The notes under the pieces: model-generated
Told to the model about the DNA's origin: nothing
The model's input: only the letters and a program-made list of their open reading frames with translations
Database searches by the model: none
Assembly (NCBI GenBank): GCA_016930255.1
Contig: JAFGHB010000004.1
Location: 1,444 to 65,443 of the forward strand
Direction of reading: 5' to 3'
DNA length: 64,000 nucleotides
Origin: Methanomicrobia archaeon
GTDB taxonomy: Archaea > Halobacteriota > Syntropharchaeia > Alkanophagales > Methanospirareceae
Made by a program: the position numbers and the translations under genes
Part shown: one piece after another, positions 1 to 64,000 of the stretch
Position numbering within the stretch: the stretch's first letter is position 1
Layout of the letters: each line of letters opens with the position of its first letter

Positions 1-32
1 TTCTCTTTCCGATTTATGTTCTGCCATAAAGA

Positions 33-473
33 TCATTTCTCGCGCAGCTTCGGCGAATCCAGCCACAGCCCGGATACTTTCGTTTCACCCGCGATCTCCT
101 GGAAGACGACCTTAACGATAACGTCGTCGGGCTCTTGCGTGAAGGTCGCTTTGTAATACACGATCGTGTACTGGTTTTGGCTTTCCACTTTCCAGAATTC
201 CTTAGAGACGTACGCGCCGATCTTTGACTGGATGAGCGCGTTATTCTCGTGGAAGACTGGTTCGGGCAGCGCATTCTTCATTGTGGCGTCGAAATGTTCC
301 GAATACTTTGTGTAATTATCCTCGTTCATCGCCACGAGAATGTTCTCGGTGATCGGGTCTGCGTAGGCTCGGACCTGCTCGACGTCGACTTCTGTCCGGG
401 ATAGACAGCCTGCGCAGAGTACCACAGCAAGCGCGACTAGGGCTACGACAATTTCTAAGGATTTATGTTTCAT
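33..473 (-). CDS. small secreted lipoprotein (DUF3887-like)
   Basis: 146-aa ORF. The N-terminal hydrophobic signal ends in a lipobox-like LCAGC. Family name is from memory, not searched. Confidence 0.5.
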   Translation of the reverse strand: MKHKSLEIVVALVALAVVLCAGCLSRTEVDVEQVRAYADPITENILVAMNEDNYTKYSEHFDATMKNALPEPVFHENNALIQSKIGAYVSKEFWKVESQNQYTIVYYKATFTQEPDDVIVKVVFQEIAGETKVSGLWLDSPKLREK

Positions 474-594
474 AGTGAGTCGCTCCTTTTAGGTCTATGT
501 TGTGTTGTTATGATAGAATGTGCTACCTTCCTTCATATATTCTTCTGTTTCTGCTTTCGGTTAGATGACGCGTTTTAGCCACTTCTGGGGAAAG

Positions 595-849
595 TTATAA
601 CAGCGCCTCGATCTCCTCATCGGTAAAGCCTAACTGACGAAATACCAGTTTCATGTATTTTGGTGTCAGTTCTCTTTTAGCCATCACCACGGGTGCGCTA
701 TACAATCGTCCGTCTTTTTCACGTTCAAATATCGCGTGGCTCGTGCCTCGCTGCCGGACGAATCGAGCACCACCATGTGCAAGAAGCTTGACAAACTTCT
801 TACTAGACATTGGTGGAATTTTCTTATTAGGCACCGGCACGAACCTCAA
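595..849 (-). CDS. hicA: HicA-family mRNA interferase toxin
   Basis: 84-aa ORF. KKIPPMSSKKFVKLL...FVRQRGTSHAIF...LGFTDEEIEALL matches the HicA/YcfA pattern. It overlaps the upstream antitoxin-like ORF by 23 nt. Confidence 0.65.
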   Translation of the reverse strand: MRFVPVPNKKIPPMSSKKFVKLLAHGGARFVRQRGTSHAIFEREKDGRLYSAPVVMAKRELTPKYMKLVFRQLGFTDEEIEALL

Positions 850-1117
850 AGGCTATGGTTTCCGAATATGCCCAGTCATGCGATGGTCGCACGTGCTCGA
901 CATCTTCGATGAGGAATTCCCGGAGAATTTCAGGAGGTGCAGGTCGTATTTCAGCCTCAAGTTTGTTCTCTTTTATGTACGCGAGATACTCTTCACAGGC
1001 CTCTTGCAGCATCTTCCGTGCTTCTTCGATACTTTCGCCCTGACTGGCTACGTTGAGTTCCAGGCATAACGCCACGTAATACTCTCCCGCCTTTTTGAGT
1101 AAGCCCGTTAAGTGCAT
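827..1117 (-). CDS. hicB: HicB-family antitoxin (UPF0150-like)
   Basis: 96-aa ORF. YYVALCLELNVASQGESIEEARKMLQEACEEYL is typical of the HicB N-terminal fold. It lies directly upstream of, and overlaps, the HicA-like ORF. Confidence 0.6.
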   Translation of the reverse strand: MHLTGLLKKAGEYYVALCLELNVASQGESIEEARKMLQEACEEYLAYIKENKLEAEIRPAPPEILREFLIEDVEHVRPSHDWAYSETIAFEVRAGA

Positions 1118-1206
1118 GGTGCATCACCCGCGGTTTTCAAGCCGCTCATTATTATGAGGTAGGTAATAGTAATAAAATTTGTGGAGCGGCCATTTCAATT
1201 GCGCAC

Positions 1207-4200
1207 TCAAAATTTCATAACCCCGTCAATCTCCTCCTGCACCACAATCGTCCTTCTTATTGCCGCTGCTACTTTCATATAATGCACGATTTCCTCCCAA
1301 GTTAACTCACGCCCTTTCCGATCCTTCAAATACTTCATCAGCACTTGGTAACCGCCTATTTGGTAGTCCCAGACCGCTTTTGAGATGCCGTCGAAATACT
1401 GTGTTTTGTTGAAATACACCCATTCATTCTCCTCGTCGTAGCTGACTTTCTCCACCGTATTCGTCCCGCTCACGGGAAATCCTACGCCCGTCTCGCTCAG
1501 CGAAGGATGCTGCAGCAAATGGAGGTCTACCAATTCCTTGCCAAGCGCGCTCAGGTTCTTGAACAGTTCATAATCTGTCGGCAAAGGAACCCGTGGAAAA
1601 TCTATCTTCAGAAATTCTTCGTAGCGCTTTCGATATGTGGGCGAGTAAAACACCGCGTAGATATAATAGAAAATTGCCTCGGGCGTTAGTTCCGTGCCTA
1701 AAGCTTCGGTTATTGCTTTTAAAAACTCTTTAGAGAAATTTGGGGTGCACTCTGGTGCGGAGGTCTTTTCGTCTGTTAGCTTCCTTGTAGTTTTATCGGG
1801 ATAGAGATAAAGAGGCGCAATATAAGATATTCCAGCTCCGGCTGATTTATTCCCAATACTACACTGATCAATCATTTCTGCTGATACTATGACGGAGAAT
1901 TCATATTTGGGTGATTGTGGTCTTGTATATAGCAACCCCAAATTTTCATGCAGCATATGCGGCATAACTTCCAGACGAGGCCTGCAAATAAACCCCCTGG
2001 AGCGTCCAGTATAGTAGGTATGTTTTATGTCAAACGGACGGTAGAGGACAGGAACGATAAGTTCTCTTTTCAAACCTGACCGTTTTAGGTCATCTTGTGC
2101 CAAGGATACTTTCCAATCTTGCGCATCCCTCCCACAGCCGTACTTACTTCTTGCCGTCTCTTCAGGAAGTGCAGCAAAGTCAAGAACGGTTTTCCAAACC
2201 TTCTCCGGTGAATCTTGAACCGTTAGTTTATCCCTAGCAGTAACTATCCCAACCGAATTTGTAGGCATGATGTCCGTTATCTTCCAGGAGTTCGCATATT
2301 CATCCCAATAGGTGTCCTTAATCGGCACGAAGAAATAGAACGGGCTCTTTGGCTTCAACTCTTCCCACTCAGTGGTTGTTCTGTCATTTCGCAGAAGCCA
2401 TTTGTACTTATTCTCACGAAGTCCCCACAGGTCAGCATAAAAGACGCGTGCGTTCCGCTCTCCTTTCTCTTTTGTTCCTTTTTTCTTGATAAACAAACCG
2501 ATGGCAACACCTGGTCGAATGTCAAACACATTCTCGTCTTTGCTGCCGTCAGGACATTTCTCTTTCTTCAACGAGTTACCATGCAAATTCAGAATATAGA
2601 TTTCGTCGAAGCTCTTCATCAGAGATTGACGCATGCCTCTGAAAGTAGGGTTATCCAGATAGCTGTGATTCGTAATAAACCCTAAAACCCCTTCTCCCGT
2701 TCGGTCAATCTTCCACTGGCCGAACCTGATAAACTTCACGTAATCATCCTGAAGCCATTTGGGATTCTTTTCGCCCAGAGGCTTGCCATCGACTTGTTTG
2801 TAATCTTCAATCAACCCTAAAATCCATTCTCCTTTGTTCTCAGACATACCAAAATAAGGAGGATTACCAAGGACAACCAGAATCGGCTCCTTTTCCTTCA
2901 CGTTCATCGCTTCTCGTCCTTCCTCCGTAAGTTGTGGGAGTAAAAGCTCTTGTTCCGGCTCTTTCATCTCCAGCGTATTCGTAAGGTAGAATTGGAATCG
3001 TTCATCTTTTGAGAATTCATATTCCCACGCTTCTAACGACATCGCAACCCTGAGATGGCCGATGATGTAGGGAACGACTTGAAGTTCAAACGCATAGAAA
3101 TCGGCTAAGATATGGTTTTTTATATTCAACGGAATCAAACCACCCATGCGATTGTCCAACAATTCGAACTCTGCTTTTCTAAGGGCTTGTATTATGAATG
3201 TTAACGTCCCAGCCGCAGGGTCAAGAAGTTTCAAGCCTTCTTCTGCAAGTCCTTTGCCTTTCCCGAACTTCTCCTTCAACAGGTTGTGAATTGATTTTAC
3301 AATGTAATCCACCACTTCAGGGGGCGTGTAATAAACCCCTAATTTCGCCCTCTCTTCTGGGTTGTACTCGCCAAGGAAGGTATCATAGAAGTGAATGACG
3401 GGATCTCTAGTCCCGTATGTTGCCTCCTTCTCTTGGGTAATAGCTACAACGTCCGTTTTGTTGAGCACATTAAGAATGTCCTCAATAATCCAATTCATTG
3501 CTTCTGGCGTATCGGGACCAACGAACGTATGAAAAATATGGTTAAGCAAGGGCACATTTCCAGGAATAAATTTCCATGCGTTCTCTTTGGTTATCTGCTC
3601 CTTCCCCGCCATTATCCGAGCTGCAAAAAGACCGTACGTAATCGTTTGAGCATATAAGTCAACAAATCGCTCCTCGGTCAAACCTCCAATAAGTGTTTTT
3701 TTGAACACTACGTAAAAGCTCTCCAGAGGTATAGAATCCCTATCTTTCCTTTCAAACACCTCTTTTAAAATCTGCCTCGAAAATCTCGTTTTATCTGCAA
3801 GCACAATCGCAAGAGCAGAAGCACTTTGTATCTCCGGTACAGAGAAGCTGCAGAATCTTTCGATAAACTCAAAGAAGGCATCCACGTTCTCAGGAACCGG
3901 TGGCTTCACACCTTGTAACGCTGTTGGCGAGCACAAGTCAACTTGCTCTATAAACGCACCGTTGCGGTATCGTCGAAATTCGACGAAGTTTGTCAGAATG
4001 AGGTTGGGGAGCGCATCCCGATATCGTTGGATCTGTTCTGTTTTCTCTATCTCACGCAGATTCGAATCAGGCACTTTCGCTTCGATATCGCCAACACGCT
4101 CTCCATTTTTACGAATGCTGATGTCTGGAATGCCCACTTCCGTCTTCTTCGGTAAAACGAGCGCTTTTGCCTCCTCCTCTTCTGTGATAAAAAACTGTGA

Positions 4201-4335
4201 ACAATTCTCGAAGAGGTCTTTTAAAGACGGATAAAAGCTCTCTTCTCTAAAGTCGCCCGTTGTGTAAATCTCGTGGAGTTCTTTAAGGTACGTAGCAAGA
4301 ACTTTTTGGAACTTGTGCCGTTCTGCTTTGTCCAT
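1207..4335 (-). CDS. single-chain type IIG/IIL (MmeI-like) restriction endonuclease / N6-adenine DNA methyltransferase
   Basis: 1042-aa ORF. N-terminal PD-(D/E)xK signature (IPD71...DIE85AK87), SAM motif I LLDPAAGTLTF and catalytic motif IV LGNPPYFG. The C-terminal IGGYQVLMKYLKDRKGRELT block is typical of type ISP/IIG specificity tails. Confidence 0.75.
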   Translation of the reverse strand: MDKAERHKFQKVLATYLKELHEIYTTGDFREESFYPSLKDLFENCSQFFITEEEEAKALVLPKKTEVGIPDISIRKNGERVGDIEAKVPDSNLREIEKTEQIQRYRDALPNLILTNFVEFRRYRNGAFIEQVDLCSPTALQGVKPPVPENVDAFFEFIERFCSFSVPEIQSASALAIVLADKTRFSRQILKEVFERKDRDSIPLESFYVVFKKTLIGGLTEERFVDLYAQTITYGLFAARIMAGKEQITKENAWKFIPGNVPLLNHIFHTFVGPDTPEAMNWIIEDILNVLNKTDVVAITQEKEATYGTRDPVIHFYDTFLGEYNPEERAKLGVYYTPPEVVDYIVKSIHNLLKEKFGKGKGLAEEGLKLLDPAAGTLTFIIQALRKAEFELLDNRMGGLIPLNIKNHILADFYAFELQVVPYIIGHLRVAMSLEAWEYEFSKDERFQFYLTNTLEMKEPEQELLLPQLTEEGREAMNVKEKEPILVVLGNPPYFGMSENKGEWILGLIEDYKQVDGKPLGEKNPKWLQDDYVKFIRFGQWKIDRTGEGVLGFITNHSYLDNPTFRGMRQSLMKSFDEIYILNLHGNSLKKEKCPDGSKDENVFDIRPGVAIGLFIKKKGTKEKGERNARVFYADLWGLRENKYKWLLRNDRTTTEWEELKPKSPFYFFVPIKDTYWDEYANSWKITDIMPTNSVGIVTARDKLTVQDSPEKVWKTVLDFAALPEETARSKYGCGRDAQDWKVSLAQDDLKRSGLKRELIVPVLYRPFDIKHTYYTGRSRGFICRPRLEVMPHMLHENLGLLYTRPQSPKYEFSVIVSAEMIDQCSIGNKSAGAGISYIAPLYLYPDKTTRKLTDEKTSAPECTPNFSKEFLKAITEALGTELTPEAIFYYIYAVFYSPTYRKRYEEFLKIDFPRVPLPTDYELFKNLSALGKELVDLHLLQHPSLSETGVGFPVSGTNTVEKVSYDEENEWVYFNKTQYFDGISKAVWDYQIGGYQVLMKYLKDRKGRELTWEEIVHYMKVAAAIRRTIVVQEEIDGVMKF

Positions 4336-4446
4336 TTCTTCAGAATAACCCTCTCCCTACAATCATAGTTTCCCCTCACATAAGTAAGCTATCTTTGTTG
4401 CCACCTGAACAGGTTCAAATTCAGAGTTCTATCCATCCCATCTTTT

Positions 4447-5094
4447 CTAAAACTCAACCAAAACCACCCGTGCCGGCGCACCGTCGCACCCTTTCAATTT
4501 TAAAGGCAGCGCCACCATGAAATACGCGCCCGGCTCGACCCCGCTCAAATCAAGGCTTTCGATGATAATCACGTCGTTCCCGGTTAACAGCTTGTGGACG
4601 GGATGCTCGTCCGTCTCGAACTCTTCGATGGAGAGATAATCGATACCCACCACTCGCACGTCGTTTTCCACCAGAAGAGCCGCAGCCGAGTAATCGAGTG
4701 ACACGTAGTCCTTCGTGAAATCCTCTGACGTAAGCAGCTCTGAATTCCGGGTCTTGAACAGGATCCTTTTGTAGGTCTCGAAATCGATGTTCGCAAGCTC
4801 CTGAGCGGTAATCCTATCTTCAACATCCACCTCGACAACCAGCGCCTCACCGATCAAGTCGGACAGGCTTAGCTGATCGATCGTTTCGCCACCCTCGGTA
4901 AAGTGGTAGGGTGCATCAATATGCGTGCCGATATGAGAACTGCAGGTCAATCGAGAGAAATTGTATGCATCACCGTTTGCTATTGACCTCTCTTGCCTCA
5001 GCTCCACATCCTCATCGTCGATCCACTTCAGCATGCCCGGATAAATGGATACCGAAAGATCATGAATCTTCAGCTTCTTATCGCTTTTCGCCAT
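4447..5094 (-). CDS. putative cyclase / kynurenine formamidase-like hydrolase
   Basis: 215-aa ORF with the HIGTHIDAPYHF (HxGTHxDxPxH) metal-binding motif of the putative-cyclase family. Confidence 0.7.
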   Translation of the reverse strand: MAKSDKKLKIHDLSVSIYPGMLKWIDDEDVELRQERSIANGDAYNFSRLTCSSHIGTHIDAPYHFTEGGETIDQLSLSDLIGEALVVEVDVEDRITAQELANIDFETYKRILFKTRNSELLTSEDFTKDYVSLDYSAAALLVENDVRVVGIDYLSIEEFETDEHPVHKLLTGNDVIIIESLDLSGVEPGAYFMVALPLKLKGCDGAPARVVLVEF

Positions 5095-5299
5095 GACGAT
5101 CGCCCCCCTCCCCTTCCGTGAGCATCTATTTATGTTGATTTGGTTTAGTTTAGTTTGATCGTACAGTACAGTTTTGATTTCTATCTGATTGATGCTTGAA
5201 ATGTATTTTGGATTGTGGTGCTCGTTCGGTGCTCGGAATGTTTGCAGTGCACTCTACGAGCCGACAGGTTTATAATCACATTCCCCATTCTTTTTCTCT

Positions 5300-6178
5300 A
5301 TGCACGCTGCAGCACTTGTCCAGACGGTACTGCCGATATTCTTGATTATTGCGGTCGGCTACGCAATTGGCATACGCAGGAAAGTAGAAGTAGATATGCA
5401 GCCTTTTATCGACCTCATTGTGTATATCGCCGGGCCGTGTCTAATCTTCGCGTCTATCGCACGCAGCGACATCAACCTCACGGATTTTACTACCATTGCC
5501 GGCGCCGCGTTGGTGATCGTTCTCATTATGACTTCGGTCGCGTTCCTCATCTTCAGACTGACCGGATCAGCCAAAAAAGGGTTGTATTTACCGCTCGTCT
5601 TCGGCAATACGAGCTATCTCGGCTATCCGGTCGCACTGTTCGCCTTCGGCATGGCCGGCCTCTCACGTGCGGTCGTCTTCGACATGATCAATTCACTCGT
5701 GATCTTTACTCTCGGCATCTATATCGTCCACCAAAGGAACGAGATTCGGGAAGCGTTCAAGATTCCGCTGCTCCACGCCGTCGTCGTCGGTCTGGCCTTC
5801 AATCTCTTACACCTTCAGGTACCGGATGCCATATTCACTCCGATCGAGATGATCGGCATGATCACCATTCCTCTGGCGTTGCTCGTGCTCGGCTATAAAC
5901 TGACGGAGATAAAGCTAACCGCAGTAAAAGTAGCCGTACTCGCGTCGGTATTCCGGATCCTCGGTGGATTTCTGGTTGCGCTCGCGATAATCGAACTGCT
6001 GGCCATCGAAGGTATGGTCCGAGATATCATACTGCTTCAGGCCGCAATGCCCTCGGCCGTCATGGGCATGATTCTGGCTGCGAAATACGACCGGGACGCG
6101 TCGCTGGTCGCTTCCGTCGTGCTCATCACTACGGTGCTCAGTCTGATCTCGATACCGCTCATACTCTCGATGCTCTAA
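5300..6178 (+). CDS. AEC (auxin efflux carrier) family transporter
   Basis: 292-aa polytopic membrane ORF. N-terminal VLPIFLIIAVGY and C-terminal LLQAAMPSAV blocks are typical of AEC permeases. Confidence 0.7.
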   Translation: MHAAALVQTVLPIFLIIAVGYAIGIRRKVEVDMQPFIDLIVYIAGPCLIFASIARSDINLTDFTTIAGAALVIVLIMTSVAFLIFRLTGSAKKGLYLPLVFGNTSYLGYPVALFAFGMAGLSRAVVFDMINSLVIFTLGIYIVHQRNEIREAFKIPLLHAVVVGLAFNLLHLQVPDAIFTPIEMIGMITIPLALLVLGYKLTEIKLTAVKVAVLASVFRILGGFLVALAIIELLAIEGMVRDIILLQAAMPSAVMGMILAAKYDRDASLVASVVLITTVLSLISIPLILSML

Positions 6179-6241
6179 CTAACTAACGTACCTGCTCCAT
6201 AGGCTCGTACGGTCAAACGGCAATGAGCCAAGAAGGTTTTT

Positions 6242-6973
6242 ATGCTCCCGCGGCAAACGTCTACTGAGATGAGCAGGGAAATGCAGTGGACCATTAAAGG
6301 GCCGTCTTCTCAACCTGGCCCGTCCAGCCGGAAAGTCGCACTATTCCTCTCAGCTTTAATCCTGCTCTCGTTCTTCGTTATCCTTCTCTCCACGCCTGTT
6401 CTTGCTCATCCACCCTCACAGATGGCGCTGACATACGACGTTGACACGCAGATGTTAGCGGTTTCGATTATACACTCAGTGTCGGATCCGAGGAGTCACT
6501 ATGTGGAAAAGGTGGAGATCACAAAAAACGGTGAGCCACTGCTCACGAAGGAGTACACCAACCAGCCCTCAACATCGACCTTTAGCTATACGTATGCAAT
6601 TGCTGCCAATATTGGGGACGAACTCGAAGTTACCGCGTATTGCAGTCTTTATGGGAGCATCCAAACACAACTAACAGTCACTACGTCTCAGTCGTCAACA
6701 ACGTCGACCGCGGAGGAGAGCTCTACCGCGACGGCACAATCATCCACATCGGGAACCGCTCAGCCGTCAGCAACGCCGACCGCAGAGGCGACGCCTACAG
6801 CAACGGCACAGCCATCACCCACACCTGAACCGTCTCAGCCGTCAGCAACGCCGACCGCAGAGGCGACGCCTACAGCAACGGCACAGCCATCACCATCACC
6901 CGAAACGCCTGGCTTTGAGGTTCTCTTCGCGTTAATCGGAGTCTGCGTTGCACTCTATCTTAGTAGGCGCTAA
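6242..6973 (+). CDS. secreted protein with S/T/P-rich linker and PGF-CTERM anchor
   Basis: Signal/TM segment, a ~100-aa globular domain, a T/S/P-rich linker with a duplicated SATPTAEATPTATAQPSP unit, and a terminal PGFEVLFALIGVCVALYLSRR (PGF-CTERM pattern). The true start may be a downstream in-frame ATG. Confidence 0.6.
   Translation: MLPRQTSTEMSREMQWTIKGPSSQPGPSSRKVALFLSALILLSFFVILLSTPVLAHPPSQMALTYDVDTQMLAVSIIHSVSDPRSHYVEKVEITKNGEPLLTKEYTNQPSTSTFSYTYAIAANIGDELEVTAYCSLYGSIQTQLTVTTSQSSTTSTAEESSTATAQSSTSGTAQPSATPTAEATPTATAQPSPTPEPSQPSATPTAEATPTATAQPSPSPETPGFEVLFALIGVCVALYLSRR
6761..6894 (+). repeat. two perfect 59-bp direct repeats (period 75 bp) inside the linker-coding region
   Basis: cagccgtcagcaacgccgaccgcagaggcgacgcctacagcaacggcacagccatcacc occurs at 6761-6819 and again at 6836-6894. 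Confidence 0.85.
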
Positions 6974-7184
6974 GCTAGGCTGAACTACGCTAAGCGCTGC
7001 GACATACCGCTCGCGTCGAGTTCTCGTTGACAGTTTTTCGATAAAATGCTCAGCCTTCTGGGGGAGCACAAATGACTGATTCATGCATAAAGACTCGGGC
7101 GAAAAAAAATATAAAAGGTAAAAATTTTTTAGTGTAGTGGAAGGGGTGGCCCGGTCTTCACGCGGCTATCTCTTCCCCTCTCGT

Positions 7185-7685
7185 TCATTGTAGCACGTAT
7201 TTGAAGAACATCGCCCAGTTTCTTCCTGCATTGAACTGCGCGCCATCGCCCCAAGCGGTCTCTTCTTGTATTACCACGCCAGTTTCGTTCAGGAGCAGCA
7301 CTTCAGCATGAGCAGCGATGAAAACGGTGGTGTTTACATCCCAGGTATTGGGGATTTCATAGGTGTAGTCGGTGGTCACACTCTCATTCGAATACTCGAA
7401 CTGCCCCGGTTGCGGGTTGCCATTCTTCGTCTGCGGAATCGTTTTGTAGCTCGTGTCAACAGCTAGATGTGACTCATTGATAACCCAGCCGTCCGTCGTT
7501 TCGTATTTCACGTAAAGCGTAGCGGCATCATTCCAGACGCTGACGGTTCCAACGGTAATATCTTGGCCTGCGGTCAAATTAGTGACAAAGGGATCATCCG
7601 CTGTTTGAGCCATTCCAAGTACTGCTGCGAGCATGAGGACTATTACTAACGCTATTCCTGGCGCAAAACTTGTTGCTTTTTTCAT
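7185..7685 (-). CDS. secreted protein of unknown function
   Basis: 166-aa ORF with a clear N-terminal signal peptide (MKKATSFAPGIALVIVLMLAAVLGMAQT) and a beta-rich mature part. No family recognised. Confidence 0.5.
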   Translation of the reverse strand: MKKATSFAPGIALVIVLMLAAVLGMAQTADDPFVTNLTAGQDITVGTVSVWNDAATLYVKYETTDGWVINESHLAVDTSYKTIPQTKNGNPQPGQFEYSNESVTTDYTYEIPNTWDVNTTVFIAAHAEVLLLNETGVVIQEETAWGDGAQFNAGRNWAMFFKYVLQ

Positions 7686-8132
7686 CTTCTTCTTTTCACC
7701 TCCTATTGTTTTTAGTACACCTCACCTGCCTGCTACGCAGATGACGTAACCGAGATTCTAAGCAGCGGTCTTATATAGTGAACGATTTGGAATATCGCGC
7801 AATGCAAACAACACTGCTCAATCCTGCGTCAATTAGTAGACGTGAGATACCGTGAATAAAAGTAGGTGTGCATGTGCCAACCAAGCAGACGATTTGACGG
7901 CCTTCTTATTCTCACTGGTGAATTCTTTAAAGGACAAACCAAGATCAGAAAGAGCAGCACGCTTTAACGTTTGTTTACACCCATATCTGTGCGTTTCGAA
8001 GAGACTATGTTAGTTCTCTCCCTTACCTCGCTCTAAGGGCTCCTTCGTATCGCTTCATACTCCTATTGGCTGAGTGAGAGAGTAGGAGCACGGACGGCAT
8101 ATTCAAAACCCGCGCCGTTCTCTGCCTATCAG

Positions 8133-8975
8133 TTATTTCCACAACCAGCCGAACAACCCTTTATCGTCCAGCTCACTCTGGGCTACCTGCTGTAATCTCG
8201 TCTGTTCCTGCTCCACATTCTGTATTTGCTCCTGCAGTATAGCCCGCACTTCTTCGTCACAATCACACTCTTCCTGCAATTGCTGAAGCTCGCGAATGCG
8301 GTCTTGATTCTGAATCACCTGTTGCGCTATCTCCTGCGCGGCTGCTTCATCGCCGCCGGCGAAGAACCGTACGATGGTATTCCTTAACTGTATGCGCTCT
8401 TCTGCTCGAATCGTTGCTTGTACAGACGTATTAAGTTCTTCGGCAATTTGGGAAACCTGGGGACCTATACCGCCCACTAACTCCTCCATTGCAAACAAAG
8501 ACTGAACGGCCAATCGCACTCTATTTTGATTTTGGTATACCAGTTGCTGATGCTCATCTAACGCTTGTAGTTCCTGGTTCATCTCTTGCTCTCGCTGCTG
8601 TACCAGCTCGTGCAGTTCGCTTACATTTTGAGCGCGCACCTCCTCCTGCTGTTGAACGCGAATCGTCTCGTTTTCGCCTATATTTTGTGTCTCCTGTTGC
8701 ACCTGTTCCTGCTGAACTTGTTCGGTTCCAGGACTGGTTTCATTTAAGCCCGCCTGTTGGCCTTGCGGGGTGCTGCCCTGTCCCGATTCATTTACTCCTG
8801 CCTGTTGACCCTGCTCAGAGCCCTGACCCGCCTCTTGTAATTCAGGATTCAGGATTTCCGTTCCGGGTTCGTGAATACCACTCTGACCAACAGCCAGAGA
8901 AACCACTGAGGTGAGCACAATTAAAACCACAACCAACAGAATTGCTCGTTTCATACTATTAACATACGTTTTCAA
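8133..8975 (-). CDS. secreted Q/E-rich coiled-coil protein
   Basis: 280-aa ORF with an N-terminal signal/anchor, followed by Gln/Glu-rich helical sequence. No family recognised. Confidence 0.5.
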   Translation of the reverse strand: MKTYVNSMKRAILLVVVLIVLTSVVSLAVGQSGIHEPGTEILNPELQEAGQGSEQGQQAGVNESGQGSTPQGQQAGLNETSPGTEQVQQEQVQQETQNIGENETIRVQQQEEVRAQNVSELHELVQQREQEMNQELQALDEHQQLVYQNQNRVRLAVQSLFAMEELVGGIGPQVSQIAEELNTSVQATIRAEERIQLRNTIVRFFAGGDEAAAQEIAQQVIQNQDRIRELQQLQEECDCDEEVRAILQEQIQNVEQEQTRLQQVAQSELDDKGLFGWLWK

Positions 8976-9167
8976 GAATATAAAGATGTGCTCCGTTTAG
9001 GGTTGCTCGGCCTGAAAAACGGCTCTTTTAGCTTTCCAAGCCCCTACAGCTCTCGCATACGGAGTTTGTGCCGTAAGCCAGCCGAATCGTCGCGCGGCAA
9101 CAAGAGTCTGGGTATTTATGATAGCTTTTTATCACTGTATCCTAACTAACGTATAGGTGATGAGCGC

Positions 9168-9242
9168 GGGGCAGTAGGGTAGCCAGGTTTATCCTCGTGG
9201 CTTTGGGAGCCATGGACCCCAGTTCAAATCTGGGCTGCCCCA
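9168..9242 (+). tRNA. tRNA-Pro: tRNA-Pro (UGG)
   Basis: Hand-folded cloverleaf. Acceptor GGGGCAG/CTGCCCC, D-loop with A14/G18G19/A21, anticodon stem GTGGC/GCCAT with loop TTTGGGA, T-arm CCCAG-TTCAAAT-CTGGG. CCA is not encoded. Confidence 0.85.
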
Positions 9243-9360
9243 TCAATCAAGGAAATTTCAACAGGAAAGAAAATATTTACCAAAAAGAAGGTACTTATCC
9301 AAAAACGCTTTTTCTGATAGGGTTTAATAAAACGAACGGGATTAAGAAAAACTAAACTCG

Positions 9361-10188
9361 TCAGAGTGGTTTCTTGCCCGTAACCTTTATACTCGCAATC
9401 GAAGTGCCAAGCTCTTCCAACTCCTCCGAGGGTATGTTCTCCTCGTTGATCAGTGCCTTTGCCGTTTGATCGTTTGCCATGCAGCGAAGAGGGAAAGAGG
9501 ACTCGTCGAGTATTGTAACGTCCTGAAAGCCCGCTTTCTGTATCGTGTTAATATATGCATCCTTCATGATCGCGCCAGAAAGGCAGCCGATATACGCATC
9601 AATAGAATTTTTTATGAACTCGGGGAGCTCTTTCAACAGCACGATATCCGACACCATCAGCCGTCCACCGGGTCTTAGTACCCTGTACGCCTCGTTAAAT
9701 ACCTGTTCCTTGTCGGGCGAGAGGTTGATAACGCAGTTCGAGACGATCACATCAATGGAATTGTCAGCAGCAGGAAGATGTTCTATCTCGCCCAGCCTGA
9801 ATCCCACATTCACGTATCCGCCTTTATGCGCGTTCTCCCGGGCTTTGTCGATCATTTCGGGTGTCATGTCCACTCCAATGACCTTTCCCGTCCTTCCCAC
9901 GCGCAGTGCGGCAAGGAACGAATCGAATCCCGCGCCTGAGCCAAGATCCATAACGGTTTCTCCAGCCCGTAACGAAGCCAGCGCGATCGGATTCCCACAC
10001 CCGAGGCCAAGATTCGCACCCTCAGGAACGGATTTGAGTTCTTCATCCGTGTAGCCTACCTTCTTGCTGATGTCCTCGGCAAAGTCCGCACCGCCGCAAC
10101 AGGTCACCGGAGCACAACAGGAGCGCTCCTTCTTTGCTATTTTCGCGTAGCCTTCCCGTACCGCTTTCTTTATCACTTCCTTGCTCAT
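9361..10188 (-). CDS. arsM: arsenite S-adenosylmethionine methyltransferase-like
   Basis: 275-aa ORF with an N-terminal Cys cluster (RSCCAPVTCCGG), SAM motif VMDLGSGAGFD and overall ArsM-like layout. Confidence 0.75.
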   Translation of the reverse strand: MSKEVIKKAVREGYAKIAKKERSCCAPVTCCGGADFAEDISKKVGYTDEELKSVPEGANLGLGCGNPIALASLRAGETVMDLGSGAGFDSFLAALRVGRTGKVIGVDMTPEMIDKARENAHKGGYVNVGFRLGEIEHLPAADNSIDVIVSNCVINLSPDKEQVFNEAYRVLRPGGRLMVSDIVLLKELPEFIKNSIDAYIGCLSGAIMKDAYINTIQKAGFQDVTILDESSFPLRCMANDQTAKALINEENIPSEELEELGTSIASIKVTGKKPL

Positions 10189-10616
10189 TTCCGCTCGCCA
10201 CTAATCTCATCGCACTACTCATAGATAAAATTTCACTTGCCGATAGCGCTCTCAGTTCATTTGATTTGGACCGCCCCATAACCAGCCGACAAGTGGCGGA
10301 ACCAAGCAGAGATTCGCCATCATCGTTTCGAGGGCAGTATAAACGTGCGTCGTAGGACTGAACCCAAGAGACGAGCACCAAGAAACCCACGGGAACGATA
10401 AGAATAGAATGAGGGCCAAACTGGCGAGCGTTACGAAAAGGAATGCAAACAGCAAAGCTTCACGAAACTTTCTCATTACCTCTTAAGTTTTTTTATCTTC
10501 AAAAAATTTTCACTCCTAAAGTCTGGCACTTTCGAGACTTCTGGAGCAAAGCCAAGTTCAGGGCAAATTTTTTTATATCCTGGAGATGATACAGTAAACC
10601 AAGGCAGGTGATAAAA

Positions 10617-10895
10617 ATGAGTGGTAAAAAGCACGTTGCCGTAGAAGAGGCAAAGGAAATTGGTGAAACGTTGGGGATTACGTGGGATACGTTCGATGTA
10701 GATCAATTCAGGCGAGGTATGGATGTGGAGTTGGAGCACGGTTCCCGCGATCCCGCAACAAATGTGACCAATGACGACCTTTTGACGACGGGAAAAATCG
10801 CGTTGGCGCACCTCAATGAGTTCCCGGACTATTACGATCGGCTGGAGAAGATGGAGCAAGAAGCGGAGAAGTTTTGGGCAGAGAAGGAAAAATAG
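10617..10895 (+). CDS. small conserved hypothetical protein
   Basis: ATG at 10617 follows an AGGTGAT Shine-Dalgarno site. 92-aa acidic soluble protein (MSGKKHVAVEEAKEIGE...VELEHG...). Family not assigned. Confidence 0.5.
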   Translation: MSGKKHVAVEEAKEIGETLGITWDTFDVDQFRRGMDVELEHGSRDPATNVTNDDLLTTGKIALAHLNEFPDYYDRLEKMEQEAEKFWAEKEK

Positions 10896-11245
10896 CCTTT
10901 ACGCTCGCAGGGCACGAGATAACGCGAAGGACGTAAGATTTGCTCTTTCTATTCAGCCGCAAAAACCGGCTTGAGTCCAGATGACTGAGCGCGCGAAAAC
11001 GAGGAACGAGCCTGCCGGTTCATACTAGTGACGTTCTCGTTAACGCGTTCTTTCGCGCAGCGCAATTCTTTGGTTGAAGAGAAACGGTTTCATTCAGAAG
11101 AATCTCTCTAAACAAACCTCTTCTTTGGGAACAAGATAACCTGTGCTAAAACAAGAACCTTCTCGTTAGGTATTTTCTTCTTAAAGAGCGATAGTTATAC
11201 AGAAAAAGGGATGCGTGATACACTGAGATGAGGAGGTGAGAAGTA

Positions 11246-11977
11246 ATGGAACCAGATATTGGTGCAGTTTTAGGACAATTTGATTCTATTAGAGACCATA
11301 CAAGACAGATTCTACAACGTATAGGACGTGGCGGTTGGGTTGATTATACCGAGGAGGGAAAAATCCTTGTTGAAGAATATACTGATGCTAAAATGCAGTT
11401 TGAAAGAATAAAGGGTAAACAAAAGTTTAAAGTGACTCTCCTGGATATAGAATGGATACCATCAGGATGGGCTAAGGAAAAAGCACTCCTTAGAAGAACT
11501 GAGATAGAATGCAGTAAAGCTATTGGCGCTTTAGGAAGTATAGGCACTCCTTTACCTAAAGACGAATTGGACAAACTTTCGGCGCTCAGGGAGGAATTGG
11601 AAAAGCTATCCAAAGTATTGCCTGATATAAACTACGAAAGAAACTTAAGCGAGGCAATAGATGAATACGTAAAAGGAGATTATCTTGCATCAGCATTAAT
11701 CTCCGGTCGTGTTATTATTTACGCTCTAAATCAAATCCCTAGAAAATCTGATGAGGAAAAAGTGAAATTTTTGCTCGAGAAAAAGATTGTAGAGGAAAAC
11801 AGAAAAGACATCCACGAAGCGATAATAAAAGCGAGTAGAAAAGCAAGGAATTTCTTCTCTCACGATATCAAAGTAATCCCAACGCCATCTGAAGCACATT
11901 CATTATTGGGTGAATCCATTGGAATTCTAGACGTGGTTAGCAAAGTCTTGAAGGATGAGGAATACCTTCATAAATAA
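11246..11977 (+). CDS. hypothetical protein with C-terminal HEPN-like RNxxxH motif
   Basis: 243-aa ORF in an AT-rich stretch, preceded by GAGGAGGTGA. R-N-F-F-S-H is encoded at 11846-11863 within a helical C-terminal ~110 aa. Confidence 0.45.
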   Translation: MEPDIGAVLGQFDSIRDHTRQILQRIGRGGWVDYTEEGKILVEEYTDAKMQFERIKGKQKFKVTLLDIEWIPSGWAKEKALLRRTEIECSKAIGALGSIGTPLPKDELDKLSALREELEKLSKVLPDINYERNLSEAIDEYVKGDYLASALISGRVIIYALNQIPRKSDEEKVKFLLEKKIVEENRKDIHEAIIKASRKARNFFSHDIKVIPTPSEAHSLLGESIGILDVVSKVLKDEEYLHK

Positions 11978-12008
11978 TGGGGGCCAAGAAACTCGTAAAG
12001 GTGTAAGA

Positions 12009-13382
12009 ATGAAAGAAGAAATAGACTTCTCCTTATTCTCCCCTACCGATTACCGGTATGCCGTGGCTGATTTACGGGCTTACCTCTCCGATGAGGCGTA
12101 CGTTACGTATAAAGCGAAGATAGAAGCGGCGCTTGCTCAAGTATTCGAGAGCAGAGGCCTGTTAAAGCACGAGTTGTGCGAGGAGATCGTGGCTGCTACG
12201 AAAGCAATCACCGCAGAAGAGGTATACGACGAGGAGCAGAAGACGAAGCACGACATCCGTGCGCTGGTTAACGTTATCAGGAGCAGGGTAAGCGACGAGG
12301 CGAAACCCTTCGTGCATCTCGGTGCGACCTCGTATGATATCGTGGATACTGCGAATGCGCTCCGATACAGAGACGCCGTGCTGAACGTCATTATTGAGGA
12401 TATGCTCGCCCTTGAGCGAACGTGGATAAAGCTGGCACGGCGTGAGAAAGACACGCTTCAGATTGGGCGGACGCACGGCCAGCATGCCGAGCCGATCACC
12501 TTCGGGTTCGCACTCGCGCAGTACGTGAACCGCTGGGGTTCCTCGATAGAACGGGTGAAAGAATCGAGTGTGAACCTCGTCGGCAAATTCTCCGGTGCCG
12601 TCGGCGCGTATAATGCGACCTCTTTGTTAATCGACGATCCCGAAGCGTTTGAACAGGAAGTGCTCGCTCTGCTTAACATCAAACCTGCACCAATATCCAC
12701 CCAGATCGTGCCGCCGGAGCCGATGGCTGATTTCGTTCATGCAGTTATCAGCAGCTTCTCGGTCCTGGCGAATTTCTGCGACGATATGCGGCACCTTCAG
12801 CGCAGTGAACTCAGCGAGGTGATGGAGCGCGTGGCGGCGGAGCAGGTCGGCTCGTCAACGATGCCGCACAAGCGAAACCCGATCGGGTTCGAGAGCGTGA
12901 AGAGCCTCTGGAAGAAGTTCATGCCGCAAACCATAACCATGCACCTCGATCAGATCTCCGAACATCAACGCGACCTCACAAACTCGGCATCGCAGCGCTA
13001 CATCCAGGAACTCCTCGTAGCGTTTGACTACTGCATACGCAAGCTAACGCAAATTTCCGAGCGGTTAGAAGTGGATCGCGAGCGGATGCAGGCGAACTTT
13101 TCGCGAGCAAGTGATAACATTATTGCCGAGCCACTGTATATTCTGCTCTCGTACTACGGGCATCCGGACGCGCACGAATACGTGCGTAAAAAGAGCTTCC
13201 AGGCTTATAAAGAGCATAAACCGTTGAAAGAACTTATCGAGGCGGACCCCGAAATAGCGGAGTATTTAGAACGATTTACGAGCGAGCAGCGTGAGTCGGT
13301 GTTCAACCCAGAGAAGTACACGGGCAAAGCGGCGGAGAAGGCGGAGGAGATCGCGAGTTACTGGGAGAAGAAATCAACTTAA
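12009..13382 (+). CDS. purB: adenylosuccinate lyase
   Basis: Start chosen at MKEEIDF. FSPTDYRYA, GRTHGQHAEPITFG and the signature SSTMPHKRNP are diagnostic of PurB / fumarate-lyase superfamily members. Confidence 0.9.
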   Translation: MKEEIDFSLFSPTDYRYAVADLRAYLSDEAYVTYKAKIEAALAQVFESRGLLKHELCEEIVAATKAITAEEVYDEEQKTKHDIRALVNVIRSRVSDEAKPFVHLGATSYDIVDTANALRYRDAVLNVIIEDMLALERTWIKLARREKDTLQIGRTHGQHAEPITFGFALAQYVNRWGSSIERVKESSVNLVGKFSGAVGAYNATSLLIDDPEAFEQEVLALLNIKPAPISTQIVPPEPMADFVHAVISSFSVLANFCDDMRHLQRSELSEVMERVAAEQVGSSTMPHKRNPIGFESVKSLWKKFMPQTITMHLDQISEHQRDLTNSASQRYIQELLVAFDYCIRKLTQISERLEVDRERMQANFSRASDNIIAEPLYILLSYYGHPDAHEYVRKKSFQAYKEHKPLKELIEADPEIAEYLERFTSEQRESVFNPEKYTGKAAEKAEEIASYWEKKST

Positions 13383-13417
13383 CTTCCATATAGGTGAGTC
13401 GATTACAAGAAGAGTGG

Positions 13418-14005
13418 TCATTTGGATTCTATGTAGTTTATAAACGTCTTTAAAACATCCTCTGAAAGTACTAAACGCCTATCAAAGCTTTCAACTAATC
13501 TTTCCGATACACTATCTTGAAAATATGCTCCGTAAACTCGCTTTCCTGTTAAATCCTTTATCGATTTTATTAAATCAACATAATCATCGTCTCCTCCTAA
13601 AAGAAGTGCAATTTCGTAATGATTTAGAAATGCTTTTGTTATCATATCGATTGCTAATAGGACATCGACACCTTTTTGGCGAGGTTTATTACCTTTAGTT
13701 TTTATCAATCGCCCAAGTTTAACCTCATAATTACTGTTATTTCTTATGTACTTGAAATACTCCTCTTGTTCGTCATACTTTGGATCTCTAGGCTCCACTA
13801 TTGCATCATACCAATAAACTCTAATTAATTCCGGATGGATGAGCCGTTCCAGAATAAACCCATTAAGGCTGAGAGCTAATGAAGCAAAATTTATGTCATC
13901 GTGGCCGAATACCTTTTTAACTTCCGCTCTAAGGTACCCTCCATCTATGAATATCATTACAGGGCGATATGATGGAGTTGGACCCGTTGTGACAATATGC
14001 CCCAT
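13418..14005 (-). CDS. NYN (LabA-like) domain protein, putative RNase
   Basis: 195-aa ORF in an AT-rich stretch. IFIDGGYL, GVDVLLAIDM and LLGGDDDYVDLI match the acidic NYN/LabA catalytic blocks. Confidence 0.65.
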   Translation of the reverse strand: MGHIVTTGPTPSYRPVMIFIDGGYLRAEVKKVFGHDDINFASLALSLNGFILERLIHPELIRVYWYDAIVEPRDPKYDEQEEYFKYIRNNSNYEVKLGRLIKTKGNKPRQKGVDVLLAIDMITKAFLNHYEIALLLGGDDDYVDLIKSIKDLTGKRVYGAYFQDSVSERLVESFDRRLVLSEDVLKTFINYIESK

Positions 14006-14098
14006 TTTGATTTTCCTCTAAATTCTGTCTTACCTTTCTTGTATAAATATTCATGTATCATTTATTTCGATTTTGATCAAGTATTCGAAAAACTTACC

Positions 14099-14368
14099 CT
14101 ACACCCGCCACAGCGGCAGATAAAAGAGCAGAAACGCCAGTATCATCAACGCGATCGCTAAGAGTATCACTACTTTTACCGCGCCAAGATCCGAGCCAAA
14201 AATGATGGGGATCGGTCCGATCATAATGACGCCGCCGCCACGCACGCTGGGTTCTGGTTTCTCCATGCCTCCTGTCTTCCAGCTCTGATACGTTATGCTG
14301 AACACCCCAGCAAGGATGACCAGCATCCCTATGAACACGATCAGGAACCCTACAGTAATGAGTTTCAT
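14099..14368 (-). CDS. small membrane protein (TIGR00304/DUF131-like)
   Basis: 89-aa ORF with two to three TM helices and the GGGVIMIGPIPIIFGSD core typical of this archaeal family. Confidence 0.55.
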   Translation of the reverse strand: MKLITVGFLIVFIGMLVILAGVFSITYQSWKTGGMEKPEPSVRGGGVIMIGPIPIIFGSDLGAVKVVILLAIALMILAFLLFYLPLWRV

Positions 14369-14670
14369 CGGCTGTTAGTGACTCTTTTTGTTATATCATT
14401 TGTCATCACGCGTTGTTAAATCTTTATTTTGCGATTGTCTCGCGCATTGTTCTAGGTGCACATCGACAGCCGAAGGTTATTACCGATAAAAAATGAAAGG
14501 TTTAATTGCCAGAGGAGGGGAGGTGGAACTCGTCGCCGGGAAGCGGTCATGGATGGGAGCGCATATGGAAGAGTACGATGGAGAAGATAGGGGTTTAAGT
14601 GTTGCGGCTTCTACGGTTATGTGCCTGCAGTGCGGTGTAAAGGTGCAAAATCGAATTGGTAATAATTTGA

Positions 14671-15804
14671 ATGGAACAGGAGGTTGAAAAGAGAATGGAG
14701 ATCTGTAAATTCCCGTATATAAACGAGACGGCGGGAAATGTCAGGAGGATCAACGAGGAAGCGGTCAGGAAACTGCTCGATAATTTACGGGAAGCAGATT
14801 GCCTCGTACTTGCCGCCGAGGGGCGATCTAAAGCCGCGCTTCGCATTGGCATCAGCCAGATTGACAAAGAAGTGAAATTCGTGGAGGATATTGATTTCCC
14901 GGGGCGGAATCTGCTGGAAGCCGCGCCGGTCTTGCAGAGCAGATATGAGAAAATCAGCCTGGTGATCAATACGAGCAGCGGAAGGACCACCACACCAACG
15001 GTAATCGCGGAGGATCTGGCAGGGTATATCGATACGCACGATGCGGCCCATAAGCAGTTTTCCATCGATGTCGTTACATCCAAACTGGACTCGGCAATCG
15101 GGCAATTAGGTGAGCGATACGGAACGATGCTGGAGCTCAGCGGCCCTAAAACTCGCACCAAAACTGCGGATTGGGTGCTTGAGCAGGGCATAATGAACGA
15201 CGTCTACGAGCTGGGGAGTATGGTGCTGTTCCAGAAGCTCAAAGAGGCGATAAATGGAGGCCGTGACCATCAGTGGGTAATAGACGAGACAAACAAGGAG
15301 ATGGAAGTGGTAGGCGAGATAATTAATCGGTACGTCGATTCCGAGGTCTACCAGAGCTTGGCGGAGAAAATGAGCACACGCGGTCATGTTACCGTTGGCG
15401 GTCGTGGCCCGGCGAAGAACGTGGCGGAGATGACGGTTATCCGGTTACAGCACGTGAAACGCGCAATGGGGGATCAAGCGTATTTATCAGGGGAATTAGC
15501 GCCCAAGCCCCGACGCGGCGACTGCCTCTTGCTCGTCTCCTGGAGTGGCGAGAACAAGCCGCTTTCCGCGTGGCAGCATAAGTATGAAAGCTCAGGAGCT
15601 GTCACTTTCTCGATCGTGGGCAATAAATCAACCCTTTCTAAAGCCACTGATAGCATTATCATTGAAAGCCCTTCAACTCAGTTTTATCTCCGTGCTGCCT
15701 TCCTGTTGAGCCCACTACCGCTGTTGCTGGTAGCGAACCTGGAGAAAGAGGGTTTTGGTCTGCCTCCTGAAATTATGAATTGGTATCACAGCTCAACCGA
15801 ATAA
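14671..15804 (+). CDS. hypothetical protein, possibly tandem SIS-like folds
   Basis: 377-aa ORF. Only weak SIS-like blocks (CLVLAAEGRSKAA, CLLLVSWSGENKP), so the assignment is tentative. Confidence 0.35.
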   Translation: MEQEVEKRMEICKFPYINETAGNVRRINEEAVRKLLDNLREADCLVLAAEGRSKAALRIGISQIDKEVKFVEDIDFPGRNLLEAAPVLQSRYEKISLVINTSSGRTTTPTVIAEDLAGYIDTHDAAHKQFSIDVVTSKLDSAIGQLGERYGTMLELSGPKTRTKTADWVLEQGIMNDVYELGSMVLFQKLKEAINGGRDHQWVIDETNKEMEVVGEIINRYVDSEVYQSLAEKMSTRGHVTVGGRGPAKNVAEMTVIRLQHVKRAMGDQAYLSGELAPKPRRGDCLLLVSWSGENKPLSAWQHKYESSGAVTFSIVGNKSTLSKATDSIIIESPSTQFYLRAAFLLSPLPLLLVANLEKEGFGLPPEIMNWYHSSTE

Positions 15805-15835
15805 ATAAGTACGTACCGTACGCCAGCCACACCAT

Positions 15836-17269
15836 TCACCCGCAGAGGTTCATCACGCCTCGCGCCGCGAGTATGCCCGTAGCCGCTGCGTTAACGATGT
15901 CTCGGGACAGTCCGGTACCGTCTCCCGCGGCAAAGAGCTTTTTCACCGTCGTCTCCATATTCCCATCCACTTTCGTCCGCATCGCGTAGAACTTTATCTC
16001 CGGCGCGTAGAGCAGCGTCGAATCCGACGCGACGCCTGGGATGATCTCATTCAGCTTCTCCAGCCCTTCTATAATGTCCATCGTGATTCGATGCGGCAGC
16101 GCCATGGAAATATCGCCGGGCGTTACATCCGTGAGTGTATTCCGCACTAAATTCCGCTTTATACTCGTCCATGAGGACCTTCTCCCGCGTCGTAAATCGC
16201 CCATTCGCTGTATTATCGGCTTTCCACCGCCGATCGTGGTCGCCAACTTCGCGATCGACCGTCCGTACCGTGTAGTATTTTCTACCGGTTCCGTCAGCCC
16301 GACTCGCACGAGGAACGCGAAATTAGTGTTCTCTGACTTCTTGGACTTCAACGAATGACCGTTTACACCGATAAAATCTACGTACTCCTCTTTAACCACG
16401 AAACCGTGCTCGTTGGTACAGAACGTCCGTGTGAAATCGTCGTACCGCTTTGTCCGTATATGGAACTTCGGGTCGTGGTTTATTCTCGTCACCGGATCCA
16501 TGGTGATCGCCGGCACCTCTACCCGCACACCAACGTCAATATCCACGTATTCCGCGTCGATTCCATGCTTCTTGATGATTTTATCGACCCAGGTCGCACC
16601 CACTCGCCCGGGCGTTAAGAGCGTGCATCCGCCCTTTATTGTATCGCCGGCCTCGGTTATCACGCCCCGGCATACCTTTGCCCTTTTCTTTCCCCCGTCT
16701 TCTTCCGCTTCTATAAGCAGGTCAACGACGTGCGTATTGAGCATAAACTCGATGCCGTGCGCAACCAAATCGTCTTTAAACGCTTCTATCACTGCTTGCG
16801 TTTTGTCAGACCCGATATGCCTCTGATTGATCTCGATAAAACTCGCGCCGACCGAAGCGGCTCGCCTCTTCAGCTTCTCTATATCCTCCTCAGTACCGTT
16901 ATAAAGCTCGTCCGGCATACCGTACTTGAGGAAGACCGCATCCACATCCCTCACGAGCTGCCATGCAGTTTCGTTATCGCAGAATTCGGCAAGGTTACCA
17001 CCAACATCCGGTCGGAGATTGAGCGTGCCGTCGGAGAACGTTCCGGAACCGCCTACGCCGCACATGATGTTGCATTCCTTACAGTGCTGACAATAGCCGA
17101 CCTCTTCCACAAAGCACCGTCTCTCCTTGACGTCCTTGCCCTTCTCGATGATCAAAACTCGTTTCTTCTGGCCTTCACGCCCTAGCCATCTATCTTTCAG
17201 CTCGTTCGCCGCGAATAAGCCTGCAGGGCCTGCTCCAACTATAATAACATCATAAAAATCCTCGTTCAT
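15836..17269 (-). CDS. FAD-dependent oxidoreductase (COG2509-like)
   Basis: 477-aa ORF. N-terminal dinucleotide-binding motif DVIIVGAGPAGLFAA and a C-terminal AAGDGTGLSRDIV block. Confidence 0.75.
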   Translation of the reverse strand: MNEDFYDVIIVGAGPAGLFAANELKDRWLGREGQKKRVLIIEKGKDVKERRCFVEEVGYCQHCKECNIMCGVGGSGTFSDGTLNLRPDVGGNLAEFCDNETAWQLVRDVDAVFLKYGMPDELYNGTEEDIEKLKRRAASVGASFIEINQRHIGSDKTQAVIEAFKDDLVAHGIEFMLNTHVVDLLIEAEEDGGKKRAKVCRGVITEAGDTIKGGCTLLTPGRVGATWVDKIIKKHGIDAEYVDIDVGVRVEVPAITMDPVTRINHDPKFHIRTKRYDDFTRTFCTNEHGFVVKEEYVDFIGVNGHSLKSKKSENTNFAFLVRVGLTEPVENTTRYGRSIAKLATTIGGGKPIIQRMGDLRRGRRSSWTSIKRNLVRNTLTDVTPGDISMALPHRITMDIIEGLEKLNEIIPGVASDSTLLYAPEIKFYAMRTKVDGNMETTVKKLFAAGDGTGLSRDIVNAAATGILAARGVMNLCG

Positions 17270-17289
17270 CGTTCCGTGCGTGCAATCAA

Positions 17290-17363
17290 CGGGCCGGGAG
17301 GGATTTGAACCCCCGACGGACAGGTTAAGAGCCTGCTGCTCTACCTTTCTGAGCTACCGGCCC
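17290..17363 (-). tRNA. tRNA-Lys: tRNA-Lys (CUU)
   Basis: The reverse complement folds as GGGCCGG-TA-GCTC..GAGC, anticodon stem GCAGG/CCTGT with loop CTCTTAA, T-arm GGGGG-TTCAAAT-CCCTC, acceptor CCGGCCC-G. Confidence 0.85.
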
Positions 17364-17453
17364 ATCTTTATATACGCACACCAGTACTTAAATTTACTCC
17401 AACTTGTAATAAGTATACTTTTAGCGCACGGTGAGAAGGAACGGGAAAATCAC

Positions 17454-18764
17454 TCAGAAATCAAGCAAAGAGAGCTGCTTTTTCCTCCCATATTCACGTT
17501 CCTGTTCTAACTCGGACCCGTCGCCTCGCTCTCGCGTATCCACGCCTGTATCTGCCGTTAGCTGGATGGCACCGTATTTGCCGCCGCCACCGGGTAGTAT
17601 CCGTATTTTCCCGCCTCTAAACGCGCGTATCGCTTCTACCACACGCTCCAGCGCGGTCGCGTTGAACTCGAAATGCGCGCCCTCAATGGAATCGAGCGGC
17701 GTGTCGATCAACACGGTGACTTCGGTGCCGAATTCCGCCAAGAGCGATTCCCAGATCTGCTGTACCGTTTTTGAACTCGGTGATTTCTGTACTGCTAACC
17801 CGACCACTTCAGCCAGCGGTATCAGATGCAGATACGGCGGACGATGCTCTGGATGCGTGCCATCGCAATTTGCAAGCTCGTTCACTCGGTCCCGCACCCC
17901 TTTCTTTATCAGACCGCCGCAATCGCATCGCCATCGTCTCGCAATGGCCTCGGCAAGCGAATAATGTGTATAGCAGCGGATACACGCGCTTTCGTTGTAC
18001 TTGCCCTCCTGCGGTGGGAATCCGACGTTAAGCACGGATTTCCGTCCTCTTTCGCGTTGTATCGCCGCTTTCAACTCTAAAAAGCTCAGGTCCTCCATCT
18101 GGAATCGGTTAAACTCCCTCGCCAATCGGATCGGGTACGGCGAATGCGCATCCGAGTTCGTCAAGAACGTAAGATCGCGCAGCTCCTCTATGCGATCGGC
18201 ATACGAAGAATCCGCGCTCAGCCCCAGCTCCACGAAGGAGAGATAGCCCGCCATATCGCTGTAGCAGTCCGTGAGCGAATCATGATACGCGTACAACGCG
18301 GTCCAGGGCGTGAAGGCATGACAGGGCCCTATAAGCGCTCCTGCATCACGTGCATGCTCTGCTATCTCCGCTCCGCTCAGTCGCAGCGACGGTCTGCCGT
18401 CAGAATCGATATCCGGCGAATACGGTCTAAACGATTCGTACAACTCCTCTGCCTTCGAGATCGCAGGCACGATGAGCAGATGGTGCACCCGCCTCAAATC
18501 CTCCACCTCCACGGTAAGCACGAACGCCGTAGTTACGGCCCCGCCGGTTTCGTCCACGGTGCCTGCGGGTTTAAAGAAAAAGACGCCGTCCTGCTCCTCA
18601 AGCTCCTGCACTTCCTGTAACCATTTCGGATGCAAGCAGTCGCCCGTACCGAGGAGCTGTATCCCTTTCCGCCGCGCTTCGGCAGCAAGAGTCGGCAAAT
18701 CCATTCGGGGCGAAGTAGCAGCCGAGAAACGGGAATGGATATGTAAATCAGCGTTAATATTCAT
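17454..18764 (-). CDS. endonuclease Q-like PHP-domain protein (TIGR00375 family)
   Basis: 436-aa ORF. N-terminal ADLHIHSRFS PHP metal motif, an internal Cys cluster (CIRCYTHY...CDCGG) and size consistent with archaeal EndoQ. Confidence 0.7.
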   Translation of the reverse strand: MNINADLHIHSRFSAATSPRMDLPTLAAEARRKGIQLLGTGDCLHPKWLQEVQELEEQDGVFFFKPAGTVDETGGAVTTAFVLTVEVEDLRRVHHLLIVPAISKAEELYESFRPYSPDIDSDGRPSLRLSGAEIAEHARDAGALIGPCHAFTPWTALYAYHDSLTDCYSDMAGYLSFVELGLSADSSYADRIEELRDLTFLTNSDAHSPYPIRLAREFNRFQMEDLSFLELKAAIQRERGRKSVLNVGFPPQEGKYNESACIRCYTHYSLAEAIARRWRCDCGGLIKKGVRDRVNELANCDGTHPEHRPPYLHLIPLAEVVGLAVQKSPSSKTVQQIWESLLAEFGTEVTVLIDTPLDSIEGAHFEFNATALERVVEAIRAFRGGKIRILPGGGGKYGAIQLTADTGVDTRERGDGSELEQEREYGRKKQLSLLDF

Positions 18765-18774
18765 GTTCGTTCAA

Positions 18775-18849
18775 TAGCGGGGGATGGATTCGAACCACCG
18801 ATCTCCGGGTTATGAGCCCGACGGGATCTCCTAACTACCCTACCCCGCT
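18775..18849 (-). tRNA. tRNA-iMet: initiator tRNA-Met (CAU)
   Basis: The reverse complement starts with AGCGGGG and ends with CCCCGCT-A (A1:U72). The anticodon stem has three consecutive G:C pairs (GGG/CCC) flanking loop CTCATAA. These are archaeal initiator hallmarks. Confidence 0.85.
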
Positions 18850-18986
18850 CATGTAGGCGCTCTTGTTATAAGAAAAGAGGAGTTATAAATATAAATTTGC
18901 AATATCAGAAATTCGAGCATCAGGCGAACTCAAGAATGTTGCCAGTGTAAGCAAGGTTTTTATACCCCTAGTTTATATGAGGTTTC

Positions 18987-19280
18987 ATGATGAAAATGGA
19001 AGATACGTTAGTGAAGGACGCGCATGTGCTTCTGCATCCTATACGGTTCAGGATTGTGGAGCTGCTGGCGGAGAAGCCACTACACATAAACGGGATAAGC
19101 AAGGCGATGGGCGAAGAAAGACGACTTGTTTCTTACCATCTGCTGACGCTGGAGGAGTATGGATTTGTGAACAGCAGGTACGAGATATCGGAAGCGCCGA
19201 AGTCGAAGGGGAAAGCGATACGGAAATACTGGGTGACCGACAAAGTAGACCAAGTGATTTCAGAGATTAAGAAGATCTGA
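18987..19280 (+). CDS. ArsR-family winged-helix transcriptional regulator
   Basis: 97-aa ORF. HPIRFRIVELLAEKPLHINGISKAMGEERRLVSYHLLTLEEYGFV is a typical ArsR/SmtB HTH. Confidence 0.65.
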   Translation: MMKMEDTLVKDAHVLLHPIRFRIVELLAEKPLHINGISKAMGEERRLVSYHLLTLEEYGFVNSRYEISEAPKSKGKAIRKYWVTDKVDQVISEIKKI

Positions 19281-19633
19281 GTCACGACAAAGGAAGGACT
19301 ATCTTCCTATCACCTACTGATCTCTCCTCTTTACCCTTGTAGAGAGGTACGTATAGAGGCATGATCCTGTCAAATTATGCGAAAGGTGGGCACTCCTGCC
19401 TTTTCCTCTTTCTTTTTTTGTCCGTGTACCCGCTCGCTTGTGGTGCCTGGAAAAGTATAACGGAATTTTAACAAAAGCGGTTACATAACATAACTACGGT
19501 ATATGAAGCCAGCAACATCATACGTCACCACCCGCAACTTAAACGTGGATACGTAATCGACGCGTTTTTGGAAGACAAGACGGCTAATGGTTACTGTATA
19601 ACAAATCAGAAATTTAGATTGGAGATCGAGCAA

Positions 19634-21844
19634 ATGTGCAGTATAATCGGCGTTTTTAACACTGAGAGATCGGTAGAGCTAGTGCTTAAGGGCTTAGAAG
19701 TACTGAAGGCTCGAGAAGATGCTGAGTTTGGGATTGGCACTGATAACGGCGAGTATTTTGCGACGGAGTTGCAGACTTTGGAACAGGGGGTAACACAGGA
19801 GAGTAACAATTGCATCGCGTGTTGCTCCTGTAAACCTGTTCGTTCGAGTAACCTGATAGAAGGCGGGTTTGTGGCAGATGCGGAGCTGTACAATGTGGAC
19901 GAATTGAGAGCGAAATATCATGCTGCAGGCGAGAAGAGCCATGAAGTACTCCTGGGATTGTTAGAACGTTTCGTAGGTGCGCACGAATCGGAGCTGAAGG
20001 GAGATTATCCAGTTTTAAACGAGATAGACGGAGCGTATGCTTGGGCTTATTGGCTGCGTGAAGCCACGAATGGCGGGGTGTTATACCTGGCCCGTGACAT
20101 GTTAGGATTGCGCCCGCTCTGGTTCGCGCATGTTGATGGCTTTGCATTTGCTTCGGAAAAGAGAGCTTTAGAAGCTATGGGCTATCCTCATGCGATCGAA
20201 CTCGACCCGAGGATACTTTTACGATACCGCATCAAAGATGACCGGTTGCGGTTCCTGAAAAGAGATTCATTTTCCACGGTGCCGGAGCTAACGGAGGATA
20301 AGGATGAGCTAAAGGAAAAATTGCCCGCGTTACTGCGAGCGAGTATCCAGCGGAGATTACCACGCGGCGAGAAGGTGGGCGTGCTCTTCTCCGGTGGGTT
20401 GGATTCCACGCTTATCGCGTACCTCTGCAAGGAGTTGGATGCCGATTTCGTTTGCTATACGGTCGCAGTTGACGAGCCGGGCATGAAGGAAGCCGAGGAT
20501 TTGCGCTATGCGACGCGTATTGCTGCTGATTTGGGGTTGCCAGTAGCACTGAAGAAAATCGGAGTTGACGATGTTGAGCGGTACCTTAAAGAGGTTGTTC
20601 CACTGATTGACGATACGGATGGCGTGAAGATAAGCGTGGCGGTGCCGTTGTATGCCGCGTGTGAGATGGCGAACGAGGACGGCATAAATACGGTTTTCAG
20701 TGGTCTCGGCACCGAAGAGCTCTTCGCGGGCTATGAGCGTCATAAACGCGTGAAAAAACGAGAGGCTGTGAACAAAGAATGCCTCACCGGTCTTTTGAGT
20801 ATGCATGAGCGGGACCTGTACCGTGATTACATGGTGGCGAAGGCGCACGGGATCTCGTTGCGGGCACCGTTTTTGGCTCCGGACCTCGTGGCGTATGCGT
20901 TACGGATACCTGCGGCATATAAGCTAGCAGGCGATACGGATAAGGCGATTTTACGCGAGATAGCGTGCGATCTTGGTTTGAAGGACGTTGCGGGCAGGAA
21001 GAAGAGGGCGGTGCAATACGGCGCGAACGTGGTGAAGGGGATCGAGAAATTAGCGAAGCGGAACGGCTACCGGTACACGCGCGATTACCTGCGGACGTTT
21101 TATCCCGCACGGGATCTCAAGCTGGGCAGCCTGTTCAGCTCTGGTAAAGATAGTACGTTTGCACTCTGGCTCATGCGAAAGGCTGGCTATCCAGTGGACT
21201 GTTTAATCACCATAAAGAGCCGGAATCCTGAATCGTACATGTTCCACACGCCTGCGGTGGAGTTAGTGGAACTGCAAGCCGAAGCGATTGGCTTACCGCT
21301 CGTGCTGCAAGAAACTGCGGGCGAAAAGGAGAAGGAACTGGAGGATCTGCGAGCTGCGTTTCGAGAAGCAAAGGCGACATACGGCATAAAAGGTGTTATT
21401 ACTGGCGCGTTATGGAGCACGTATCAAAAAGAACGCATCGATCGAATAGCCAGGGAAGAGGACCTCGCCGTGTTCTCTCCGCTGTGGCACAGCAATCAGG
21501 AAACGGAGATGCGGCTCGTCGTCTCTCATTTCGAACTGATGTTCACAGGTATCAGTGCGTACGGGCTGGACAAGAGCTGGCTTGGCCGGAGGATAATGAT
21601 GCAAGACATCGACCGCTTAGTGGCATTGGACAAGAAGCTCGCGAGACGTGGCGACCAACTTTCTTCCCGGTTCGACGGGTTGAACATAGCAGGCGAAGGC
21701 GGTGAATTCGAATCGTTGGTGCTGGACGGGCCTCTGTTCAAGAAACGGCTGGTCGTTGAGGAGCGTGAGATCGTGGAGGCGGACGCGTATACCGCACGAT
21801 TGGTCGTGAAGGCGGCGAAGTTGGTAGAAAAGCAGATTTACTGA
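19634..21844 (+). CDS. fusion protein: AsnB-like glutamine amidotransferase/asparagine-synthase domain + Dph6/MJ0570-like ATP-pyrophosphatase domain
   Basis: Start set at MCSIIG (Ntn nucleophile Cys2). First PP-loop is GVLFSGGLDSTLIA. The C-terminal ~240 aa carry a second PP-loop LFSSGKDSTFALW plus SYMFHTP, LQAEAIGLPL and GALWSTYQKERI blocks of the diphthine-ammonia ligase-like family. Confidence 0.75.
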   Translation: MCSIIGVFNTERSVELVLKGLEVLKAREDAEFGIGTDNGEYFATELQTLEQGVTQESNNCIACCSCKPVRSSNLIEGGFVADAELYNVDELRAKYHAAGEKSHEVLLGLLERFVGAHESELKGDYPVLNEIDGAYAWAYWLREATNGGVLYLARDMLGLRPLWFAHVDGFAFASEKRALEAMGYPHAIELDPRILLRYRIKDDRLRFLKRDSFSTVPELTEDKDELKEKLPALLRASIQRRLPRGEKVGVLFSGGLDSTLIAYLCKELDADFVCYTVAVDEPGMKEAEDLRYATRIAADLGLPVALKKIGVDDVERYLKEVVPLIDDTDGVKISVAVPLYAACEMANEDGINTVFSGLGTEELFAGYERHKRVKKREAVNKECLTGLLSMHERDLYRDYMVAKAHGISLRAPFLAPDLVAYALRIPAAYKLAGDTDKAILREIACDLGLKDVAGRKKRAVQYGANVVKGIEKLAKRNGYRYTRDYLRTFYPARDLKLGSLFSSGKDSTFALWLMRKAGYPVDCLITIKSRNPESYMFHTPAVELVELQAEAIGLPLVLQETAGEKEKELEDLRAAFREAKATYGIKGVITGALWSTYQKERIDRIAREEDLAVFSPLWHSNQETEMRLVVSHFELMFTGISAYGLDKSWLGRRIMMQDIDRLVALDKKLARRGDQLSSRFDGLNIAGEGGEFESLVLDGPLFKKRLVVEEREIVEADAYTARLVVKAAKLVEKQIY

Positions 21845-22008
21845 GGATAGAGTAAACGAAAGTTGATTTGTATACGATGCGTTGACAGGATGCTCGTTCA
21901 TACTCGTTCTGAAAAATTCTCAAATAGGCTAAAAGGCGAATTGAACTTTTTAAAATCGTGGGTTCTACTATATGTGAACCTAAGTAAACTAACCCCGGAG
22001 ACAGAGCT

Positions 22009-23910
22009 ATGGCTACGGACAAGAATGAAATATTGCTGAAGGTCAATCAGGTGTATCATCCGCCACGGCACGTTGTGGAGGCGGCGTTTATCAAACCTGA
22101 CGAGTACGAGACGTTGTACAAGGAGTCAATAGAAGACCCGGAAGGATTCTGGGCACGGATCGCAGAGGACGAGTTGTACTGGTTCCAGAAGTGGGATTCG
22201 GTCCGTGACGGGGAGCACCCCTATTACCGCTGGTTTGTAAACGGGAAACTGAACATCACGTACAACTGTCTTGATCGACACGTGAACGCGGGCAAGCGGA
22301 ACAAGCTTGCGTATATCTACACGAACGAAGAGGGTGAGGAAGTGAAAGTGACGTACGGCGAGCTCTTGGAGCTGGTCTGCCGGTTTGCCAACGGTTTGAA
22401 GTCGCTCGGCGTGAAGACAGGTGATCGCGTCTCGATCTACATGCCGCTCATCGTGGAGCAGGTGGTGGCGATGCTCGCGTGTGCACGCATTGGCGCTATC
22501 CATTCGGTCGTCTTCGGCGGGTTCAGTGCCTCGGCGCTGCGGATGCGGATCGAAGAGGCGCACGCGAAGGTAGTGATTACAGCGTCGTGGACGAAACGAC
22601 GCGGTAAGAAGATCGATTTGAAGTCTTCCGTTGACGAAGCGGTCGAGGATTTACCGTTTGTCGAGAAGGTAATTGTGGTGCAGCGGGAAGGGAACGGTTA
22701 CGAACTCGTGGAGAAGGAGATCGATTTCCACGAGTTGATACGAAGCCAGTCGCCATGCTGCGAGCCGGAAGTAATGGATGCCGAGGATCCATTGTTTATC
22801 CTTTATACGTCGGGCACGACGGGAACGCCGAAGGGCGTGCTCCATACAACCGGCGGGTATAACGTCTACACGCATTACACCACGAAGATCAATTTCGATT
22901 TGCACGAGAATGATATTTACTGGAGTACCGCAGATCCCGGTTGGATCACCGGCCATAGCTATCTGGTCTATGGCCCCTTGTCGGTCGGCGTGACTTCGGT
23001 GCTGGTGGAGGGCGCGCCTGACTATCCCGATCCAGGGCTCTGGTGGTCTATCATCGACCGGTACGGCGTGAATATCTTTTACACCGCGCCGACGGCGATA
23101 CGCTCGTTCATGAAATACGGCGAGGAGTGGCCGGGGAAGTACGATCTCTCTTCTTTAAGGATACTGGGCAGCGTTGGCGAGCCATTGAACCCAGAAGCAT
23201 GGCTCTGGTTCTATGAGTACATCGGGAACAAGAACTGCTCGATCGTCGATACCTGGTGGCAGACGGAGACCGGCGGGCATTTAATAACAACCATACCCTC
23301 GTATGCGGCGAAGCCGGGCAAGGCGGGCAAGCCGTTCTTCGGCGTCGTTGCCGACGTGGTAGACAAGCAAGGACAAGCAGTCGATCCCAATACCGTGGGG
23401 CATCTCGTTATCAAGGCGCCGTGGCCTTCCGGACTGAGAACCTGCTGGAACGCGCCGGAGCGCTACGAAGAGTACTGGAACACGATCGCACCGTACTATT
23501 TAGCGGGCGACCTTGCGACGAAAGACGAGGACGGCTATATCATGATCCTAGGGCGGTCGGACGATGTGCTTACGGTTTCGGGACACCGGATCGGCACCGC
23601 GGAAGTCGAAAGCGCGCTGGTCTCGCATCCTGCAGTTGCGGAGGCTGCGGTGATCGGGAAGCCGCACGAGCTCAAGGGCGAGAGCATCAAGGGGTTCCTC
23701 ATCATTATACAAGGAGAGAATCATTCGGAGAATATGATAACAGATATCAAGCTCCACGTGCGCCGTGAGCTGGGCGCGCTGGCGGTGCCTGATGAATTGG
23801 AGATCGTGGAGTCGCTGCCGAAAACGCGAAGCGGGAAGATCATGCGGCGCGTGCTCAAGGCGCAAGAGCTCGGTATGGACATCGGGGATATTTCGACGTT
23901 GGAAGATTGA
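22009..23910 (+). CDS. acs: acetyl-CoA synthetase (AMP-forming)
   Basis: 633-aa ORF with the YTSGTTGTPKG AMP-binding motif, WWQTETGG, GRSDDVLTVSGHRIGTAEVE and C-terminal SGKIMRR. Confidence 0.9.
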   Translation: MATDKNEILLKVNQVYHPPRHVVEAAFIKPDEYETLYKESIEDPEGFWARIAEDELYWFQKWDSVRDGEHPYYRWFVNGKLNITYNCLDRHVNAGKRNKLAYIYTNEEGEEVKVTYGELLELVCRFANGLKSLGVKTGDRVSIYMPLIVEQVVAMLACARIGAIHSVVFGGFSASALRMRIEEAHAKVVITASWTKRRGKKIDLKSSVDEAVEDLPFVEKVIVVQREGNGYELVEKEIDFHELIRSQSPCCEPEVMDAEDPLFILYTSGTTGTPKGVLHTTGGYNVYTHYTTKINFDLHENDIYWSTADPGWITGHSYLVYGPLSVGVTSVLVEGAPDYPDPGLWWSIIDRYGVNIFYTAPTAIRSFMKYGEEWPGKYDLSSLRILGSVGEPLNPEAWLWFYEYIGNKNCSIVDTWWQTETGGHLITTIPSYAAKPGKAGKPFFGVVADVVDKQGQAVDPNTVGHLVIKAPWPSGLRTCWNAPERYEEYWNTIAPYYLAGDLATKDEDGYIMILGRSDDVLTVSGHRIGTAEVESALVSHPAVAEAAVIGKPHELKGESIKGFLIIIQGENHSENMITDIKLHVRRELGALAVPDELEIVESLPKTRSGKIMRRVLKAQELGMDIGDISTLED

Positions 23911-24061
23911 GACTCTAGAGCCGATAAGATCCTAGAAGCGGAAAGAGAATTAAGAGATGAAGTACAGATAGTTATTCATGTAGGACTATAGTTCATTACA
24001 TTCACGAAAATGTAGATAGATTGCTTGAAAATATTTAGATAATTACAATCTATCTCAACCA

Positions 24062-25603
24062 TCATCTTACATGGTATATGTTATATTCTATTAATCTTCC
24101 TTTGTATCTTCTTTTCTTCGTTCCCAGAGCATAGAATCTATTCGAACTATAAACAGCATTTTGTATCTGTTTTTTGGTTATTCTGTAGTTATAATGGTTA
24201 GCAATTTCCTTTAATCCAATTACAGTCCTAGGACCATGTCTTTTAATTATCTCCTCAACTATTTCAACAATTAGTTTATTGCTTCTAACTTCAGTAGGTT
24301 TAGTTTGCCTTTTTAGCCATTTAATTTGTGTAGTGGGATGAACATAAACTTCATCTTTTTGTATTCTTTTCTCTTCATACTTTGTTTCTTCATATTTTAT
24401 CAGTCCTTTTTGCTCCCGCTTGTATTCTTTTTTCAAATCATTTAGAGCGAGAAGAGATTTTATTATTTTCACTATTAATCCAAAAATTATCGGGGGAATT
24501 CCTGTTATAAGCGTAGATATACCTTCTGCCCCTTCAAATATATCTAATAAACTTCTAAAAGTCGATACTTTATCCTCTTCACTGGGGGAATATTTTTTTG
24601 TTTCAAAATTTTTAATAACTGTGATATACTGCATAATTTTTTGTTTCTTTTCAAGTGGCGCATATTTGTATTGTATTTCTAAAAGTTCCCTTACTCTAAC
24701 TATCTGCTTTCTGAGTTTAATAATTTTTAGTTGTTCTATCTCAGGAATTTTATCAATGTCAGAATCATTAAAAGCCTCACTTAGTGAACCCCTCCCTCTT
24801 TTGTATTTCACTATGTATTCATCTATTTTATCTATTTCATTAGGCTCTCTGACTAAAGATGAAAGGCGTATAATCTCCCTCTGCATATCCTTGATACTTT
24901 CTGCACATTCTTCAAGTTCTCGAAACTCCATACCTTCTAACAGTTTTCCAATGCTCTTAATATACGATTCATTAATTAATGGGAAATCCCTCCAAATCTG
25001 ATCTAGATAAGTTCTTGCTTTGCTGACTTTATCCTTATTCTCTCCTGAAAATGATTTCTCAAATCTCTTTAAAACCGACAAATAAAAATTAACTATTTCC
25101 TTTTCTTCAGTATTGATAAGGCATTTTTCCGTGATAACTTCGCTTTCTTTATCTAAAAATTTAATAAGATTTATTATGAAAACTTCTGTTATAGTCTCTT
25201 TTCCGATTCCATAGCAAACATACTCTCCCTTTTGTGTTAACCTAGTTTTATCTCTTGTATCACTATAAAAAAATCTAAAGGAATCTTTGTATTGGTCGTA
25301 ATCTATAACAAACTTTTCGTTATTAGCCAATTCTAATTTTAGTGCCTGTATCTTTGAATATTCATCAAAAAAATTTTTTATATTCACTTTGTATTGTCTG
25401 TCACCTTCAGTGCGATTTATAACAATATCCCCCGTTACGCTAGTTGTGAACTTCCCAAAAGAATCTGAAGTATGCAACTTTACCATTAAATCCCTATCTC
25501 TTTTCTCGAAGGATAATTTATCCATATAATCTATTAATTGATAGGGAAAATAAAAGAATATACCATATTTGGGTTGACTAAAAACTCTTCGGGACCTTCC
25601 CAT
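24062..25603 (-). CDS. orphan K/E/I-rich protein with one predicted TM helix
   Basis: 513-aa uninterrupted ORF in a strongly AT-rich segment. One hydrophobic segment (ISTLITGIPPIIFGLIVKIIKSLLAL) and a basic C-terminal ~90 aa. No family recognised. Confidence 0.5.
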   Translation of the reverse strand: MGRSRRVFSQPKYGIFFYFPYQLIDYMDKLSFEKRDRDLMVKLHTSDSFGKFTTSVTGDIVINRTEGDRQYKVNIKNFFDEYSKIQALKLELANNEKFVIDYDQYKDSFRFFYSDTRDKTRLTQKGEYVCYGIGKETITEVFIINLIKFLDKESEVITEKCLINTEEKEIVNFYLSVLKRFEKSFSGENKDKVSKARTYLDQIWRDFPLINESYIKSIGKLLEGMEFRELEECAESIKDMQREIIRLSSLVREPNEIDKIDEYIVKYKRGRGSLSEAFNDSDIDKIPEIEQLKIIKLRKQIVRVRELLEIQYKYAPLEKKQKIMQYITVIKNFETKKYSPSEEDKVSTFRSLLDIFEGAEGISTLITGIPPIIFGLIVKIIKSLLALNDLKKEYKREQKGLIKYEETKYEEKRIQKDEVYVHPTTQIKWLKRQTKPTEVRSNKLIVEIVEEIIKRHGPRTVIGLKEIANHYNYRITKKQIQNAVYSSNRFYALGTKKRRYKGRLIEYNIYHVR

Positions 25604-25662
25604 TGTAACCTCATATACACGCGAAATGTTATATAAAATGAATTAAGCTGAGGTAACCAAAA

Positions 25663-25830
25663 ATGAACACCAATGTCGAATACCTGAGTTTCTGTGGCCG
25701 GTGCGACACTATTTGATCACCTGCGGCGACCTCCAGAAACCGAACATCATCGCCGTCAGCTTCTGCATGCCCGTTTCGAAGAAGCCCCCGCTCATCGCCT
25801 GCGCCATCGGCTGAAGTGCATATTCCTGCA
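25663..25830 (+). pseudogene. decayed 5' fragment of a flavin reductase-like (flavoredoxin) gene
   Basis: About 170 nt alignable to 26445-26612, including a 40-nt identical core tgatcacctgcggcgacctccagaaaccgaacatcatcgc. The reading frame is broken by an indel and stops. Confidence 0.6.
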
Positions 25831-25915
25831 CCTGCATGGTGCGGCACGAGCTAGAAACGAACGATACTAATATCTTTAACGGTGCTTATTTCTCTTACTA
25901 CAAGCAGGTGCGACC

Positions 25916-26359
25916 ATGACGAAAATAGGAATCATCATTTGCGGACGGTATCAAACGTGTGGCGGCGGTAAATGCCTCAGGGCGTTAAAAGAGCATGTGG
26001 GCGGTTTTGCAACGTATCCCAGGGAAGAAGAACTCGAGTTAGTTGGCTATTCATTCTGCGGTGGCTGTCCTGGCGGGAATATCGAATACGTGCCCGAAGA
26101 AATGATAAAAAACGGTGCTGAGGTTATCCATTTTGCGACTGGCATGGTTGTGGGCTATCCGCCCTGCCCGCGAATTAACCACTTTAAAACGTTCATCGAG
26201 CACGTGTACAAAACGCCCGTGGTCGTTGGTACCCATCCCGTACCCTTGAAGTACTACACGGCACATAAAAATCTCCCGTTTTGGACTGCAATGGATATGG
26301 AAAACATAGCGGGACCGCTCCTAAACGAGGACAGAGCGATCATGGCGTTGTACGATTAA
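25916..26359 (+). CDS. CGGC-domain protein
   Basis: 147-aa ORF with IIICGRYQTCGGGKC and FCGGCPGG Cys motifs characteristic of the CGGC domain. Confidence 0.65.
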   Translation: MTKIGIIICGRYQTCGGGKCLRALKEHVGGFATYPREEELELVGYSFCGGCPGGNIEYVPEEMIKNGAEVIHFATGMVVGYPPCPRINHFKTFIEHVYKTPVVVGTHPVPLKYYTAHKNLPFWTAMDMENIAGPLLNEDRAIMALYD

Positions 26360-26444
26360 CGCCCGTTTTGTTGTCTTTCTAACTGAATTGCGGAAACCTC
26401 GGATCACCAACCCACGCGCCTTCGCTAAAACAGAGGTAACTTGA

Positions 26445-26959
26445 ATGAAGACCGACGTCGAATATCTGGAGTATTTGTGGCCGATGCGGCACTATCTGAT
26501 CACCTGCGGCGACCTCCAGAAACCGAACATCATCGCGGTCAGCTTCTGCATGCCGGTCTCAAAGGAGCCGCCACTCATCGCCTGCGCCATCGGTCGAGGC
26601 GCGTATTCCTGTGGGTTAATCGAACGCAGCAGGAATTTGTGGTGAATGTGCCGCCCAAAGCGCTGGAGCCGAAGGTCTATTATTGCGGCTACCACTCGGG
26701 CTCTGAGGTTGATAAATTCAAGGAAACAGGCTTAACGCCGCAGCTAGCACGGAAGGTACAAGCGCCGATTATCGCGGAGTGCGTCGCGTGGATGGAGTGT
26801 ATGGTGCGACAGGAAATAGAGACGGGCGATAAAAATATCTTTGTCGGTGAAGTTATGGAGGCGTACGCAGATGAAGCGCTGGTGAAGGGCAAACGGAAAA
26901 TAGAGTACGCACAGGGAGCGTTCCCCCGGAAGATCTATGGGACGCGGTTTGGCGAGTAG
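26445..26959 (+). pseudogene. flavin reductase-like domain protein (flavoredoxin-like), apparent frameshift
   Basis: The N-terminal 66 aa (frame of 26445) end at ...GLIERSRNLW*. The continuation EFVVNVPP...IFVGEV... runs in the +2-shifted frame to 26959. The shift lies near 26625-26640 and could also be a sequencing error. Confidence 0.6.
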
Positions 26960-27000
26960 ATATACCAATAAGACACAATGAATTCGAGGCAAAGAATAGC

Positions 27001-27765
27001 ATGGATACGAAAAAGATCGTGAAGGACCAATTTGATAAGCAAGCCGAAAAATTCTCGAACTGGTCAATTACAAAGAACCTCGAATATCAACAACGATACT
27101 TCGAATTCTGTGGTATGGTACCAGAAGACACTCTTCTGGACGTGGCATGTGGCTCAGGAGAATTTTCAATCTTCTGTGCAAAAAGGATAAAGTATGTTTG
27201 TGGAGTAGACCTTTCTGAGAAGATGATTGAATTAGCCGAAGCTCAGGTAGTTGCGACTAAATTAAACAATATACACTTTACCTGTAACGACGTAGAAAAC
27301 ATACCAGTCGAAGACGATACATTTTCTATAGTCGTTTGCAAGTCTGCATTTCATCACTTTTTAAATTACGAGACTGTTTTCAGCGAAATGATTCGTGGTT
27401 GTAAAAGAGATGGCAGAATTAGCATACAGGATATCGTTTCGTATGACGATAACAGGGCAAACGATTTCTTCGAGAGGCTTGAAAAAGAGATAGATAAAAG
27501 CCATAATAAAGCATTGTCAAAGGAGCATCTTACCGATTTATTCCGCCGGAATAAAATTAAAATACTGAGAACTTATGAGCTGGAAATTGAATTGAATTTT
27601 AATGAATATGTTAATCATGCTATCCAGTCTAAAGCTAATTTAGAGAATATAAGCCATTTAGTGGATGGTGGCCTGAATGATCAAGACATCTCACCGTATT
27701 TCACTACAATAAATGACGAATTATTTTTTAAACGGAAGGTATTTTTAATTCTGGGGGAAAAATGA
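27001..27765 (+). CDS. class I SAM-dependent methyltransferase
   Basis: 254-aa ORF. Motif I LLDVACGSGEF and the post-I/II layout of Methyltransf_11-type enzymes. Lower G+C than its neighbours. Confidence 0.7.
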   Translation: MDTKKIVKDQFDKQAEKFSNWSITKNLEYQQRYFEFCGMVPEDTLLDVACGSGEFSIFCAKRIKYVCGVDLSEKMIELAEAQVVATKLNNIHFTCNDVENIPVEDDTFSIVVCKSAFHHFLNYETVFSEMIRGCKRDGRISIQDIVSYDDNRANDFFERLEKEIDKSHNKALSKEHLTDLFRRNKIKILRTYELEIELNFNEYVNHAIQSKANLENISHLVDGGLNDQDISPYFTTINDELFFKRKVFLILGEK

Positions 27766-27885
27766 CCAGTACTTCTCTCAATAAAGCTTATCTGGCTCAT
27801 TCGTTCGCCCAAATCTGCTCCTTTCGATTGCAAACTTCAAATCTGCTCGACACGGTATGCGGACCGGCTTTAGAGGTGATGAAGA

Positions 27886-28425
27886 ATGGGAAATAACGAA
27901 GCAAAGAGCCTCATTGGGTGCTGCGGAATATATTGTGGGTTATGTAGCAAGTACCAGTCAACCGCGAAAAGCAGATGCATCGGTTGCAAATTGGGCGAAC
28001 AACATTCATGGTGCAGTATCTGGAACTGCTGTGTAAAAAAGCATGGCTTTGAGACTTGCATCGAATGTAAAGAAGTATTTCAGTGTAAAATCTTCTCGCG
28101 AAGGAAAGTTACGGAGTGGATCCCTGCTGCTAATAATTTACTCCGGATTAAAGAAGTTGGTTTAAAAAGGTGGTTAGAAGAACAAAGCGAAAGACAAGCA
28201 TTGTTGGAAAGATTACTCCAGCATTATAATGAAGGGCGATCAATGAGTTTTTACTGTAAAGCCTGTGCAAGAATGCAGATTGCATTGATTAACGCGGCAA
28301 TTAAAGAAGCAACGAAAAAACTTGCAAGTGAAAAAGTAGATAAAGCTGACATAAAATCCAAGGCAAATGTTGTAAAGAAGACAATCAGAGAATTGGCTTC
28401 AACATCTAATGTTGATCTGAGTTAA
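27886..28425 (+). CDS. Cys-rich protein (DUF3795-like)
   Basis: 179-aa ORF. N-terminal CCGIYCGLCSKY...CIGCK...WCSIWNCC Cys pattern as in DUF3795 proteins (from memory). Confidence 0.5.
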   Translation: MGNNEAKSLIGCCGIYCGLCSKYQSTAKSRCIGCKLGEQHSWCSIWNCCVKKHGFETCIECKEVFQCKIFSRRKVTEWIPAANNLLRIKEVGLKRWLEEQSERQALLERLLQHYNEGRSMSFYCKACARMQIALINAAIKEATKKLASEKVDKADIKSKANVVKKTIRELASTSNVDLS

Positions 28426-28583
28426 CAATAGTGTTCCGAAGTCAACTCCGCGCCTTGTTTCGCAAGGCTCGCCTCTCGGGGGCTAACCGCGGATTACAGG
28501 GAATCAAAGTTTTTCCGAAATCGCCGTCAGCAACTTCTTTTATTCATCTTCCGTTATTATACCTGTGGACTGGTGAAGAGAGC

Positions 28584-29039
28584 ATGAGAAAGCTACTAAT
28601 CATCATCATTATCGGCATTTTCACGATAGCCGCTGTTGGCTGGGTTTCACAACATCAAAAAATACCGCCTCAGGATTCACCGATGCCAGAGCAACTTGAT
28701 TGGGCAGAAACAGATCCGCTAGCCTTGCTTGAGATCCTCAAAAGCCGTCCAGACACCCCGCTCACGATTGCGAGTACGCCACCACCGGACTGGATAACGG
28801 AAGAACACGTTCGGCAGCTTATGCACGTGATCGATTCCGAAGAGCCTGCTGCACCGGTAGTTTCAGTACTCAGTTCCTATTATCCCTTCAATGAGTCATC
28901 TACGGTCGGAAACGAGGCAATGTTTCTCATCGAAGGATTTAGAAGAGGACGTTATCCCCCCGCTCTATGCTCAATTTACTATTTTGACGGTAATACGGAC
29001 GAATTGAGAACGTGGTGGAGCAACCAAACGGGGTACTAA
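28584..29039 (+). CDS. membrane-anchored hypothetical protein
   Basis: Start chosen at MRKLLIIIIIGIF (signal anchor). 151 aa, no family recognised. Confidence 0.4.
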   Translation: MRKLLIIIIIGIFTIAAVGWVSQHQKIPPQDSPMPEQLDWAETDPLALLEILKSRPDTPLTIASTPPPDWITEEHVRQLMHVIDSEEPAAPVVSVLSSYYPFNESSTVGNEAMFLIEGFRRGRYPPALCSIYYFDGNTDELRTWWSNQTGY

Positions 29040-29336
29040 GGTGCGGCTGAGCAACCGCAGATAGATAACGCAGCGCATGCCCCTTTACTCATCATCGCAG
29101 GTATCTTTCTCTTAGCCCGGCCAGCTCACCTACTGGCAAGTTGTGATGGTGCTGCTCAGGATAATTCCACGATCGTCTGTATCGGAGTAACGCAGAGGAT
29201 AAGCATAATCATGTGAAGACGCGTATAAGAGAAGCAGGTGGATGAACAGAAGGCGATCTCCGCTACCCTTACGATGCGAAGCGAAGCGAAGGAATCGGTC
29301 CCTAGCTATCCTCGGGTCAGGTGGTGCATGTAGATA

Positions 29337-29564
29337 ATGCTAACCTATGAGAAGGCGCTGAAGAAGCTTGAAGAGCATAAGACTGAAATAAACTTGTACG
29401 GCGCGAAGCGAATAAGGCTCTTTGGCTCTCATATGCGAAATGAGCAAACTCCAGGGAGTGACCTCGACGTTTTGGTGGAGTTTGAACACGGAAAGAAAAC
29501 GTTCGATAACTACATGGACCTGAAATTCTTCCTGGAAGAATTATTTGAAAGGGGGGAGCCTTAA
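29337..29564 (+). pseudogene. minimal nucleotidyltransferase (MNT/MntA-like), C-terminally disrupted
   Basis: LFGSHMRNEQTPGSDLDVLVEF is the GSx10DxD NTase motif. The expected C-terminal ...IDLVGALK continues in another frame after the stop at 29562-29564. No HEPN partner is adjacent. Confidence 0.55.
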
Positions 29565-29591
29565 ATTGATCTTGTGGGAGCATTAAAAACG

Positions 29592-30692
29592 ATGTCACAA
29601 CAAAGCGGTCCAAAACTACTCTACATCAATAACCTGAGAACAGTGCTGATCACACTCATTGTCATGCTCCATATCGCCATTACGTACGGTGCAACTGGTT
29701 CTTGGTATTACTACGAACATACCGGGGACGTTATCTCTGCGGTTCTTCTCACGCTCTTCACTGCGGTTGTGCAGTCCTTTGTCTTAGGATTCTTCTTTAT
29801 GATTTCCGGGTACCTCACGCCAGGATCGTATGCTCGAAAGGGACCGAGAACGTATTTGAAGGGCAGATTTATCCGGTTAGGCATTCCCCTCGTGGTCTAT
29901 TTTTTCGGTATCAACCCACTCATAGTGTATACGCTCTACGTCAGGTCGATGGGTGACTCGGTGCGCCTCCAGGATTTCTTTGGGACAGGTCCGCTCTGGT
30001 TTGTTCAGGCGTTACTGATCTTTTGTGTTGGTTATACCTTATGGAAGGTATTAAGCCCAGAAAATGTGAGCGGATTAAAGCAACAGCCGCAAAGCAGTCA
30101 GATCCTCGTCTTCGTCCTTATGCTATCACTTGCTAATTTCCTCGTTCGAATATGGTGGCCGATTGGTGAGAGCTTTTCAAACCTCCAATTCGGCTTCTTC
30201 CCTGGCTATGTAAGCCTTTTTGTCATTGGCATTATAGCCTATGACAATAAGTGGTTTGATAATTTCTCTGATTCCGTTGGAATGAGATGGCTGAAGCTTG
30301 CAGTACCCGCTATTTTCCTATTTCCTGTGATTGGCGTAATGGGCGGTGCAGTCGAAGATGTAACTCCGTTCTTGGGCGGCATTCACTGGCAATCGTTAGC
30401 ATATTCGCTGTGGGAAGCTTTTGTAGGCGCAGGTTTAATTGCTGGCCTCTTCGTTCTTTTTCGCAAAAGGTTTGATTCCCAGACGAGTTTTACCAGGACG
30501 CTATCGGACAACGCATATACCGTCTTCATAATTCATGCTCCAGTTATCGTGTTCGTTTCGTATGCACTGAGAGGACTCCCTATTTTTCCGCTGCTGAAAT
30601 TCGCTTTAGTGTCGGTTTTAGGAGTGAGTCTTTGCTTCGTGATAAGTCATTGTATTGTACGCAGGATTCCCTATTCAGAGAAGGTTCTATAA
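29592..30692 (+). CDS. acyltransferase family 3 membrane protein
   Basis: Polytopic membrane ORF. The N-terminal LYINNLRTVLITLIVMLHI block is typical of acyltransferase_3/OpgC-like proteins. ATG at 29592 is preferred over GTG at 29574. Confidence 0.65.
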   Translation: MSQQSGPKLLYINNLRTVLITLIVMLHIAITYGATGSWYYYEHTGDVISAVLLTLFTAVVQSFVLGFFFMISGYLTPGSYARKGPRTYLKGRFIRLGIPLVVYFFGINPLIVYTLYVRSMGDSVRLQDFFGTGPLWFVQALLIFCVGYTLWKVLSPENVSGLKQQPQSSQILVFVLMLSLANFLVRIWWPIGESFSNLQFGFFPGYVSLFVIGIIAYDNKWFDNFSDSVGMRWLKLAVPAIFLFPVIGVMGGAVEDVTPFLGGIHWQSLAYSLWEAFVGAGLIAGLFVLFRKRFDSQTSFTRTLSDNAYTVFIIHAPVIVFVSYALRGLPIFPLLKFALVSVLGVSLCFVISHCIVRRIPYSEKVL

Positions 30693-30823
30693 GGTAATGA
30701 CCGCAACATTCGCTCAGGCATCGTCTGCCTTCTAACAAGGGAGGCTAAAGCCCTACGTGCCTTTCGGGACACCGTTTTCTGCGATCGCAGCGCCACATTT
30801 ATTAGTGCTTAGAATGTATCTAA

Positions 30824-31555
30824 ATGGGAGTGAAAATGAGACGCACTCTGGAAACTACTAAAACTCCGAAAAAAGAGAGGCGGGACTATCTCAAAATAGC
30901 GGTTAAGGGCGTTTTTTCACTCTTATTCATTATCGCCTTCATTTTCCTCTTAGCTGGTAGATTAACGTACTGGCAGGGCTGGGTCTTCAGTATCGTCATG
31001 GTGCTGCTCGTTCTGATTCAGCTTATCGCGTTCGCCGATAAAACCGACCTTGCCCAGGAACGGTTCAAACCCGGACCAGGCACGAAGTGGTGGGACAAAG
31101 TATTCTGGGTATTGTATGCACCGCTATTCTTCGCTATCTTCATCATTGCATGTTTAGATGCCGGACGGTTTCTCTGGTCCCCCCACTTGCCGCTGGTGGT
31201 TTACGTAATCAGTTACATAGCATTCATCTTCTCGATTTACCTCTATTCCTGGGCGATGTGGGTAAACAAATGGTTCTCCAGCACGGTCCGCATCCAGACG
31301 GATCGAGCGCAGCAGGTGGTGCAGGACGGCCCGTACCGGTATGTCCGACATCCGGGCTACGTGGGCGGCATTCTCATGGCGATCAGCACCTCGTTGGTTC
31401 TGGGCTCGTTATGGGGGCTCATACCTGCGGTTTTTGTGGTTATACTGCTTATTATCCGCACCTACTTGGAAGACGTCACGTTACAAAAGGAATTGCCGGG
31501 CTATTTCAACTATACGAAAAAAGTACGGTATCGGCTTGTGCCTCGGATGTGGTAA
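30824..31555 (+). CDS. isoprenylcysteine carboxyl methyltransferase (ICMT)-family membrane methyltransferase
   Basis: 243-aa membrane ORF with the GPYRYVRHPGYVGGIL signature. Confidence 0.7.
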   Translation: MGVKMRRTLETTKTPKKERRDYLKIAVKGVFSLLFIIAFIFLLAGRLTYWQGWVFSIVMVLLVLIQLIAFADKTDLAQERFKPGPGTKWWDKVFWVLYAPLFFAIFIIACLDAGRFLWSPHLPLVVYVISYIAFIFSIYLYSWAMWVNKWFSSTVRIQTDRAQQVVQDGPYRYVRHPGYVGGILMAISTSLVLGSLWGLIPAVFVVILLIIRTYLEDVTLQKELPGYFNYTKKVRYRLVPRMW

Positions 31556-31600
31556 GGTAAAAAGTGAAATAGAATATGCTCTTCGTTATATACTGAGACC

Positions 31601-32404
31601 ATGCACTCCCAAAAACTAGAAATTGTTTACCGGAACCACCCGCTCCTGATCGACTATTTCATACTACGTCGTGCTGGAAACGACGCAGTAGTGTATCTCC
31701 ACGGCTTGGGCTGCTCTAAGAACGATTTCTTAGAGGCCATAAATAGCCCCGAGCTGAAAGAGTACACGCTCGTCGGGTTCGATTTCCCCGGCTGCGGCAA
31801 CTCCCCTTATCCTAGTGGTTTCCATCTCGAAATAGACGATCTGGTCGAGATCACGCACTTAGTACTATCGAAGCTGCAGATAGACGAGTTCGTCATTGTT
31901 GGCCACAGCATGGGCGGGCTCGTTGCTCTCTTGTACGCAGAGAGATATAAAGAGCACGTAAAAGGCTTCGTTAACGTAGAAGGTAATTTAGCGCCAGAAG
32001 ACTGTTTCTTCTCCCGCGAGGTCACGCAGCATAGTTTCGATTATTTTACCACGGCCGCTCTTCCAGAGCTAAAGCGCCGCTTAACGCACTCACCGAACCG
32101 AGGATTCCGCAACTACGCGGAGACGTTAGGAAAAGCGTCTGAAAGAGCTTACTTTGATTACTCCCCTCCTTTAGTGGATTATTCTGATAGCGGTAGCTTG
32201 GTTCGACGGTTCATTGGACTACGAATGCCTAAACTGTTCGTCTACGGCTCTGAGAATCGCGGCTTGTCCTATTTGCCAACATTAAAAGAGGGCGGATGCG
32301 AAACGGTCGAAATACCTCGGAGCAATCATTTTCCCGGTTACGATAATCCGCACGCATTTTATCAGGCAATTGCCGCATTTTTGCAGACGAACGTCTCACG
32401 GTAA
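31601..32404 (+). CDS. alpha/beta hydrolase
   Basis: 267-aa ORF with the HG oxyanion motif (VYLHGLG) and nucleophile elbow GHSMGG. Confidence 0.7.
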   Translation: MHSQKLEIVYRNHPLLIDYFILRRAGNDAVVYLHGLGCSKNDFLEAINSPELKEYTLVGFDFPGCGNSPYPSGFHLEIDDLVEITHLVLSKLQIDEFVIVGHSMGGLVALLYAERYKEHVKGFVNVEGNLAPEDCFFSREVTQHSFDYFTTAALPELKRRLTHSPNRGFRNYAETLGKASERAYFDYSPPLVDYSDSGSLVRRFIGLRMPKLFVYGSENRGLSYLPTLKEGGCETVEIPRSNHFPGYDNPHAFYQAIAAFLQTNVSR

Positions 32405-32511
32405 AAGAAGAACCAGAGACTGTAAAAAGGCTAATGGAAGGCTAACCTTTAACAGACCTCATATCAAATTTGTTTTAACTGTTAACGGTTAGTAAAGAGG
32501 AGGGATCTCCT

Positions 32512-35268
32512 TTGCGGCAAGATAAAAACTGGTATCAACAGCCGGTGGATCAGGTTTTTGACGCCTTACTCGCGAGCGCGCGGGGGCTCACGGTCAGTGA
32601 GGCAAAAACACGGCTTGAGCGCTATGGCTATAACGAATTGGTGTTCAAGAAACGGGGGCCGCTTGTCCGGTTCCTGATGCAGTTCCACAGCTCATTAATC
32701 TACGTGCTTATCATAGCCGCCATCGTTACCGCTTTTCTCAGCATTACGGGCGAAGGGGAGATGTGGATGGATACGGCAGTTATCCTGGCGGTCGTCCTTG
32801 CCAACGCCATAATCGGCTTCATTCAAGAGGGCAAAGCGGAAGCAGCGGCTGAAGCACTGGAGAAACTGATGACTCCTGAGTGCACCGTGCTCCGAGACGC
32901 TACGCAGGAGATTATCCCAGCACGGGAGTTGGTACCCGGTGACGTGGTTCTGCTGGACGAAGGCAAAAAGGTGCCCGCGGATTTGCGGCTGTTCTATATA
33001 AAGGACATGAGTGCAGATGAAGCGACACTCACTGGCGAGTCCGTGCCGGTAAGGAAGATGACCGAGCCGATTGCAAAGCCCAACTTAACACCCGCGGATC
33101 AGTACTGCATGGCGTTCAGCGGGACGTTCATCACCAACGGCTCGGGCAAGGGGGTGGTCGTCGCTACCGGCAAGCATGCCGAAATTGGCAGAATCGCGGA
33201 ACTGGTGGAAGAGACAGAAGAGACCATCACACCGCTCATGCGAAAGATGGCGGATTTTACGCGATTGTTAATCATTGCGATCCTTGCCATTGCAGCGCTT
33301 AATTTCCTACTCGCAGTACGATTTGGCTTCCCTCCTGTGTATTCATTCCTTGCCTCGGTCTCGTTAGCGGTTGCCGCGATACCGGAAGGACTACCCGCGA
33401 TACTCACCATTACCTTAGCGTTTGGCGCAATGACCATGGCACGGCGCAATGCGCTCATAAAGAAGTTACCGGCTGCAGAAACCCTCGGCGTCACGACGGT
33501 CATCTGCACTGATAAAACCGGCACGCTCACCAAGAACCAAATGACGGTATCGCGAATCTACAGCGGAGGCAGGGATTACATGGTGAGTGGTGTTGGCTAT
33601 GAGCCCAAAGGAGAGTTCTTTCGGGGAGGGCTCACCATTAACCCTGAAAACGAGGGCGAAGCACTGACTGAAACCCTGAGAGGGGGTTATCTGTGCAACA
33701 ACGCTGTGCTTGAAGAGTCTGAAGAAAGAAGGTACAGCATCGTTGGCGATCCTACAGAAGGGGCGCTCGTCGTTTCTGCACGTAAAGCGGGTATTTCCGA
33801 CGACCGCGCCAAATTAGATGAGATACCGTTCTCTTCTGAGCAGCAGTACATGGCTACATTGCACGAGTGCCCGCGCGGGAATGCCATTTATGTGAAAGGC
33901 TCACCGGAGCGGGTTTTACAATTGTGCCAAAAACAACTGGTCAACGGACAGAGTGAACCGCTGCGCAGTGATGTAATCTTAGCAAAGGCGAGCGAGCTGG
34001 CGGGAGAGGCTTTGCGTGTTCTGGGTATGGCGTATAAGCTCGTACCCGCAGAAAAAAGGGAATTGAATCGCGAGGATTTGGAAGGGCTGACGTTCCTCGG
34101 GCTCCAGGGGATGATCGACCCGCCCAGAGAAGAAGTGATGGAGGCGGTAAAGAAATGCAAGCGTGCAGGCATCCGCGTCGTGATGATCACCGGTGACCAT
34201 GCACAGACCGCGAAAGCGATTGCACAGCAGATAGGAATTGGCGAAGACGACGCGAGAGTGCTGATCGGGGAAGAGCTCTCACGAATGAGTGATGATGAGC
34301 TGTACGAGGTTGTGGATACCGTTTCGGTATATGCCCGGGCTGCTCCGGAACATAAGTTCAGAATAACCAAGCAGTTGCAGCGCAGGGGGCATATTACCGC
34401 TGTTACCGGCGATGGCGTAAACGACGCGCCCGCGCTCAAGGCTGCGGACATCGGGATCGCTATGGGGATAACGGGAACCGAGGTGAGCAAAGAAGCCTCA
34501 GATATTATTCTTACAGACGATAACTTCGCCAGCATCGTGGCCGCGGTAGAAGAAGGTCGATACGTCTACGATAACATCCGAAAAATCATTCTGTACACGC
34601 TGCCGACAAATGGCGGGCAAACGATGCTGGTCTTAGGCGCAATACTATTGGCACCATTTTTACCCATCTTCAATCCGCATTTAGGCGGAAGTCTTCCTAT
34701 CGCACCCGTGCAGATCCTCTGGATAAACTTGCTCGACGCCGTTGCGCTCGCACTGCCGCTCATCAGAGAGCCGAAGGAGAAGGGACTGCTCGATAGACCG
34801 CCACGCAGCCCTGATGAACGTATAATCGATAGTCCGTTCTTCAAGAAAGTCGGAATAGTATCGCTGGCAATGGCACTCGCAGGGTTCTTTATGTACTATA
34901 TCGCCACGCGAATATGCGCGGGCGATCCCGAGGTTCTGACAGAGGCACAAACGGCGGCATTCACTACCGTAATGCTGGTTCACATCTGCTACCTCTTCAC
35001 CGCGCGGTCAATCACCGAGTCTGCGTTCAGGTTCAGTCCGTTCTCGAACAAATGGGTGCTCATCGGCGCGGCACTCACGCTCGGGCTCCAGCTCATTATA
35101 ATCTACGCTCCGCCGTTTATTGGCATCAATCCGCTGAGAACTGCGCTCTTGCCGGCCGAATGCTGGCTTGTCATGGTTATACTCGCGATCCCGATATTCT
35201 TCATCATCGAGTTCGAGAAGTTTTTAACTAAGCGTCGAGAAGAGAGGAGAGCGGGGTTTAAAGCGTAG
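32512..35268 (+). CDS. cation-transporting P-type ATPase (type II, Ca2+/Mg2+-like)
   Basis: 918-aa ORF (TTG start as given) with TGES, the phosphorylation site ICTDKTGTLT, MITGDH and the hinge VTGDGVNDAPALK. Confidence 0.9.
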   Translation: MRQDKNWYQQPVDQVFDALLASARGLTVSEAKTRLERYGYNELVFKKRGPLVRFLMQFHSSLIYVLIIAAIVTAFLSITGEGEMWMDTAVILAVVLANAIIGFIQEGKAEAAAEALEKLMTPECTVLRDATQEIIPARELVPGDVVLLDEGKKVPADLRLFYIKDMSADEATLTGESVPVRKMTEPIAKPNLTPADQYCMAFSGTFITNGSGKGVVVATGKHAEIGRIAELVEETEETITPLMRKMADFTRLLIIAILAIAALNFLLAVRFGFPPVYSFLASVSLAVAAIPEGLPAILTITLAFGAMTMARRNALIKKLPAAETLGVTTVICTDKTGTLTKNQMTVSRIYSGGRDYMVSGVGYEPKGEFFRGGLTINPENEGEALTETLRGGYLCNNAVLEESEERRYSIVGDPTEGALVVSARKAGISDDRAKLDEIPFSSEQQYMATLHECPRGNAIYVKGSPERVLQLCQKQLVNGQSEPLRSDVILAKASELAGEALRVLGMAYKLVPAEKRELNREDLEGLTFLGLQGMIDPPREEVMEAVKKCKRAGIRVVMITGDHAQTAKAIAQQIGIGEDDARVLIGEELSRMSDDELYEVVDTVSVYARAAPEHKFRITKQLQRRGHITAVTGDGVNDAPALKAADIGIAMGITGTEVSKEASDIILTDDNFASIVAAVEEGRYVYDNIRKIILYTLPTNGGQTMLVLGAILLAPFLPIFNPHLGGSLPIAPVQILWINLLDAVALALPLIREPKEKGLLDRPPRSPDERIIDSPFFKKVGIVSLAMALAGFFMYYIATRICAGDPEVLTEAQTAAFTTVMLVHICYLFTARSITESAFRFSPFSNKWVLIGAALTLGLQLIIIYAPPFIGINPLRTALLPAECWLVMVILAIPIFFIIEFEKFLTKRREERRAGFKA

Positions 35269-35341
35269 AGGCGCGGTATTAAAGCAGGTTTATAATTATG
35301 AAAGGCGTTTATTGATAAAAGGACTCTGAACGAAGTGAACG

Positions 35342-35623
35342 ATGAGACGTGTAATCTGGTGGCTGATTGTCGGTACGAAAGGCGGCGTAAATCGTGCGCG
35401 GATAATACGGGCATTAAATGAACGACCCTATAACGCCAATCAGTTGTCAGAGGTCCTAGAATTGGATTACAAGACCGTACGACACCATCTCAAAGTCCTT
35501 CTGGATAACAAGATCATCACCGTAGCAGGTGATGGATACGGATCGGTGTATTTCTTATCATCAGGTATGGAGGAAGAGTATGAAGTCTTTAAGGAATATC
35601 TGGATAAAGTGTGGAATAAATAA
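35342..35623 (+). CDS. winged-helix (ArsR-like) DNA-binding protein
   Basis: 93-aa ORF. RARIIRALNERPYNANQLSEVLELDYKTVRHHLKVLLDNKIITV is a wHTH. It lies directly upstream of the paralogous membrane-protein gene. Confidence 0.6.
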   Translation: MRRVIWWLIVGTKGGVNRARIIRALNERPYNANQLSEVLELDYKTVRHHLKVLLDNKIITVAGDGYGSVYFLSSGMEEEYEVFKEYLDKVWNK

Positions 35624-35662
35624 TATAAGCGCAAAAAAGAGAGAGGATAGAAGGTGATAAAG

Positions 35663-35980
35663 ATGCCGGGACCTCAGCCTCTGCCAAGCATGTGGCTCAT
35701 CAATCTCCAGGCGCTCATAACGCTCGGAAACGTTATCCTTTTGCTCTGTCTGCTCTTCATCTACGCGAAGAACTACGAGCAGATCAAGTCGAAATTCGCG
35801 CTGGGCTTGATCGCCTTTGTTATTCTTCTGATTGTGCAGGCATTCATCTCGAATCCGTTCGTCGCTTTTTTGTGGGGCTTTCGGCATCTCGACGCGCTGG
35901 GCCTCCTCAGGATAGTGTCTGAGTGGTTTGAATTTGCGGCATTGGCGATCCTCTTGTATATCAGCCTGAAACCCGAGTAG
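35663..35980 (+). CDS. small three-TM membrane protein, paralog of 42617-42937
   Basis: ATG follows GAAGGTGAT. The 105-aa product shows clear homology to the 42617 product (shared LGN(V/I)ILLLCLL, NY.QIKSKFALGLIAFVILL, FEF.ALAILLYISLK). Confidence 0.6.
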   Translation: MPGPQPLPSMWLINLQALITLGNVILLLCLLFIYAKNYEQIKSKFALGLIAFVILLIVQAFISNPFVAFLWGFRHLDALGLLRIVSEWFEFAALAILLYISLKPE

Positions 35981-36025
35981 CTGAATTCTGAAAAGCGTTC
36001 AAAGCTCATCAAAAGGCTCCAAGCG

Positions 36026-36080
36026 AATTTGGGTACGATTTGGGTCGAATTTGGTAAAAAAGAAAGGCTTATGTGTAGCT
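36026..36080 (+). promoter_or_regulatory. triple 11-bp-phased TTTGGGT direct repeat plus conserved AGAAAGGCTTATGTGTAGC box (copy A)
   Basis: TTTGGGT at 36028 and 36039 and TTTGGT at 36050, then aaaaaagaaaggcttatgtgtagc. It ends about 55 nt upstream of ATG 36134. Near-identical elements occur at 37758 and 41725. Confidence 0.6.
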
Positions 36081-36133
36081 CATTCTCTAACTATAGTCGT
36101 GGAGAGATTCTGAAAGAATCGGAGGTATAAGAG

Positions 36134-36769
36134 ATGAGAATGATGAGAATAAGAACGAAAATAATTGCTGGTTTGCTGGTTCTGGCACTGATAGCAATCG
36201 CCACTGAGGTTGTTCTAGCTCTAGGAGATGTAGGTATGCAATCACCTGAGGGTAGGCAGCCACATGAAGGCAATCGATCTCCCGTAATAGCACCGCGGTG
36301 GCCTGAGGGGCAATGTGATGATATGAACCAGTTGACGGAGGAGGAGAGAGAAGAGATCCAACAGCAAATGCACGAGTTCATGCAGGAGCTACGTGAGCAG
36401 TACAGTGGCGATCTGACGGAAGAGGAGCGCGAAGCGATGGATCAAGAGCTGCAAACCTTCTGGGCGCAGATTTGCGATCAGTACAATATCTCGTGCCCCG
36501 ACGGGTATCGCTATTGGGCTACGGAGGGCGTTGGTACCAATGACACCATCGGACCGGAGAGGCAAATGCCTGAGCGTAGACCTGTCGCAGGGGGAGATGG
36601 CGGGAATTTCAATGAAACCGCAAGGCAGGAACAGCAAAGGGATGAGAATGGGCCTGGACGTGTTGCCAAATGGCTCGGGAATATCAAAACGTTTTTCCAG
36701 AATTTGGTAGGCCTAAAGGCGTATTTGAGTTCAGTTGGGGTGATCGAGTTACAAATCGGGAGAGTATGA
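36134..36769 (+). CDS. secreted E/Q-rich helical protein, LTxxQ (CpxP/Spy/ZraP)-like, paralog of 41847
   Basis: Signal peptide, then NQLTEEEREEIQQQMHEFMQELREQY and DLTEEEREAMDQELQ repeats, with a conserved YNISCP block shared with the 41847 product. Confidence 0.55.
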   Translation: MRMMRIRTKIIAGLLVLALIAIATEVVLALGDVGMQSPEGRQPHEGNRSPVIAPRWPEGQCDDMNQLTEEEREEIQQQMHEFMQELREQYSGDLTEEEREAMDQELQTFWAQICDQYNISCPDGYRYWATEGVGTNDTIGPERQMPERRPVAGGDGGNFNETARQEQQRDENGPGRVAKWLGNIKTFFQNLVGLKAYLSSVGVIELQIGRV

Positions 36770-36802
36770 GTAACGAGGTTAAAAAAGAGGTGATGTAGCG
36801 AA

Positions 36803-37606
36803 ATGGACCGTAAAGATGTAATAATTGCTGTACTTACCATCCTCTTGCTCGGCTCGACCTCGGCTTCGTGCCTCATTTATCAGCAGCAACATGGGATAGA
36901 AGATGTGCAGAGGGTCCTTGGAGTTTTCAGTAATCTTAATAGCGGAACCGCCGGCAACGAGGGTTCGTTCGCTTTTACAGGTGTGTCTCAAGGTGTCAGG
37001 AACGCTACGGCCAATATCGTTGCGGTACGAAGCGATACCAGCATGGGCGAGATAGGAAAGGTGCATGTGGAGATCAACGAAGGAACAGGGAATGTTCTGG
37101 TGAATACGAATCCGTTTACCGAGCCTGATACGCAATATTCCGTGCGAGAAGCAGTCGAAGTGGCTACCGACTTCACACAGGCGAGTATCGCGGATAAAGA
37201 TATCGTTATCTCGTTTGAGATCAACGGCTCGCTGGTTGGGGGGCCGTCAGCCGGAGCAGCGACCACTGTCGCTATCATAGCAGCACTGGAAGGTGAAAGC
37301 GTACGACAGGACGTGGCAGTCACGGGCACGATCGAAGAAGGCGGCGTCATCGGGCAAGTAGGCAGTGTGTTTGAGAAGGCTATCGCAGCAGAGAATAATA
37401 ACATGACGCTCTTTCTCGTGCCAGACGGTCAAGAAATGGTGGTCTATTACGAGCAACAAATCGAAGATCGAGGTAGATTTGACTTCAGGTTTAAGCGGGT
37501 CTATTACACGTCCAAAGAGATCGATCTCGGCGAGTATTTCCAGGGAGAGATGAACGTGAAGGAAGCCTCGACAATTGATGATGTGGTGTCGTACATGATC
37601 ACCTGA
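36803..37606 (+). CDS. membrane-anchored S16 (Lon C-terminal-like) serine protease without ATPase domain
   Basis: N-terminal TM, then GGPSAGAATTVAIIAALEG (catalytic Ser), VAVTGTIEEGGVIGQVGSVFEKAIAA (catalytic Lys). Confidence 0.7.
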   Translation: MDRKDVIIAVLTILLLGSTSASCLIYQQQHGIEDVQRVLGVFSNLNSGTAGNEGSFAFTGVSQGVRNATANIVAVRSDTSMGEIGKVHVEINEGTGNVLVNTNPFTEPDTQYSVREAVEVATDFTQASIADKDIVISFEINGSLVGGPSAGAATTVAIIAALEGESVRQDVAVTGTIEEGGVIGQVGSVFEKAIAAENNNMTLFLVPDGQEMVVYYEQQIEDRGRFDFRFKRVYYTSKEIDLGEYFQGEMNVKEASTIDDVVSYMIT

Positions 37607-37757
37607 GATTGCAACCCATGATAGACAAATACTTTTGTGCGATGCGGCAACAGGAGAGGGTTTTAAAACGCTCCGGTAGCTTTCTTTTTAGTTTACAACC
37701 TTACGTTGTGGCTCTACACAGCGTTGGCGTGGTAAGAGAGATTCAAACAACTTGGGT

Positions 37758-37812
37758 GAGATTTGGGTCTAATTTGGTAAAAGAGAAAGGCTTATGTATA
37801 GCTATTTCTAAC
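37758..37812 (+). promoter_or_regulatory. triple 11-bp-phased direct repeat plus conserved box (copy B)
   Basis: CTTGGGT at 37760, TTTGGGT at 37771 and TTTGGT at 37782, then aaaagagaaaggcttatgtatagc. It lies about 155 nt upstream of the ABC ATPase start at 37966. Confidence 0.55.
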
Positions 37813-37965
37813 CCTTGACCGGGAAGAACCATACGTGAAAAGTGATGCGAAGATGGAGCAGAAGATCGAGATGATTGAAGAAACCGATAAAGTAGAACCG
37901 CATCTCCCCAGATGTAGAGGGGCTCGTAGCACATACAGAGTTCGAACTTCGCTAGGGGGTAGGCT

Positions 37966-38679
37966 ATGAGCCCCTCTGGACTAGATACGGTCATTCAGTT
38001 AGAGAATGTCTGGAAGATCCATCAGATGGGCAATGTTCAAGTGTCAGCGCTACGGGGTATTGATCTAGAAGTAGAGCGAGGCGAATTTTTAGCCATCGCG
38101 GGTGCGAGTGGGAGTGGCAAGAGCACGATGATGAACCTCATCGGTTGTCTAGATCTGCCAAGTAAGGGAACAATTCGGTTGGACGGTACCGATATCGCGA
38201 GTTTTCGCGAGTCGCAATTAGCGCAGATACGCGGCCAGAAAATCGGGTTCGTCTTCCAGCAGTTCAATCTGATTCCCACACTCACCGCTTTGGAGAATGT
38301 TATGCTCCCTCAGGAGTTCCAGGATGTTGAATCCGCACGGGCGAGAGAGAGAGCTCTCGAGCTGCTCGAGCTGGTGGGGTTGGGAGAACGAGTGCACCAC
38401 CTGCCCTCTCAACTATCGGGCGGGCAGCAGCAACGTGTGGCGATCGCGAGAGCCTTGGCCGTTGACCCCGACATAATCCTCGCCGACGAGCCGACCGGGA
38501 ATCTGGACAGCAAGACTGGCGAATTCATCATGAATTTGCTGAGCGAGGTACACGGGAACGATAGCAAAACGATTATTCTGGTGACGCACGATTTCTACCT
38601 GGTAAAGCGAGCGGAACGGGTTGTGTATCTCAAAGACGGCCAAATCGAGCGAGAAGAGCATAACCATAAGAACAACTAG
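37966..38679 (+). CDS. ABC transporter ATP-binding protein (MacB/LolD-type)
   Basis: Walker [11 protein letters not shown]-loop, signature [15 protein letters not shown], Walker [12 protein letters not shown]. Confidence 0.9.
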
Positions 38680-38685
38680 GGTGAG

Positions 38686-39015
38686 ATGAATAAAATGCTA
38701 ATTTGTGATGATTGTGTTAATTATTTCTTGGGGTGTCCAGTAAGTAGCTATCCGATACGTTATGGCTTGTGTGAACTTTGCGGTAACAAAGCGCACTGCT
38801 ACGATATGCACATCCAAAAAAACAAAACAAATGTGAGAAATAAAGTGCATACTACTGCTGATATAATACGAGAAACGATAAGGATGCTGTATTACCCTGA
38901 TATCGATAAGAACGATGGATTGAAATTAGCGGACTATACAATAAGGAAAGTATCTGGCAGAACACCAGAAGAATTAGCTGAATTGGTGTTAAAAAAGGAG
39001 GTAAAAGATAAATGA
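38686..39015 (+). CDS. small zinc-ribbon-like protein
   Basis: 109-aa AT-rich ORF with CDDC...CELC Cys pairs, wedged between the ABC ATPase and the surface-protein gene. Its stop overlaps the next start (ATGA). Confidence 0.4.
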   Translation: MNKMLICDDCVNYFLGCPVSSYPIRYGLCELCGNKAHCYDMHIQKNKTNVRNKVHTTADIIRETIRMLYYPDIDKNDGLKLADYTIRKVSGRTPEELAELVLKKEVKDK

Positions 39016-40349
39016 TAAGGAAGCTGTTATGTAGAAACAAAATGAAGAATGTACTGGCTATTTGTAGTATAGTGGCAGTGCTCGCGTGTCTTGTTGCTCC
39101 GGTAAGCGCGGGCACTGATGCGAGCATCGTTATAACAAACGTAAAGCCTACGGAATTCCTGCCCGGCGAGACGAAAACGCTGACGGTTACCCTTCAGAAT
39201 GGGGGGTCCTACGATGCAAAGCACGTAACGCTTAATTTCGAGGACACTGAGTATATCTCGGTGGTTGGCTCGTCAAGCGTCTCGGCGCTCTCGCTCTCCG
39301 GGTGGAGTTCCAAAGACGTGACGATCACTGTTCATGTCGCAAAGGGCGCGCCAAGCGGGGCGTATGCCATTCCCGTCACCTGCACGTTTGATCAATACTA
39401 TTCCGAGGGCAGTCAAACGGTTACCGAAACCATGCCCGAAGTCTCCTATTCGATCGTCCTCCAGGTGGCGCAGGGCGCGATCATCGATATCGCTGACATC
39501 GTCCCGTCAGAACTGAAGCCCGGTGAGCTGACAGAGCTGCAGTTTACCATCGCCAATATTGGCAATTATCCGTTGCAGGACATCGCCTTTTCGTGGAACG
39601 AAGCGGAAGGAGCAATTCTCCCTCTTTCTTCTGACAATACGAAACACATTAATCGTATCGATGTTGGTGAATCCGTTGAAGTAGCGTACACGGTCGTAGC
39701 CGATGTGAATGCCGATGCCGGGGTGTATCAATTAGATCTGACGATAAAGTTTGACGACGAAAGCGGCGGCTCGAGATCGCTGAACACGACCGCGGGCATC
39801 ATCATAGGCGGGGGAACTGATTTTGACGTGACCTTCTCTGATAGTTCAGATAGCCAGACGTCGCTTTCTGTTGCGAACATCGGTAATAATCCCGCGTATT
39901 CCGTGACGGTGAAGATTCCTGAGCAGGAGCAGTTCGCGGTTCAGGGCAGCTCCGCCTCGATCGTCGGCAATCTCGATACAGGCGATTACACCATCGTCTC
40001 ATTCGAGCTAACGTCCACACGTACTTCGTTCGGAGGACCTGCTGCTGCAGATCCCTCTCAACAACAAAGTGCCACTCAAAACAACGATCTTGACGTATTG
40101 ATTGAATATACAGACGCAACGGGCACACGACAAACGGTTGAAAAAACCGTGGCGATTCCATCCACTAATTCGAGCTCAAATGCAGCTCAATTCCCTCCTG
40201 GTATGATGAGACAACAGCAGAGCATCTGGCAAAATACCACCTTAATTGGCGTTATTGCTCTCGTGATTCTCCTTATTGTTGGATTTATCTGCTACAAGAA
40301 AAGGCAATCGGTAACTGCGTTTTTAACCCGATTTTCACGAGCAAAGTGA
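39012..40349 (+). CDS. secreted beta-sandwich repeat protein (CARDB/COG1361-like) with C-terminal TM anchor
   Basis: Signal peptide. Repeated ~110-aa units (P.E..PGE...L...L.N.G...A..V...). C-terminal LIGVIALVILLIVGFICYKKRQ anchor. Confidence 0.6.
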   Translation: MIRKLLCRNKMKNVLAICSIVAVLACLVAPVSAGTDASIVITNVKPTEFLPGETKTLTVTLQNGGSYDAKHVTLNFEDTEYISVVGSSSVSALSLSGWSSKDVTITVHVAKGAPSGAYAIPVTCTFDQYYSEGSQTVTETMPEVSYSIVLQVAQGAIIDIADIVPSELKPGELTELQFTIANIGNYPLQDIAFSWNEAEGAILPLSSDNTKHINRIDVGESVEVAYTVVADVNADAGVYQLDLTIKFDDESGGSRSLNTTAGIIIGGGTDFDVTFSDSSDSQTSLSVANIGNNPAYSVTVKIPEQEQFAVQGSSASIVGNLDTGDYTIVSFELTSTRTSFGGPAAADPSQQQSATQNNDLDVLIEYTDATGTRQTVEKTVAIPSTNSSSNAAQFPPGMMRQQQSIWQNTTLIGVIALVILLIVGFICYKKRQSVTAFLTRFSRAK

Positions 40350-40368
40350 AGAAAGAGTAAGTAACACG

Positions 40369-41622
40369 ATGAAAGTGAGAAAATCCCTCAAGTTAGCCGT
40401 AAATATTCTGGTGCACAGCAAGCTGCGTAGCTGGCTGACGATTATCGGTATCGTCATCGGAATCGCTGCGGTGGTTGCGATCGTATCTATAGGGGAAGGC
40501 ATGCAGCAGGGTGTCGAGAGCCGTCTTGGAGGGCTCGGTGCGGATGTTATTACCATCTCCCCTGGGGGAGGGCGTGCTTCTGCGGGGTTCCGTGGCCCTC
40601 CTGGTGAGCAGGGAAGCGCTGCAACCTCTGATGACGCCGAAGATTTAACCAAAAGAGACGTTCAAGTGCTTCAGTCTGTAGACGGTATTGAGTTGATTCA
40701 GGGCACCGTTTCAAGCAGCGGAGAAGTGTATTACCTCGGAGAAAAGGCAACCGTTTCTATTGAGGGTGTAGAACCGTTGGTCTGGAAAGAGATGACCACA
40801 TCTGAACTGGAATCCGGGCGGTTCCTCGGCCCGTCAGACTATAATGCCGTTGTCGTTGGCAACAGCATAGCCGAAGATACGTTCAAACAGCCGTTAACGG
40901 TGAACCGCGTGATCACCATCGAGGGCAAAGCATTCAAGATCGTGGGCATTTTAGAAGAAAGTGGGAGTTTTGGTGGGAACGACCGTACGATAATCATGCC
41001 CATTGACGCTGCGCGAGATACCCTGGATGACATTGGCGAGGATGAGTTCGACTCTATCACGATCAAAGCAGCGAGTACTGCTGATATCGACCAGATTATG
41101 GAAGATGCCGAGCAGAAGTTACTGAACTATCGGCACCTTACGGAGGACACCGCGGATTTCAGAATAAGCTCAGAAAAATCCATGCAGGAGACCATGAGTG
41201 ACGTCACAGAAACCATGTCCCTATTTTTAGAAGCGATTGCCGCAGTTTCTTTGCTGGTCGGATCCGTGGGTATTGCGAACACCATGTTTACGTCAGTGCT
41301 GGAGAAGACGAAGGAGATCGGGATCATGAAATCGATCGGAGCAAGGAACGGTGACATCATGATGATTTTCCTCTTAAATGCAGCAATCGTCGGGCTGGTC
41401 GGCGGGGTATTAGGGATCTGTCTTGGTACCGGCATTTCTTCATTACTGCCGCTCCTGGGTATGCGGATAATGGGAATGGGGGAAGAAGTGACGACGGTGA
41501 TCACACCTATGCTTTTAATTTATGCGGTTCTTCTCGCCGTCGGCATTGGCATCGCAGCTGGTGTTATTCCGGCCTATCGCGCGTCAAGGCTCAAGCCGGT
41601 TGATGCATTGAGGTATGAGTGA
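40369..41622 (+). CDS. ABC transporter permease (FtsX/MacB-type, large extracytoplasmic domain)
   Basis: 417-aa ORF with an N-terminal TM, a ~220-aa external domain, and a C-terminal FtsX block (IGIMKSIGARNGDI...AYRASRLKPVDALRYE). Confidence 0.85.
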   Translation: MKVRKSLKLAVNILVHSKLRSWLTIIGIVIGIAAVVAIVSIGEGMQQGVESRLGGLGADVITISPGGGRASAGFRGPPGEQGSAATSDDAEDLTKRDVQVLQSVDGIELIQGTVSSSGEVYYLGEKATVSIEGVEPLVWKEMTTSELESGRFLGPSDYNAVVVGNSIAEDTFKQPLTVNRVITIEGKAFKIVGILEESGSFGGNDRTIIMPIDAARDTLDDIGEDEFDSITIKAASTADIDQIMEDAEQKLLNYRHLTEDTADFRISSEKSMQETMSDVTETMSLFLEAIAAVSLLVGSVGIANTMFTSVLEKTKEIGIMKSIGARNGDIMMIFLLNAAIVGLVGGVLGICLGTGISSLLPLLGMRIMGMGEEVTTVITPMLLIYAVLLAVGIGIAAGVIPAYRASRLKPVDALRYE

Positions 41623-41724
41623 AATGCATTTCAATACCGTGGTAGACGCACTCGTTGATGGTGCCTCCTCGTTGCTTGGCATTCACGGAGTTTCTGCTGG
41701 CGTCGGTAGAGGTAAGTCCGAGAA

Positions 41725-41790
41725 AATTTGGGTAAGATTTGGGTGGGATTTGGCTCTAATTAGGGTGAAAAGAAAAGCTTATGAGGGGTT
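41725..41790 (+). promoter_or_regulatory. triple 11-bp-phased direct repeat plus conserved box (copy C)
   Basis: TTTGGGT at 41727 and 41738 and TTTGGC at 41749, then gaaaagaaaagcttatgagggg. It lies about 55-60 nt upstream of ATG 41847. Confidence 0.6.
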
Positions 41791-41846
41791 ATTTCCAATA
41801 TATAGCCGTGGAAAAGCGTTAAAAATTTAGGAGGTGATATGACAAA

Positions 41847-42422
41847 ATGAAAACAAAATTGATTGCAGGATTGGTGGTTCTGGCATTGGTGGCAACGGCC
41901 ACTGGTGCGGTTCTCGCCCGGGACAATTCTGGCATGCAACCACCTGAAGGTGTGGAATCGCTCACGGGAGCACATCAGTGGTCCAGAGGTCCTGGGTGTA
42001 TGAACCAATTGACGGAGGAGCAGAGAGAGGAAGTGCAGGAACAAATGCAGGAGTTCCGGCAGCAGTTAGCGGAGCAGTACGGTGTCGACATGACGGACGC
42101 GGAGCGAGAGGAAATGCGGGAGCAACTACAGGAAAAGCAACAGGAGCAGCATCAGGAAATGCAAGAGTTCAGACAGCAGTTAGCGGAGCAGTATGGTATC
42201 GACATGACGGACGAGGAGCGAGAGGAAGTGCAGGAACAAATGCAGGAGTTCCGGCAGCAGTTAGCGGAGCAGTATAACATCACCTGTCCCAGCGGCCCGC
42301 AATTTGTGGATGAAGATGGTGATGGTATCTGTGAAAACATGGGCCCGCACATGCGAGGGTTTCGAGGAGAGCCAGGATTCGGTGAATTTCCACCAACTCC
42401 TCCAGATGTAGCGGAACAGTGA
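41847..42422 (+). CDS. secreted E/Q-rich helical protein with LTxxQ motif and three internal repeats, paralog of 36134
   Basis: Signal peptide, then NQLTEEQREEVQEQMQEF. QEFRQQLAEQY(G.DMTD.EREE) is repeated three times (DNA repeats start at 42048, 42162 and 42243). Conserved YNITCP block. Confidence 0.55.
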   Translation: MKTKLIAGLVVLALVATATGAVLARDNSGMQPPEGVESLTGAHQWSRGPGCMNQLTEEQREEVQEQMQEFRQQLAEQYGVDMTDAEREEMREQLQEKQQEQHQEMQEFRQQLAEQYGIDMTDEEREEVQEQMQEFRQQLAEQYNITCPSGPQFVDEDGDGICENMGPHMRGFRGEPGFGEFPPTPPDVAEQ

Positions 42423-42616
42423 TAACGGAGATGGTATAGCCGCCATTATACACAAACCGTAGTAGTGAGTGGTGCGTGGTTCTTTTTCCACATCTTCCAC
42501 GCACCCACTATTTTTTCAGTTTTGGTAAACGAACAAGGGGAAGAAGAAAGCAGGTCATGTTAGATTACGGGAATACCGTTTAAAACGGAAAGAGAAAAAA
42601 ATAGAAGGTGATAAAA

Positions 42617-42937
42617 ATGCCGATACCACTGCCGCAGCCTCAGCCAGACATGTGGCTCGTCAACCTCAAAGCGGTTACAACATTAGGGAACATTATACTC
42701 TTGTTGTGTTTACTTGTCATCTACGCGAGGAACTACGGGCAGATCAAATCGAAATTCGCGCTGGGCTTGATCGCTTTTGTTATTCTCCTGCTTGTGCAGG
42801 CGTTCACCTCGAATCCGTTCGTCCACGTGATGTGGGGCTTTCGCCATATAAATGCGTTGGGCTTGTTCACCATATTGCCTGATCTGTTTGAATTTGTGGC
42901 CTTGGCGATATTACTGTATATTAGCCTGAAGTCCTGA
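42617..42937 (+). CDS. small three-TM membrane protein, paralog of 35663-35980
   Basis: Same GAAGGTGATAAAaATGCCG start context and clear protein homology to the 35663 product. Confidence 0.6.
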   Translation: MPIPLPQPQPDMWLVNLKAVTTLGNIILLLCLLVIYARNYGQIKSKFALGLIAFVILLLVQAFTSNPFVHVMWGFRHINALGLFTILPDLFEFVALAILLYISLKS

Positions 42938-43352
42938 GTCGTTATGCGCTTCTCAGAGCGTAAAAACGACTGCATGGGATTCTAAATTGGATGAAGCGCT
43001 GGGTAGCGTGGGTACCGTTACGATAACCACCAAAGATTATGAAGGGATCGAAATAGGCGAAGGCACGCTAAGATAAGACCAGACCGAACGAAGGTGATTG
43101 CCGTGGCGACCATCGGGTGCAGCTCACAGTTCATCCGCCACAACAGAGCGTGGGGGCTCGATAGATTTCGGATTGCCCGCACAAAGAGATTCGGAACATA
43201 GCTTGTGCAGCGAAGGACCGAAAGGCCGCTTCCGAAGAAGCTCCAAATATCTTCGTTCTTGCCACGTGGGCTCAAAAAAAACCAATTATTTTATATACCC
43301 TTATCAAATAATATCTCGACAACTACCTAAAATAAAGAAAGGGGTGAAAGAA

Positions 43353-43688
43353 ATGGAGATAAAGATGAAATACAGGTTTGCATTTACGCTCTGCGTGCTC
43401 TTGCTCCTCACGGGATTGAGTGTGGGGCTTGCAGGAGCGCAAGAAGCAGAAGCGGCAGCTACAGTGGGAATGACAGAAGGCGCATGGATCGCCTTAGCAA
43501 CAGCAGCAACGATGGTGGGTTCCGCACTCGCTGCGGGTTGGGCAATAGTAGCTACCGGTGTTGCTGCTGCTGGCGCGACGGCGGAGAAGCCTGAGATATC
43601 CGGGCGAGTGCTTATTTTCGTAGCTCTCGCCGAGGCAATAGCTATCTATGGGCTTTTGATCGCATTCATGCTCTGGACGAAGATATAG
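43353..43688 (+). CDS. A/V-type ATPase proteolipid (subunit K/c)-like hairpin protein, orphan
   Basis: AAAGGGGTGA Shine-Dalgarno site before ATG 43353. Signal-like N-terminus, then two TM helices: [35 protein letters not shown] and [23 protein letters not shown] with a conserved carboxylate (E). No other ATPase genes are nearby. Confidence 0.5.
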
Positions 43689-43754
43689 ATAGCCGCGCAG
43701 AGCGCTCAATGCGCCGTGTGAAGCAAAAAAAACAAAAAGTAAAGAAGACGTAAA

Positions 43755-43991
43755 ATGCAACTTTGGGCAAAGTTGAAAGGAAAGCTAAAGGGCAATCTTT
43801 TTTTCCAAGCCCTTCCTTTTGCTTTTCTTATCGCGGTTCTCACGTTCCTCGGTTTATTCGGCGGGTTTACATTCGGTAAGCGATTCGAGGGCAGCGTAGC
43901 CAGCTTCGCGCTTGCTTTCGCCTTGTCCTTCCTCGGCTTCATCTTTGGACTGCTTATCTCTTATGCGCTCATGAAGCTGAAATACGAATGA
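43755..43991 (+). CDS. small two-TM membrane protein
   Basis: 78-aa hydrophobic ORF immediately downstream of the proteolipid-like gene. No family recognised. Confidence 0.35.
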   Translation: MQLWAKLKGKLKGNLFFQALPFAFLIAVLTFLGLFGGFTFGKRFEGSVASFALAFALSFLGFIFGLLISYALMKLKYE

Positions 43992-44524
43992 TTCCGTGCT
44001 GTTTCTTCGTTCTTGAAAATTATCACGGTAAATTGAGCCCTGCGGTATTAGGTGATTTTAGTGCGTTACGATCCGGTAGTTTAAAGCGGAAAGAGAAGAG
44101 CGGAGAGGCAATGGCACGAATAAGTTTGCTCGCGGATTTGGAGTGAATACAGGAGGCGATTATGGCCAAGCGAGATACGAATAAGCCTCTTATCGCGATA
44201 TGTGTGGAAACCGGCTGTATCTACCTTGGCGTCCACAAGGTGATAACCGCGTTTAGGAGGATTGAAAGGCAGAGGCGGGAAGACAATATTAACGTGAGGG
44301 AGGCGGGCTGCCTGACATACAAGCTAAAGTAGAGCGAAGAGCAAGCGCATTAAATAATGGAACCTTCAATCAACCTAAAAATCTACGGGAGCTTTCCAAT
44401 TATAAAAAAAAACTCTATCGCTATCTTGTAACTCGTCTAAAAACGACAGCTTACTAACTGAGTACTTGAATATCCTAAAGTTTGTGTGAAAAAAGCAGTG
44501 AGGGAAAAATATTGAAAATCTCAA

Positions 44525-45103
44525 CTATCGAGTGTGGTTATTCTTCTTATAAACGAATATCGCATCCCAATCGGCAACCCTTCGAAAATCCTCAAAAGTC
44601 TCTTTTTCCCACCTTTGGAATGGTCCTCTATCGGGATCATGGACACATACCTCATCATTATTATAACCAACAATAACTACCATATGTGTTGGCTTGTTTT
44701 TAATACTAACCATTGGAACACAATTTGAAGATATCTTGCCAAGAATTTCGTCCAGAGGAACAATCCTCTCTTCTGCGCGGCCTTTTAACTCCATATACTC
44801 AGTTAAAATACGTTGGACTTCGACGGTGGCCCTATCTAATCTTTCTCCTCTCTTCTCTATCACCCTAGAAGTTCGAGAACCAATGCCGAAATCTGCAGTA
44901 TAATATTCGGTTTGAAAACCTAGCTTATTTGCAGCCAATGCGATACCAATAGCTAGGGCTCCTCTTGTAAATCTCTCTCCAGCAAGTTCTTGAATTTGAT
45001 TTTTCTCGTGATTTTCCCCGAAATAATCGAGTACCATTCTGAGAGAAGTATAGCCACAATCGTATTTTCCTGGTTGCTTATGGAAGGGTATCTCTAACTT
45101 CAT
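44525..45103 (-). CDS. peptidase C39-like (papain-fold) cysteine protease domain protein
   Basis: 192-aa ORF in an AT-rich stretch. PFHKQPGKYDCGYTSLRMVLDYFG (nucleophile Cys context) and THMVVIVGYNNDEVCVHDP (His context). Confidence 0.55.
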   Translation of the reverse strand: MKLEIPFHKQPGKYDCGYTSLRMVLDYFGENHEKNQIQELAGERFTRGALAIGIALAANKLGFQTEYYTADFGIGSRTSRVIEKRGERLDRATVEVQRILTEYMELKGRAEERIVPLDEILGKISSNCVPMVSIKNKPTHMVVIVGYNNDEVCVHDPDRGPFQRWEKETFEDFRRVADWDAIFVYKKNNHTR

Positions 45104-45289
45104 AACAATTGATAAATGATAACAGGACTATTTATCAGTTACGGAGAAAAAGGAAAAATCGAGAAATGATCGTTGAGATCAAAAGTTCAGGATAAACACT
45201 CCTACAAGTTACGGGCTATTCGATATTTAAAGTATGATCGTGTCACCAGGATCTGTAATTAGTATTAAAACTTAGGTGTTGGACTTTAA

Positions 45290-45889
45290 TTACCCTTCAA
45301 TCTCCGTTATTATCTTCCCATCCACCGATACGTAGAAGCGATAATCACCTTTTGCCTGTTCCATTGTCACGTAGACCTCTTGCCCCTGTTTAATGATCGT
45401 CCCGAAGGTGCTTGGTAACACGGGGTACACGTACTCTGCCTTGTTAATCTGCGGCTTTAAATCAGCTCTCACTTCAAACTCAGTATCGTACGTGCGGTGA
45501 ACTTCAATCTCGTCACCGTCGATTGCACGCAGGAAGAAGATCACTGCACAGGTTCGAGCCCATCGTGGTATCTTACCGATACCTAAGAAGTCGGGGACTA
45601 TTGCCTTGGAAATTACGAATTCGTCTATTTCCTCGCCACTCTTCATCTCCGGGATGGTAAACACTCGCGGCGCTATCGACTGTTGCTGCTGGTCAAAATA
45701 ATAGTATCCAAAGAGCTCGCCACCGGGGAAGCCTTCGTCCGATAGATTGCGTAGCAAAAAGGTATGGAGAATAGAATTCCCCGCAATAAACGAAGGTTTG
45801 GAAAGGTAGATCTCGAAATAGTTCTCGTAGACGCTTAAGAAGTCTTCATCAAACGACCGGATCTTTGGTACGAAGCCTAGTTTGTGCAT
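45290..45889 (-). CDS. hypothetical protein
   Basis: 199-aa uninterrupted ORF with typical local codon usage. No family recognised. Confidence 0.45.
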   Translation of the reverse strand: MHKLGFVPKIRSFDEDFLSVYENYFEIYLSKPSFIAGNSILHTFLLRNLSDEGFPGGELFGYYYFDQQQQSIAPRVFTIPEMKSGEEIDEFVISKAIVPDFLGIGKIPRWARTCAVIFFLRAIDGDEIEVHRTYDTEFEVRADLKPQINKAEYVYPVLPSTFGTIIKQGQEVYVTMEQAKGDYRFYVSVDGKIITEIEG

Positions 45890-46059
45890 GGTATCTTAGC
45901 TTGGTACCCCTTTATATAAGCCTTACGATATCCGAAATTACATTGAATAAACACGCCATTTCACGTTAAAGAATCAGCTAAAAAGCTAAAAAAATTGCGC
46001 GTAAAGCTATCGAAAAATGTAAAAAATATTACAAGAAATAGCAGTTTATTTTTCGTTAA

Positions 46060-47766
46060 CTAATGCGTGAAATAGGCAACTACTTCCATTTTCGGTTCGT
46101 TAACAGAATCGATCCTGACGAAGCCGTACCGTTCGAACTGAACCACATTCCCGAGTTCCGTGGCAATTAACGGCTCGCCGATACCTTCCTCCGCTACTCC
46201 GTCAGGCCTCTTCACCCTGACGCTTATGCCGTCCGCAGGTGCCCACTGGATAACGGGCATGTCTGTCGTCGGTTCGGTAGCTCTATCTATAACCATTGCC
46301 ACTAAGGGCTCGGTGCTCTCGATCTCTACCGTGCAGAGATACTTCAATCTCACTTTTTTTCCCGGCGCCAGTCTCGCGGAATCAGTATCACTGAGGTAAA
46401 CGGTATTGCCAGTTTGTATCTCTCGATACCCCTCACGTGAAGGATGCTTTAGTGCGTGCGCCACAAGCGAATCCACCCCTTCCAATCGCAGTGCCACGGG
46501 ATTCCGCACGAAGAAGTATCTATTCGATACGTCATCCACCAGCTTTCGGTTCTCTGCATATAAATTCTTCATGCTCACCGCGATATCGTTCCGCGTGACA
46601 CCCATAGAAACGAAGAACTTGCGAATCGCTTCCGGTTGAAATCCTCTTCTGCGCAGTGCTCTGAGCGTTGGCAGTTGCGGGTCGTCCCAGCCTTCGTAGT
46701 CGCCGCGTTCTATCGCTTTTCCGAGCTCGGACGTGCTGAATTTGCCGAATTCGTGTATCTTTATCTTGCCCCAGAGCATCGTCCGGGGATATTCCCAGCC
46801 GAAATAGTCGTATAAGAACCGCTGTCGCTTCTCCGATTTCATGAGGTCCTTGCCCCGTATGATGTGCGTCAGACCGAGCAGGTGATCCTCGATGGCCGAC
46901 TCGAAATCCAGCATTGGCCATACCACGTATCGCCCGCCGACTCGCGGGTGATCGCGTTTGAGCACTCGGAATGCGACCCAATCGCGCAACGCGGGATCAG
47001 GACTGGCAATATCCGTTTTTATCCGCAGCACTGCCTCTTTCTCTTCGTACACGCCGTTGAGCATCTTCTCCCAGTTCTCCATCGTTTCTTCTCTGCTCGC
47101 GGTCCTGTGGGGGCAGGGCTGCATATTGTCTTTATACAGCTTAAACGTCTCCGCAGGGCAGAAGCAGACATACGCCGCCCCTTTCCGGATCAGCTCCTCC
47201 ACATACGTATAATACAAATCTATACGTTCCGATGCCACGACTATTTCATCCGGTTCAGCATCTAACCATGCGCAGTCCTCTAGATACCAGCTATACGCTT
47301 CTAATAACGGCCGTTTCACTACTGGATCCGTATCATCAAATCGCAGAATGAATGTTCCATTATAGCGCTGGGCGTACTCCGAATTGATAATAATGCCACG
47401 AGCGCTGCCAAGCGTCGCCGCGCCATTGGGATTGGGCGCGAACCGCATCACCACATTCTCCCCCTCTGCCAGCGGCAGTTCAGGCAAGCCAGTTTCAGTA
47501 CGTCTTGGTTCTGTTGCCGCTGCAGCTAGCTCATCTAATAACTCCGGCGCGATTGTAGCCAGTTCGTCCGCGCGCTCGTCCTTACTCAGCGAGTCTATAC
47601 GCGCGATCTCCTCGTTCACTACTATCGAGAGACTCTTAGCGTCTTTTCGTAACTCGGGCTGTTCTGAGAGCATGCGCTTCAGCACCACATCCTTCTTCGG
47701 CGATTTACCGTATTTCACTGCGTTCTGTAACGCGTATTTCCGTATCTGTGCCCTTAACTCTTCCAT
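46060..47766 (-). CDS. gltX: glutamate--tRNA ligase (archaeal type)
   Basis: 568-aa ORF. Class I HIGH-like region (FAPNPNGAATLGSARG), a KMSKS-like loop (KFSTSE), and length/layout of archaeal GluRS. Confidence 0.9.
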   Translation of the reverse strand: MEELRAQIRKYALQNAVKYGKSPKKDVVLKRMLSEQPELRKDAKSLSIVVNEEIARIDSLSKDERADELATIAPELLDELAAAATEPRRTETGLPELPLAEGENVVMRFAPNPNGAATLGSARGIIINSEYAQRYNGTFILRFDDTDPVVKRPLLEAYSWYLEDCAWLDAEPDEIVVASERIDLYYTYVEELIRKGAAYVCFCPAETFKLYKDNMQPCPHRTASREETMENWEKMLNGVYEEKEAVLRIKTDIASPDPALRDWVAFRVLKRDHPRVGGRYVVWPMLDFESAIEDHLLGLTHIIRGKDLMKSEKRQRFLYDYFGWEYPRTMLWGKIKIHEFGKFSTSELGKAIERGDYEGWDDPQLPTLRALRRRGFQPEAIRKFFVSMGVTRNDIAVSMKNLYAENRKLVDDVSNRYFFVRNPVALRLEGVDSLVAHALKHPSREGYREIQTGNTVYLSDTDSARLAPGKKVRLKYLCTVEIESTEPLVAMVIDRATEPTTDMPVIQWAPADGISVRVKRPDGVAEEGIGEPLIATELGNVVQFERYGFVRIDSVNEPKMEVVAYFTH

Positions 47767-48102
47767 CCTTCTTTGTTGATTTCCTTCGCTATACGTTTAA
47801 AAGGGATAAGTCAAGTAAAAACTTCTTTTTTTCTCCACGCGGCTCGCTTTTTAAAACGATACGCGCCGCAAACTCTTAGATTTTATCCTCAAGGTTATTT
47901 GTATCAAAATATTTTTATTAACTCCCTATCAACTTCCATAAGAGCAATATGATATGCTCTCTTACGCTTAACGGTAGATGAAGGGAGAAGGCACGAGCGG
48001 TGCGGCGATGCGAGGCAAAAAGCGTGAAACCGGTAAAAATGAGTGATGGCATCGCCTTTTCCCGGACTGCTACGGGATGGCGGAACGGGGAGTAAAACTA
48101 CC

Positions 48103-49236
48103 ATGAAAAACGGCAGTATTAGTCGTGCGCTGATGAAGGGCAGTGTTGTTTGTATGGCACTGTCAGCAGTGATATTGACGCTTTCGACTCCTGCAAACGC
48201 GGATTACACGGCTGATCACCCGTTAACGACCTACGCGCATGATACGATCTACGGAGATCTGATCTATACGATCGGAGATAGCGACTATATGGGTGAACTA
48301 TCTCCCGGGGATATCTACACGGTCTCCTTCGATCTTGACATTCCAGACGGTGCGACGGTAAAGATAGCGCGATTGTATGCTTACTGGACCTGGAGCCACG
48401 CAGGAGAAGAGGGTGTATATCCTGATATGGACGTTACATTCGATGGAGCGGAAGCAAAGTTGGATAGGGAATACCCAGATAGAAAAGGCTCTGGCGATTA
48501 TGACTACCCCAGCGGCACGTATTGCTATGATGTTACCGATCAGGTATGGGGAAGTAGCGTGTATATCACAACGGCTGAGAATAGTGCGACGGAATCGAAG
48601 ACATTTTCGATGGTTGCACTCGCGCTGTTGGTGATCTACGAAGATGCGAGCGGGAAGAAGCGAGAATATTGGCTAAATGAGGGCTGTGACATACTGAATA
48701 TGAAGATAATCGAGCATGCTGAAGATGCGATTACGACCGCCAGGTTTGGTGGGGTAATCGAGAGCGAGGAACTACAAAGTGCGAACTTAGTGACGATCGT
48801 TCCCAGCGGCGATAGGGGTGAAAACACACTTCTGTTTAATGCGGGGATCTGGGATAGCGTTTATACCGGGGATCCGTATGATGATCTTGCCATTGATACA
48901 CGGGACGTCACCGAGTATGTGGTAGCGAAAGATAATATAGCGAAGATCGAAGATGATGGAGACTATTTGGTTCCAAGCGGCGCGTTTTTGGTTGTGACGT
49001 ATAAAGAGGAAGAAGATGAGCCCAGTCCTGTTGTTACACCTATCCCAACCGCCTCGCCAACGCCTGCTGCGTCTGCTACCGCTACACCATCGCCCATAGT
49101 TGCAACGCCTGCACCCACGTTCTCCCCAACACCTTCTCCCCCTACGCCCACTCCGTCCGGCTTTGAAGTCGGCTTTACAGTTGCGGGTTTCCTTATTTTG
49201 ACCCTGTATCACATGAGGAGGAAAAATGAGAGCTAA
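48103..49236 (+). CDS. secreted 'ARLYV.W' (DUF3344-like) domain protein, subtype 1, with P/T linker and PGF-CTERM-like tail
   Basis: Signal anchor. Blocks TVSFDLDIPDGATVKIARLYAYWTWS, YDVTDQV, LALLVIYED and YWLNEGCD. C-terminal PT-rich linker plus PSGFEVGFTVAGFLILTLYHMRRK. Confidence 0.65.
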   Translation: MKNGSISRALMKGSVVCMALSAVILTLSTPANADYTADHPLTTYAHDTIYGDLIYTIGDSDYMGELSPGDIYTVSFDLDIPDGATVKIARLYAYWTWSHAGEEGVYPDMDVTFDGAEAKLDREYPDRKGSGDYDYPSGTYCYDVTDQVWGSSVYITTAENSATESKTFSMVALALLVIYEDASGKKREYWLNEGCDILNMKIIEHAEDAITTARFGGVIESEELQSANLVTIVPSGDRGENTLLFNAGIWDSVYTGDPYDDLAIDTRDVTEYVVAKDNIAKIEDDGDYLVPSGAFLVVTYKEEEDEPSPVVTPIPTASPTPAASATATPSPIVATPAPTFSPTPSPPTPTPSGFEVGFTVAGFLILTLYHMRRKNES

Positions 49237-51463
49237 TAGAACGCTATTTCTCATCACGTTCCTCTGTGTAATTCCGATCTTATTTCTGATTTCCACGGCA
49301 TCAGCATCATCGTTAAGTCGAACCTATACGAAGGTCGGTGGGGATATAACCTGCGATACGGCTAGCGAAATATCGATAAAAGATGAAGTGAATGCAGGCA
49401 ATCCGATATTTGTCGTTTACAAAGGCGAAACAATAGGATTCCTGAATAGCACGGGCGAACTGAGTGGAATACGAATAGACGGGAAATTCACTGCTGCCGG
49501 GTCCCCTTCTTCAAGCAACTTCAAAACCTCCTTTATTTCCGCAGAGTGGGATACAGAAGGCAAGTATGAGGGCTATTATCGATTCTCAGACGATGCGAAC
49601 GGTAATGGAGACTATTTTGAAGCTGAAACGGACAATCAAGGCTGGCTCTCGCTTGATACGCATACCTTCAGATTGAATTTGTATCCCGCAGATAAGACGT
49701 ATGCAGAGGGCTCCTTGAATCTCACGATCGAATCAAACAACAAAGAAGCGGGTTTTATGCAGTTCAGCATCGAATCTGGCGGGCATTCGATACGAGACGT
49801 TCACGGGCACGACATTTATGACATTCCGATCGAGTATAGAGCGGAGACAAAATTTTATAACGTCTCTGAGGATATTTGGGGCATTTCCATCTCAGCAGAG
49901 GGTGGAATCGTGCTGGCGATGTCAGATTTGGACGTGGTGGAGGGGAGATACACCATTGTGCTGAAGGACTTTGCCACCGAGGTTGAGAAGAAGATCAATT
50001 TCGAGATAGAACCGCGAGAGATCGAACTAGATGTAACTGATGAGATCGCAAAGGGCGAGCGAGCGGAGATAGTTGTAGAGAGTGCATTTTCATACAAGGA
50101 AGCGAGATTATTGATCGATTCGCTGGAAAGCCAGAATGCAACGTTAGATGCAGAAGGCGAGAAGTTATTCCTGTGGGATACAGCAACTGCTTCACACGGA
50201 AGGCACGAGCTGCGGATACAGGTAGATGTAGACGGCGATGGTAGATTCGGGGGCTACGAGGACGAAGAGGCATCGTGCTCTATCGAAGTCCTCAAGGGTG
50301 ACGTCACGGTGACAGCACCGGATGAAGTGATACTAGGCGATCCAGTTGTGATAGAAGGGACGTCCACCTATGGCGACTCCACAGTGATAGTAATCGCCGA
50401 TAAATACGTGGACAAGGCAAGAATCTACAGAAACAAGTTCACATACGAATATGAAACCGTGGGCGAGCTGGAAGGGCCGAAGAAGGTCGAGGTGTTCATC
50501 GATGCTTCTGTTGAATTCAGTATCGGCGAGGAAGTCTCGGAGGATTGGAAGCGAAGAAATAAGGCAGACGCGGATACAGAGTTTGCTCTGATCGAGTCAC
50601 AGGAGCTCACCCTGAATGTGCAACCGATAACGGCAAAAGGAGACGATGTTTGGATAAATGGAACCGCAGCAGGTGTAGATAAGGTATACCTGCTGGTATT
50701 GAACCACGAGGGGGGAGTCATAGTTCCGTATGGCACGGAAGCGACGGCTACACCGGTAGATGGAGAGGAAGGGATCTGGGATGAGAAGCTGCTAGAACCT
50801 GATATCGGCACGTATACGGCCCTTGTACTCCATAAGGGGCGGGATGGTGTAACGGATGCAATATACGATGGCTGGTGGGAGATAGGCGATGAATCGAAGA
50901 CCCGGGACCAGCGGATTGCGATACTCGAGGATCGGATAAAGGGCGCGGGTAGTGATGATCTTTTTGTGAAGAAGGACTTTAAAGTTGTCAATCCTGAGGT
51001 CACACTTGAGCTGGAAGATGTCGCTCTTGGTGAGAATCTAACGATTGTTGCACGCACAAACGTAAACGAAGGCGTTACTGCATGGCTGAGTGTGGGTGAA
51101 GAAGGCTCGAATAAAGAGCGGGAGATGAAGACGGCTAAAGTGGAGAACGGGACGATAACGGCAGAATTTGATACCACTGCACTATCTGTGGGGCGCTGGG
51201 AGGTCTGTGTGGACATTCTGGATCGATGTTCGGATATCGGGCTCGTGAATATAACAGCTGAAACCACCGCACCTGCATCGACAGCGATATCAAATGCAAC
51301 GGCTACGCCTTCGCCTTCGCTTACTCCGACTCCAACAATGTCCATACCAGAAGAGAGTTCAGGAGCGCCAATACCGGGTTTTGACTGTCTCGTCTCGTTA
51401 TTAGCGCTGCTCATTACGGTGGCAGCGTATGTGATAAGGGCGAAAGCGAAAAAGTCCTCGTGA
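49226..51463 (+). CDS. large secreted surface protein with PGF-CTERM anchor
   Basis: 745-aa ORF with a GAGGAGG Shine-Dalgarno site. It overlaps the upstream gene by 11 nt. Signal peptide, acidic beta-rich body, S/T/P linker, terminal PIPGFDCLVSLLALLITVAAYVIRAKAKK. Confidence 0.6.
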   Translation: MRANRTLFLITFLCVIPILFLISTASASSLSRTYTKVGGDITCDTASEISIKDEVNAGNPIFVVYKGETIGFLNSTGELSGIRIDGKFTAAGSPSSSNFKTSFISAEWDTEGKYEGYYRFSDDANGNGDYFEAETDNQGWLSLDTHTFRLNLYPADKTYAEGSLNLTIESNNKEAGFMQFSIESGGHSIRDVHGHDIYDIPIEYRAETKFYNVSEDIWGISISAEGGIVLAMSDLDVVEGRYTIVLKDFATEVEKKINFEIEPREIELDVTDEIAKGERAEIVVESAFSYKEARLLIDSLESQNATLDAEGEKLFLWDTATASHGRHELRIQVDVDGDGRFGGYEDEEASCSIEVLKGDVTVTAPDEVILGDPVVIEGTSTYGDSTVIVIADKYVDKARIYRNKFTYEYETVGELEGPKKVEVFIDASVEFSIGEEVSEDWKRRNKADADTEFALIESQELTLNVQPITAKGDDVWINGTAAGVDKVYLLVLNHEGGVIVPYGTEATATPVDGEEGIWDEKLLEPDIGTYTALVLHKGRDGVTDAIYDGWWEIGDESKTRDQRIAILEDRIKGAGSDDLFVKKDFKVVNPEVTLELEDVALGENLTIVARTNVNEGVTAWLSVGEEGSNKEREMKTAKVENGTITAEFDTTALSVGRWEVCVDILDRCSDIGLVNITAETTAPASTAISNATATPSPSLTPTPTMSIPEESSGAPIPGFDCLVSLLALLITVAAYVIRAKAKKSS

Positions 51464-51741
51464 TTTCAGGTAAACGTAAGAAGTCAGCTAACACTTCAAG
51501 GCTCCAAAAATCGCTTTTTGTTTCATCGCTATCCTGAACGAATGCGATAAGAGCTTCTTCTAATCTCATGATTCACTTCTTCCGCTTCATCAGCAGTCAT
51601 CCGGAGTGTCCTTAGCTCTTCTCTCCTTCCGGGTTAAGTTCCTACACGTTTAAAAGGAGTGTGTTGAAGAAAAAACTTCCCGATCCTTTCTTGTGAATTT
51701 TGGTAATTTTTTCGAACTGATGTAATATAAAAGAAATAGGA

Positions 51742-51755
51742 TTTATTAATATTAA
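51742..51755 (+). promoter_or_regulatory. TATA-like box for a probably leaderless transcript
   Basis: TTTATTAATATTAA is centred about 26 nt upstream of the GTG at 51774. No Shine-Dalgarno site lies in between. Confidence 0.3.
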
Positions 51756-51773
51756 ACAACAAACTTCGGTAGT

Positions 51774-53594
51774 GTGGCAACCCGGGATGGAGGTACAGCG
51801 AGCGTGGAAGATAAAACGGCAATCTTGATCGGGATGATAGTGGTCAGTATCGTGTTATTAGTACAGGTAGCAGGTGCGATCTATTCGTTTGACGGCGTGC
51901 CGTACCCGGACAAGCTCGATGAAGTAGCTCATGGCACATTGAAAGGTGGCGTCTATGTGGGTGAGAGTCGTGGGCTCGGCTTCACGCCGTATGAGCAGAC
52001 TTTTGAACTGCCTGACGGGGTTACGGTTAAGTGGGCGCGGCTATATGTTGGCGTCTGGGGAGGTACTGAGCGCTATGAGGGCTGGGTGCAGACGACGTTT
52101 AACGGGGATGACCTTGGCAAAACGTTCTTGAAAGGCATCAATGACGATAACTCCCATGTATATTGCTCCAGTCATGGTGGCTACTGGGTCTATTACGATG
52201 TCACGGACAAGGTTATACCGGGCCTCAATACGGGAATCGCAGAGACGAGCCGAGGTGAAAAGGGCAGTAAACTGGATGGCCGCGTCTACGGCATCATCCT
52301 CGCCGCCGTTTATGAGGCTGATAACGGGCTGGAAACCTCGTACTGGGTCTGTGATGGCAACCCAAGCCTGCACGGGATGGGCTGGGCTGGCACCACCCCC
52401 TCGATCAATGATCTCGTATCCGTGGACTTCCGCAGTGAGATTGACCCCGCGAATATTAACGCTGCGCATCTCACCGTGACGTATCTTGCTGGCAATATCA
52501 AAGAACCCGATTATCTGGAGTTCAACGGTCATGAGATAGGCGGGAATGACGTGGCCAACAACGAAGACGACGAGACCTATGGGATTGATCTCAAGAGCTT
52601 CGACGTGACGCAGTATACTCAGGCTGAAAATCGGCTCCGCTTCCTCAGAGGTAAAGACGTCAACGGGGACGGCATTATAGACGCAGATGACGAGGGTAAC
52701 CTGGAGGGAGAGTATTACCTGCATCCTGTTCTCGCGGTTCTTGCTGTGGAACATAAAACCCCTGAAAAGACTGCTCCCGATTTTACTGTCCAACTCGACT
52801 TCGGAAACCTGACCGAAGGCGCGAATACGCTTCGTGCGGTGGTGAGCAATGACGGGCGCCTGTACGAGGACGACGTACGATTAAGCGTGTTCGTTGACGA
52901 TTCTGAGATCTATGCTGATGCTGTTCGTATGGATGCCAGTGGCATCAAAAAGACGACCATTCCATGGAACGCCCTATATGGATCGCACACAATCAGAGCG
53001 GAAGTTGACGCAGAGAACGCGGTGCAGGAATTGAACGAAAACAACAACATCTTCAGTTCTGATGTTCATATCGGTGGCAGCCCTGATGTGTCTGTACGGA
53101 TTCTGACGCCCGTGCGTGAGCAGAACGGCGCGACAACGGCAAGCGGTATTGTAACAGCGTGCTCTGGGTTAATCGGTGTTCTCCTCTTACTTTTTGCTCT
53201 ATTATATTGCAGACGGGATACGAGAAGACTTCACGAGGTTCTCGTAATCCTTGCCGTTCTCAGCGTAGCGTTAGTGACCTGCGGCTGCGTGGATGAGCAA
53301 TCCGGAGGAAAAAATCCCATTGGTGGTAGTATGCTCAAGTATTCGGTTCCTGTTGAACTCACCAATGAGGGAGAGCTGCCCGCAGCGGACTTTGAACTCG
53401 CGCTCTACATAGACGATGAGAAGAGCGCGCTTACCACGATAGAGCGATTAGAAGGCGGTACTTCGTTCACAGCGGATTTTTCCATCGTGGTGACGGAAGG
53501 AACGCACACCTTAAAAGCAGTCGCAGATGAGAGGAATGGGCTACAAGAAACCAGGAGGGGTAACAACGTCGACGAAATTACCTTCGATTTTTAG
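51774..53594 (+). CDS. 'ARLYV.W' (DUF3344-like) domain protein, subtype 2, fused to CARDB-like domains with an internal TM pair
   Basis: 606-aa ORF (GTG start uncertain). Blocks FELPDGVTVKWARLYVGVWGG, YYDVTDKV and YWVCDGN, then a CARDB-like unit, two hydrophobic segments (53146-53290) and a last CARDB-like unit. Confidence 0.6.
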   Translation: MATRDGGTASVEDKTAILIGMIVVSIVLLVQVAGAIYSFDGVPYPDKLDEVAHGTLKGGVYVGESRGLGFTPYEQTFELPDGVTVKWARLYVGVWGGTERYEGWVQTTFNGDDLGKTFLKGINDDNSHVYCSSHGGYWVYYDVTDKVIPGLNTGIAETSRGEKGSKLDGRVYGIILAAVYEADNGLETSYWVCDGNPSLHGMGWAGTTPSINDLVSVDFRSEIDPANINAAHLTVTYLAGNIKEPDYLEFNGHEIGGNDVANNEDDETYGIDLKSFDVTQYTQAENRLRFLRGKDVNGDGIIDADDEGNLEGEYYLHPVLAVLAVEHKTPEKTAPDFTVQLDFGNLTEGANTLRAVVSNDGRLYEDDVRLSVFVDDSEIYADAVRMDASGIKKTTIPWNALYGSHTIRAEVDAENAVQELNENNNIFSSDVHIGGSPDVSVRILTPVREQNGATTASGIVTACSGLIGVLLLLFALLYCRRDTRRLHEVLVILAVLSVALVTCGCVDEQSGGKNPIGGSMLKYSVPVELTNEGELPAADFELALYIDDEKSALTTIERLEGGTSFTADFSIVVTEGTHTLKAVADERNGLQETRRGNNVDEITFDF

Positions 53595-54585
53595 TGGCCT
53601 CGTGCTCGCACTCAGCATCTTTGCTGTCCTGGCCGTCACTATCATGCCCGTCGTGGGCTCGTATGCGGGAGACAAACCGCTGAGCACGGTTGCGCACGAT
53701 GAAGTTCGTGGCACTGTCGTATTCACTCTTGGCGATAGCACCTACAGCGGACAGATATCGTGTAATGATTCGTACACCGTCAATTTTGATACCTCTACGG
53801 TAACGGCAAAAGACGTAAAACTCGCGCGACTGTACGTCTACTGGGTTTGGAGCCAGAAAGATAACGTCGGCGTGTATCCTACACTGGAGGTATCTGAAGG
53901 AACGGAAGTTTTGAATCCGCTCATAACCTATACGGATACGAAAGGCTTTGTCGGGAAATATGATTACTTCTCCGGTGTTACGGTCTACGATTGCACGGTA
54001 ACGCTGCCCATGAATTCAGATTCCTATTCGGTTACCGTGAAGAACATGGATGCGAACGGAAGCACGTTCAGTGTGCAAGGAATCGGTCTGCTGGTCGTAA
54101 CCGAGTGCTCAGAAGGCGATCAAGATTGCCCGTTCATCGAATACTGGATCAACGAGGGCTGCGACATGATCTATGCAGAATACGGAATCACCCCAGAGAT
54201 GGCCATCAGCACGAGTTATTTCAATGGAGCTGTGGACGTGGAAAATGTAGAGAAGGCGTATTTAATCTCGGTGGTTCCCTCAGGCGGTTACGTATCTGGC
54301 GGAGAGAAGGCGCATAATTCGCTTTACTTTAACGAAGAGCGCGGATGGCTCGAGGAGCTTCCCTTCCTGAAGCAACTGCTCCGATTATTGTTCGGCCTTG
54401 GCGGCGGGGTCTGGAATGACGTGTATATTGCCGATAGCATGGTTCAGATCGGAGTTGATCAGCGTGATGTGACCAATCATCTGAAAGCCTCGAACAATTT
54501 CGCCGCGATTCAGGACAATCACGATTATATGATGGTGACCAACGCGGTGCTGGTGGTGGAGAAGAGCGGGGACGGAAGGAAATGA
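53527..54585 (+). CDS. 'ARLYV.W' (DUF3344-like) domain protein, subtype 1
   Basis: Signal anchor. Blocks TVNFDTSTVTAKDVKLARLYVYWVWSQ and YWINEGCD. Its stop overlaps the ABC ATPase start (ATGA at 54582-54585). The exact start (53527 or 53536) is uncertain and overlaps the upstream gene. Confidence 0.6.
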   Translation: MRGMGYKKPGGVTTSTKLPSIFSGLVLALSIFAVLAVTIMPVVGSYAGDKPLSTVAHDEVRGTVVFTLGDSTYSGQISCNDSYTVNFDTSTVTAKDVKLARLYVYWVWSQKDNVGVYPTLEVSEGTEVLNPLITYTDTKGFVGKYDYFSGVTVYDCTVTLPMNSDSYSVTVKNMDANGSTFSVQGIGLLVVTECSEGDQDCPFIEYWINEGCDMIYAEYGITPEMAISTSYFNGAVDVENVEKAYLISVVPSGGYVSGGEKAHNSLYFNEERGWLEELPFLKQLLRLLFGLGGGVWNDVYIADSMVQIGVDQRDVTNHLKASNNFAAIQDNHDYMMVTNAVLVVEKSGDGRK

Positions 54586-55265
54586 CCGTTGAGACCCGGG
54601 GGTTAACGAAACATTATCGTATGGGCGACGAGAACGTAGTGGCGTTAGACGGTGTGGATTTGAAAGTAGAAGACGGCGAGTTTATTTCTATTGTGGGCCC
54701 TTCAGGCTCCGGGAAATCAACGTTTTTACATGTCGTCGGATGCCTGGACGCGCCGACGGCGGGTGAGGTGCATTTTAATGGCGCGCGGGTGGATTACAAC
54801 AATAAACAGTCTCTGGTGCTGTTACGGCGACAGTTTATCGGGTTCGTCTTTCAAACCTTCAATCTGATACCGGCGTTGAATGCGGTCGAGAATATCGAGT
54901 ACCCGCTCTATTTCACGAAGGATAATAAGAAGAAGAGTAAAAGCGAACGGAGAGAGCGTGCGAGGAACCTCTTGTCCCTAGTAGGTCTTGAGAACCGTGC
55001 AGAGCACCTCCCTTCCGAACTTTCCGGCGGTGAACTGCAGCGGGTAGCGATCGCACGTGCCCTTGCCAACGATCCGAAGCTTATACTGGCCGACGAGCCC
55101 ACCGGCAACCTCGACTCGAAGACCGGGCAGAGCATATTGGATTTACTCAAGCGGTTAAGCACCGAAGATGAGAAGACGATTATCATGGTAACGCACGATC
55201 TAGCATCGGCGAAGCGGATGAGCATCGTAATCGGAATATTGGATGGGAGACTTCAGCGGCTATGA
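54582..55265 (+). CDS. ABC transporter ATP-binding protein (MacB/LolD-type)
   Basis: Walker [10 protein letters not shown], signature [15 protein letters not shown], Walker [12 protein letters not shown]. Confidence 0.9.
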
Positions 55266-56482
55266 TGGAATTATTCTCATTAGCAGCTCGGCAGTTAACG
55301 CGGAAGAAACTGCGTGTATTCCTCATCGTGCTGGGAATTGCCATCGGGGTCGCGGCGGTAATTGGCGTCACTTCTCTGGGCGAAGGAATCCGTGTTCAGG
55401 CGGTTGAGCAGATCAAGGCCTCATACGATCTCACGACGATCGAGGTTTCCGCAGGCGTCTCAGAAGAGAGCGTAACTCTGATTACCAATTCGAAAGTCTC
55501 TGCGATCGAATCGACTGCTCACGTTGCATTTGTCGCCCCGTATGTCGAGGACTCGTACGTCACGCGGAATAATACGTATCTCGCAGTAAAAGGGATCTCG
55601 CCGGACTATCTACAGATCCGTGGCCACAGCTTGCAATTGGAGCAGGGAACGTGGTTTGATGAAACTGCTGAGGGTACACCTCTGCCGGTTGTGCTGGGCT
55701 ACGATGTCGCCAAGCGTTTAGCGTTGATCGAGGGCTTAGAGCTGGGTGACGAGTTTACAGTGAAGCTCAGACTGTACGGCGAGGAAGGGCGTCCGTTGGA
55801 CAAGACGACAGCATTTGTAATCGTAGGCGTACTGGAATCCGCGGGGGATGAGCATGACAATCAGGTCTTCGTAGAAATTACAGAGGCGATGGCACTGGAT
55901 GAGAAGGATGCGTATGATGGTCTGGTGGTAAAAGTAGACGACCCTGCATTTGCCGCTGCGGTGCGCGAGCTGATAAAGGATCTGGGCCTGTCGGCGCACT
56001 CCGCGCAGGATGTCATCGACGAGGTGAACCGTCTGATGGTGGCGGTAACACTGGTGTTGGGTTTCTTTTCCGGTATTTCCCTTGTTGTCGGCGCGCTTAT
56101 GGTGGTGAACACGATGATCATCTCGGTTTACGAGCGAACAGGCGAGATCGGACTCTCGAAGGCGTTAGGCGCATCGGACTTTGATATTATGAAGCTGTTC
56201 CTCGCGGAATGCGTGATAATAGGCGTTATCGGTGGCATTTGCGGCGATCTGCTCGGCATGGGCTTCTCAGTCTTGATAGACCTCGTCGGCAAGCCCTTTC
56301 TGGTCAGTGCACTCGGCGGAAGCATCGGTGCGAATCTCGAAGCAGGGAGCATCACCATCGTGACACCCACAATACTGGTCGCGGGATTCGCCATCTCGCT
56401 CGTGCTTTCGGTTGTTTCCGGGCTGTATCCCGCGCTGCGTGCGGCGCGCTTGAACCCGTTGGACGCGTTGCGGCAGATCTGA
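55262..56482 (+). CDS. ABC transporter permease (FtsX/MacB-type)
   Basis: 406-aa ORF with ATGA overlap with the ATPase gene. N-terminal TM, ~230-aa external domain, C-terminal FtsX block (IGLSKALGASDFDI...ALRAARLNPLDALRQI). Confidence 0.85.
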   Translation: MMELFSLAARQLTRKKLRVFLIVLGIAIGVAAVIGVTSLGEGIRVQAVEQIKASYDLTTIEVSAGVSEESVTLITNSKVSAIESTAHVAFVAPYVEDSYVTRNNTYLAVKGISPDYLQIRGHSLQLEQGTWFDETAEGTPLPVVLGYDVAKRLALIEGLELGDEFTVKLRLYGEEGRPLDKTTAFVIVGVLESAGDEHDNQVFVEITEAMALDEKDAYDGLVVKVDDPAFAAAVRELIKDLGLSAHSAQDVIDEVNRLMVAVTLVLGFFSGISLVVGALMVVNTMIISVYERTGEIGLSKALGASDFDIMKLFLAECVIIGVIGGICGDLLGMGFSVLIDLVGKPFLVSALGGSIGANLEAGSITIVTPTILVAGFAISLVLSVVSGLYPALRAARLNPLDALRQI

Positions 56483-56763
56483 GAGTCTTCCTATCTCTTT
56501 CACAATAAAAATCTATTTTGTATCTTTTAGTGTTAACAATAACTATTTAAATATAAATTGATTTTAACAATCTACCTAATGGTGTTACCAAGGCGGTGCG
56601 GGCAAAGGCGGCGGCGATGATGGCGACGCGGAAGTGATGCGCGCGAGGCCCCGTGAAAGGTCTGTATCGTATAAAATGGCTGGAATGCACCTGAACAGGC
56701 GAGAAGAAGAAACGCGCCGAGGAGGGGCGCGCTACAAGTACCCAAAAAAGGAGGTGAAAAAGA

Positions 56764-58020
56764 ATGAGACGATTGAGTATCGCAGGCGTGGAGGCAGCAT
56801 GTGTAATCCTAGTCATTCTATGCTCGCCCACACTGGCACACTGGGACTATGACGGTTATCAGCTTTCCACGAGTTCACAGGGCGCGGTCTATGGCGGCGC
56901 TTATATAAGTGATGGCGACAACCACAACGCGGGTTTTGGTGAGACCTATGTGACAAACTTCAGCGTACCCGATGGCACGACCCATTGGGCGCGACTCTAT
57001 GTCAGCGTGTGGGGCATGAATGAGTATAACACCGGCTGGGTGAATACCACCTTCAACGGGCATACCTATCAACCAATCTTCATCAACGGCACGAATGACG
57101 ATAATCCCTCCGTCTGGGGCGCAGGTCATGGCGTCTGGTGGATATACTACGATGTAACGAACACTATTACACCAAATACAAGCAACCAGGCACTAGTACA
57201 GAGAACACTTGGCGATAGGATTCTCCGGGTAATACTCGTGGAGGCCTATAACGATACTGATGGCTGCGGCTTCATTACCTACTACTGGGTAAACGATGGC
57301 AACGTGAATCTGCATTACAATTATTCGACGGGCTATGAGTGGGATCGTGATTCTAGCACTACGTGGTTCAACGGTACCAGCGAGGAGATATGCTCGGCCG
57401 AATTGTTCACTGCACACTACGGTGGAGGCAATGCTTGGGGTGGTGCGGAGCCGGATTACCTCTACTTCAATGCCCCTGAAGCATATCACCGTCCCAACCA
57501 GATCGGGGACGACGGGAACGAGACGTGGGGAGACGACGATATAGCCGAGAATCTCTTGGATATGCTCACTTTTGATGTCACCGCTCTCGTAGAGTCCTCA
57601 GGCAACAACGCGACCTTCTGGCGCGGGCACGATGATAATGGCGATGGCTGGATCTATCACAATGCGAGTGTTGCCGAAATAGAGGGCGCGGAAGGCGAAG
57701 CGTACGTGCATCCCATACTGGCCGTGCTCACCGTGAACTCAACAAAACGTTACCTGACGAAGGACATGGTGGGCAGTGTACCAAACATCTTCAGCATTCC
57801 AACGGTAGACAGCGAACCAATTAGCACCGCATTGTCTTCAATAGAGCCGTACTACACGTACATAAACCGCTATAACTCAACCACGCAAACCTGGGAGATT
57901 TACAACAAGAACCTACCCTTCCCACCGGTGAGTAAGTTCACGACAATAGACCAGGGAATCGGCTATCAAGTAGCTCCGAATAGCGCTTGCGCGCTCACAT
58001 GGACATCATCGGGTAGTTGA
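56764..58020 (+). CDS. secreted 'ARLYV.W' (DUF3344-like) domain protein, subtype 2
   Basis: Strong GGAGGTGA Shine-Dalgarno site and a signal peptide. Blocks FSVPDGTTHWARLYVSVWG, YYDVTNTI and YWVNDGN, plus a ~100-aa unassigned C-terminal extension. Confidence 0.65.
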   Translation: MRRLSIAGVEAACVILVILCSPTLAHWDYDGYQLSTSSQGAVYGGAYISDGDNHNAGFGETYVTNFSVPDGTTHWARLYVSVWGMNEYNTGWVNTTFNGHTYQPIFINGTNDDNPSVWGAGHGVWWIYYDVTNTITPNTSNQALVQRTLGDRILRVILVEAYNDTDGCGFITYYWVNDGNVNLHYNYSTGYEWDRDSSTTWFNGTSEEICSAELFTAHYGGGNAWGGAEPDYLYFNAPEAYHRPNQIGDDGNETWGDDDIAENLLDMLTFDVTALVESSGNNATFWRGHDDNGDGWIYHNASVAEIEGAEGEAYVHPILAVLTVNSTKRYLTKDMVGSVPNIFSIPTVDSEPISTALSSIEPYYTYINRYNSTTQTWEIYNKNLPFPPVSKFTTIDQGIGYQVAPNSACALTWTSSGS

Positions 58021-58041
58021 AACAAAACGATTCTTCCTCCC

Positions 58042-58053
58042 TTTTTATTTTTT
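58042..58053 (+). terminator. oligo-T tract (archaeal-type terminator candidate)
   Basis: tttttatttttt lies about 20 nt after the stop at 58020. Confidence 0.3.
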
Positions 58054-58229
58054 CCCGCTTGTGGGGTGCAAATCTGAAAAATGGAAGAGAAAAGAGAAAA
58101 CGGAAAATCATGTCCCTACGTGGTGCAAATCCTCGAGGGGGCAAAGTAAAAAGCCGGGGCTAAAAGGAGAGAACTTTAGTCTCGGGTTTTACGAAGGTCA
58201 AAAAAATTAGGAGGTGAAAATGAGAAAAG

Positions 58230-60752
58230 ATGAAGCATGAGACGCAGAGAAAAATTGCACTACCGGCGATTGTACTGCTGGTTGCGATCGCATTCACTGC
58301 TTCGCCTGTATCCGGAGTAGCAACGAATTTGCACGGGTATGGGTTTTACGAAGATGATTCGCCGGCATACTTTGATTCGGTGCGCATAATCAATACGAAC
58401 ACGGGCGTGGAATGGAATGATACGTACTTTGCGACAGGCCATCCTCAGGTTACGTTATGGCAAAATTACTACCAAGTGGCACTAGATGACCCTCTTGATG
58501 TTCAGGTTGGTCACGTACTGAGATACATTGCTACAAATGGGACATGGACAAACGACTCAACGGCAACGTATACTGGTTTTGACTTCGAATACAACATCAA
58601 TTTTACTCGGACGCAGCCAGACATGCCAGACCTGATCGTGGAGAGCATCACGCCAAATTGTGGCGGTTATCTCTTCGGAAACGAGAGCAACGAAATCTGT
58701 GCACTGATAGAGAATAACGGCACAGGCGCAGCAGGTGCCTTCAACGTCAGTTTCGAGGCGGGCGCCTTCAGTGAGCAGGTACGAGTTACCGGCGGCTTAG
58801 CCGCAGGTGCGAATACGACGGTCTGCGTCACCGATCCAACGCTCAGGAATGCTGGCGAATCGGTCACGATTAATGTTACTGCGGACTGCAATGGCGAAGT
58901 TGACGAAGGTGCCAATGAAGGCAACAATGTGGCAAGCATAACCAAGACCGTCGTGAATAACGGCTATAAAGGGAAACGCTACACCGGTGGGAGTGACATC
59001 ACCACCTGGCAAACGTTCGAGCTCAAGGGCGACCTGCTGTATTCAGTCGGCGACAGCTACTATCTGAGTGCGTATTCTTATCCCGACTGGACGCACTACA
59101 CGGCCAACTGGACCGCGAGCGACTTGCCGGTTCCGGGCACGGCGACGGTAAAAGAGGCACGACTGTACGTGCCGTACACGTGGGCGAAGAATAACGTGAT
59201 GCTAGGTTATATGAACCTCACGTTCAACGGTAATCTGCAGACACTGGATTACCACTACTGGGATGAGAAAGGATACGGTTCCAGCTATCCCTACGGAACG
59301 CTCGTCTACAATGTAACCGCGGACTTCAGCACGAGTGGCAACCTCGCTGATCTCGCCAACTCCTATCCAGGCGGCGGGCAGGTATCCATGCGCGGCATGG
59401 TGCTCGTCGTGATCTACGAGGACGATAACGAACCACTAAGGAAGATACTGGTCAACGAGGAGTTCGATCTGCTCTACGGCGGCTCGTCACAGTGCACGAC
59501 GGCGGAAGAAGCCACGGCATACGCACCATTTGGCTCGATAGACCTTTCAACGATTGGTAGTGCCAAGCTAATAACCATGGCGCCCGGTGCGGGTCCGAAC
59601 GAAGGCGAGCTGATCTTTAACGGGCAGACCTGGACCAACGTCTGGAATTACGCAGGCAGTGCGCAAATCGGCATTGACGAGCGTGAAGTAGGTTCGTATC
59701 TGCAGGCGACGAACAATACCGCAGGGTTCCAGAGCAGTGGCGACTACATGGAAGCGAGCAATGCGATACTGGTACTTACAACGCCACCAATCATCAGCGT
59801 CGAGCCAGAAGAGACGAATGTCGCACCGCAGAGCCAGTTTGACATCGAGATAATTGTCAATCCAAATGGTGCACCGGTGTACGGGGTTGAGTATTATCTC
59901 AACTATGATCCGAGCGTGGTCCGAGCAGAGGTGCAGAACAAAGGGTCGTTCCTCGGCGGGCTTGATGACACGATCGTGATGGTCAACGAGATAGATCAGG
60001 TGAACGGCAAAGTGACCTATGCGGAGACGCGAAAAGGCTCCGGAGGTGTGACCGATCCGGCCCCCCTCGCTACGATTCAGTTCACGGCAATCGGCGCACG
60101 CGGCGCAACGAGCGATCTGGACCTTGACGGCGTGATCATCGTCAATGCGGCGGACAACGAGTCCTTTGCGGTCATTAAGATCGAGGATGGCAACGTTACA
60201 ATAGGTGACAACGTACTACCACCCGTTGCCTCGGCCTGCTCGAAGCACAGAATCAACAACGCCGCAAAGAAGTTCCAGTGCTCGGCGCTGCTCTGTTCGA
60301 CCTCTTACGACCCCGATGGCGAGATCACGTATCTCAGATGGGCGTTCGGCGACGGTCAATACGGAACCAGTGAGGGCAACGTGAGCGGCTGCGCTTGCAA
60401 GGAGCACAAGTACGAGTCATGGCAATGGGTCGGGGGTTCAAGCGGGCACTACGAGCCGTTCAGCGCGTCTATTACCGTAATCGATAATGCCGAACCTGAA
60501 CAGAGCGACACCTACGCATTCCCGGTTACCGTCTATATGGCGGGAGATGCGAACGGCGATGGGCGCGTGAATATCCTCGACGCCGTGCAGGTGGGCAAGA
60601 ACTTCGGCCAGAGCTGTCCGGGCGGAGAAGCGTGCGGCGAATACAAGTGGAGTAACGCGCAAGCGGATGCCGCAGACCTGAACAACGACTGCGAGATAAA
60701 CATTCTCGATGCCGTAATCATCGGAACGATGTGGGGACACACCGCCTGGTAA
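58230..60752 (+). CDS. secreted multidomain protein: novel N-domain - CARDB - 'ARLYV.W' (DUF3344-like) - cohesin - PKD - dockerin
   Basis: 840-aa ORF. N-domain HGYGFYEDDSPAYFD...TGVEWNDTYF..GHPQV.LWQNYY. CARDB (PDLIVESI...ENNGTGAAGAFNV). ATVKEARLYVPYTW. Cohesin-like ISVEPEE...YGVEYYLNYDP...IQFTAIG. PKD (SYDPDGEITYLRWAFGDG). Two dockerin repeats, GDANGDGRVNILDAVQVG and ADLNNDCEINILDAVIIG. Confidence 0.75.
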   Translation: MKHETQRKIALPAIVLLVAIAFTASPVSGVATNLHGYGFYEDDSPAYFDSVRIINTNTGVEWNDTYFATGHPQVTLWQNYYQVALDDPLDVQVGHVLRYIATNGTWTNDSTATYTGFDFEYNINFTRTQPDMPDLIVESITPNCGGYLFGNESNEICALIENNGTGAAGAFNVSFEAGAFSEQVRVTGGLAAGANTTVCVTDPTLRNAGESVTINVTADCNGEVDEGANEGNNVASITKTVVNNGYKGKRYTGGSDITTWQTFELKGDLLYSVGDSYYLSAYSYPDWTHYTANWTASDLPVPGTATVKEARLYVPYTWAKNNVMLGYMNLTFNGNLQTLDYHYWDEKGYGSSYPYGTLVYNVTADFSTSGNLADLANSYPGGGQVSMRGMVLVVIYEDDNEPLRKILVNEEFDLLYGGSSQCTTAEEATAYAPFGSIDLSTIGSAKLITMAPGAGPNEGELIFNGQTWTNVWNYAGSAQIGIDEREVGSYLQATNNTAGFQSSGDYMEASNAILVLTTPPIISVEPEETNVAPQSQFDIEIIVNPNGAPVYGVEYYLNYDPSVVRAEVQNKGSFLGGLDDTIVMVNEIDQVNGKVTYAETRKGSGGVTDPAPLATIQFTAIGARGATSDLDLDGVIIVNAADNESFAVIKIEDGNVTIGDNVLPPVASACSKHRINNAAKKFQCSALLCSTSYDPDGEITYLRWAFGDGQYGTSEGNVSGCACKEHKYESWQWVGGSSGHYEPFSASITVIDNAEPEQSDTYAFPVTVYMAGDANGDGRVNILDAVQVGKNFGQSCPGGEACGEYKWSNAQADAADLNNDCEINILDAVIIGTMWGHTAW
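58317..58472 (+). repeat. conserved nucleotide core of the triplicated N-domain (copy 1)
   Basis: Alignable to 62169-62325 and 62875-63031. It includes the shared run acgggcgtggaatggaatgatacgtacttt. Confidence 0.7.
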
Positions 60753-60822
60753 GCTGTTCTGCTACGCCACAAGCAATGCATCCCCATCATACTAGATGTG
60801 CATAACCCTTTAAAAATTTCCC

Positions 60823-60836
60823 TTTTTCCTTTTTTT
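60823..60836 (+). terminator. oligo-T tract (terminator candidate)
   Basis: tttttcctttttttc lies about 70 nt after the stop at 60752. Confidence 0.3.
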
Positions 60837-60946
60837 CGGGGAGGCAGGAAAGAAACTGAACTGTGAAATAAGAGCGTGTGAGGATGAAAGAGCAGCAAAG
60901 AATCGAGGATCTCTCGGTAATTGAGATGAAGGAGGAGGAAAAATAA

Positions 60947-62077
60947 ATGAAAGAAGAGAAGATAAGATTGATAGGATTTGTCGTAGTAGTGGTGTTAAGT
61001 CTGGTGGGAGGGTCAATAGCACAAGCCGCAGCACAAAGCGCCTCGATAAGCGTTTCCCCCTCAACGGTCGAGGCGTCTCCGGGCGAGACATTCAGAATAG
61101 ACATTAGCATTGACCCCCACGATTTGGCGATTTCCGGCGCTCAGTTCAATCTCTATTTCGATCAGAACGTGCTCAATGCCACTTCTCAAACTCAGGGTAC
61201 CTTCCTCGCTCAGGACGGCGCAACCACAACCGTGATCACAGACACCATCAACAACAGCCTTGGAAGGATAGAGTACGCCGAAATCCGGCTGGGCGCGGAG
61301 CACGGCGTAAGCGATCCCGGTGTTTTCGCATCTATTACGTTTGAAGTCGTTGGAACGACGGGGATGAGCAATCTGAAATTGAGCAATGTGATTTTAAGCA
61401 ATCCAGACGGCGAATCTATTGAAACCACGATCAACAGCGGAACATGCACCGTAGCTACCAGCGCGTCAGACTCCGACACGTCCGGCTCCTCTTCCACTTC
61501 CACGCCCACGGTAACGTACGTTGATATCTCTGCTGAAGAGGCACAGGAAATGCTTGCAGAGGACCCCGAACACGTTACCGTTTTGGATGTCAGAACAGCC
61601 GAGGAGTACAATGCTGAGCACATACCCGGAGCGAAATCCATACCCTTATCAGAGCTAGAAGGCAGAATTGACGAGTTAGACCGATCAGAGGATATTATCA
61701 TTTATTCTCAGAGCGGCATTGAAAGCAGAACCGCCAGTGAACTACTGGTAGACCAGGGGTGCGAAAACGTCTACAACTTGCTCGGTGGCATAGATGCTTG
61801 GAGGCTTACGTTTCCGGTAATAATCCCTGGTACTTCACCTTCACCCCCTGTGGCCACACCTGAATCCGATGTAACGCCCTCGTCCGAGTCATCGTCACCC
61901 CCAGCTCTTTCATCCTCTCCAGCGGCCTCACTGACGTCAACGGCCCCGCCCTCATCTGCCAACTCTCCCTCAACGCCGCCTTCAGAGCAGCATGAGGGTA
62001 TACCGGGATTTGGGGCACCTCTAGCGCTAGCTGCGGTGGGGCTAGCTTTTGCTCTGTGGAGAAGAAGAATGAGATGA
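60947..62077 (+). CDS. secreted cohesin - rhodanese-like (Cys->Ser) - PGF-CTERM protein
   Basis: Signal peptide. Cohesin-like ISVSPSTVEASPGETFRIDISI...GAQFNLYFDQNVLNA...ITFEVVG. Rhodanese fold VLDVRTAEEYNAEHIPGAKSIPL...IIIYSQSGIESRTA...LLGGIDAW. S/P linker and terminal GIPGFGAPLALAAVGLAFALWRRR. Confidence 0.75.
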   Translation: MKEEKIRLIGFVVVVVLSLVGGSIAQAAAQSASISVSPSTVEASPGETFRIDISIDPHDLAISGAQFNLYFDQNVLNATSQTQGTFLAQDGATTTVITDTINNSLGRIEYAEIRLGAEHGVSDPGVFASITFEVVGTTGMSNLKLSNVILSNPDGESIETTINSGTCTVATSASDSDTSGSSSTSTPTVTYVDISAEEAQEMLAEDPEHVTVLDVRTAEEYNAEHIPGAKSIPLSELEGRIDELDRSEDIIIYSQSGIESRTASELLVDQGCENVYNLLGGIDAWRLTFPVIIPGTSPSPPVATPESDVTPSSESSSPPALSSSPAASLTSTAPPSSANSPSTPPSEQHEGIPGFGAPLALAAVGLAFALWRRRMR

Positions 62078-62784
62078 CTGTACGGAATCGAGCAGTAAAA
62101 GGACGAGCACTCACTATCGTTGCGATCCTGTCAGCACTTGTCTCTGCGGTTTTGCCCGTATCGGCGGGAGTAGCCACGAATATTCACGGGTATGGGTTTT
62201 ACGAAGATGGATCACCTGCATACTTTGACCATGTTGCGGTAACCAATACGAGAACGGGCGTGGAATGGAATGATACGTACTTTGGGATAGGGCATCCTCA
62301 GGTTGCGCTATGGCAAAATTACTACGTTCTGACCTTGGATGAGCCGCAAAATGTTCAGGTTGGTGACGTCTTGACGTTCCACGCGGTAAGCGGAAACAGC
62401 ACTTCAAGTAACATCTCGCAGACCACCTACTCAAAACTTGACCTCGAATATAATATCACGCTATCGCAAATTTCACCACTTCCTTCGACGCAGGCGCACA
62501 CATTGTCCTTGAACCACAGCTCAAGCTTAAGTCCAAGCCCAAGTCCAAGCCCAAGTGCTCCTCCATCTTCTTCACCTCCTTCTATCGAAGAGCATTCCTC
62601 CCGCTCATCTTACACCTCACCTCCTCTAAGCGCACCGACACCAGAGACTATATCCTCTCCTTTAGCCATAACACCTCCAAGGCCAACATCGGTGCAGAGC
62701 GGGTTACTACCGGGATTTGAAGCCTGCTTTGCACTACTGGTGTCGGTGACGCTATTTTTCATTCTGCGCCGAAAGAGGCGATGA
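62074..62784 (+). CDS. secreted novel N-domain protein with S/P linker and PGF-CTERM anchor
   Basis: ATG 62074 overlaps the upstream stop (ATGA) and follows GGAGAAG. N-domain HGYGFYEDGSPAYFD...TGVEWNDTYFGIGHPQVALWQNYY. Terminal LLPGFEACFALLVSVTLFFILRRKRR. Confidence 0.6.
   Translation: MTVRNRAVKGRALTIVAILSALVSAVLPVSAGVATNIHGYGFYEDGSPAYFDHVAVTNTRTGVEWNDTYFGIGHPQVALWQNYYVLTLDEPQNVQVGDVLTFHAVSGNSTSSNISQTTYSKLDLEYNITLSQISPLPSTQAHTLSLNHSSSLSPSPSPSPSAPPSSSPPSIEEHSSRSSYTSPPLSAPTPETISSPLAITPPRPTSVQSGLLPGFEACFALLVSVTLFFILRRKRR
62169..62325 (+). repeat. conserved nucleotide core of the triplicated N-domain (copy 2)
   Basis: Contains aatacgagaacgggcgtggaatggaatgatacgtactttgggatagg, identical to copy 3 over this stretch. 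Confidence 0.7.
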
Positions 62785-62788
62785 AAAC

Positions 62789-64000
62789 ATGAATGGAGAA
62801 GCGAGAAGCGTCGTAATCACAACGGTCATGTTCGTATCCCTGATAGGGTTAGTGGTATCTCCGGCTTTAGCAGGCTTAGCCGTGAACTTCAATGGATATG
62901 GGTTCTTTGAGGACGGCTCACCTGCGTGGTTCGACGCGCTCAGTATAACGAATACGAGAACGGGCGTGGAATGGAATGATACGTACTTTGGGATAGGCCA
63001 TCCTCAGATTGCGTTATGGCAAAATTACTACGTCCTGGCCTTAGACGAACCGACCAATGTTATCACGGGGGATGTCCTCGAGTATGTGGCCACGAACGGA
63101 ACAGGGACGAACATCTCGTATCTGACCTATGACCCGGCTATTACGGGAATGAACCCCGAACATGACATCACGTTTCAGCGAGCACCGGAAAAGCCGAGAA
63201 TAAGTGTTAGCCCGGCGAAGCAGAATCTCTCGATCGGCGATTCGTTCACTATCAACGTAACCATGGATCCCGCGGGCACCGAGATCTACGGGGCACAATT
63301 CTTTTTGGACTTCGACCAGAACGTTCTCAACGCCACTGCTCAAACTTCAGGGACGTTCCTCGCTCAGGATGGCACCACGACCATTGTGATAATAAACAAG
63401 ATCAATAACACGATCGGTAGGATCGAATACGGCGAGACACGATGGGGCGTGGAAGATGGCGTCACGAACCCTGGTACGCTGGCATCTATCACCTTCAAAG
63501 CAGTTGGATCCGGAACGAGCGATTTAAACTTGAATAATGTGATGGTAAGTGATTCCAACATCTCAAGTGTAGCAACTGACAGTAGCAATGGGAAGGTGAT
63601 GGTGGAGGGACCCACACTCTTTACCATCTCCGGGTTCGTGACGTACCCCAATGGGACGCCGATTTTCAATCCCTCGATTACGGTAACCAATCTCAATACC
63701 TCGGAGATTCTTAGTGCGAACACGAACGAAACGTCAAACTACTACGCGATTGCAACCGACTCAAATCATGTAAATGCGGGAGCCGTCCTTCAGTTCAATG
63801 CAAGCAATGATAATGCAATCAGTTTCAATCATAGTATAACGCAAGCTGAGATGACCGCTGGCGGATTCGTTCAGAACATCACCATTATCCCGCTGCCACT
63901 GCCCGACCTTATCGTAAGTGATATACTCGCACCACCAGCGTTTGTGGACGTCAGCACTAATGTCTCTGTGGTTATCAAGAATATCGGGAATGCCGCGGCA
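62789..64000 (+). CDS. secreted novel N-domain - cohesin - beta-sandwich - CARDB protein (3' partial, runs off the window)
   Basis: Not in the ORF track because no stop is reached. ATG at 62789 opens a 404-codon frame to 64000. It has a signal peptide, NGYGFFEDGSPAWFD...TGVEWNDTYFGIGHPQIALWQNYY, a cohesin-like ISVSPAKQ...GAQFFLDFDQNVLNA...ITFKAVG, and PDLIVSDI...VVIKNIGNAA (CARDB start). Confidence 0.7.
   Translation, partial: MNGEARSVVITTVMFVSLIGLVVSPALAGLAVNFNGYGFFEDGSPAWFDALSITNTRTGVEWNDTYFGIGHPQIALWQNYYVLALDEPTNVITGDVLEYVATNGTGTNISYLTYDPAITGMNPEHDITFQRAPEKPRISVSPAKQNLSIGDSFTINVTMDPAGTEIYGAQFFLDFDQNVLNATAQTSGTFLAQDGTTTIVIINKINNTIGRIEYGETRWGVEDGVTNPGTLASITFKAVGSGTSDLNLNNVMVSDSNISSVATDSSNGKVMVEGPTLFTISGFVTYPNGTPIFNPSITVTNLNTSEILSANTNETSNYYAIATDSNHVNAGAVLQFNASNDNAISFNHSITQAEMTAGGFVQNITIIPLPLPDLIVSDILAPPAFVDVSTNVSVVIKNIGNAAA
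62875..63031 (+). repeat. conserved nucleotide core of the triplicated N-domain (copy 3)
   Basis: See copies 1 and 2. Confidence 0.7.

Follow-up and report, generated by a model that had tools for sequence, protein, structure and literature searches.

The locus examined here lies within a 64-kb window (the whole stretch of DNA analysed) and comprises a gene for a small winged helix-turn-helix protein (wHTH), a gene for a DUF8036 membrane protein 3′ of it, and three units encoding secreted and envelope proteins, each preceded by an array of short phased repeats (Table 1). The first unit encodes a secreted protein (target 1a) and an S16 protease (target 1b), whose translation contains both the GPSAG serine motif and the Lys downstream. 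The second is an ABC operon opened by a 38-codon ORF that had been overlooked in the earlier note; the stop codon of this ORF and the start codon of the ABC gene share the sequence ATGA, and the motif CRGA..S...LGG.L is common to lineages L121 and L139. The third encodes another small secreted protein (target 3), from a family of 49 members with one to three modules, and we confirmed it to be a paralogue of target 1a. The description of these two proteins as chaperone-like could not be upheld, as both score under the PF13801 cut-off of 29.2 bits and the AF2 model of the small secreted protein has a pLDDT of 50. Downstream of target 3, a hairpin and T6 run probably form a terminator separating it from DUF8036b, and the same hairpin and T-run lie behind the target 3 orthologue in L121.

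Table 1 Features of the locus, in window coordinates
Feature	Position	Strand	Evidence or remark
Candidate regulator, 93-aa wHTH, ArsR/SmtB fold	35342..35623	+	Pfam HTH_5 39.8 bits, cut-off 22
DUF8036a, ~105-aa membrane protein	35654..35980	+	PF26119 in precomputed annotation of homologues
Array A, three 11-bp units ATTTGGGTACG, ATTTGGGTCGA, ATTTGGTAAAA	36027..36059	+	PWM 38.2
Promoter A, purine-rich BRE-like AAGAAAGG then TATA-like CTTATGTG	36060..36075	+	exact GAAARGCTTATG match
Target 1a, secreted 211-aa protein, LTEEEREE-type helical module (LTxxQ-like)	36134..36769	+	PF13801 21.7 bits
Target 1b, S16 (Lon_C) protease, N-terminal membrane anchor	36803..37606	+	Lon_C 45.5 bits, cut-off 21.1
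Array B, three units ACTTGGGTGAG, ATTTGGGTCTA, ATTTGGTAAAA	37750..37782	+	PWM 37.4
Promoter B, GAGAAAGG then CTTATGTA	37783..37798	+	exact GAAARGCTTATG match
38-codon ORF, first in ABC operon	37853..37969	+	conserved in L121 and L139
Target 2, MacB-type ABC operon	37966..41622	+	Pfam matches
ABC operon, ATPase	37966..38679	+	ABC_tran 121.5 bits
ABC operon, Cys-rich 109-aa protein	38686..39015	+	
ABC operon, CARDB surface protein	39012..40349	+	CARDB 38.7 bits
ABC operon, MacB_PCD/FtsX permease	40369..41622	+	MacB_PCD 130.6, FtsX 79.9 bits
Array C, four units ATTTGGGTAAG, ATTTGGGTGGG, ATTTGGCTCTA, ATTAGGGTGAA	41726..41769	+	PWM 37.6 and 35.0
Promoter C, AAGAAAAG then weak TATA-like CTTATGAG	41770..41785	+	exact GAAARGCTTATG match
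Target 3, secreted 191-aa protein, three LT/MT-EEREE modules, C-terminal NITCPSGPQFVDEDGDGICEN motif	41847..42422	+	PF13801 24.7 bits
Hairpin GGTGCGTGG...CCACGCACC then T6 run, 3′ of target 3	42471..42517	+	read from sequence
DUF8036b, paralogue of DUF8036a	42608..42937	+	likely start ATG 42617
Decayed relic, array and promoter	42986..43046	+	unit spacings 12 and 9; TTATG kept; PWM triple <12

At the three window promoters the repeat unit is ATTTGGGT, present in three to four copies at 11-bp spacing just 5′ of the TATA box. Each array is built of direct 11-mer repeats (consensus ATTTGGGWnnR, up to five units in relatives) rather than of half-sites, as they had been termed, and all units lie on one face of the helix in the orientation of the downstream gene. 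The pattern TTGGGT-N4-TTTGGGT-N4-TTTGG has three exact matches in the 64 kb, all on the + strand, and a pattern count over the same 64 kb places exact TTGGGTNNNNTTTGGGTNNNNTTTGG matches at 36029, 37752 and 41728, again all on the + strand; copy C additionally has, from 41739, an overlapping fourth register with two mismatches. For TTGGGTNNNNTTTGGGTNNNNTTTGG, 0.09 matches would be expected at up to three mismatches, and four were reached in none of 100 shuffles. When three units were scored by PWM in 11-bp register, window against shuffled sequence, 35–38 bits were obtained at the three array sites only (shuffled-sequence maximum 16.8). These results bear out the three copies, their 11-nt phasing and the absence of the motif elsewhere in the 64 kb, as the earlier note had claimed. 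The lone heptamer TTTGGGT is not enriched in the window (8 seen versus 6.5 expected); the signal is the phased arrangement, not the single heptamer. GG at unit positions 5–6 is retained in 34–37 of 37 units, which indicates base-specific reading.

Three details of the original description required revision. Copy B starts at 37750 (37750–37804), about 8 nt upstream of where it had been placed, and copy C, taken for a triple, has four in-phase units (starting at 41726, 41737, 41748 and 41759), the fourth explaining its additional 11 nt. The degenerate fourth copy proposed at 42985–43046 is a relic, with irregular spacings and a score under noise, and the identical decayed sequence (42986–43046) is found in L202, a close relative; in relatives, an intact array after DUF8036b drives the ABC operon. 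There was no other PWM array match in the 64 kb, and none 5′ of the wHTH gene.

The arrays end exactly where the core promoter starts. In the window the exact GAAARGCTTATG box occurs only at 36062, 37785 and 41772, at a constant distance from the array in all three copies, and relatives have CTTATATAG, TTATATATG or CCTATAAAG at the equivalent position. In other lineages a canonical TATA box (CTTATATAG, TTATATATG) is read there. Between the array and the TATA-like CTTATG, members of the window's clade have one BRE-like purine turn (AAGAAAGG); a canonical TATA box directly adjoins the last unit in ANME-2, Hydrothermarchaeota and Thermoplasmatota.

Beyond the window, protein-first retrieval located the array directly after wHTH-DUF8036 in 8 of 10 distinct wHTH lineages, and the array-bearing loci include wHTHs of just 52–70% identity; the lineages without it are L133/134, where a gene fusion removed the array, and L238. 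The divergent loci derive from MAGs named ANME-2 and Hydrothermarchaeota, others being placed by nearest homologues named Thermoplasmata. A motif-first metagenome scan recovered 61 distinct arrays on related contigs, none of them on the opposite strand, with a small secreted protein (39) or an ABC operon (11) downstream and DUF8036 (46), FtsX (6) or S16 (3) upstream. L162, L186 and L194 each have one array ahead of each of the window's three operon types, among them the target 1a orthologue with its S16 gene, and an array stands ahead of orthologous ABC operons in L121, L125, L139, L166, L181, L190, L194, L223, L234 and L237. Footprinting, which had been suggested as a check, finds the array in other lineages ahead of operons of these same kinds, encoding small secreted proteins, whether or not accompanied by the S16 protease, or the MacB-type ABC transporter. 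In an intergenic alignment of eight lineages of the window's clade, the only conserved islands are the units, the BRE/TATA, a TTATT block and the RBS, and conservation 5′ of the array is absent. The units and their 11-bp phase persist despite change in the intergenic DNA around them and even in the family of the target protein, which in Thermoplasmatota is an unrelated secreted one. Outside the clade the pattern is confined to perfect 11-mer microsatellites, whose neighbouring units have a mean identity of 9.8 of 11, versus 7.1 of 11 in the arrays. Every comparative test run supports the reading of the array as one conserved cis-element directly 5′ of BRE/TATA.

As to what may read this element, wHTH-DUF8036 is the only gene pair co-occurring with the array across the sampled phyla. 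The wHTH, with 1722 homologues, is modelled by AF2 at pLDDT 87 and resembles CzrA, SmtB and HlyU (Foldseek TM ~0.75). Its recognition helix, DYKT(V/I)RHHLKVL, stays invariant down to 52% overall identity; the TTTGG core of the array is invariant too. Cys is absent from the protein and both of its His residues sit in the recognition helix, therefore neither an alpha3N nor an alpha5 metal site is possible; a Pfam scan found no receiver or Trans_reg_C domain. Given this lack of a metal or ligand site or sensor domain, its activity is probably set by DUF8036, the conserved partner gene that the earlier note omitted and that lies 3′ of the wHTH gene in nearly all lineages examined. We read three TM helices in DUF8036a, which likely starts at the ATG at 35663 and has an invariant loop (IKSKFxLGL); no SdpI Pfam match was found, only MscS_TM and DUF2157 at E up to 0.1. 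From the conserved adjacency, we propose DUF8036a to be co-transcribed with the wHTH and to act as its membrane partner or sensor.

Our preferred reading, to which we give a probability of roughly 60%, is that the arrays are operators which the wHTH from 35342 binds cooperatively, most likely as an activator, with DUF8036 possibly as the gate. Several wHTH copies would fill the repeats and most likely help TFB/TBP onto sub-optimal TATA promoters, while DUF8036 would set wHTH activity, for instance by holding or releasing it at the membrane, in response to what may be envelope or divalent-cation stress. The output would be a secreted LTxxQ-like protein with a membrane-anchored S16 protease, the 38-codon ORF with a MacB-type ABC transporter and its CARDB surface protein, and a second secreted LTxxQ-like protein. 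The archaeal activators EarA, Ptr2 and the ara-box factor have sites directly 5′ of BRE at promoters with weak TATA/BRE, and EarA occupies four 6-bp sites in the Methanococcus maripaludis fla promoter that are needed to load TFB/TBP (PMC5512572). The arrays are like the EarA sites, the Ptr2 UAS and the Sulfolobus ara-box in being short repeated sequences directly 5′ of BRE/TATA (PMC5512572). They differ from the EarA system in their unit (ATTTGGGW) and strict 11-bp phase, in a candidate regulator that is an ArsR-fold 93-aa wHTH with a membrane-protein partner, and in targets that are secreted or envelope proteins rather than the archaellum; activation is here proposed from sequence. OmpR/PhoB-type operators such as the pho box, in which a 7-bp core and a 4-bp variable spacer recur head-to-tail every 11 bp beside the core promoter, are read by a winged helix, the bacterial response regulator, with its receiver domain, contacting sigma-70. 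The window arrays share this core, spacer, head-to-tail period and promoter-adjacent position, whereas the wHTH lacks receiver and Trans_reg_C domains and the promoter is archaeal.

The same operator and wHTH could instead act in repression, which we regard as possible although clearly the less likely direction. ArsR-family proteins, Phr and SdpR are classically repressors, and in SdpR/SdpI of B. subtilis an ArsR-family repressor is sequestered by a membrane signal-transducing protein. By this logic, wHTH oligomers would nucleate distally, spread to the BRE/TATA-proximal unit and block TFB/TBP until DUF8036, on a membrane signal, sequestered the wHTH and so derepressed the promoters. Fold and weak profile matches (ArsR/SmtB, Phr, and SdpR at 24.8 bits against a cut-off of 100) indicate repressor families, and among the structural matches is AspA, an ArsR-like archaeal protein that spreads along DNA. 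As in SdpR/SdpI, an ArsR-type wHTH without a metal site appears co-transcribed with a small polytopic membrane protein and the output relates to the cell envelope; SdpI homologues with three TMS, matching the half that binds SdpR, are on record (PMC2910880). The proximal unit (TTCTGG type) takes the place of the BRE beside a strong TATA in ANME-2, Hydrothermarchaeota and Thermoplasmatota, a geometry that would suit repression as well. However, archaeal repressors usually act over the TATA box or downstream of it (PMC5512572), and the arrays whose sequence was read all stop short of the TATA; in the clade of the window the weak TATA (CTTATGTG, CTTATGAG) is set apart from the array by a full BRE-like turn. 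Unlike in SdpR, the operator consists of direct repeats 5′ of neighbouring genes and the wHTH gene has none, hence no SdpR-type autorepression, and DUF8036a lacks an SdpI match.

It is improbable that the operator is real but bound by a protein encoded elsewhere, such as the DUF7343 wHTH by the ABC operon or a specialised TFB/TBP paralogue, with wHTH-DUF8036 merely a neighbour or further target. ArsR/SmtB dimers, with their two-fold symmetry, normally recognise inverted repeats (12-2-12), so the fold sits uneasily with tandem direct repeats; the wHTH shares with CzrA, SmtB, CadC and HlyU the order alpha1-alpha2-alpha3-alphaR-beta-hairpin-alpha5 and exceeds the HTH_5 cut-off, differing in having neither metal site. 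A DUF7343 protein is encoded right 3′ of the FtsX gene in L121–L124, the L233 array has no wHTH in its 2.3 kb, and that of L096 lies 2.5 kb from a wHTH-like gene. Yet most array-keeping lineages lack DUF7343 and the Cys-rich 109-aa protein, whereas wHTH-DUF8036 alone tracks the array, DUF8036 directly precedes most arrays, and recognition helix and core are each invariant.

That the arrays are no regulatory protein site at all, and reflect promoter-cassette duplication, T-tract curvature or a 3′-end, terminator or RNA element of the DUF8036 gene, is very improbable: the paralogy of the genes after copies A and C, the position of most arrays just past the DUF8036 stop codon and the microsatellites outside the clade would fit, but units and phase outlast changes of flanking DNA and target family, the GG is kept, the units are imperfect, the genes before copies B and C are S16 and FtsX rather than DUF8036, the sole copy after DUF8036b without a target gene has decayed, an Rfam search gave no match, and no hairpin potential or run exceeding TTT was seen in the units.

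In gene content, the regulon proposed here recalls bacterial envelope-stress regulons (Cpx with CpxP/Spy, ZraPSR, Bce/Lia-type ABC modules), with LTxxQ-like secreted proteins (an assignment under the Pfam threshold), an extracytoplasmic protease and a MacB/FtsX-type ABC transporter; it differs in having no two-component system or sigma factor and in the unrelated target family of Thermoplasmatota. We found no published description of this operator array. Because the same array adjoins genes for the same small DNA-binding wHTH and the same membrane protein in uncultured archaea from three or more phyla, the arrays very probably represent a switch, hitherto undescribed, that regulates secreted and envelope proteins.

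Within the 64-kb window, TTGGGT-N4-TTTGGGT-N4-TTTGG occurs exactly at 36029, 37752 and 41728, each time on the + strand (3/3). Allowing up to three mismatches gives four matches where 0.09 are expected, a number reached in 0 of 100 shuffles; the fourth is a second register within copy C. The three phased copies described in an earlier note on this DNA are thus real (arrays A, B and C, see table), although array B begins at 37750, about 8 nt before the position assigned to it. The heptamer TTTGGGT by itself is not enriched (8 observed, 6.5 expected in the window), so that the signal lies in the array. When three units in 11-bp register are scored by a position weight matrix (PWM), arrays A–C reach 35–38 bits against a shuffled-sequence maximum of 16.8 and, off-register echoes of these arrays aside, no further site exceeds 22 bits over the 64 kb; the earlier note had not found the motif elsewhere in the window either. 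What had been termed half-sites are direct repeats of an 11-mer with the consensus ATTTGGGWnnR, positions 1–6 (A/T/T/T/G/G) being conserved in 31–37 of 37 collected units. The units all run head-to-tail in one orientation, unlike an inverted-repeat operator of the 12-2-12 type, and inspection revealed no hidden palindrome inside or between them. Three units per copy had been proposed; copy C has four in phase (41726, 41737, 41748 and 41759), the extra one lying at the distal end of the array when the copies are aligned.

Gene order around the arrays (window coordinates; TM, transmembrane)
Feature	Position	Strand	Remark
P-type cation ATPase	32512-35268	+	upstream neighbour of wHTH
wHTH, 93 aa	35342-35623	+	HTH_5 39.8 bits
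DUF8036a, ~105-aa membrane protein	35654-35980	+	three TM helices read by eye
Array A and promoter A	between DUF8036a and 36134	+	
Secreted 211-aa LTxxQ-like protein (LTxxQ-1)	36134-36769	+	
Membrane-anchored S16/Lon_C protease	36803-37606	+	after LTxxQ-1
Array B (from 37750) and promoter B	between S16 and 37853	+	
38-codon ORF	37853-37969	+	stop overlaps ABC ATPase start codon (ATGA)
ABC ATPase, Cys-rich 109-aa protein, CARDB surface protein, MacB_PCD/FtsX permease	37966-41622	+	
Array C (from 41726) and promoter C	between permease and 41847	+	
Secreted 191-aa LTxxQ-like paralogue (LTxxQ-2)	41847-42422	+	
Hairpin (GGTGCGTGG/CCACGCACC) and T6 run	42471-42517	+	after LTxxQ-2
DUF8036b	42608-42937	+	after hairpin
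Decayed array relic	42986-43046	+	after DUF8036b
Lone ATP-synthase-c-like gene	after relic	+	

Downstream of the arrays lies the box GAAARGCTTATG, found exactly at 36062, 37785 and 41772 and nowhere else in the 64-kb window. In intergenic alignments of the window's clade, a form of the footprinting suggested earlier as a check, nothing is conserved upstream of the array, and the only conserved islands are the units, AAGAAAAGCTTAT, a TTATT block, CGTGG and the RBS. The window's CTTATG box is CTTATATAGG in close relatives, and its position is held by TTATATATG, TTTTATATATG or CCTATAAAG in distant ones. The initial guess that the purine-rich/TTATG box could be BRE/TATA is therefore well supported. 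The geometry in the window's clade is array, one purine-rich BRE-like turn, then TATA; in other phyla the last unit directly abuts the TATA box and is systematically of a TTCTGG(A/G/T)AAT type, unlike the distal ATTTGGG type. All array sequences read stop at the BRE-like turn or the TATA box, which is the position of upstream activator sites of the EarA/Ptr2 type. The window's own TATA-like boxes (CTTATGTG, CTTATGTA, CTTATGAG) deviate from consensus. In A and C a sequence closer in look to a TATA box, TATATAG, follows 20 nt downstream; as it is unconserved in ABC-type promoters, it was not taken as the core promoter. A sigma-70 promoter and terminator scan, a model unsuited to an archaeon, gave counts at chance.

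Scanning metagenome contigs with the degenerate pattern TTGGGTNNGATTYKGGYNNRATTDGG, which biases the search to window-like arrays, yielded 99 loci and, after clustering, 109 unique arrays: 61 on contigs with family proteins and 48 on unrelated contigs. The unrelated arrays are near-perfect 11-mer microsatellites, with adjacent units identical at 9.8 of 11 positions. Their related counterparts are imperfect (7.1/11), with the core alone conserved and a constant context, and an identity as microsatellite or Borg-type perfect repeat was rejected on these two grounds. Downstream of the 61 arrays we found a small secreted LTxxQ- or DGDG-type protein in 39, the small ORF/ABC operon in 11, a contig end in five, no hit in five and DUF8036 in one; upstream stood DUF8036 in 46, FtsX in six and S16 in three. 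No opposite-strand array appeared in eight loci searched on both strands. The genome-wide search for the bare motif, also proposed earlier, was of limited use: the pattern is too loose, and its matches, at least 120, are mostly bacterial (for example Collinsella and cyanobacteria) and consist of perfect microsatellites or one unrelated conserved region. Among the matches listed, only L110, from a Methanosarcinales MAG, and possibly L096, from a Nitrososphaeraceae genome, are relevant. The Collinsella sequence GCTTTGGGTACTCTTTGGGTTACTTTTGGTTTG, upstream of an RBS and ATG in L084, L088, L094, L095, L100, L111, L118 and others, is unrelated to the archaeal system and explains many of the bare-motif matches. 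L096 (DASVEV010000044.1) has on its reverse strand, at ~4876, an array of three units, AATTGGGTAGG TTTTGGGTCTA ATTTGGGAATA, just upstream of an ORF with the N-terminus MAEINILVSAIAGMGSFFSPCILPILPAF, apparently a membrane protein. A wHTH with 44% identity is encoded 2.5 kb from it. The locus may reflect chance, or the system may reach into Nitrososphaeria.

L162, L186 and L194 each carry three arrays, before a long LTxxQ gene, an LTxxQ1-like gene with S16, and the ABC operon, so that all three of the window's operon types recur there. On Ga0307378_10000358 (L139/L202), whose wHTH is 96% identical, the order is wHTH, DUF8036a, array, small ORF-ABC operon, array, LTxxQ2 and DUF8036b, from which it follows that an LTxxQ1-S16 cassette, complete with a promoter copy of its own, is additional in the window. 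This cassette lies at 36027-37749, between DUF8036a and the ABC promoter, and is also found in L162, L186 and L194. The possible fourth copy noted earlier at 42986-43046 did not hold up as a working site: its units are spaced by 12 and 9, its score lies under the noise, and it has decayed to an equal degree in L139/L202. In some relatives DUF8036b still stands 5' of the ABC operon, and there the array is intact. An array that decays without a target and stays intact before the ABC operon belongs to the downstream promoter and not to the 3' end of DUF8036. The 38-codon ORF is kept in L121 (12072-12191) and L139 (622-738) with a common CRGAxS...LGGxL tail, and is possibly a leader peptide or a small subunit. 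A hairpin and T6 run also follows the LTxxQ-2 orthologue in L121 (~11425-11460), and its counterpart in the window is likely a transcription terminator. An RNA-element reading of the region was dropped, as an Rfam search of 35000-43500 and of L137 gave zero matches.

Ten distinct lineages of the candidate regulator were chosen on protein identity alone. An intact DUF8036 gene follows the wHTH in 9 of the 10, and L133/134 has a fused DUF8036 remnant. In eight of the ten, 3–5 phased TTTGG units are followed by a TATA box and then a small-protein gene, whose product has an N-terminal signal peptide in most lineages; the exceptions are L137, with a 141-aa product without obvious signal peptide, and L131, without a called gene. 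Representative arrays read ATTTGGGTATG ATTCTGGTGAG ATTTGGATATA ATTCTGGAATA with TATA side ATTATATATG in ANME-2 (L128), ATTTGGAACTA ATTTGGAATAA AAAAGGCATAA TTCTGGGAAAT with TTTTATCA in Hydrothermarchaeota (L131), and ATTAGGGTATA ATTTGGGTATA AGTTGGAACCC TTTCTGGTAAT with TTCTTATATAG in Thermoplasmatota (L239). The lineages without array are L238 and L133/134, and in the latter an in-frame fusion of DUF8036 and the secreted protein has deleted promoter and array. The fusion (L133 8320-8775, also L134) joins the first DUF8036 TM helix to a DGDG-repeat secreted protein; it could be a genuine fusion or an artefact of assembly. A PWM trained on the window's ten units only, searched against 253 kb of comparison loci, returned these post-DUF8036 array sites as its top matches, and no others, with one exception: a weaker match of two units that some lineages have inside the wHTH gene, at its 3' end.

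Several further features were observed in these loci. The wHTH gene of the ANME-2, Hydrothermarchaeota and Thermoplasmatota lineages (L127/L128 at ~965-990, L131 at 8245-8275, L137, L141, L144 and L176) ends, just 5' of DUF8036, in codons that read gagATTTGGgagaaAATTGGGaataa. These make up two units that resemble the operator, spaced by 11 bp, and they are absent in the window's clade. Their ATT and GGG codons are identical in 6 of 6 lineages; the stretch could be an autoregulatory site or merely encode a conserved peptide, EIWxKIGxK. In Hydrothermarchaeota-type loci a conserved inverted repeat, GGGAGCTAG...(~35 nt)...CTAGCTCCC, lies downstream of the array and TATA (L131 ~8660-8720, L137 ~8665-8725), takes the place of an obvious ORF and has no Rfam match; a small RNA is one possibility, a structured 5' leader another. 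Thermoplasmata-type loci have four units and a canonical TATA (L144 1280-1340, L239 ~5830-5885, L240 ~5785-5835) before another secreted family (...RFRGIWG..DGYFGG..GLYNK...), and in L240 the ATG ~13 nt past the TATA suggests a leaderless mRNA.

The wHTH itself has the ArsR/SmtB domain and fold. PF01022 gives 39.8 bits (cut-off 22), the AF2 model (pLDDT 87) shows the elements H-H-H-H-beta-beta-H, and Foldseek places it at TM 0.72–0.76 to CzrA, SmtB, CadC and HlyU, with archaeal AspA, a DNA-spreading protein, also among the matches. Sequence searches gave only weak links to ArsR-annotated PDB chains, PH1932 and CzrA; profile matches to ArsR/SmtB, SdpR and Phr were all sub-threshold, and NCBIfam HTH_metalloreg reached 34.5 bits against a cut-off of 55. 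The protein has zero Cys, its sole His residues (H48 and H49) sit in the recognition helix, the C-terminal helix is without His, and no alpha3/alpha3N Cys or alpha5 His/Asp/Glu site was found. With no Cys, and with His confined to that helix, a role as canonical metal sensor is excluded; the protein shares the fold of the metal-sensing ArsR/SmtB proteins without their metal site or inverted-repeat operator. It differs also from OmpR/PhoB-type response regulators, as neither it nor its neighbours has a Pfam match to a receiver or Trans_reg_C domain. Although an exact look-up of the window's sequence returned no identical record, it has 1722 homologues, all from uncultured archaea, with source names including Methanomicrobia, Ca. 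Methanospirareceae, Methanosarcinales, ANME-2 cluster, Halobacteriota and Hydrothermarchaeota. An alignment of 30 has 31 invariant positions, and the recognition helix DYKT(V/I)RHHLKVL is identical even in a 52%-identical branch, with nearest homologues named Thermoplasmata or Thermoplasmatota, which keeps TTTGG units. The other local candidates, a DUF7343 wHTH and the Cys-rich 109-aa protein, were rejected since they are not conserved with the array.

DUF8036, the proposed partner, has about 100 aa, three TM helices as read from the alignment and, linking TM1 to TM2, an invariant IKSKFxLGL loop; Pfam, NCBIfam and the literature hold no annotation beyond the DUF itself. It follows the wHTH, to judge by reading co-transcribed with it, in nearly all lineages examined. 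This gene organisation is like that of SdpR/SdpI, in which the regulator is sequestered at the membrane (PMC2910880). The wHTH falls outside the SdpR family, profile NF033789 giving it 24.8 bits against a cut-off of 100; DUF8036a has no SdpI Pfam match at E up to 0.1. SdpR-type autorepression is likewise lacking, since 35269-35341, upstream of the wHTH, holds neither an array nor a single strong unit, as is also the case in L121 and L128. Autoregulation through the array was rejected, none being present 5' of the wHTH or the P-type ATPase gene.

From these results it is established that the array is conserved, oriented and phased, that its place before the core promoter is fixed and the operon types it precedes recur, and that it is genetically linked to wHTH-DUF8036. 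Judging from sequence, the wHTH would bind the array cooperatively, a reading to which we assign a probability of about 0.65. That the bound protein would then activate the downstream promoters, rather than repress them, we favour somewhat, as none of the array sequences read overlaps TATA or the TSS and the window has weak TATA boxes. Sites clear of TATA/TSS and a weak TATA are the published signature of archaeal activators (PMC5512572). Repression by the wHTH on the same array has the family precedent of ArsR, Phr and SdpR, and in other phyla the proximal unit takes the BRE position beside strong TATA boxes; we rank it below activation, the absence of overlap and the weak boxes of the window speaking against it. 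As to the membrane partner, we infer that DUF8036 would gate the wHTH, and sequestration by analogy with SdpR/SdpI would offer a ready mechanism for activation or repression alike. The ArsR fold normally forms symmetric dimers, and how it would read direct repeats is the main structural puzzle. The array would work like EarA/Ptr2-type upstream site arrays, and its geometry is like that of the pho box.

The genes behind the arrays resemble in content the bacterial envelope-stress regulons. The LTxxQ-like family comprises 49 proteins from MAGs named Methanomicrobia or Methanophagales, each with a signal peptide and 1–3 modules LTEEEREE..QMQEFRQ..EQYGID followed by NITCPSGPQFVDEDGDGICDN, and its members differ by whole ~38-aa modules. 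PF13801 (Metal_resist), the profile of the periplasmic LTxxQ/Spy-CpxP-ZraP proteins, scores 24.7 and 21.7 bits on the window's two proteins against a cut-off of 29.2, and some homologues carry it in their precomputed annotation; the AF2 model of LTxxQ-2 (pLDDT 50) is too poor for a fold search. The ANME-2 target has several FVDADGDGxCDN repeats instead, and both these and NITCPSGPQFVDEDGDGICDN appear to resemble DxDxDG calcium-binding loops. The Thermoplasmatota target is an unrelated secreted family, and what the targets share in most lineages is small size and an N-terminal signal peptide. The ABC operon is of the MacB type (type VII; ABC_tran 121.5, MacB_PCD 130.6 and FtsX 79.9 bits). The S16 gene (Lon_C 45.5 bits, cut-off 21.1) encodes by sequence a Ser-Lys dyad, with a GPSAG motif and a conserved downstream Lys, an N-terminal anchor and no AAA+ module. 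Adjoining the module in the window's clade is the P-type cation ATPase.

We class the finding among transcription-factor operators and their regulons; its pairing of protein and operator is unusual, and its carriers are all uncultured. Literature on the motif TTTGGGT in archaea, on DUF8036 and on archaeal envelope stress with direct repeats gave no account of the system. Few archaeal transcription factors, to our knowledge, have been assigned an operator, and we are aware of no archaeal regulon established as dedicated to envelope or extracytoplasmic stress. The module is present in MAGs named ANME-2, Methanosarcinales, Methanomicrobia and Hydrothermarchaeota, on contigs with a Thermoplasmata-like wHTH and possibly in a Nitrososphaeraceae MAG. 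The broadest reading, which we regard as rather unlikely, is that wHTH-DUF8036 may be an unrecognised multi-phylum, membrane-coupled archaeal module in which a repurposed ArsR fold would polymerise head-to-tail on 11-bp-phased repeats and switch on secreted and envelope genes.

What is in hand is a falsifiable model with a defined 11-bp unit, its promoters, a 93-aa candidate regulator with a membrane partner, and an output that combines secreted proteins, acidic or with Cys, with a MacB-type pump and an extracytoplasmic S16 protease. The module is kept in uncultured anaerobic archaea for which there is no genetics, including ANME-2 and ANME-1-related (Methanophagales, Methanospirareceae) MAGs. 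If binding is confirmed, a protein of ArsR fold would be reading tandem direct repeats, which is unusual; if the polymerising module proves true, these archaea would have a dedicated extracytoplasmic stress response, analogous to Cpx, Bce and sigma-E and built from other parts.

Follow-up and report, generated by a model that had tools for sequence, protein, structure and literature searches.

Type VII ABC systems are a class in which cytoplasmic ATP hydrolysis drives motion of the permease's large extracytoplasmic domain, so that mechanical work is performed on a dedicated partner beyond the membrane, with no transport across the bilayer. The ABC ATPase MJ0796 has served as a textbook structure, and we know of no archaeal type VII ABC system with an assigned role. 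In Escherichia coli, all four type VII systems act via a dedicated extracytoplasmic partner (PMC12646458, PMC5985334). Several families of surface proteins are also relevant here. One study named DUF3344 (its cluster 23) a candidate for the head domain of fibrillar adhesins (PMC9210967), another found it in surface proteins encoded by Methanoperedens plasmids (PMC9674854), and these studies judged it extracellular, ambiguous in function and P-domain-like in fold. Lipobox lipoproteins occur in bacteria and in archaea (AliA/AliB pathway, PMC12462473). The S-layer glycoprotein csg of Haloferax volcanii is known from structures (PDB 7PTP/7PTR) and its architecture has been described (PMC8640222). 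Abundant dockerin and cohesin proteins of ANME archaea have already been published, and fusions of these modules with DUF3344 recur in the supplementary tables of the same work (PMC9012536).

The window, a 64,000-nt stretch of DNA from an ANME-1 methane-oxidising archaeon, contains a 16-kb locus of eleven consecutive open reading frames, here called G1 to G11, all on the plus strand. Their starts were confirmed by an ORF check, and hydropathy supports the initial annotation in that nine of the eleven products begin with a hydrophobic signal or anchor segment; no such segment is present in G5, and G6 displays the 1+3 transmembrane topology of MacB. Besides five DUF3344 products and a MacB-type ABC pair, the locus encodes modules of the CARDB, cohesin and dockerin families and tails resembling PGF. 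It had been interpreted as a single self-assembling apparatus, which is not supported: four intergenic gaps of 194-310 nt divide the genes into five units, and the locus consists of at least three modules. The core operon G3-G4-G5-G6 (51774-56482) has overlapping reading frames, G1-G2 form a pair conserved on its own and separable from the rest, and G8-G11 carry the cohesin, dockerin and rhodanese genes, near-cassette equivalents of which are lacking elsewhere. Only G3-G6 and a subtype-B DUF3344 gene after the permease travel together. N-glycosylation sequons are at background density in G1, G3 and G4 (0.2-0.6 per 100 aa) and reach 2-4 per 100 aa in G7, G8, G10 and G11, a distribution consistent with a core close to the membrane and a periphery facing outward. 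Our literature search found no paper describing a DUF3344-ABC cassette or any DUF3344-MacB-type system, in keeping with the earlier suggestion of an undescribed system.

The two transporter genes sit at the end of the core operon, and their previous identification as an ABC pump was upheld by matches to ABC_tran, MacB_PCD and FtsX. G5 (54582..55265) encodes an ABC ATPase of the LolD/MacB/FtsE group (ABC_tran 111.7 bits) that retains intact Walker A, signature, Walker B (including the catalytic Glu) and H-loop motifs (VTHD is read in the sequence); its closest solved structure is MJ0796 (E 3e-70, full length), followed by LolD and MacB. G6 (55262..56482) encodes a type VII permease (MacB_PCD 106.4 bits, FtsX 67 bits) composed of TM1, an extracytoplasmic MacB_PCD domain of ~220 residues (aa 20-240) and the three FtsX helices (aa 268-399), with hydrophobic segments at 16-40, 258-290, 309-333 and 364-389. 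MacB leads its PDB matches (5gko, 3e-30), ahead of YtrF, LolF, LolE/C and FtsX. Permease layout and ATPase motifs place the pair in the type VII, MacB-type class. Closer identities were not supported. All NCBIfam equivalog models for LolD, LolCE, FtsE, FtsX and MacB remained below cut-off, which gives no support for LolCDE (TIGR02211, 239 vs 307.75 bits; TIGR02212, 110 vs 362 bits) and FtsEX (TIGR02673, 194.5 vs 264.85 bits; FtsX models, 26-52 vs 225-255 bits). A MacAB-TolC tripartite pump is not supported either: neither a MacA/HlyD-type adaptor nor an outer-membrane duct is encoded among the eleven products or the upstream genes examined to position 36134. The window contains another type VII cassette, which likewise encloses an anchored beta-sandwich protein.

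The core genes are tightly packed, overlapping by up to 68 nt (G3/G4), 4 nt (G4/G5) and 4 nt (G5/G6), and the order G3-G4-G5-G6 is kept in ANME-1, ANME-2a, Methanoperedens and Methanosarcina, so that the linkage between DUF3344 and ABC genes extends beyond one genome. Linkage was counted over 42 loci containing a G4 orthologue. G5 lies directly 3' of G4 in 35 of the 38 loci with room for it, a full-length gene of the G3 type directly 5' in 29 of 31, and G6 within 3.5 kb in 22 of 34; in the genus Methanosarcina the permease is encoded ~10 kb upstream, within the cluster and apart from the ATPase. Loci holding only other DUF3344 paralogues yielded a MacB-type match in a single case out of 38, and the ABC link is thus specific to the G3 and G4 types. 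The surroundings of the cassette differ between three genomic contexts (the window and loci L084 and L085), which indicates that it moves as a unit. Identities in ANME-1 genome-scan loci amount to 59-78% for G3, 64-81% for G4, 74-85% for G5 and 74-84% for G6, rising among metagenome proteins to as much as 92% (G4) and 86% (G6, overall range 74-86%), far above the accessory paralogues, which mostly share 31-36% within ANME-1. In G37ANME1 (L018), G3-G4 are retained and the ABC genes are not adjacent. The functional unit is probably G3-G4-G5-G6, usually with a subtype-B DUF3344 gene such as G7 after the permease: a conserved four-gene unit joining a MacB-type ABC motor to two secreted jelly-roll proteins.

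The domain shared by five products had been labelled 'DUF3344-like'. The family assignment was right and the wording too cautious, since all five exceed the gathering cut-off of Pfam PF11824 (27.2 bits) and the domain is DUF3344 itself: G1 scores 237.5, G3 148.8, G4 207.1, G7 96.9 and G8 228.8 bits (E 2e-27 to 3e-70), each over profile positions ~1-275. The ARLY, YDVT, YE[DA] and YW.N[ED]G motifs are visible in the alignment, as is the split into subtype A (G1, G4, G8) and subtype B (G3, G7); identity to G1 is 41 and 37% for its subtype A relatives, compared with 29 and 28% for subtype B. N269, D311 and D333 are invariant, and E193, E210 and D213 nearly so. The predicted fold is that of tandem jelly rolls without close structural relative: Foldseek returned generic jelly rolls only (TM-score at most 0.36), and profile and fold searches detected neither a catalytic signature nor a match to a known enzyme or lectin, in line with the earlier view of a functionally uncharacterised domain. 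The modelled structure gives no hint of what is bound or moved. Most DUF3344 proteins have no ABC neighbour, and the domain can therefore do without the motor.

G4 (53527..54585) is a short secreted subtype A protein devoid of any anchor after signal cleavage, the consensus N-terminus ending in PASA|SYAGDKPL, and it is the DUF3344 paralogue consistently found beside the ABC genes. Its orthologues in the four lineages share 46-92% identity. The AlphaFold2 (AF2) model (pLDDT 82, pTM 0.80) includes a 23-residue amphipathic insertion, EERGWLEELPFLKQLLRLLFGLG (aa 270-292; 54334..54402), folded as helices 274-277 and 279-289. An insertion of ~20-23 residues occupies this site in all 33 G4 orthologues and is absent from G1, G3, G7 and G8; judged from the sequences, it is a new feature restricted to the ABC-linked paralogue.

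G3 (51774..53594), the first gene of the core operon, encodes a signal peptide, a subtype B DUF3344 domain (aa 47-326), a CARDB domain, an internal membrane hairpin and a C-terminal CARDB domain (aa 522-599). The internal element (aa 453-510; 53130..53303), delineated by hydropathy, consists of a hydrophobic helix, the basic cluster RRDTRR and another helix with the lipobox-like LVTCGC at its end, and reads as an anchor helix followed by a putative lipoprotein-type signal within one ORF. Using a consensus of basic n-region, hydrophobic h-region and [LVI][ASTVI][GAS]C, the lipobox of the window protein (TCGC) is non-canonical and internal rather than N-terminal; most orthologues carry the canonical LSGC or the near-canonical FSGC. 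A basic cluster, an h-region and [LFTAC][SCG][GA]C followed by a CARDB domain of 96-104 aa are present in 29 of 30 orthologues. The only one without hairpin is that of G37ANME1 L018, which is also among the few loci lacking downstream ABC genes. Lipoprotein signal models matched the element weakly, all below cut-off, and the 'lipo-invert' C-terminal anchoring domain NF058595 (cut-off 37 bits) was not reached by G3 (20.3 bits) or one orthologue (19.7 bits), four further orthologues giving no match at all. The literature offered no characterised precedent for an internal lipobox, and the G3 hairpin ending in a lipobox-like motif is a new feature. Because the second helix ends in this motif, the C-terminal CARDB module is probably lipid-anchored and may also be cleaved.

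Upstream of the core, G1 (48103..49236) encodes a signal peptide, a subtype A DUF3344 domain (aa 35-299), a Pro/Thr/Ser linker and a PGF-CTERM-like C-terminus (SGF, helix, basic tail), and overlaps G2 by 11 nt. The G1-type and G2-type pair recurs in three other loci (L005, L043, L086) and can sit elsewhere on a contig, away from the cassette. G2 (49226..51463) encodes a signal peptide, ~6-7 beta-sandwich domains, a Thr/Ser/Pro spacer and a PGF, helix and basic tail ending, with 10 N-glycosylation sequons. It has no Pfam match and no PDB sequence match, either with the protein or with its profile, and its C-terminus matches the S_layer_MEMAR model only weakly (27 bits, cut-off 600). The AF2 model is of moderate confidence (pLDDT 65, pTM 0.35); its top Foldseek match in the PDB is the H. 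volcanii csg chain 7ptp_A (E 8e-24, the next being 1e-15), and at this confidence the protein has a csg-like architecture of signal peptide, Ig-like array, Thr-rich spacer and predicted PGF-type anchor signal. At the sequence level no homology to an established S-layer protein was detected, and its only 21 homologues, all at least 59% identical, confine the family to a narrow ANME-1 clade. G2 may be the S-layer gene of an ANME-1 clade.

Downstream of the permease, G7 (56764..58020) encodes a secreted subtype B DUF3344 protein (aa 29-324) with a C-terminal extension of ~90 residues and 12 sequons. Subtype-B genes occupy this position in many loci (L010, L017, L034, L036, L039, L084, L085), and the full-length Methanoperedens orthologue in L036 is 48% identical. 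G8 (58230..60752) combines a signal peptide, an unnamed N-domain (aa ~30-130), CARDB (133-236), subtype A DUF3344 (251-516), cohesin (524-648), a PKD-like region and dockerin (771-831). Its CARDB-DUF3344 core has a 65% identical counterpart in L004. Conservation of the cohesin/dockerin part is minimal, its sole recurrence being on a single further contig (26% identity). G9 (60947..62077) encodes a signal peptide, a cohesin (35-169), a rhodanese fold (195-286; 73.3 bits), a Ser/Pro linker and a PGF tail. G10 (62074..62784) encodes a signal peptide, the N-domain common to G8, G10 and G11 (51-54% identity), a Ser/Pro-rich spacer and a PGF tail, its Heimdall-CTERM match (18.8 bits) lying below the cut-off of 24. 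G11 (62789..64000), which runs off the window, encodes a signal peptide, this N-domain, a cohesin (aa 146-270), beta-rich sequence and 15 sequons. Among the modules announced by the initial annotation, CARDB (G3, G8), cohesin (30.1, 50.0 and 32.5 bits in G8, G9 and G11; cut-off 24.1) and dockerin (36.9 bits in G8; cut-off 22.9) pass Pfam; PKD in G8 does not (PF18911, 20.7 vs 27 bits over 30 residues). PGF-CTERM models stay below cut-off everywhere, G9 giving the only match (16.9/18.8 in Pfam, 22.5/24.5 in TIGR04126), and no archaeosortase A gene was seen among the window ORFs scanned; a tripartite tail of Ser/Thr/Pro linker, motif, helix and basic end can nevertheless be recognised by eye, with PGF as the motif in G2, G9 and G10 and SGF in G1. 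The ABC ATPase had been regarded as the only catalytic domain, which overlooked the G9 rhodanese and remains effectively true, the active-site Cys required of a sulfurtransferase being replaced by Ser ('YSQSGIESR' vs 'YCrtGgrS' in 3tp9). The supposed linkage to cohesin genes was not supported: tblastn over ~80 related loci detected no counterpart of G9 or G11.

We favour, with about even confidence, a reading in which the ABC pair is a mechanotransducer of type VII and acts within the S-layer space on partners built from DUF3344 and CARDB. G5 and G6 would form a complex of the MacB/LolCDE/FtsEX class whose partners, contacted physically, would be the jelly-roll proteins G3 and G4. G4 would be a free secreted domain, its amphipathic helix serving as docking or lipid-contacting element; G3 would be held in the membrane by the hairpin, with its C-terminal CARDB lipid-anchored and perhaps cleaved off. 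The motor would extract, position or release such membrane-tethered proteins under the S-layer, for envelope assembly or maintenance. G1, with the csg-like candidate G2, and the glycosylated, cohesin/dockerin-bearing G7-G11 would be outward-facing cargo or neighbours, fast-evolving and variable between genomes. That the pump may power the system had been suggested earlier; this is still inferred from gene order, now with a stronger case. In favour of the reading count the overlapping frames, the kept gene order, the restriction of the ABC link to the G3 and G4 types, the differing genomic contexts, the better conservation of the core, the G4 insertion and the G3 lipobox-like motif, the joint absence of hairpin and ABC genes in L018, the intact ABC pair, the dedicated partners of the E. 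coli systems, the sequon distribution and the other type VII cassette of the window. Against it count the G3-G4 pair lacking neighbouring ABC genes in G37ANME1, the split of permease and ATPase in Methanosarcina, the many DUF3344 proteins away from ABC genes, the non-canonical internal lipobox and the generic nature of the jelly-roll matches.

Other functions can be envisaged for the same motor. It is rather unlikely that G5/G6 act as an efflux or defence pump in the manner of MacB, Spr0694-0695, BceAB or HrtBA, clearing the membrane or sub-S-layer space of an antimicrobial peptide, a lipid or a small molecule, with G3 and G4 assisting as binding proteins or adaptors. The nearest solved relatives do include MacB and the pneumococcal AMP-resistance pump 5xu1, and such genes bear the database name 'antimicrobial peptide ABC transporter', but profile searches found no MacA/HlyD-type adaptor, two-component sensor or regulator at the locus, and it would be unusual for a resistance pump to be so closely co-conserved and translationally coupled, across orders, with two secreted proteins. 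An FtsEX-like scheme, where the ABC complex activates DUF3344 as a double-jelly-roll glycan- or protein-modifying enzyme akin to PNGase F or GH172 that remodels the S-layer or its glycans, strikes us as improbable; weak Foldseek matches to PNGase F, PNGase Bb, GH172/DUF2961 and other carbohydrate-active jelly rolls speak for it, as do the conserved acidic positions listed above. We would attach similarly little weight to an archaeal counterpart of the Lol pathway, in which the motor would pull lipid-anchored surface proteins (the lipobox-bearing CARDB of G3, perhaps PGF-processed G1 and S-layer candidate G2) from the cytoplasmic membrane and hand them to G4, a soluble carrier shielding the lipid with its amphipathic helix, for the S-layer canopy. 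If true, this would be the first energy-driven protein sorting described beyond the archaeal membrane and would give DUF3344 a function.

Two further explanations bear on the locus as a whole. That all eleven genes build one pump-driven adhesion or matrix structure joined by cohesin-dockerin contacts accords with their common direction, the extracytoplasmic location of all products, the cohesin and dockerin of G8, the cohesins of G9 and G11, and the fusions recurring in ANME genomes; it is quite unlikely given the gaps that delimit five units, the scarcity of counterparts near the cassette in related loci (none for G9 and G11, one for G10, the single 26% match for G8), the occurrence of G1-G2 away from it, and a minimal cassette in L084 without cohesin/dockerin genes of its own. 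Mere inherited synteny, leaving the ABC pair and DUF3344 genes as unseparated neighbours of no shared function, could draw on the relatedness of the lineages (Methanosarcinia, ANME-1) and on an order that is breakable, as in Methanosarcina and G37ANME1. It appears very unlikely in view of the overlapping frames, the three genomic contexts, the specificity for G3/G4 paralogue types, and the coincidence of hairpin loss and ABC absence in L018.

Under the mechanotransducer reading, the cassette supplies an archaeal type VII ABC system with a defined set of candidate partners. Its presence in Methanosarcina, which is genetically tractable, as well as in ANME-1, ANME-2a and Methanoperedens makes the hypothesis testable by knock-out. 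It adjoins a possible S-layer gene of an ANME-1 clade, belongs to the surface inventory where uncultured methane oxidisers meet their syntrophic partners, and contains, in the G3 lipobox, a putative sorting signal at an unusual position.

Compared with described systems, G8, G9 and G11 are further examples of ANME dockerin/cohesin surface proteins, a study of which discusses neither DUF3344 nor its link to a MacB-type transporter (PMC9012536). The fibrillar-adhesin and Methanoperedens plasmid proteins belong to the same Pfam family as those presented here, and neither report includes the ABC cassette, the G4 insertion or the G3 lipobox (PMC9210967, PMC9674854). With csg, its top Foldseek match by eight orders of magnitude, G2 shares the predicted build of signal peptide, Ig-like beta-sandwich chain, Thr-rich spacer and PGF, helix and basic tail, but no detectable sequence similarity, and it is limited to its narrow clade. 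In its n-region, h-region and [L/F]-S-G-C motif the G3 element resembles a lipoprotein signal peptide, yet it lies ~480 residues inside the protein, straight after another membrane helix. MJ0796 of Methanocaldococcus jannaschii, a structural model for ABC ATPases, is the nearest solved relative of G5. As for the type VII systems (MacAB-TolC, LolCDE-LolA, FtsEX-EnvC and YbbAP-TesA), G6 has their defining TM1, MacB_PCD and three-helix FtsX layout, G5 shares the intact LolD/MacB-class ATPase, and genes for dedicated extracytoplasmic proteins adjoin the transporter there as here (PMC12646458). The present host, in contrast, is a single-membrane archaeon without homologues of MacA/TolC, LolA, EnvC or TesA, and the candidate partners are DUF3344/CARDB jelly-roll proteins.

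The observation of an eleven-gene locus was confirmed: positions 48103-64000 hold eleven plus-strand reading frames (G1-G11), the last of which runs off the window, and a glutamyl-tRNA synthetase gene (46060-47766) lies upstream of G1 on the opposite strand. G1 and G2 overlap by 11 nt and are separated from G3 by 310 nt; G3/G4 overlap by up to 68 nt, G4/G5 and G5/G6 by 4 nt each; gaps of 281, 209 and 194 nt precede G7, G8 and G9, and G9, G10 and G11 are contiguous. These gaps and overlaps suggest five transcription units. Strong ribosome-binding sites stand before G7 and G8 (GGAGGTGA) and before G9 (GGAGGAGG). The TATA-like 12-mer ACGTTTAAAAGG occurs with the same flank at ~47790 and ~51650, upstream of G1 and G3; one shared 12-mer is too little to claim co-regulation of these genes by an upstream motif. 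An Rfam search of the locus found no RNA element.

Pfam searches identified DUF3344 (PF11824), far over the cut-off, in the five products that the initial annotation had described as sharing a domain (G1, G3, G4, G7 and G8). They also recovered the announced CARDB (G3, G8), cohesin (G8, G9, G11) and dockerin (G8) modules and the ABC pair, with ABC_tran in G5 and MacB_PCD plus FtsX in G6; the PKD module was not borne out, its match being below threshold. Hydropathy upheld an N-terminal signal or anchor in nine of the eleven products (G5 has none, G6 has 1+3 helices) and placed C-terminal helices in G1, G2, G9 and G10 as well. The PGF-CTERM tails stood in part: the models stay under their cut-offs, but PGF or SGF followed by a helix and a basic cluster is readable after Ser/Thr/Pro linkers. 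Glycosylation sequons occur at background density in G1, G3 and G4; in G7, G8, G10 and G11 their density rises four- to seven-fold.

An alignment of the five DUF3344 domains (~270 columns, 25 of them invariant) displays the motifs described earlier and the split of the domains into two subtypes, A (G1, G4, G8) and B (G3, G7). The five-domain profile matched no more than 985 clusters in a set of 1.84 billion representative proteins, which makes the family rare; many of the matched proteins are giants in which the domain is repeated up to seven times. For G4, an AlphaFold model from 38 sequences is confident and all-beta (pLDDT 82, pTM 0.80). Foldseek comparison of this model with the PDB and with the viral models of BFVD returned only generic tandem jelly-roll matches (TM-score ≤0.36), namely glycosidase accessory domains, PNGase F, BcsB, CUB, malectin, phage tail proteins and double-jelly-roll capsids. 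Because these matches are generic, a specific lectin or enzyme assignment was dropped, as was the idea of a 'cellular double-jelly-roll capsid relative'. The G1 sequence matched no solved chain in the PDB, and the invariant columns are mainly Gly, Tyr, Phe and Leu with a few Asp and Asn. Sequence, fold search and invariant columns give no indication of a known enzyme or lectin. Just three publications mentioning DUF3344 were found: in one it figures among the head domains of predicted fibrillar adhesins, as an ambiguous case with a P-domain-like fold (PMC9210967); a second notes it in surface proteins encoded by Methanoperedens plasmids (PMC9674854); in the third, fusions to dockerin or cohesin appear in supplementary tables without discussion (PMC9012536). 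A tblastn search of a plasmid collection with G4 gave no match.

All catalytic motifs are present in G5. Among solved structures MJ0796 comes closest to it (E 3e-70), with LolD and MacB next, and the solved matches of G6 are MacB, YtrF, LolF, LolE/C and FtsX. Neither protein reached the curated equivalog models for LolCDE, FtsEX or MacB, and no MacA-type adaptor was found at the locus. The G5-G6 pair forms its own kind of type VII ABC system. Upstream in the window (37966-42422, plus strand) is another type VII ABC cassette, unrelated to the first. It comprises an ATPase (37966-38679), a CARDB/NPCBM_assoc beta-sandwich protein that is signal- and C-terminally helix-anchored (39012-40349) and a MacB_PCD+FtsX permease (40369-41622), after which comes a secreted protein of Glu/Gln-rich repeats that weakly matches Metal_resist (Spy/CpxP-like; 41847-42422), all on the plus strand. 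This cassette (37966-41622) fits a general pairing of archaeal type VII motors with beta-sandwich ectoproteins. Between the two ABC regions, the minus strand encodes a small Peptidase_C39-like protein (44525-45103) and an unannotated 199-residue ORF (45290-45889). The remainder of the window outside the locus is ordinary housekeeping. A Type ISP restriction-modification enzyme of 1042 residues with Type_ISP_C, Eco57I and N6_Mtase domains is encoded at 1207-4335 (minus strand). The stretch 24001-26000, with a GC content of 0.34 against about 0.50 elsewhere in the window, is possibly foreign DNA and holds a 513-residue ORF with no Pfam match (24062-25603, minus strand).

The closest named relatives of G4 and G6 belong to Methanophagales/'Candidatus Methanospirareceae' (ANME-1; 64-81% identity), which makes an ANME-1 archaeon the almost certain source of the window. 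A genome scan with one genome per species yielded 79 loci, which were searched with G1-G11 by tblastn. Barring broad MAG labels ('Halobacteria', 'Methanobacteriota') and three unexpected ones (Bathyarchaeia, Nanoarchaeia and Nitrosotalea), these loci are labelled ANME-1, ANME-2, Methanoperedens or Methanosarcina(ceae). A G4 orthologue was found in 42 loci (46-81% identity). Of the 38 loci with room downstream of it, 35 have the start of a G5 orthologue within 300 nt; a full-length gene of the G3 type immediately precedes it in 29/31, and the G6 permease follows in 22/34. The loci that depart from the latter arrangement belong mostly to the genus Methanosarcina; in that genus the permease gene is found ~10 kb upstream within the cluster and has a subtype-B DUF3344 gene after it. 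Among the 38 loci holding only other DUF3344 paralogues, a single one has a MacB-type match. Annotated contigs place the cassette in three different genomic settings, and in its minimal form (locus L084) it consists of a G4-type gene, the ATPase, the permease and a subtype-B DUF3344 gene. Identities within ANME-1 are 59-86% for core genes and mostly 31-36% for accessory DUF3344 genes; a word-index search with G6 matched only orthologues, at ≥53% identity. The linkage between DUF3344 and ABC genes, whose neighbourhood conservation the initial annotation had proposed to check, is thus kept in ANME-1, ANME-2a, Methanoperedens and Methanosarcina loci.

Conservation differs among the modules, which speaks against the single 16 kb apparatus first proposed. 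The cohesin genes G9 and G11 matched in no related locus by tblastn, G10 has a single match, limited to its N-terminal domain, in Methanoperedens (L036), and for the cohesin/dockerin half of G8 the only match, a weak one (26% identity), is on another ANME-1 contig. It follows that the 16 kb consists of modules placed side by side around a conserved core.

In ANME-2 and Methanosarcina loci, adjacent divergent ABC-ATPase matches (31-35% identity to G5) lie a few kb from DUF3344 genes (L001, L021, L022, L025-L028, L030, L033, L037, L039, L040, L044, L052, L054, L058, L063 and L067). In M. barkeri (L001) the pair is annotated as one fused double ABC ATPase beside a CbiQ/EcfT-type gene. This arrangement echoes the Methanoperedens plasmids, on which NikR and ECF/CbiMNQO genes adjoin DUF3344 genes (PMC9674854). 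A link to metal uptake was rejected since the ANME-1 window and other ANME-1 loci are devoid of the CbiQ/divergent-ATPase module, which was taken as lineage-specific synteny.

Between its two CARDB domains, G3 carries two helices separated by a basic cluster, the first hydrophobic and the second ending in [L/F/T/A/C][S/C/G][G/A]C, in 29/30 orthologues; a CARDB domain of 96-104 residues follows this hairpin, likewise in 29/30. The putative lipobox is LSGC or FSGC in most orthologues and LVTCGC in the window. The second half of the hairpin reads as a putative lipoprotein signal peptide; lipoprotein-signal models match this half weakly, and membership of NF058595 (the NCBIfam 'lipo-invert' anchoring model) was discarded, the match being below threshold. 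The sole orthologue devoid of hairpin and lipobox comes from G37ANME1 (L018, 8323-11122, contig PQXB01000001.1), in which the genes after G3-G4 code for ornithine/DAP decarboxylase and radical-SAM proteins, not for the ABC pair; in this single case the coincidence is suggestive. G4 orthologues have a cleavable signal (consensus PASA/SYAGDKPL, cleaved at the slash) and no anchor. An amphipathic helical insertion of 20-23 residues (WLEELPFLKQLLRLLFGLGG in the window) is present in all 33 G4 orthologues examined and absent from the other four DUF3344 paralogues (G1, G3, G7 and G8).

The G1-G2 pair is conserved in L005, L043 and L086, in the last case away from the cassette on the same contig; there, a CARDB-DUF3344-CARDB protein of >2894 residues (L086 1-5456, minus strand) adjoins the pair in this ANME-1 contig. 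G2 has no Pfam domain, its 21 homologues (all ≥59% identity) are all annotated as hypothetical, and it matched no PDB chain by sequence or by profile. Its model, a chain of beta-sandwich domains (pLDDT 65, pTM 0.35), has as best Foldseek match the Haloferax volcanii S-layer glycoprotein csg (7ptp_A, E 8e-24, 767 columns), with generic Ig arrays trailing by eight orders of magnitude. The csg protein is built of six Ig-like domains together with a Thr spacer and a lipid anchor of the PGF type (PMC8640222), and G2 shares this plan of beta-sandwich chain, spacer and PGF-type tail. G2 is accordingly regarded as a candidate S-layer glycoprotein.

In the periphery, G9 harbors a rhodanese fold overlooked in the initial annotation, in which the catalytic Cys is Ser (YSQSGIESR); this extracellular fold (aa 195-286, 61529-61804) lies between cohesin and PGF tail. 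G8, G10 and G11 share an unnamed N-terminal domain of ~100 residues (58317-58619, 62150-62440 and 62880-63170; 51-54% identity) with no Pfam match and the pattern …GYGFYEDxSPAYFD…TGVEWNDTYF…NYY…LD…; a further copy follows the G7 orthologue in Methanoperedens L036 (10364-10663). Past its DUF3344 domain, G7 has a C-terminal extension of ~90 residues (aa 325-418, 57736-58020) with no family match, conserved full-length only in L036 (48% identity).

Gene order and sequence features lead us to read G3-G6 (with G7) as an envelope machine acting on G4 and G3, surrounded by the other genes as a surface layer, a proposal with roughly an even chance of being correct. In this model the MacB-type motor would do mechanical work on G4 and G3 under the S-layer, where DUF3344/CARDB modules tethered by a lipid or a helix may be extracted, positioned or released; G1-G2 and G7-G11 would make up a rapidly evolving, exposed layer at the surface around this machine. 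A pump for efflux or defence, with accessory proteins, suggested by the MacB resemblance, is rather improbable. PADLOC reported only generic ABC similarity at the locus and hence no known defence system.

Activation of a cryptic enzyme in the manner of FtsEX appears unlikely, and to the same degree so does a Lol-like route, with G4 as the carrier, for sorting lipid-anchored surface proteins. A single cohesin-dockerin apparatus, as initially proposed, is slightly less credible still: the modules are there, in genes with scarcely any match elsewhere. The initial interpretation is partly supported: what endures of it is a conserved DUF3344-ABC unit for which no published description was found. 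Least probable is synteny without shared function, given a cassette recurring in different genomic settings.

In the type VII class, ATP hydrolysis moves an extracytoplasmic domain that acts on a dedicated partner, such as EnvC, LolA, MacA-TolC or TesA (PMC5985334, PMC12646458, PMC8333309, PMC7668044). No published description of DUF3344 partners, an internal lipobox, this host lineage or an S-layer context for such a system was found in the literature. The kind of system, a type VII ABC motor with a dedicated ectoprotein, is already known; new in this case are the family of the partners, the internal lipobox, the lineage that hosts the system and its S-layer context.
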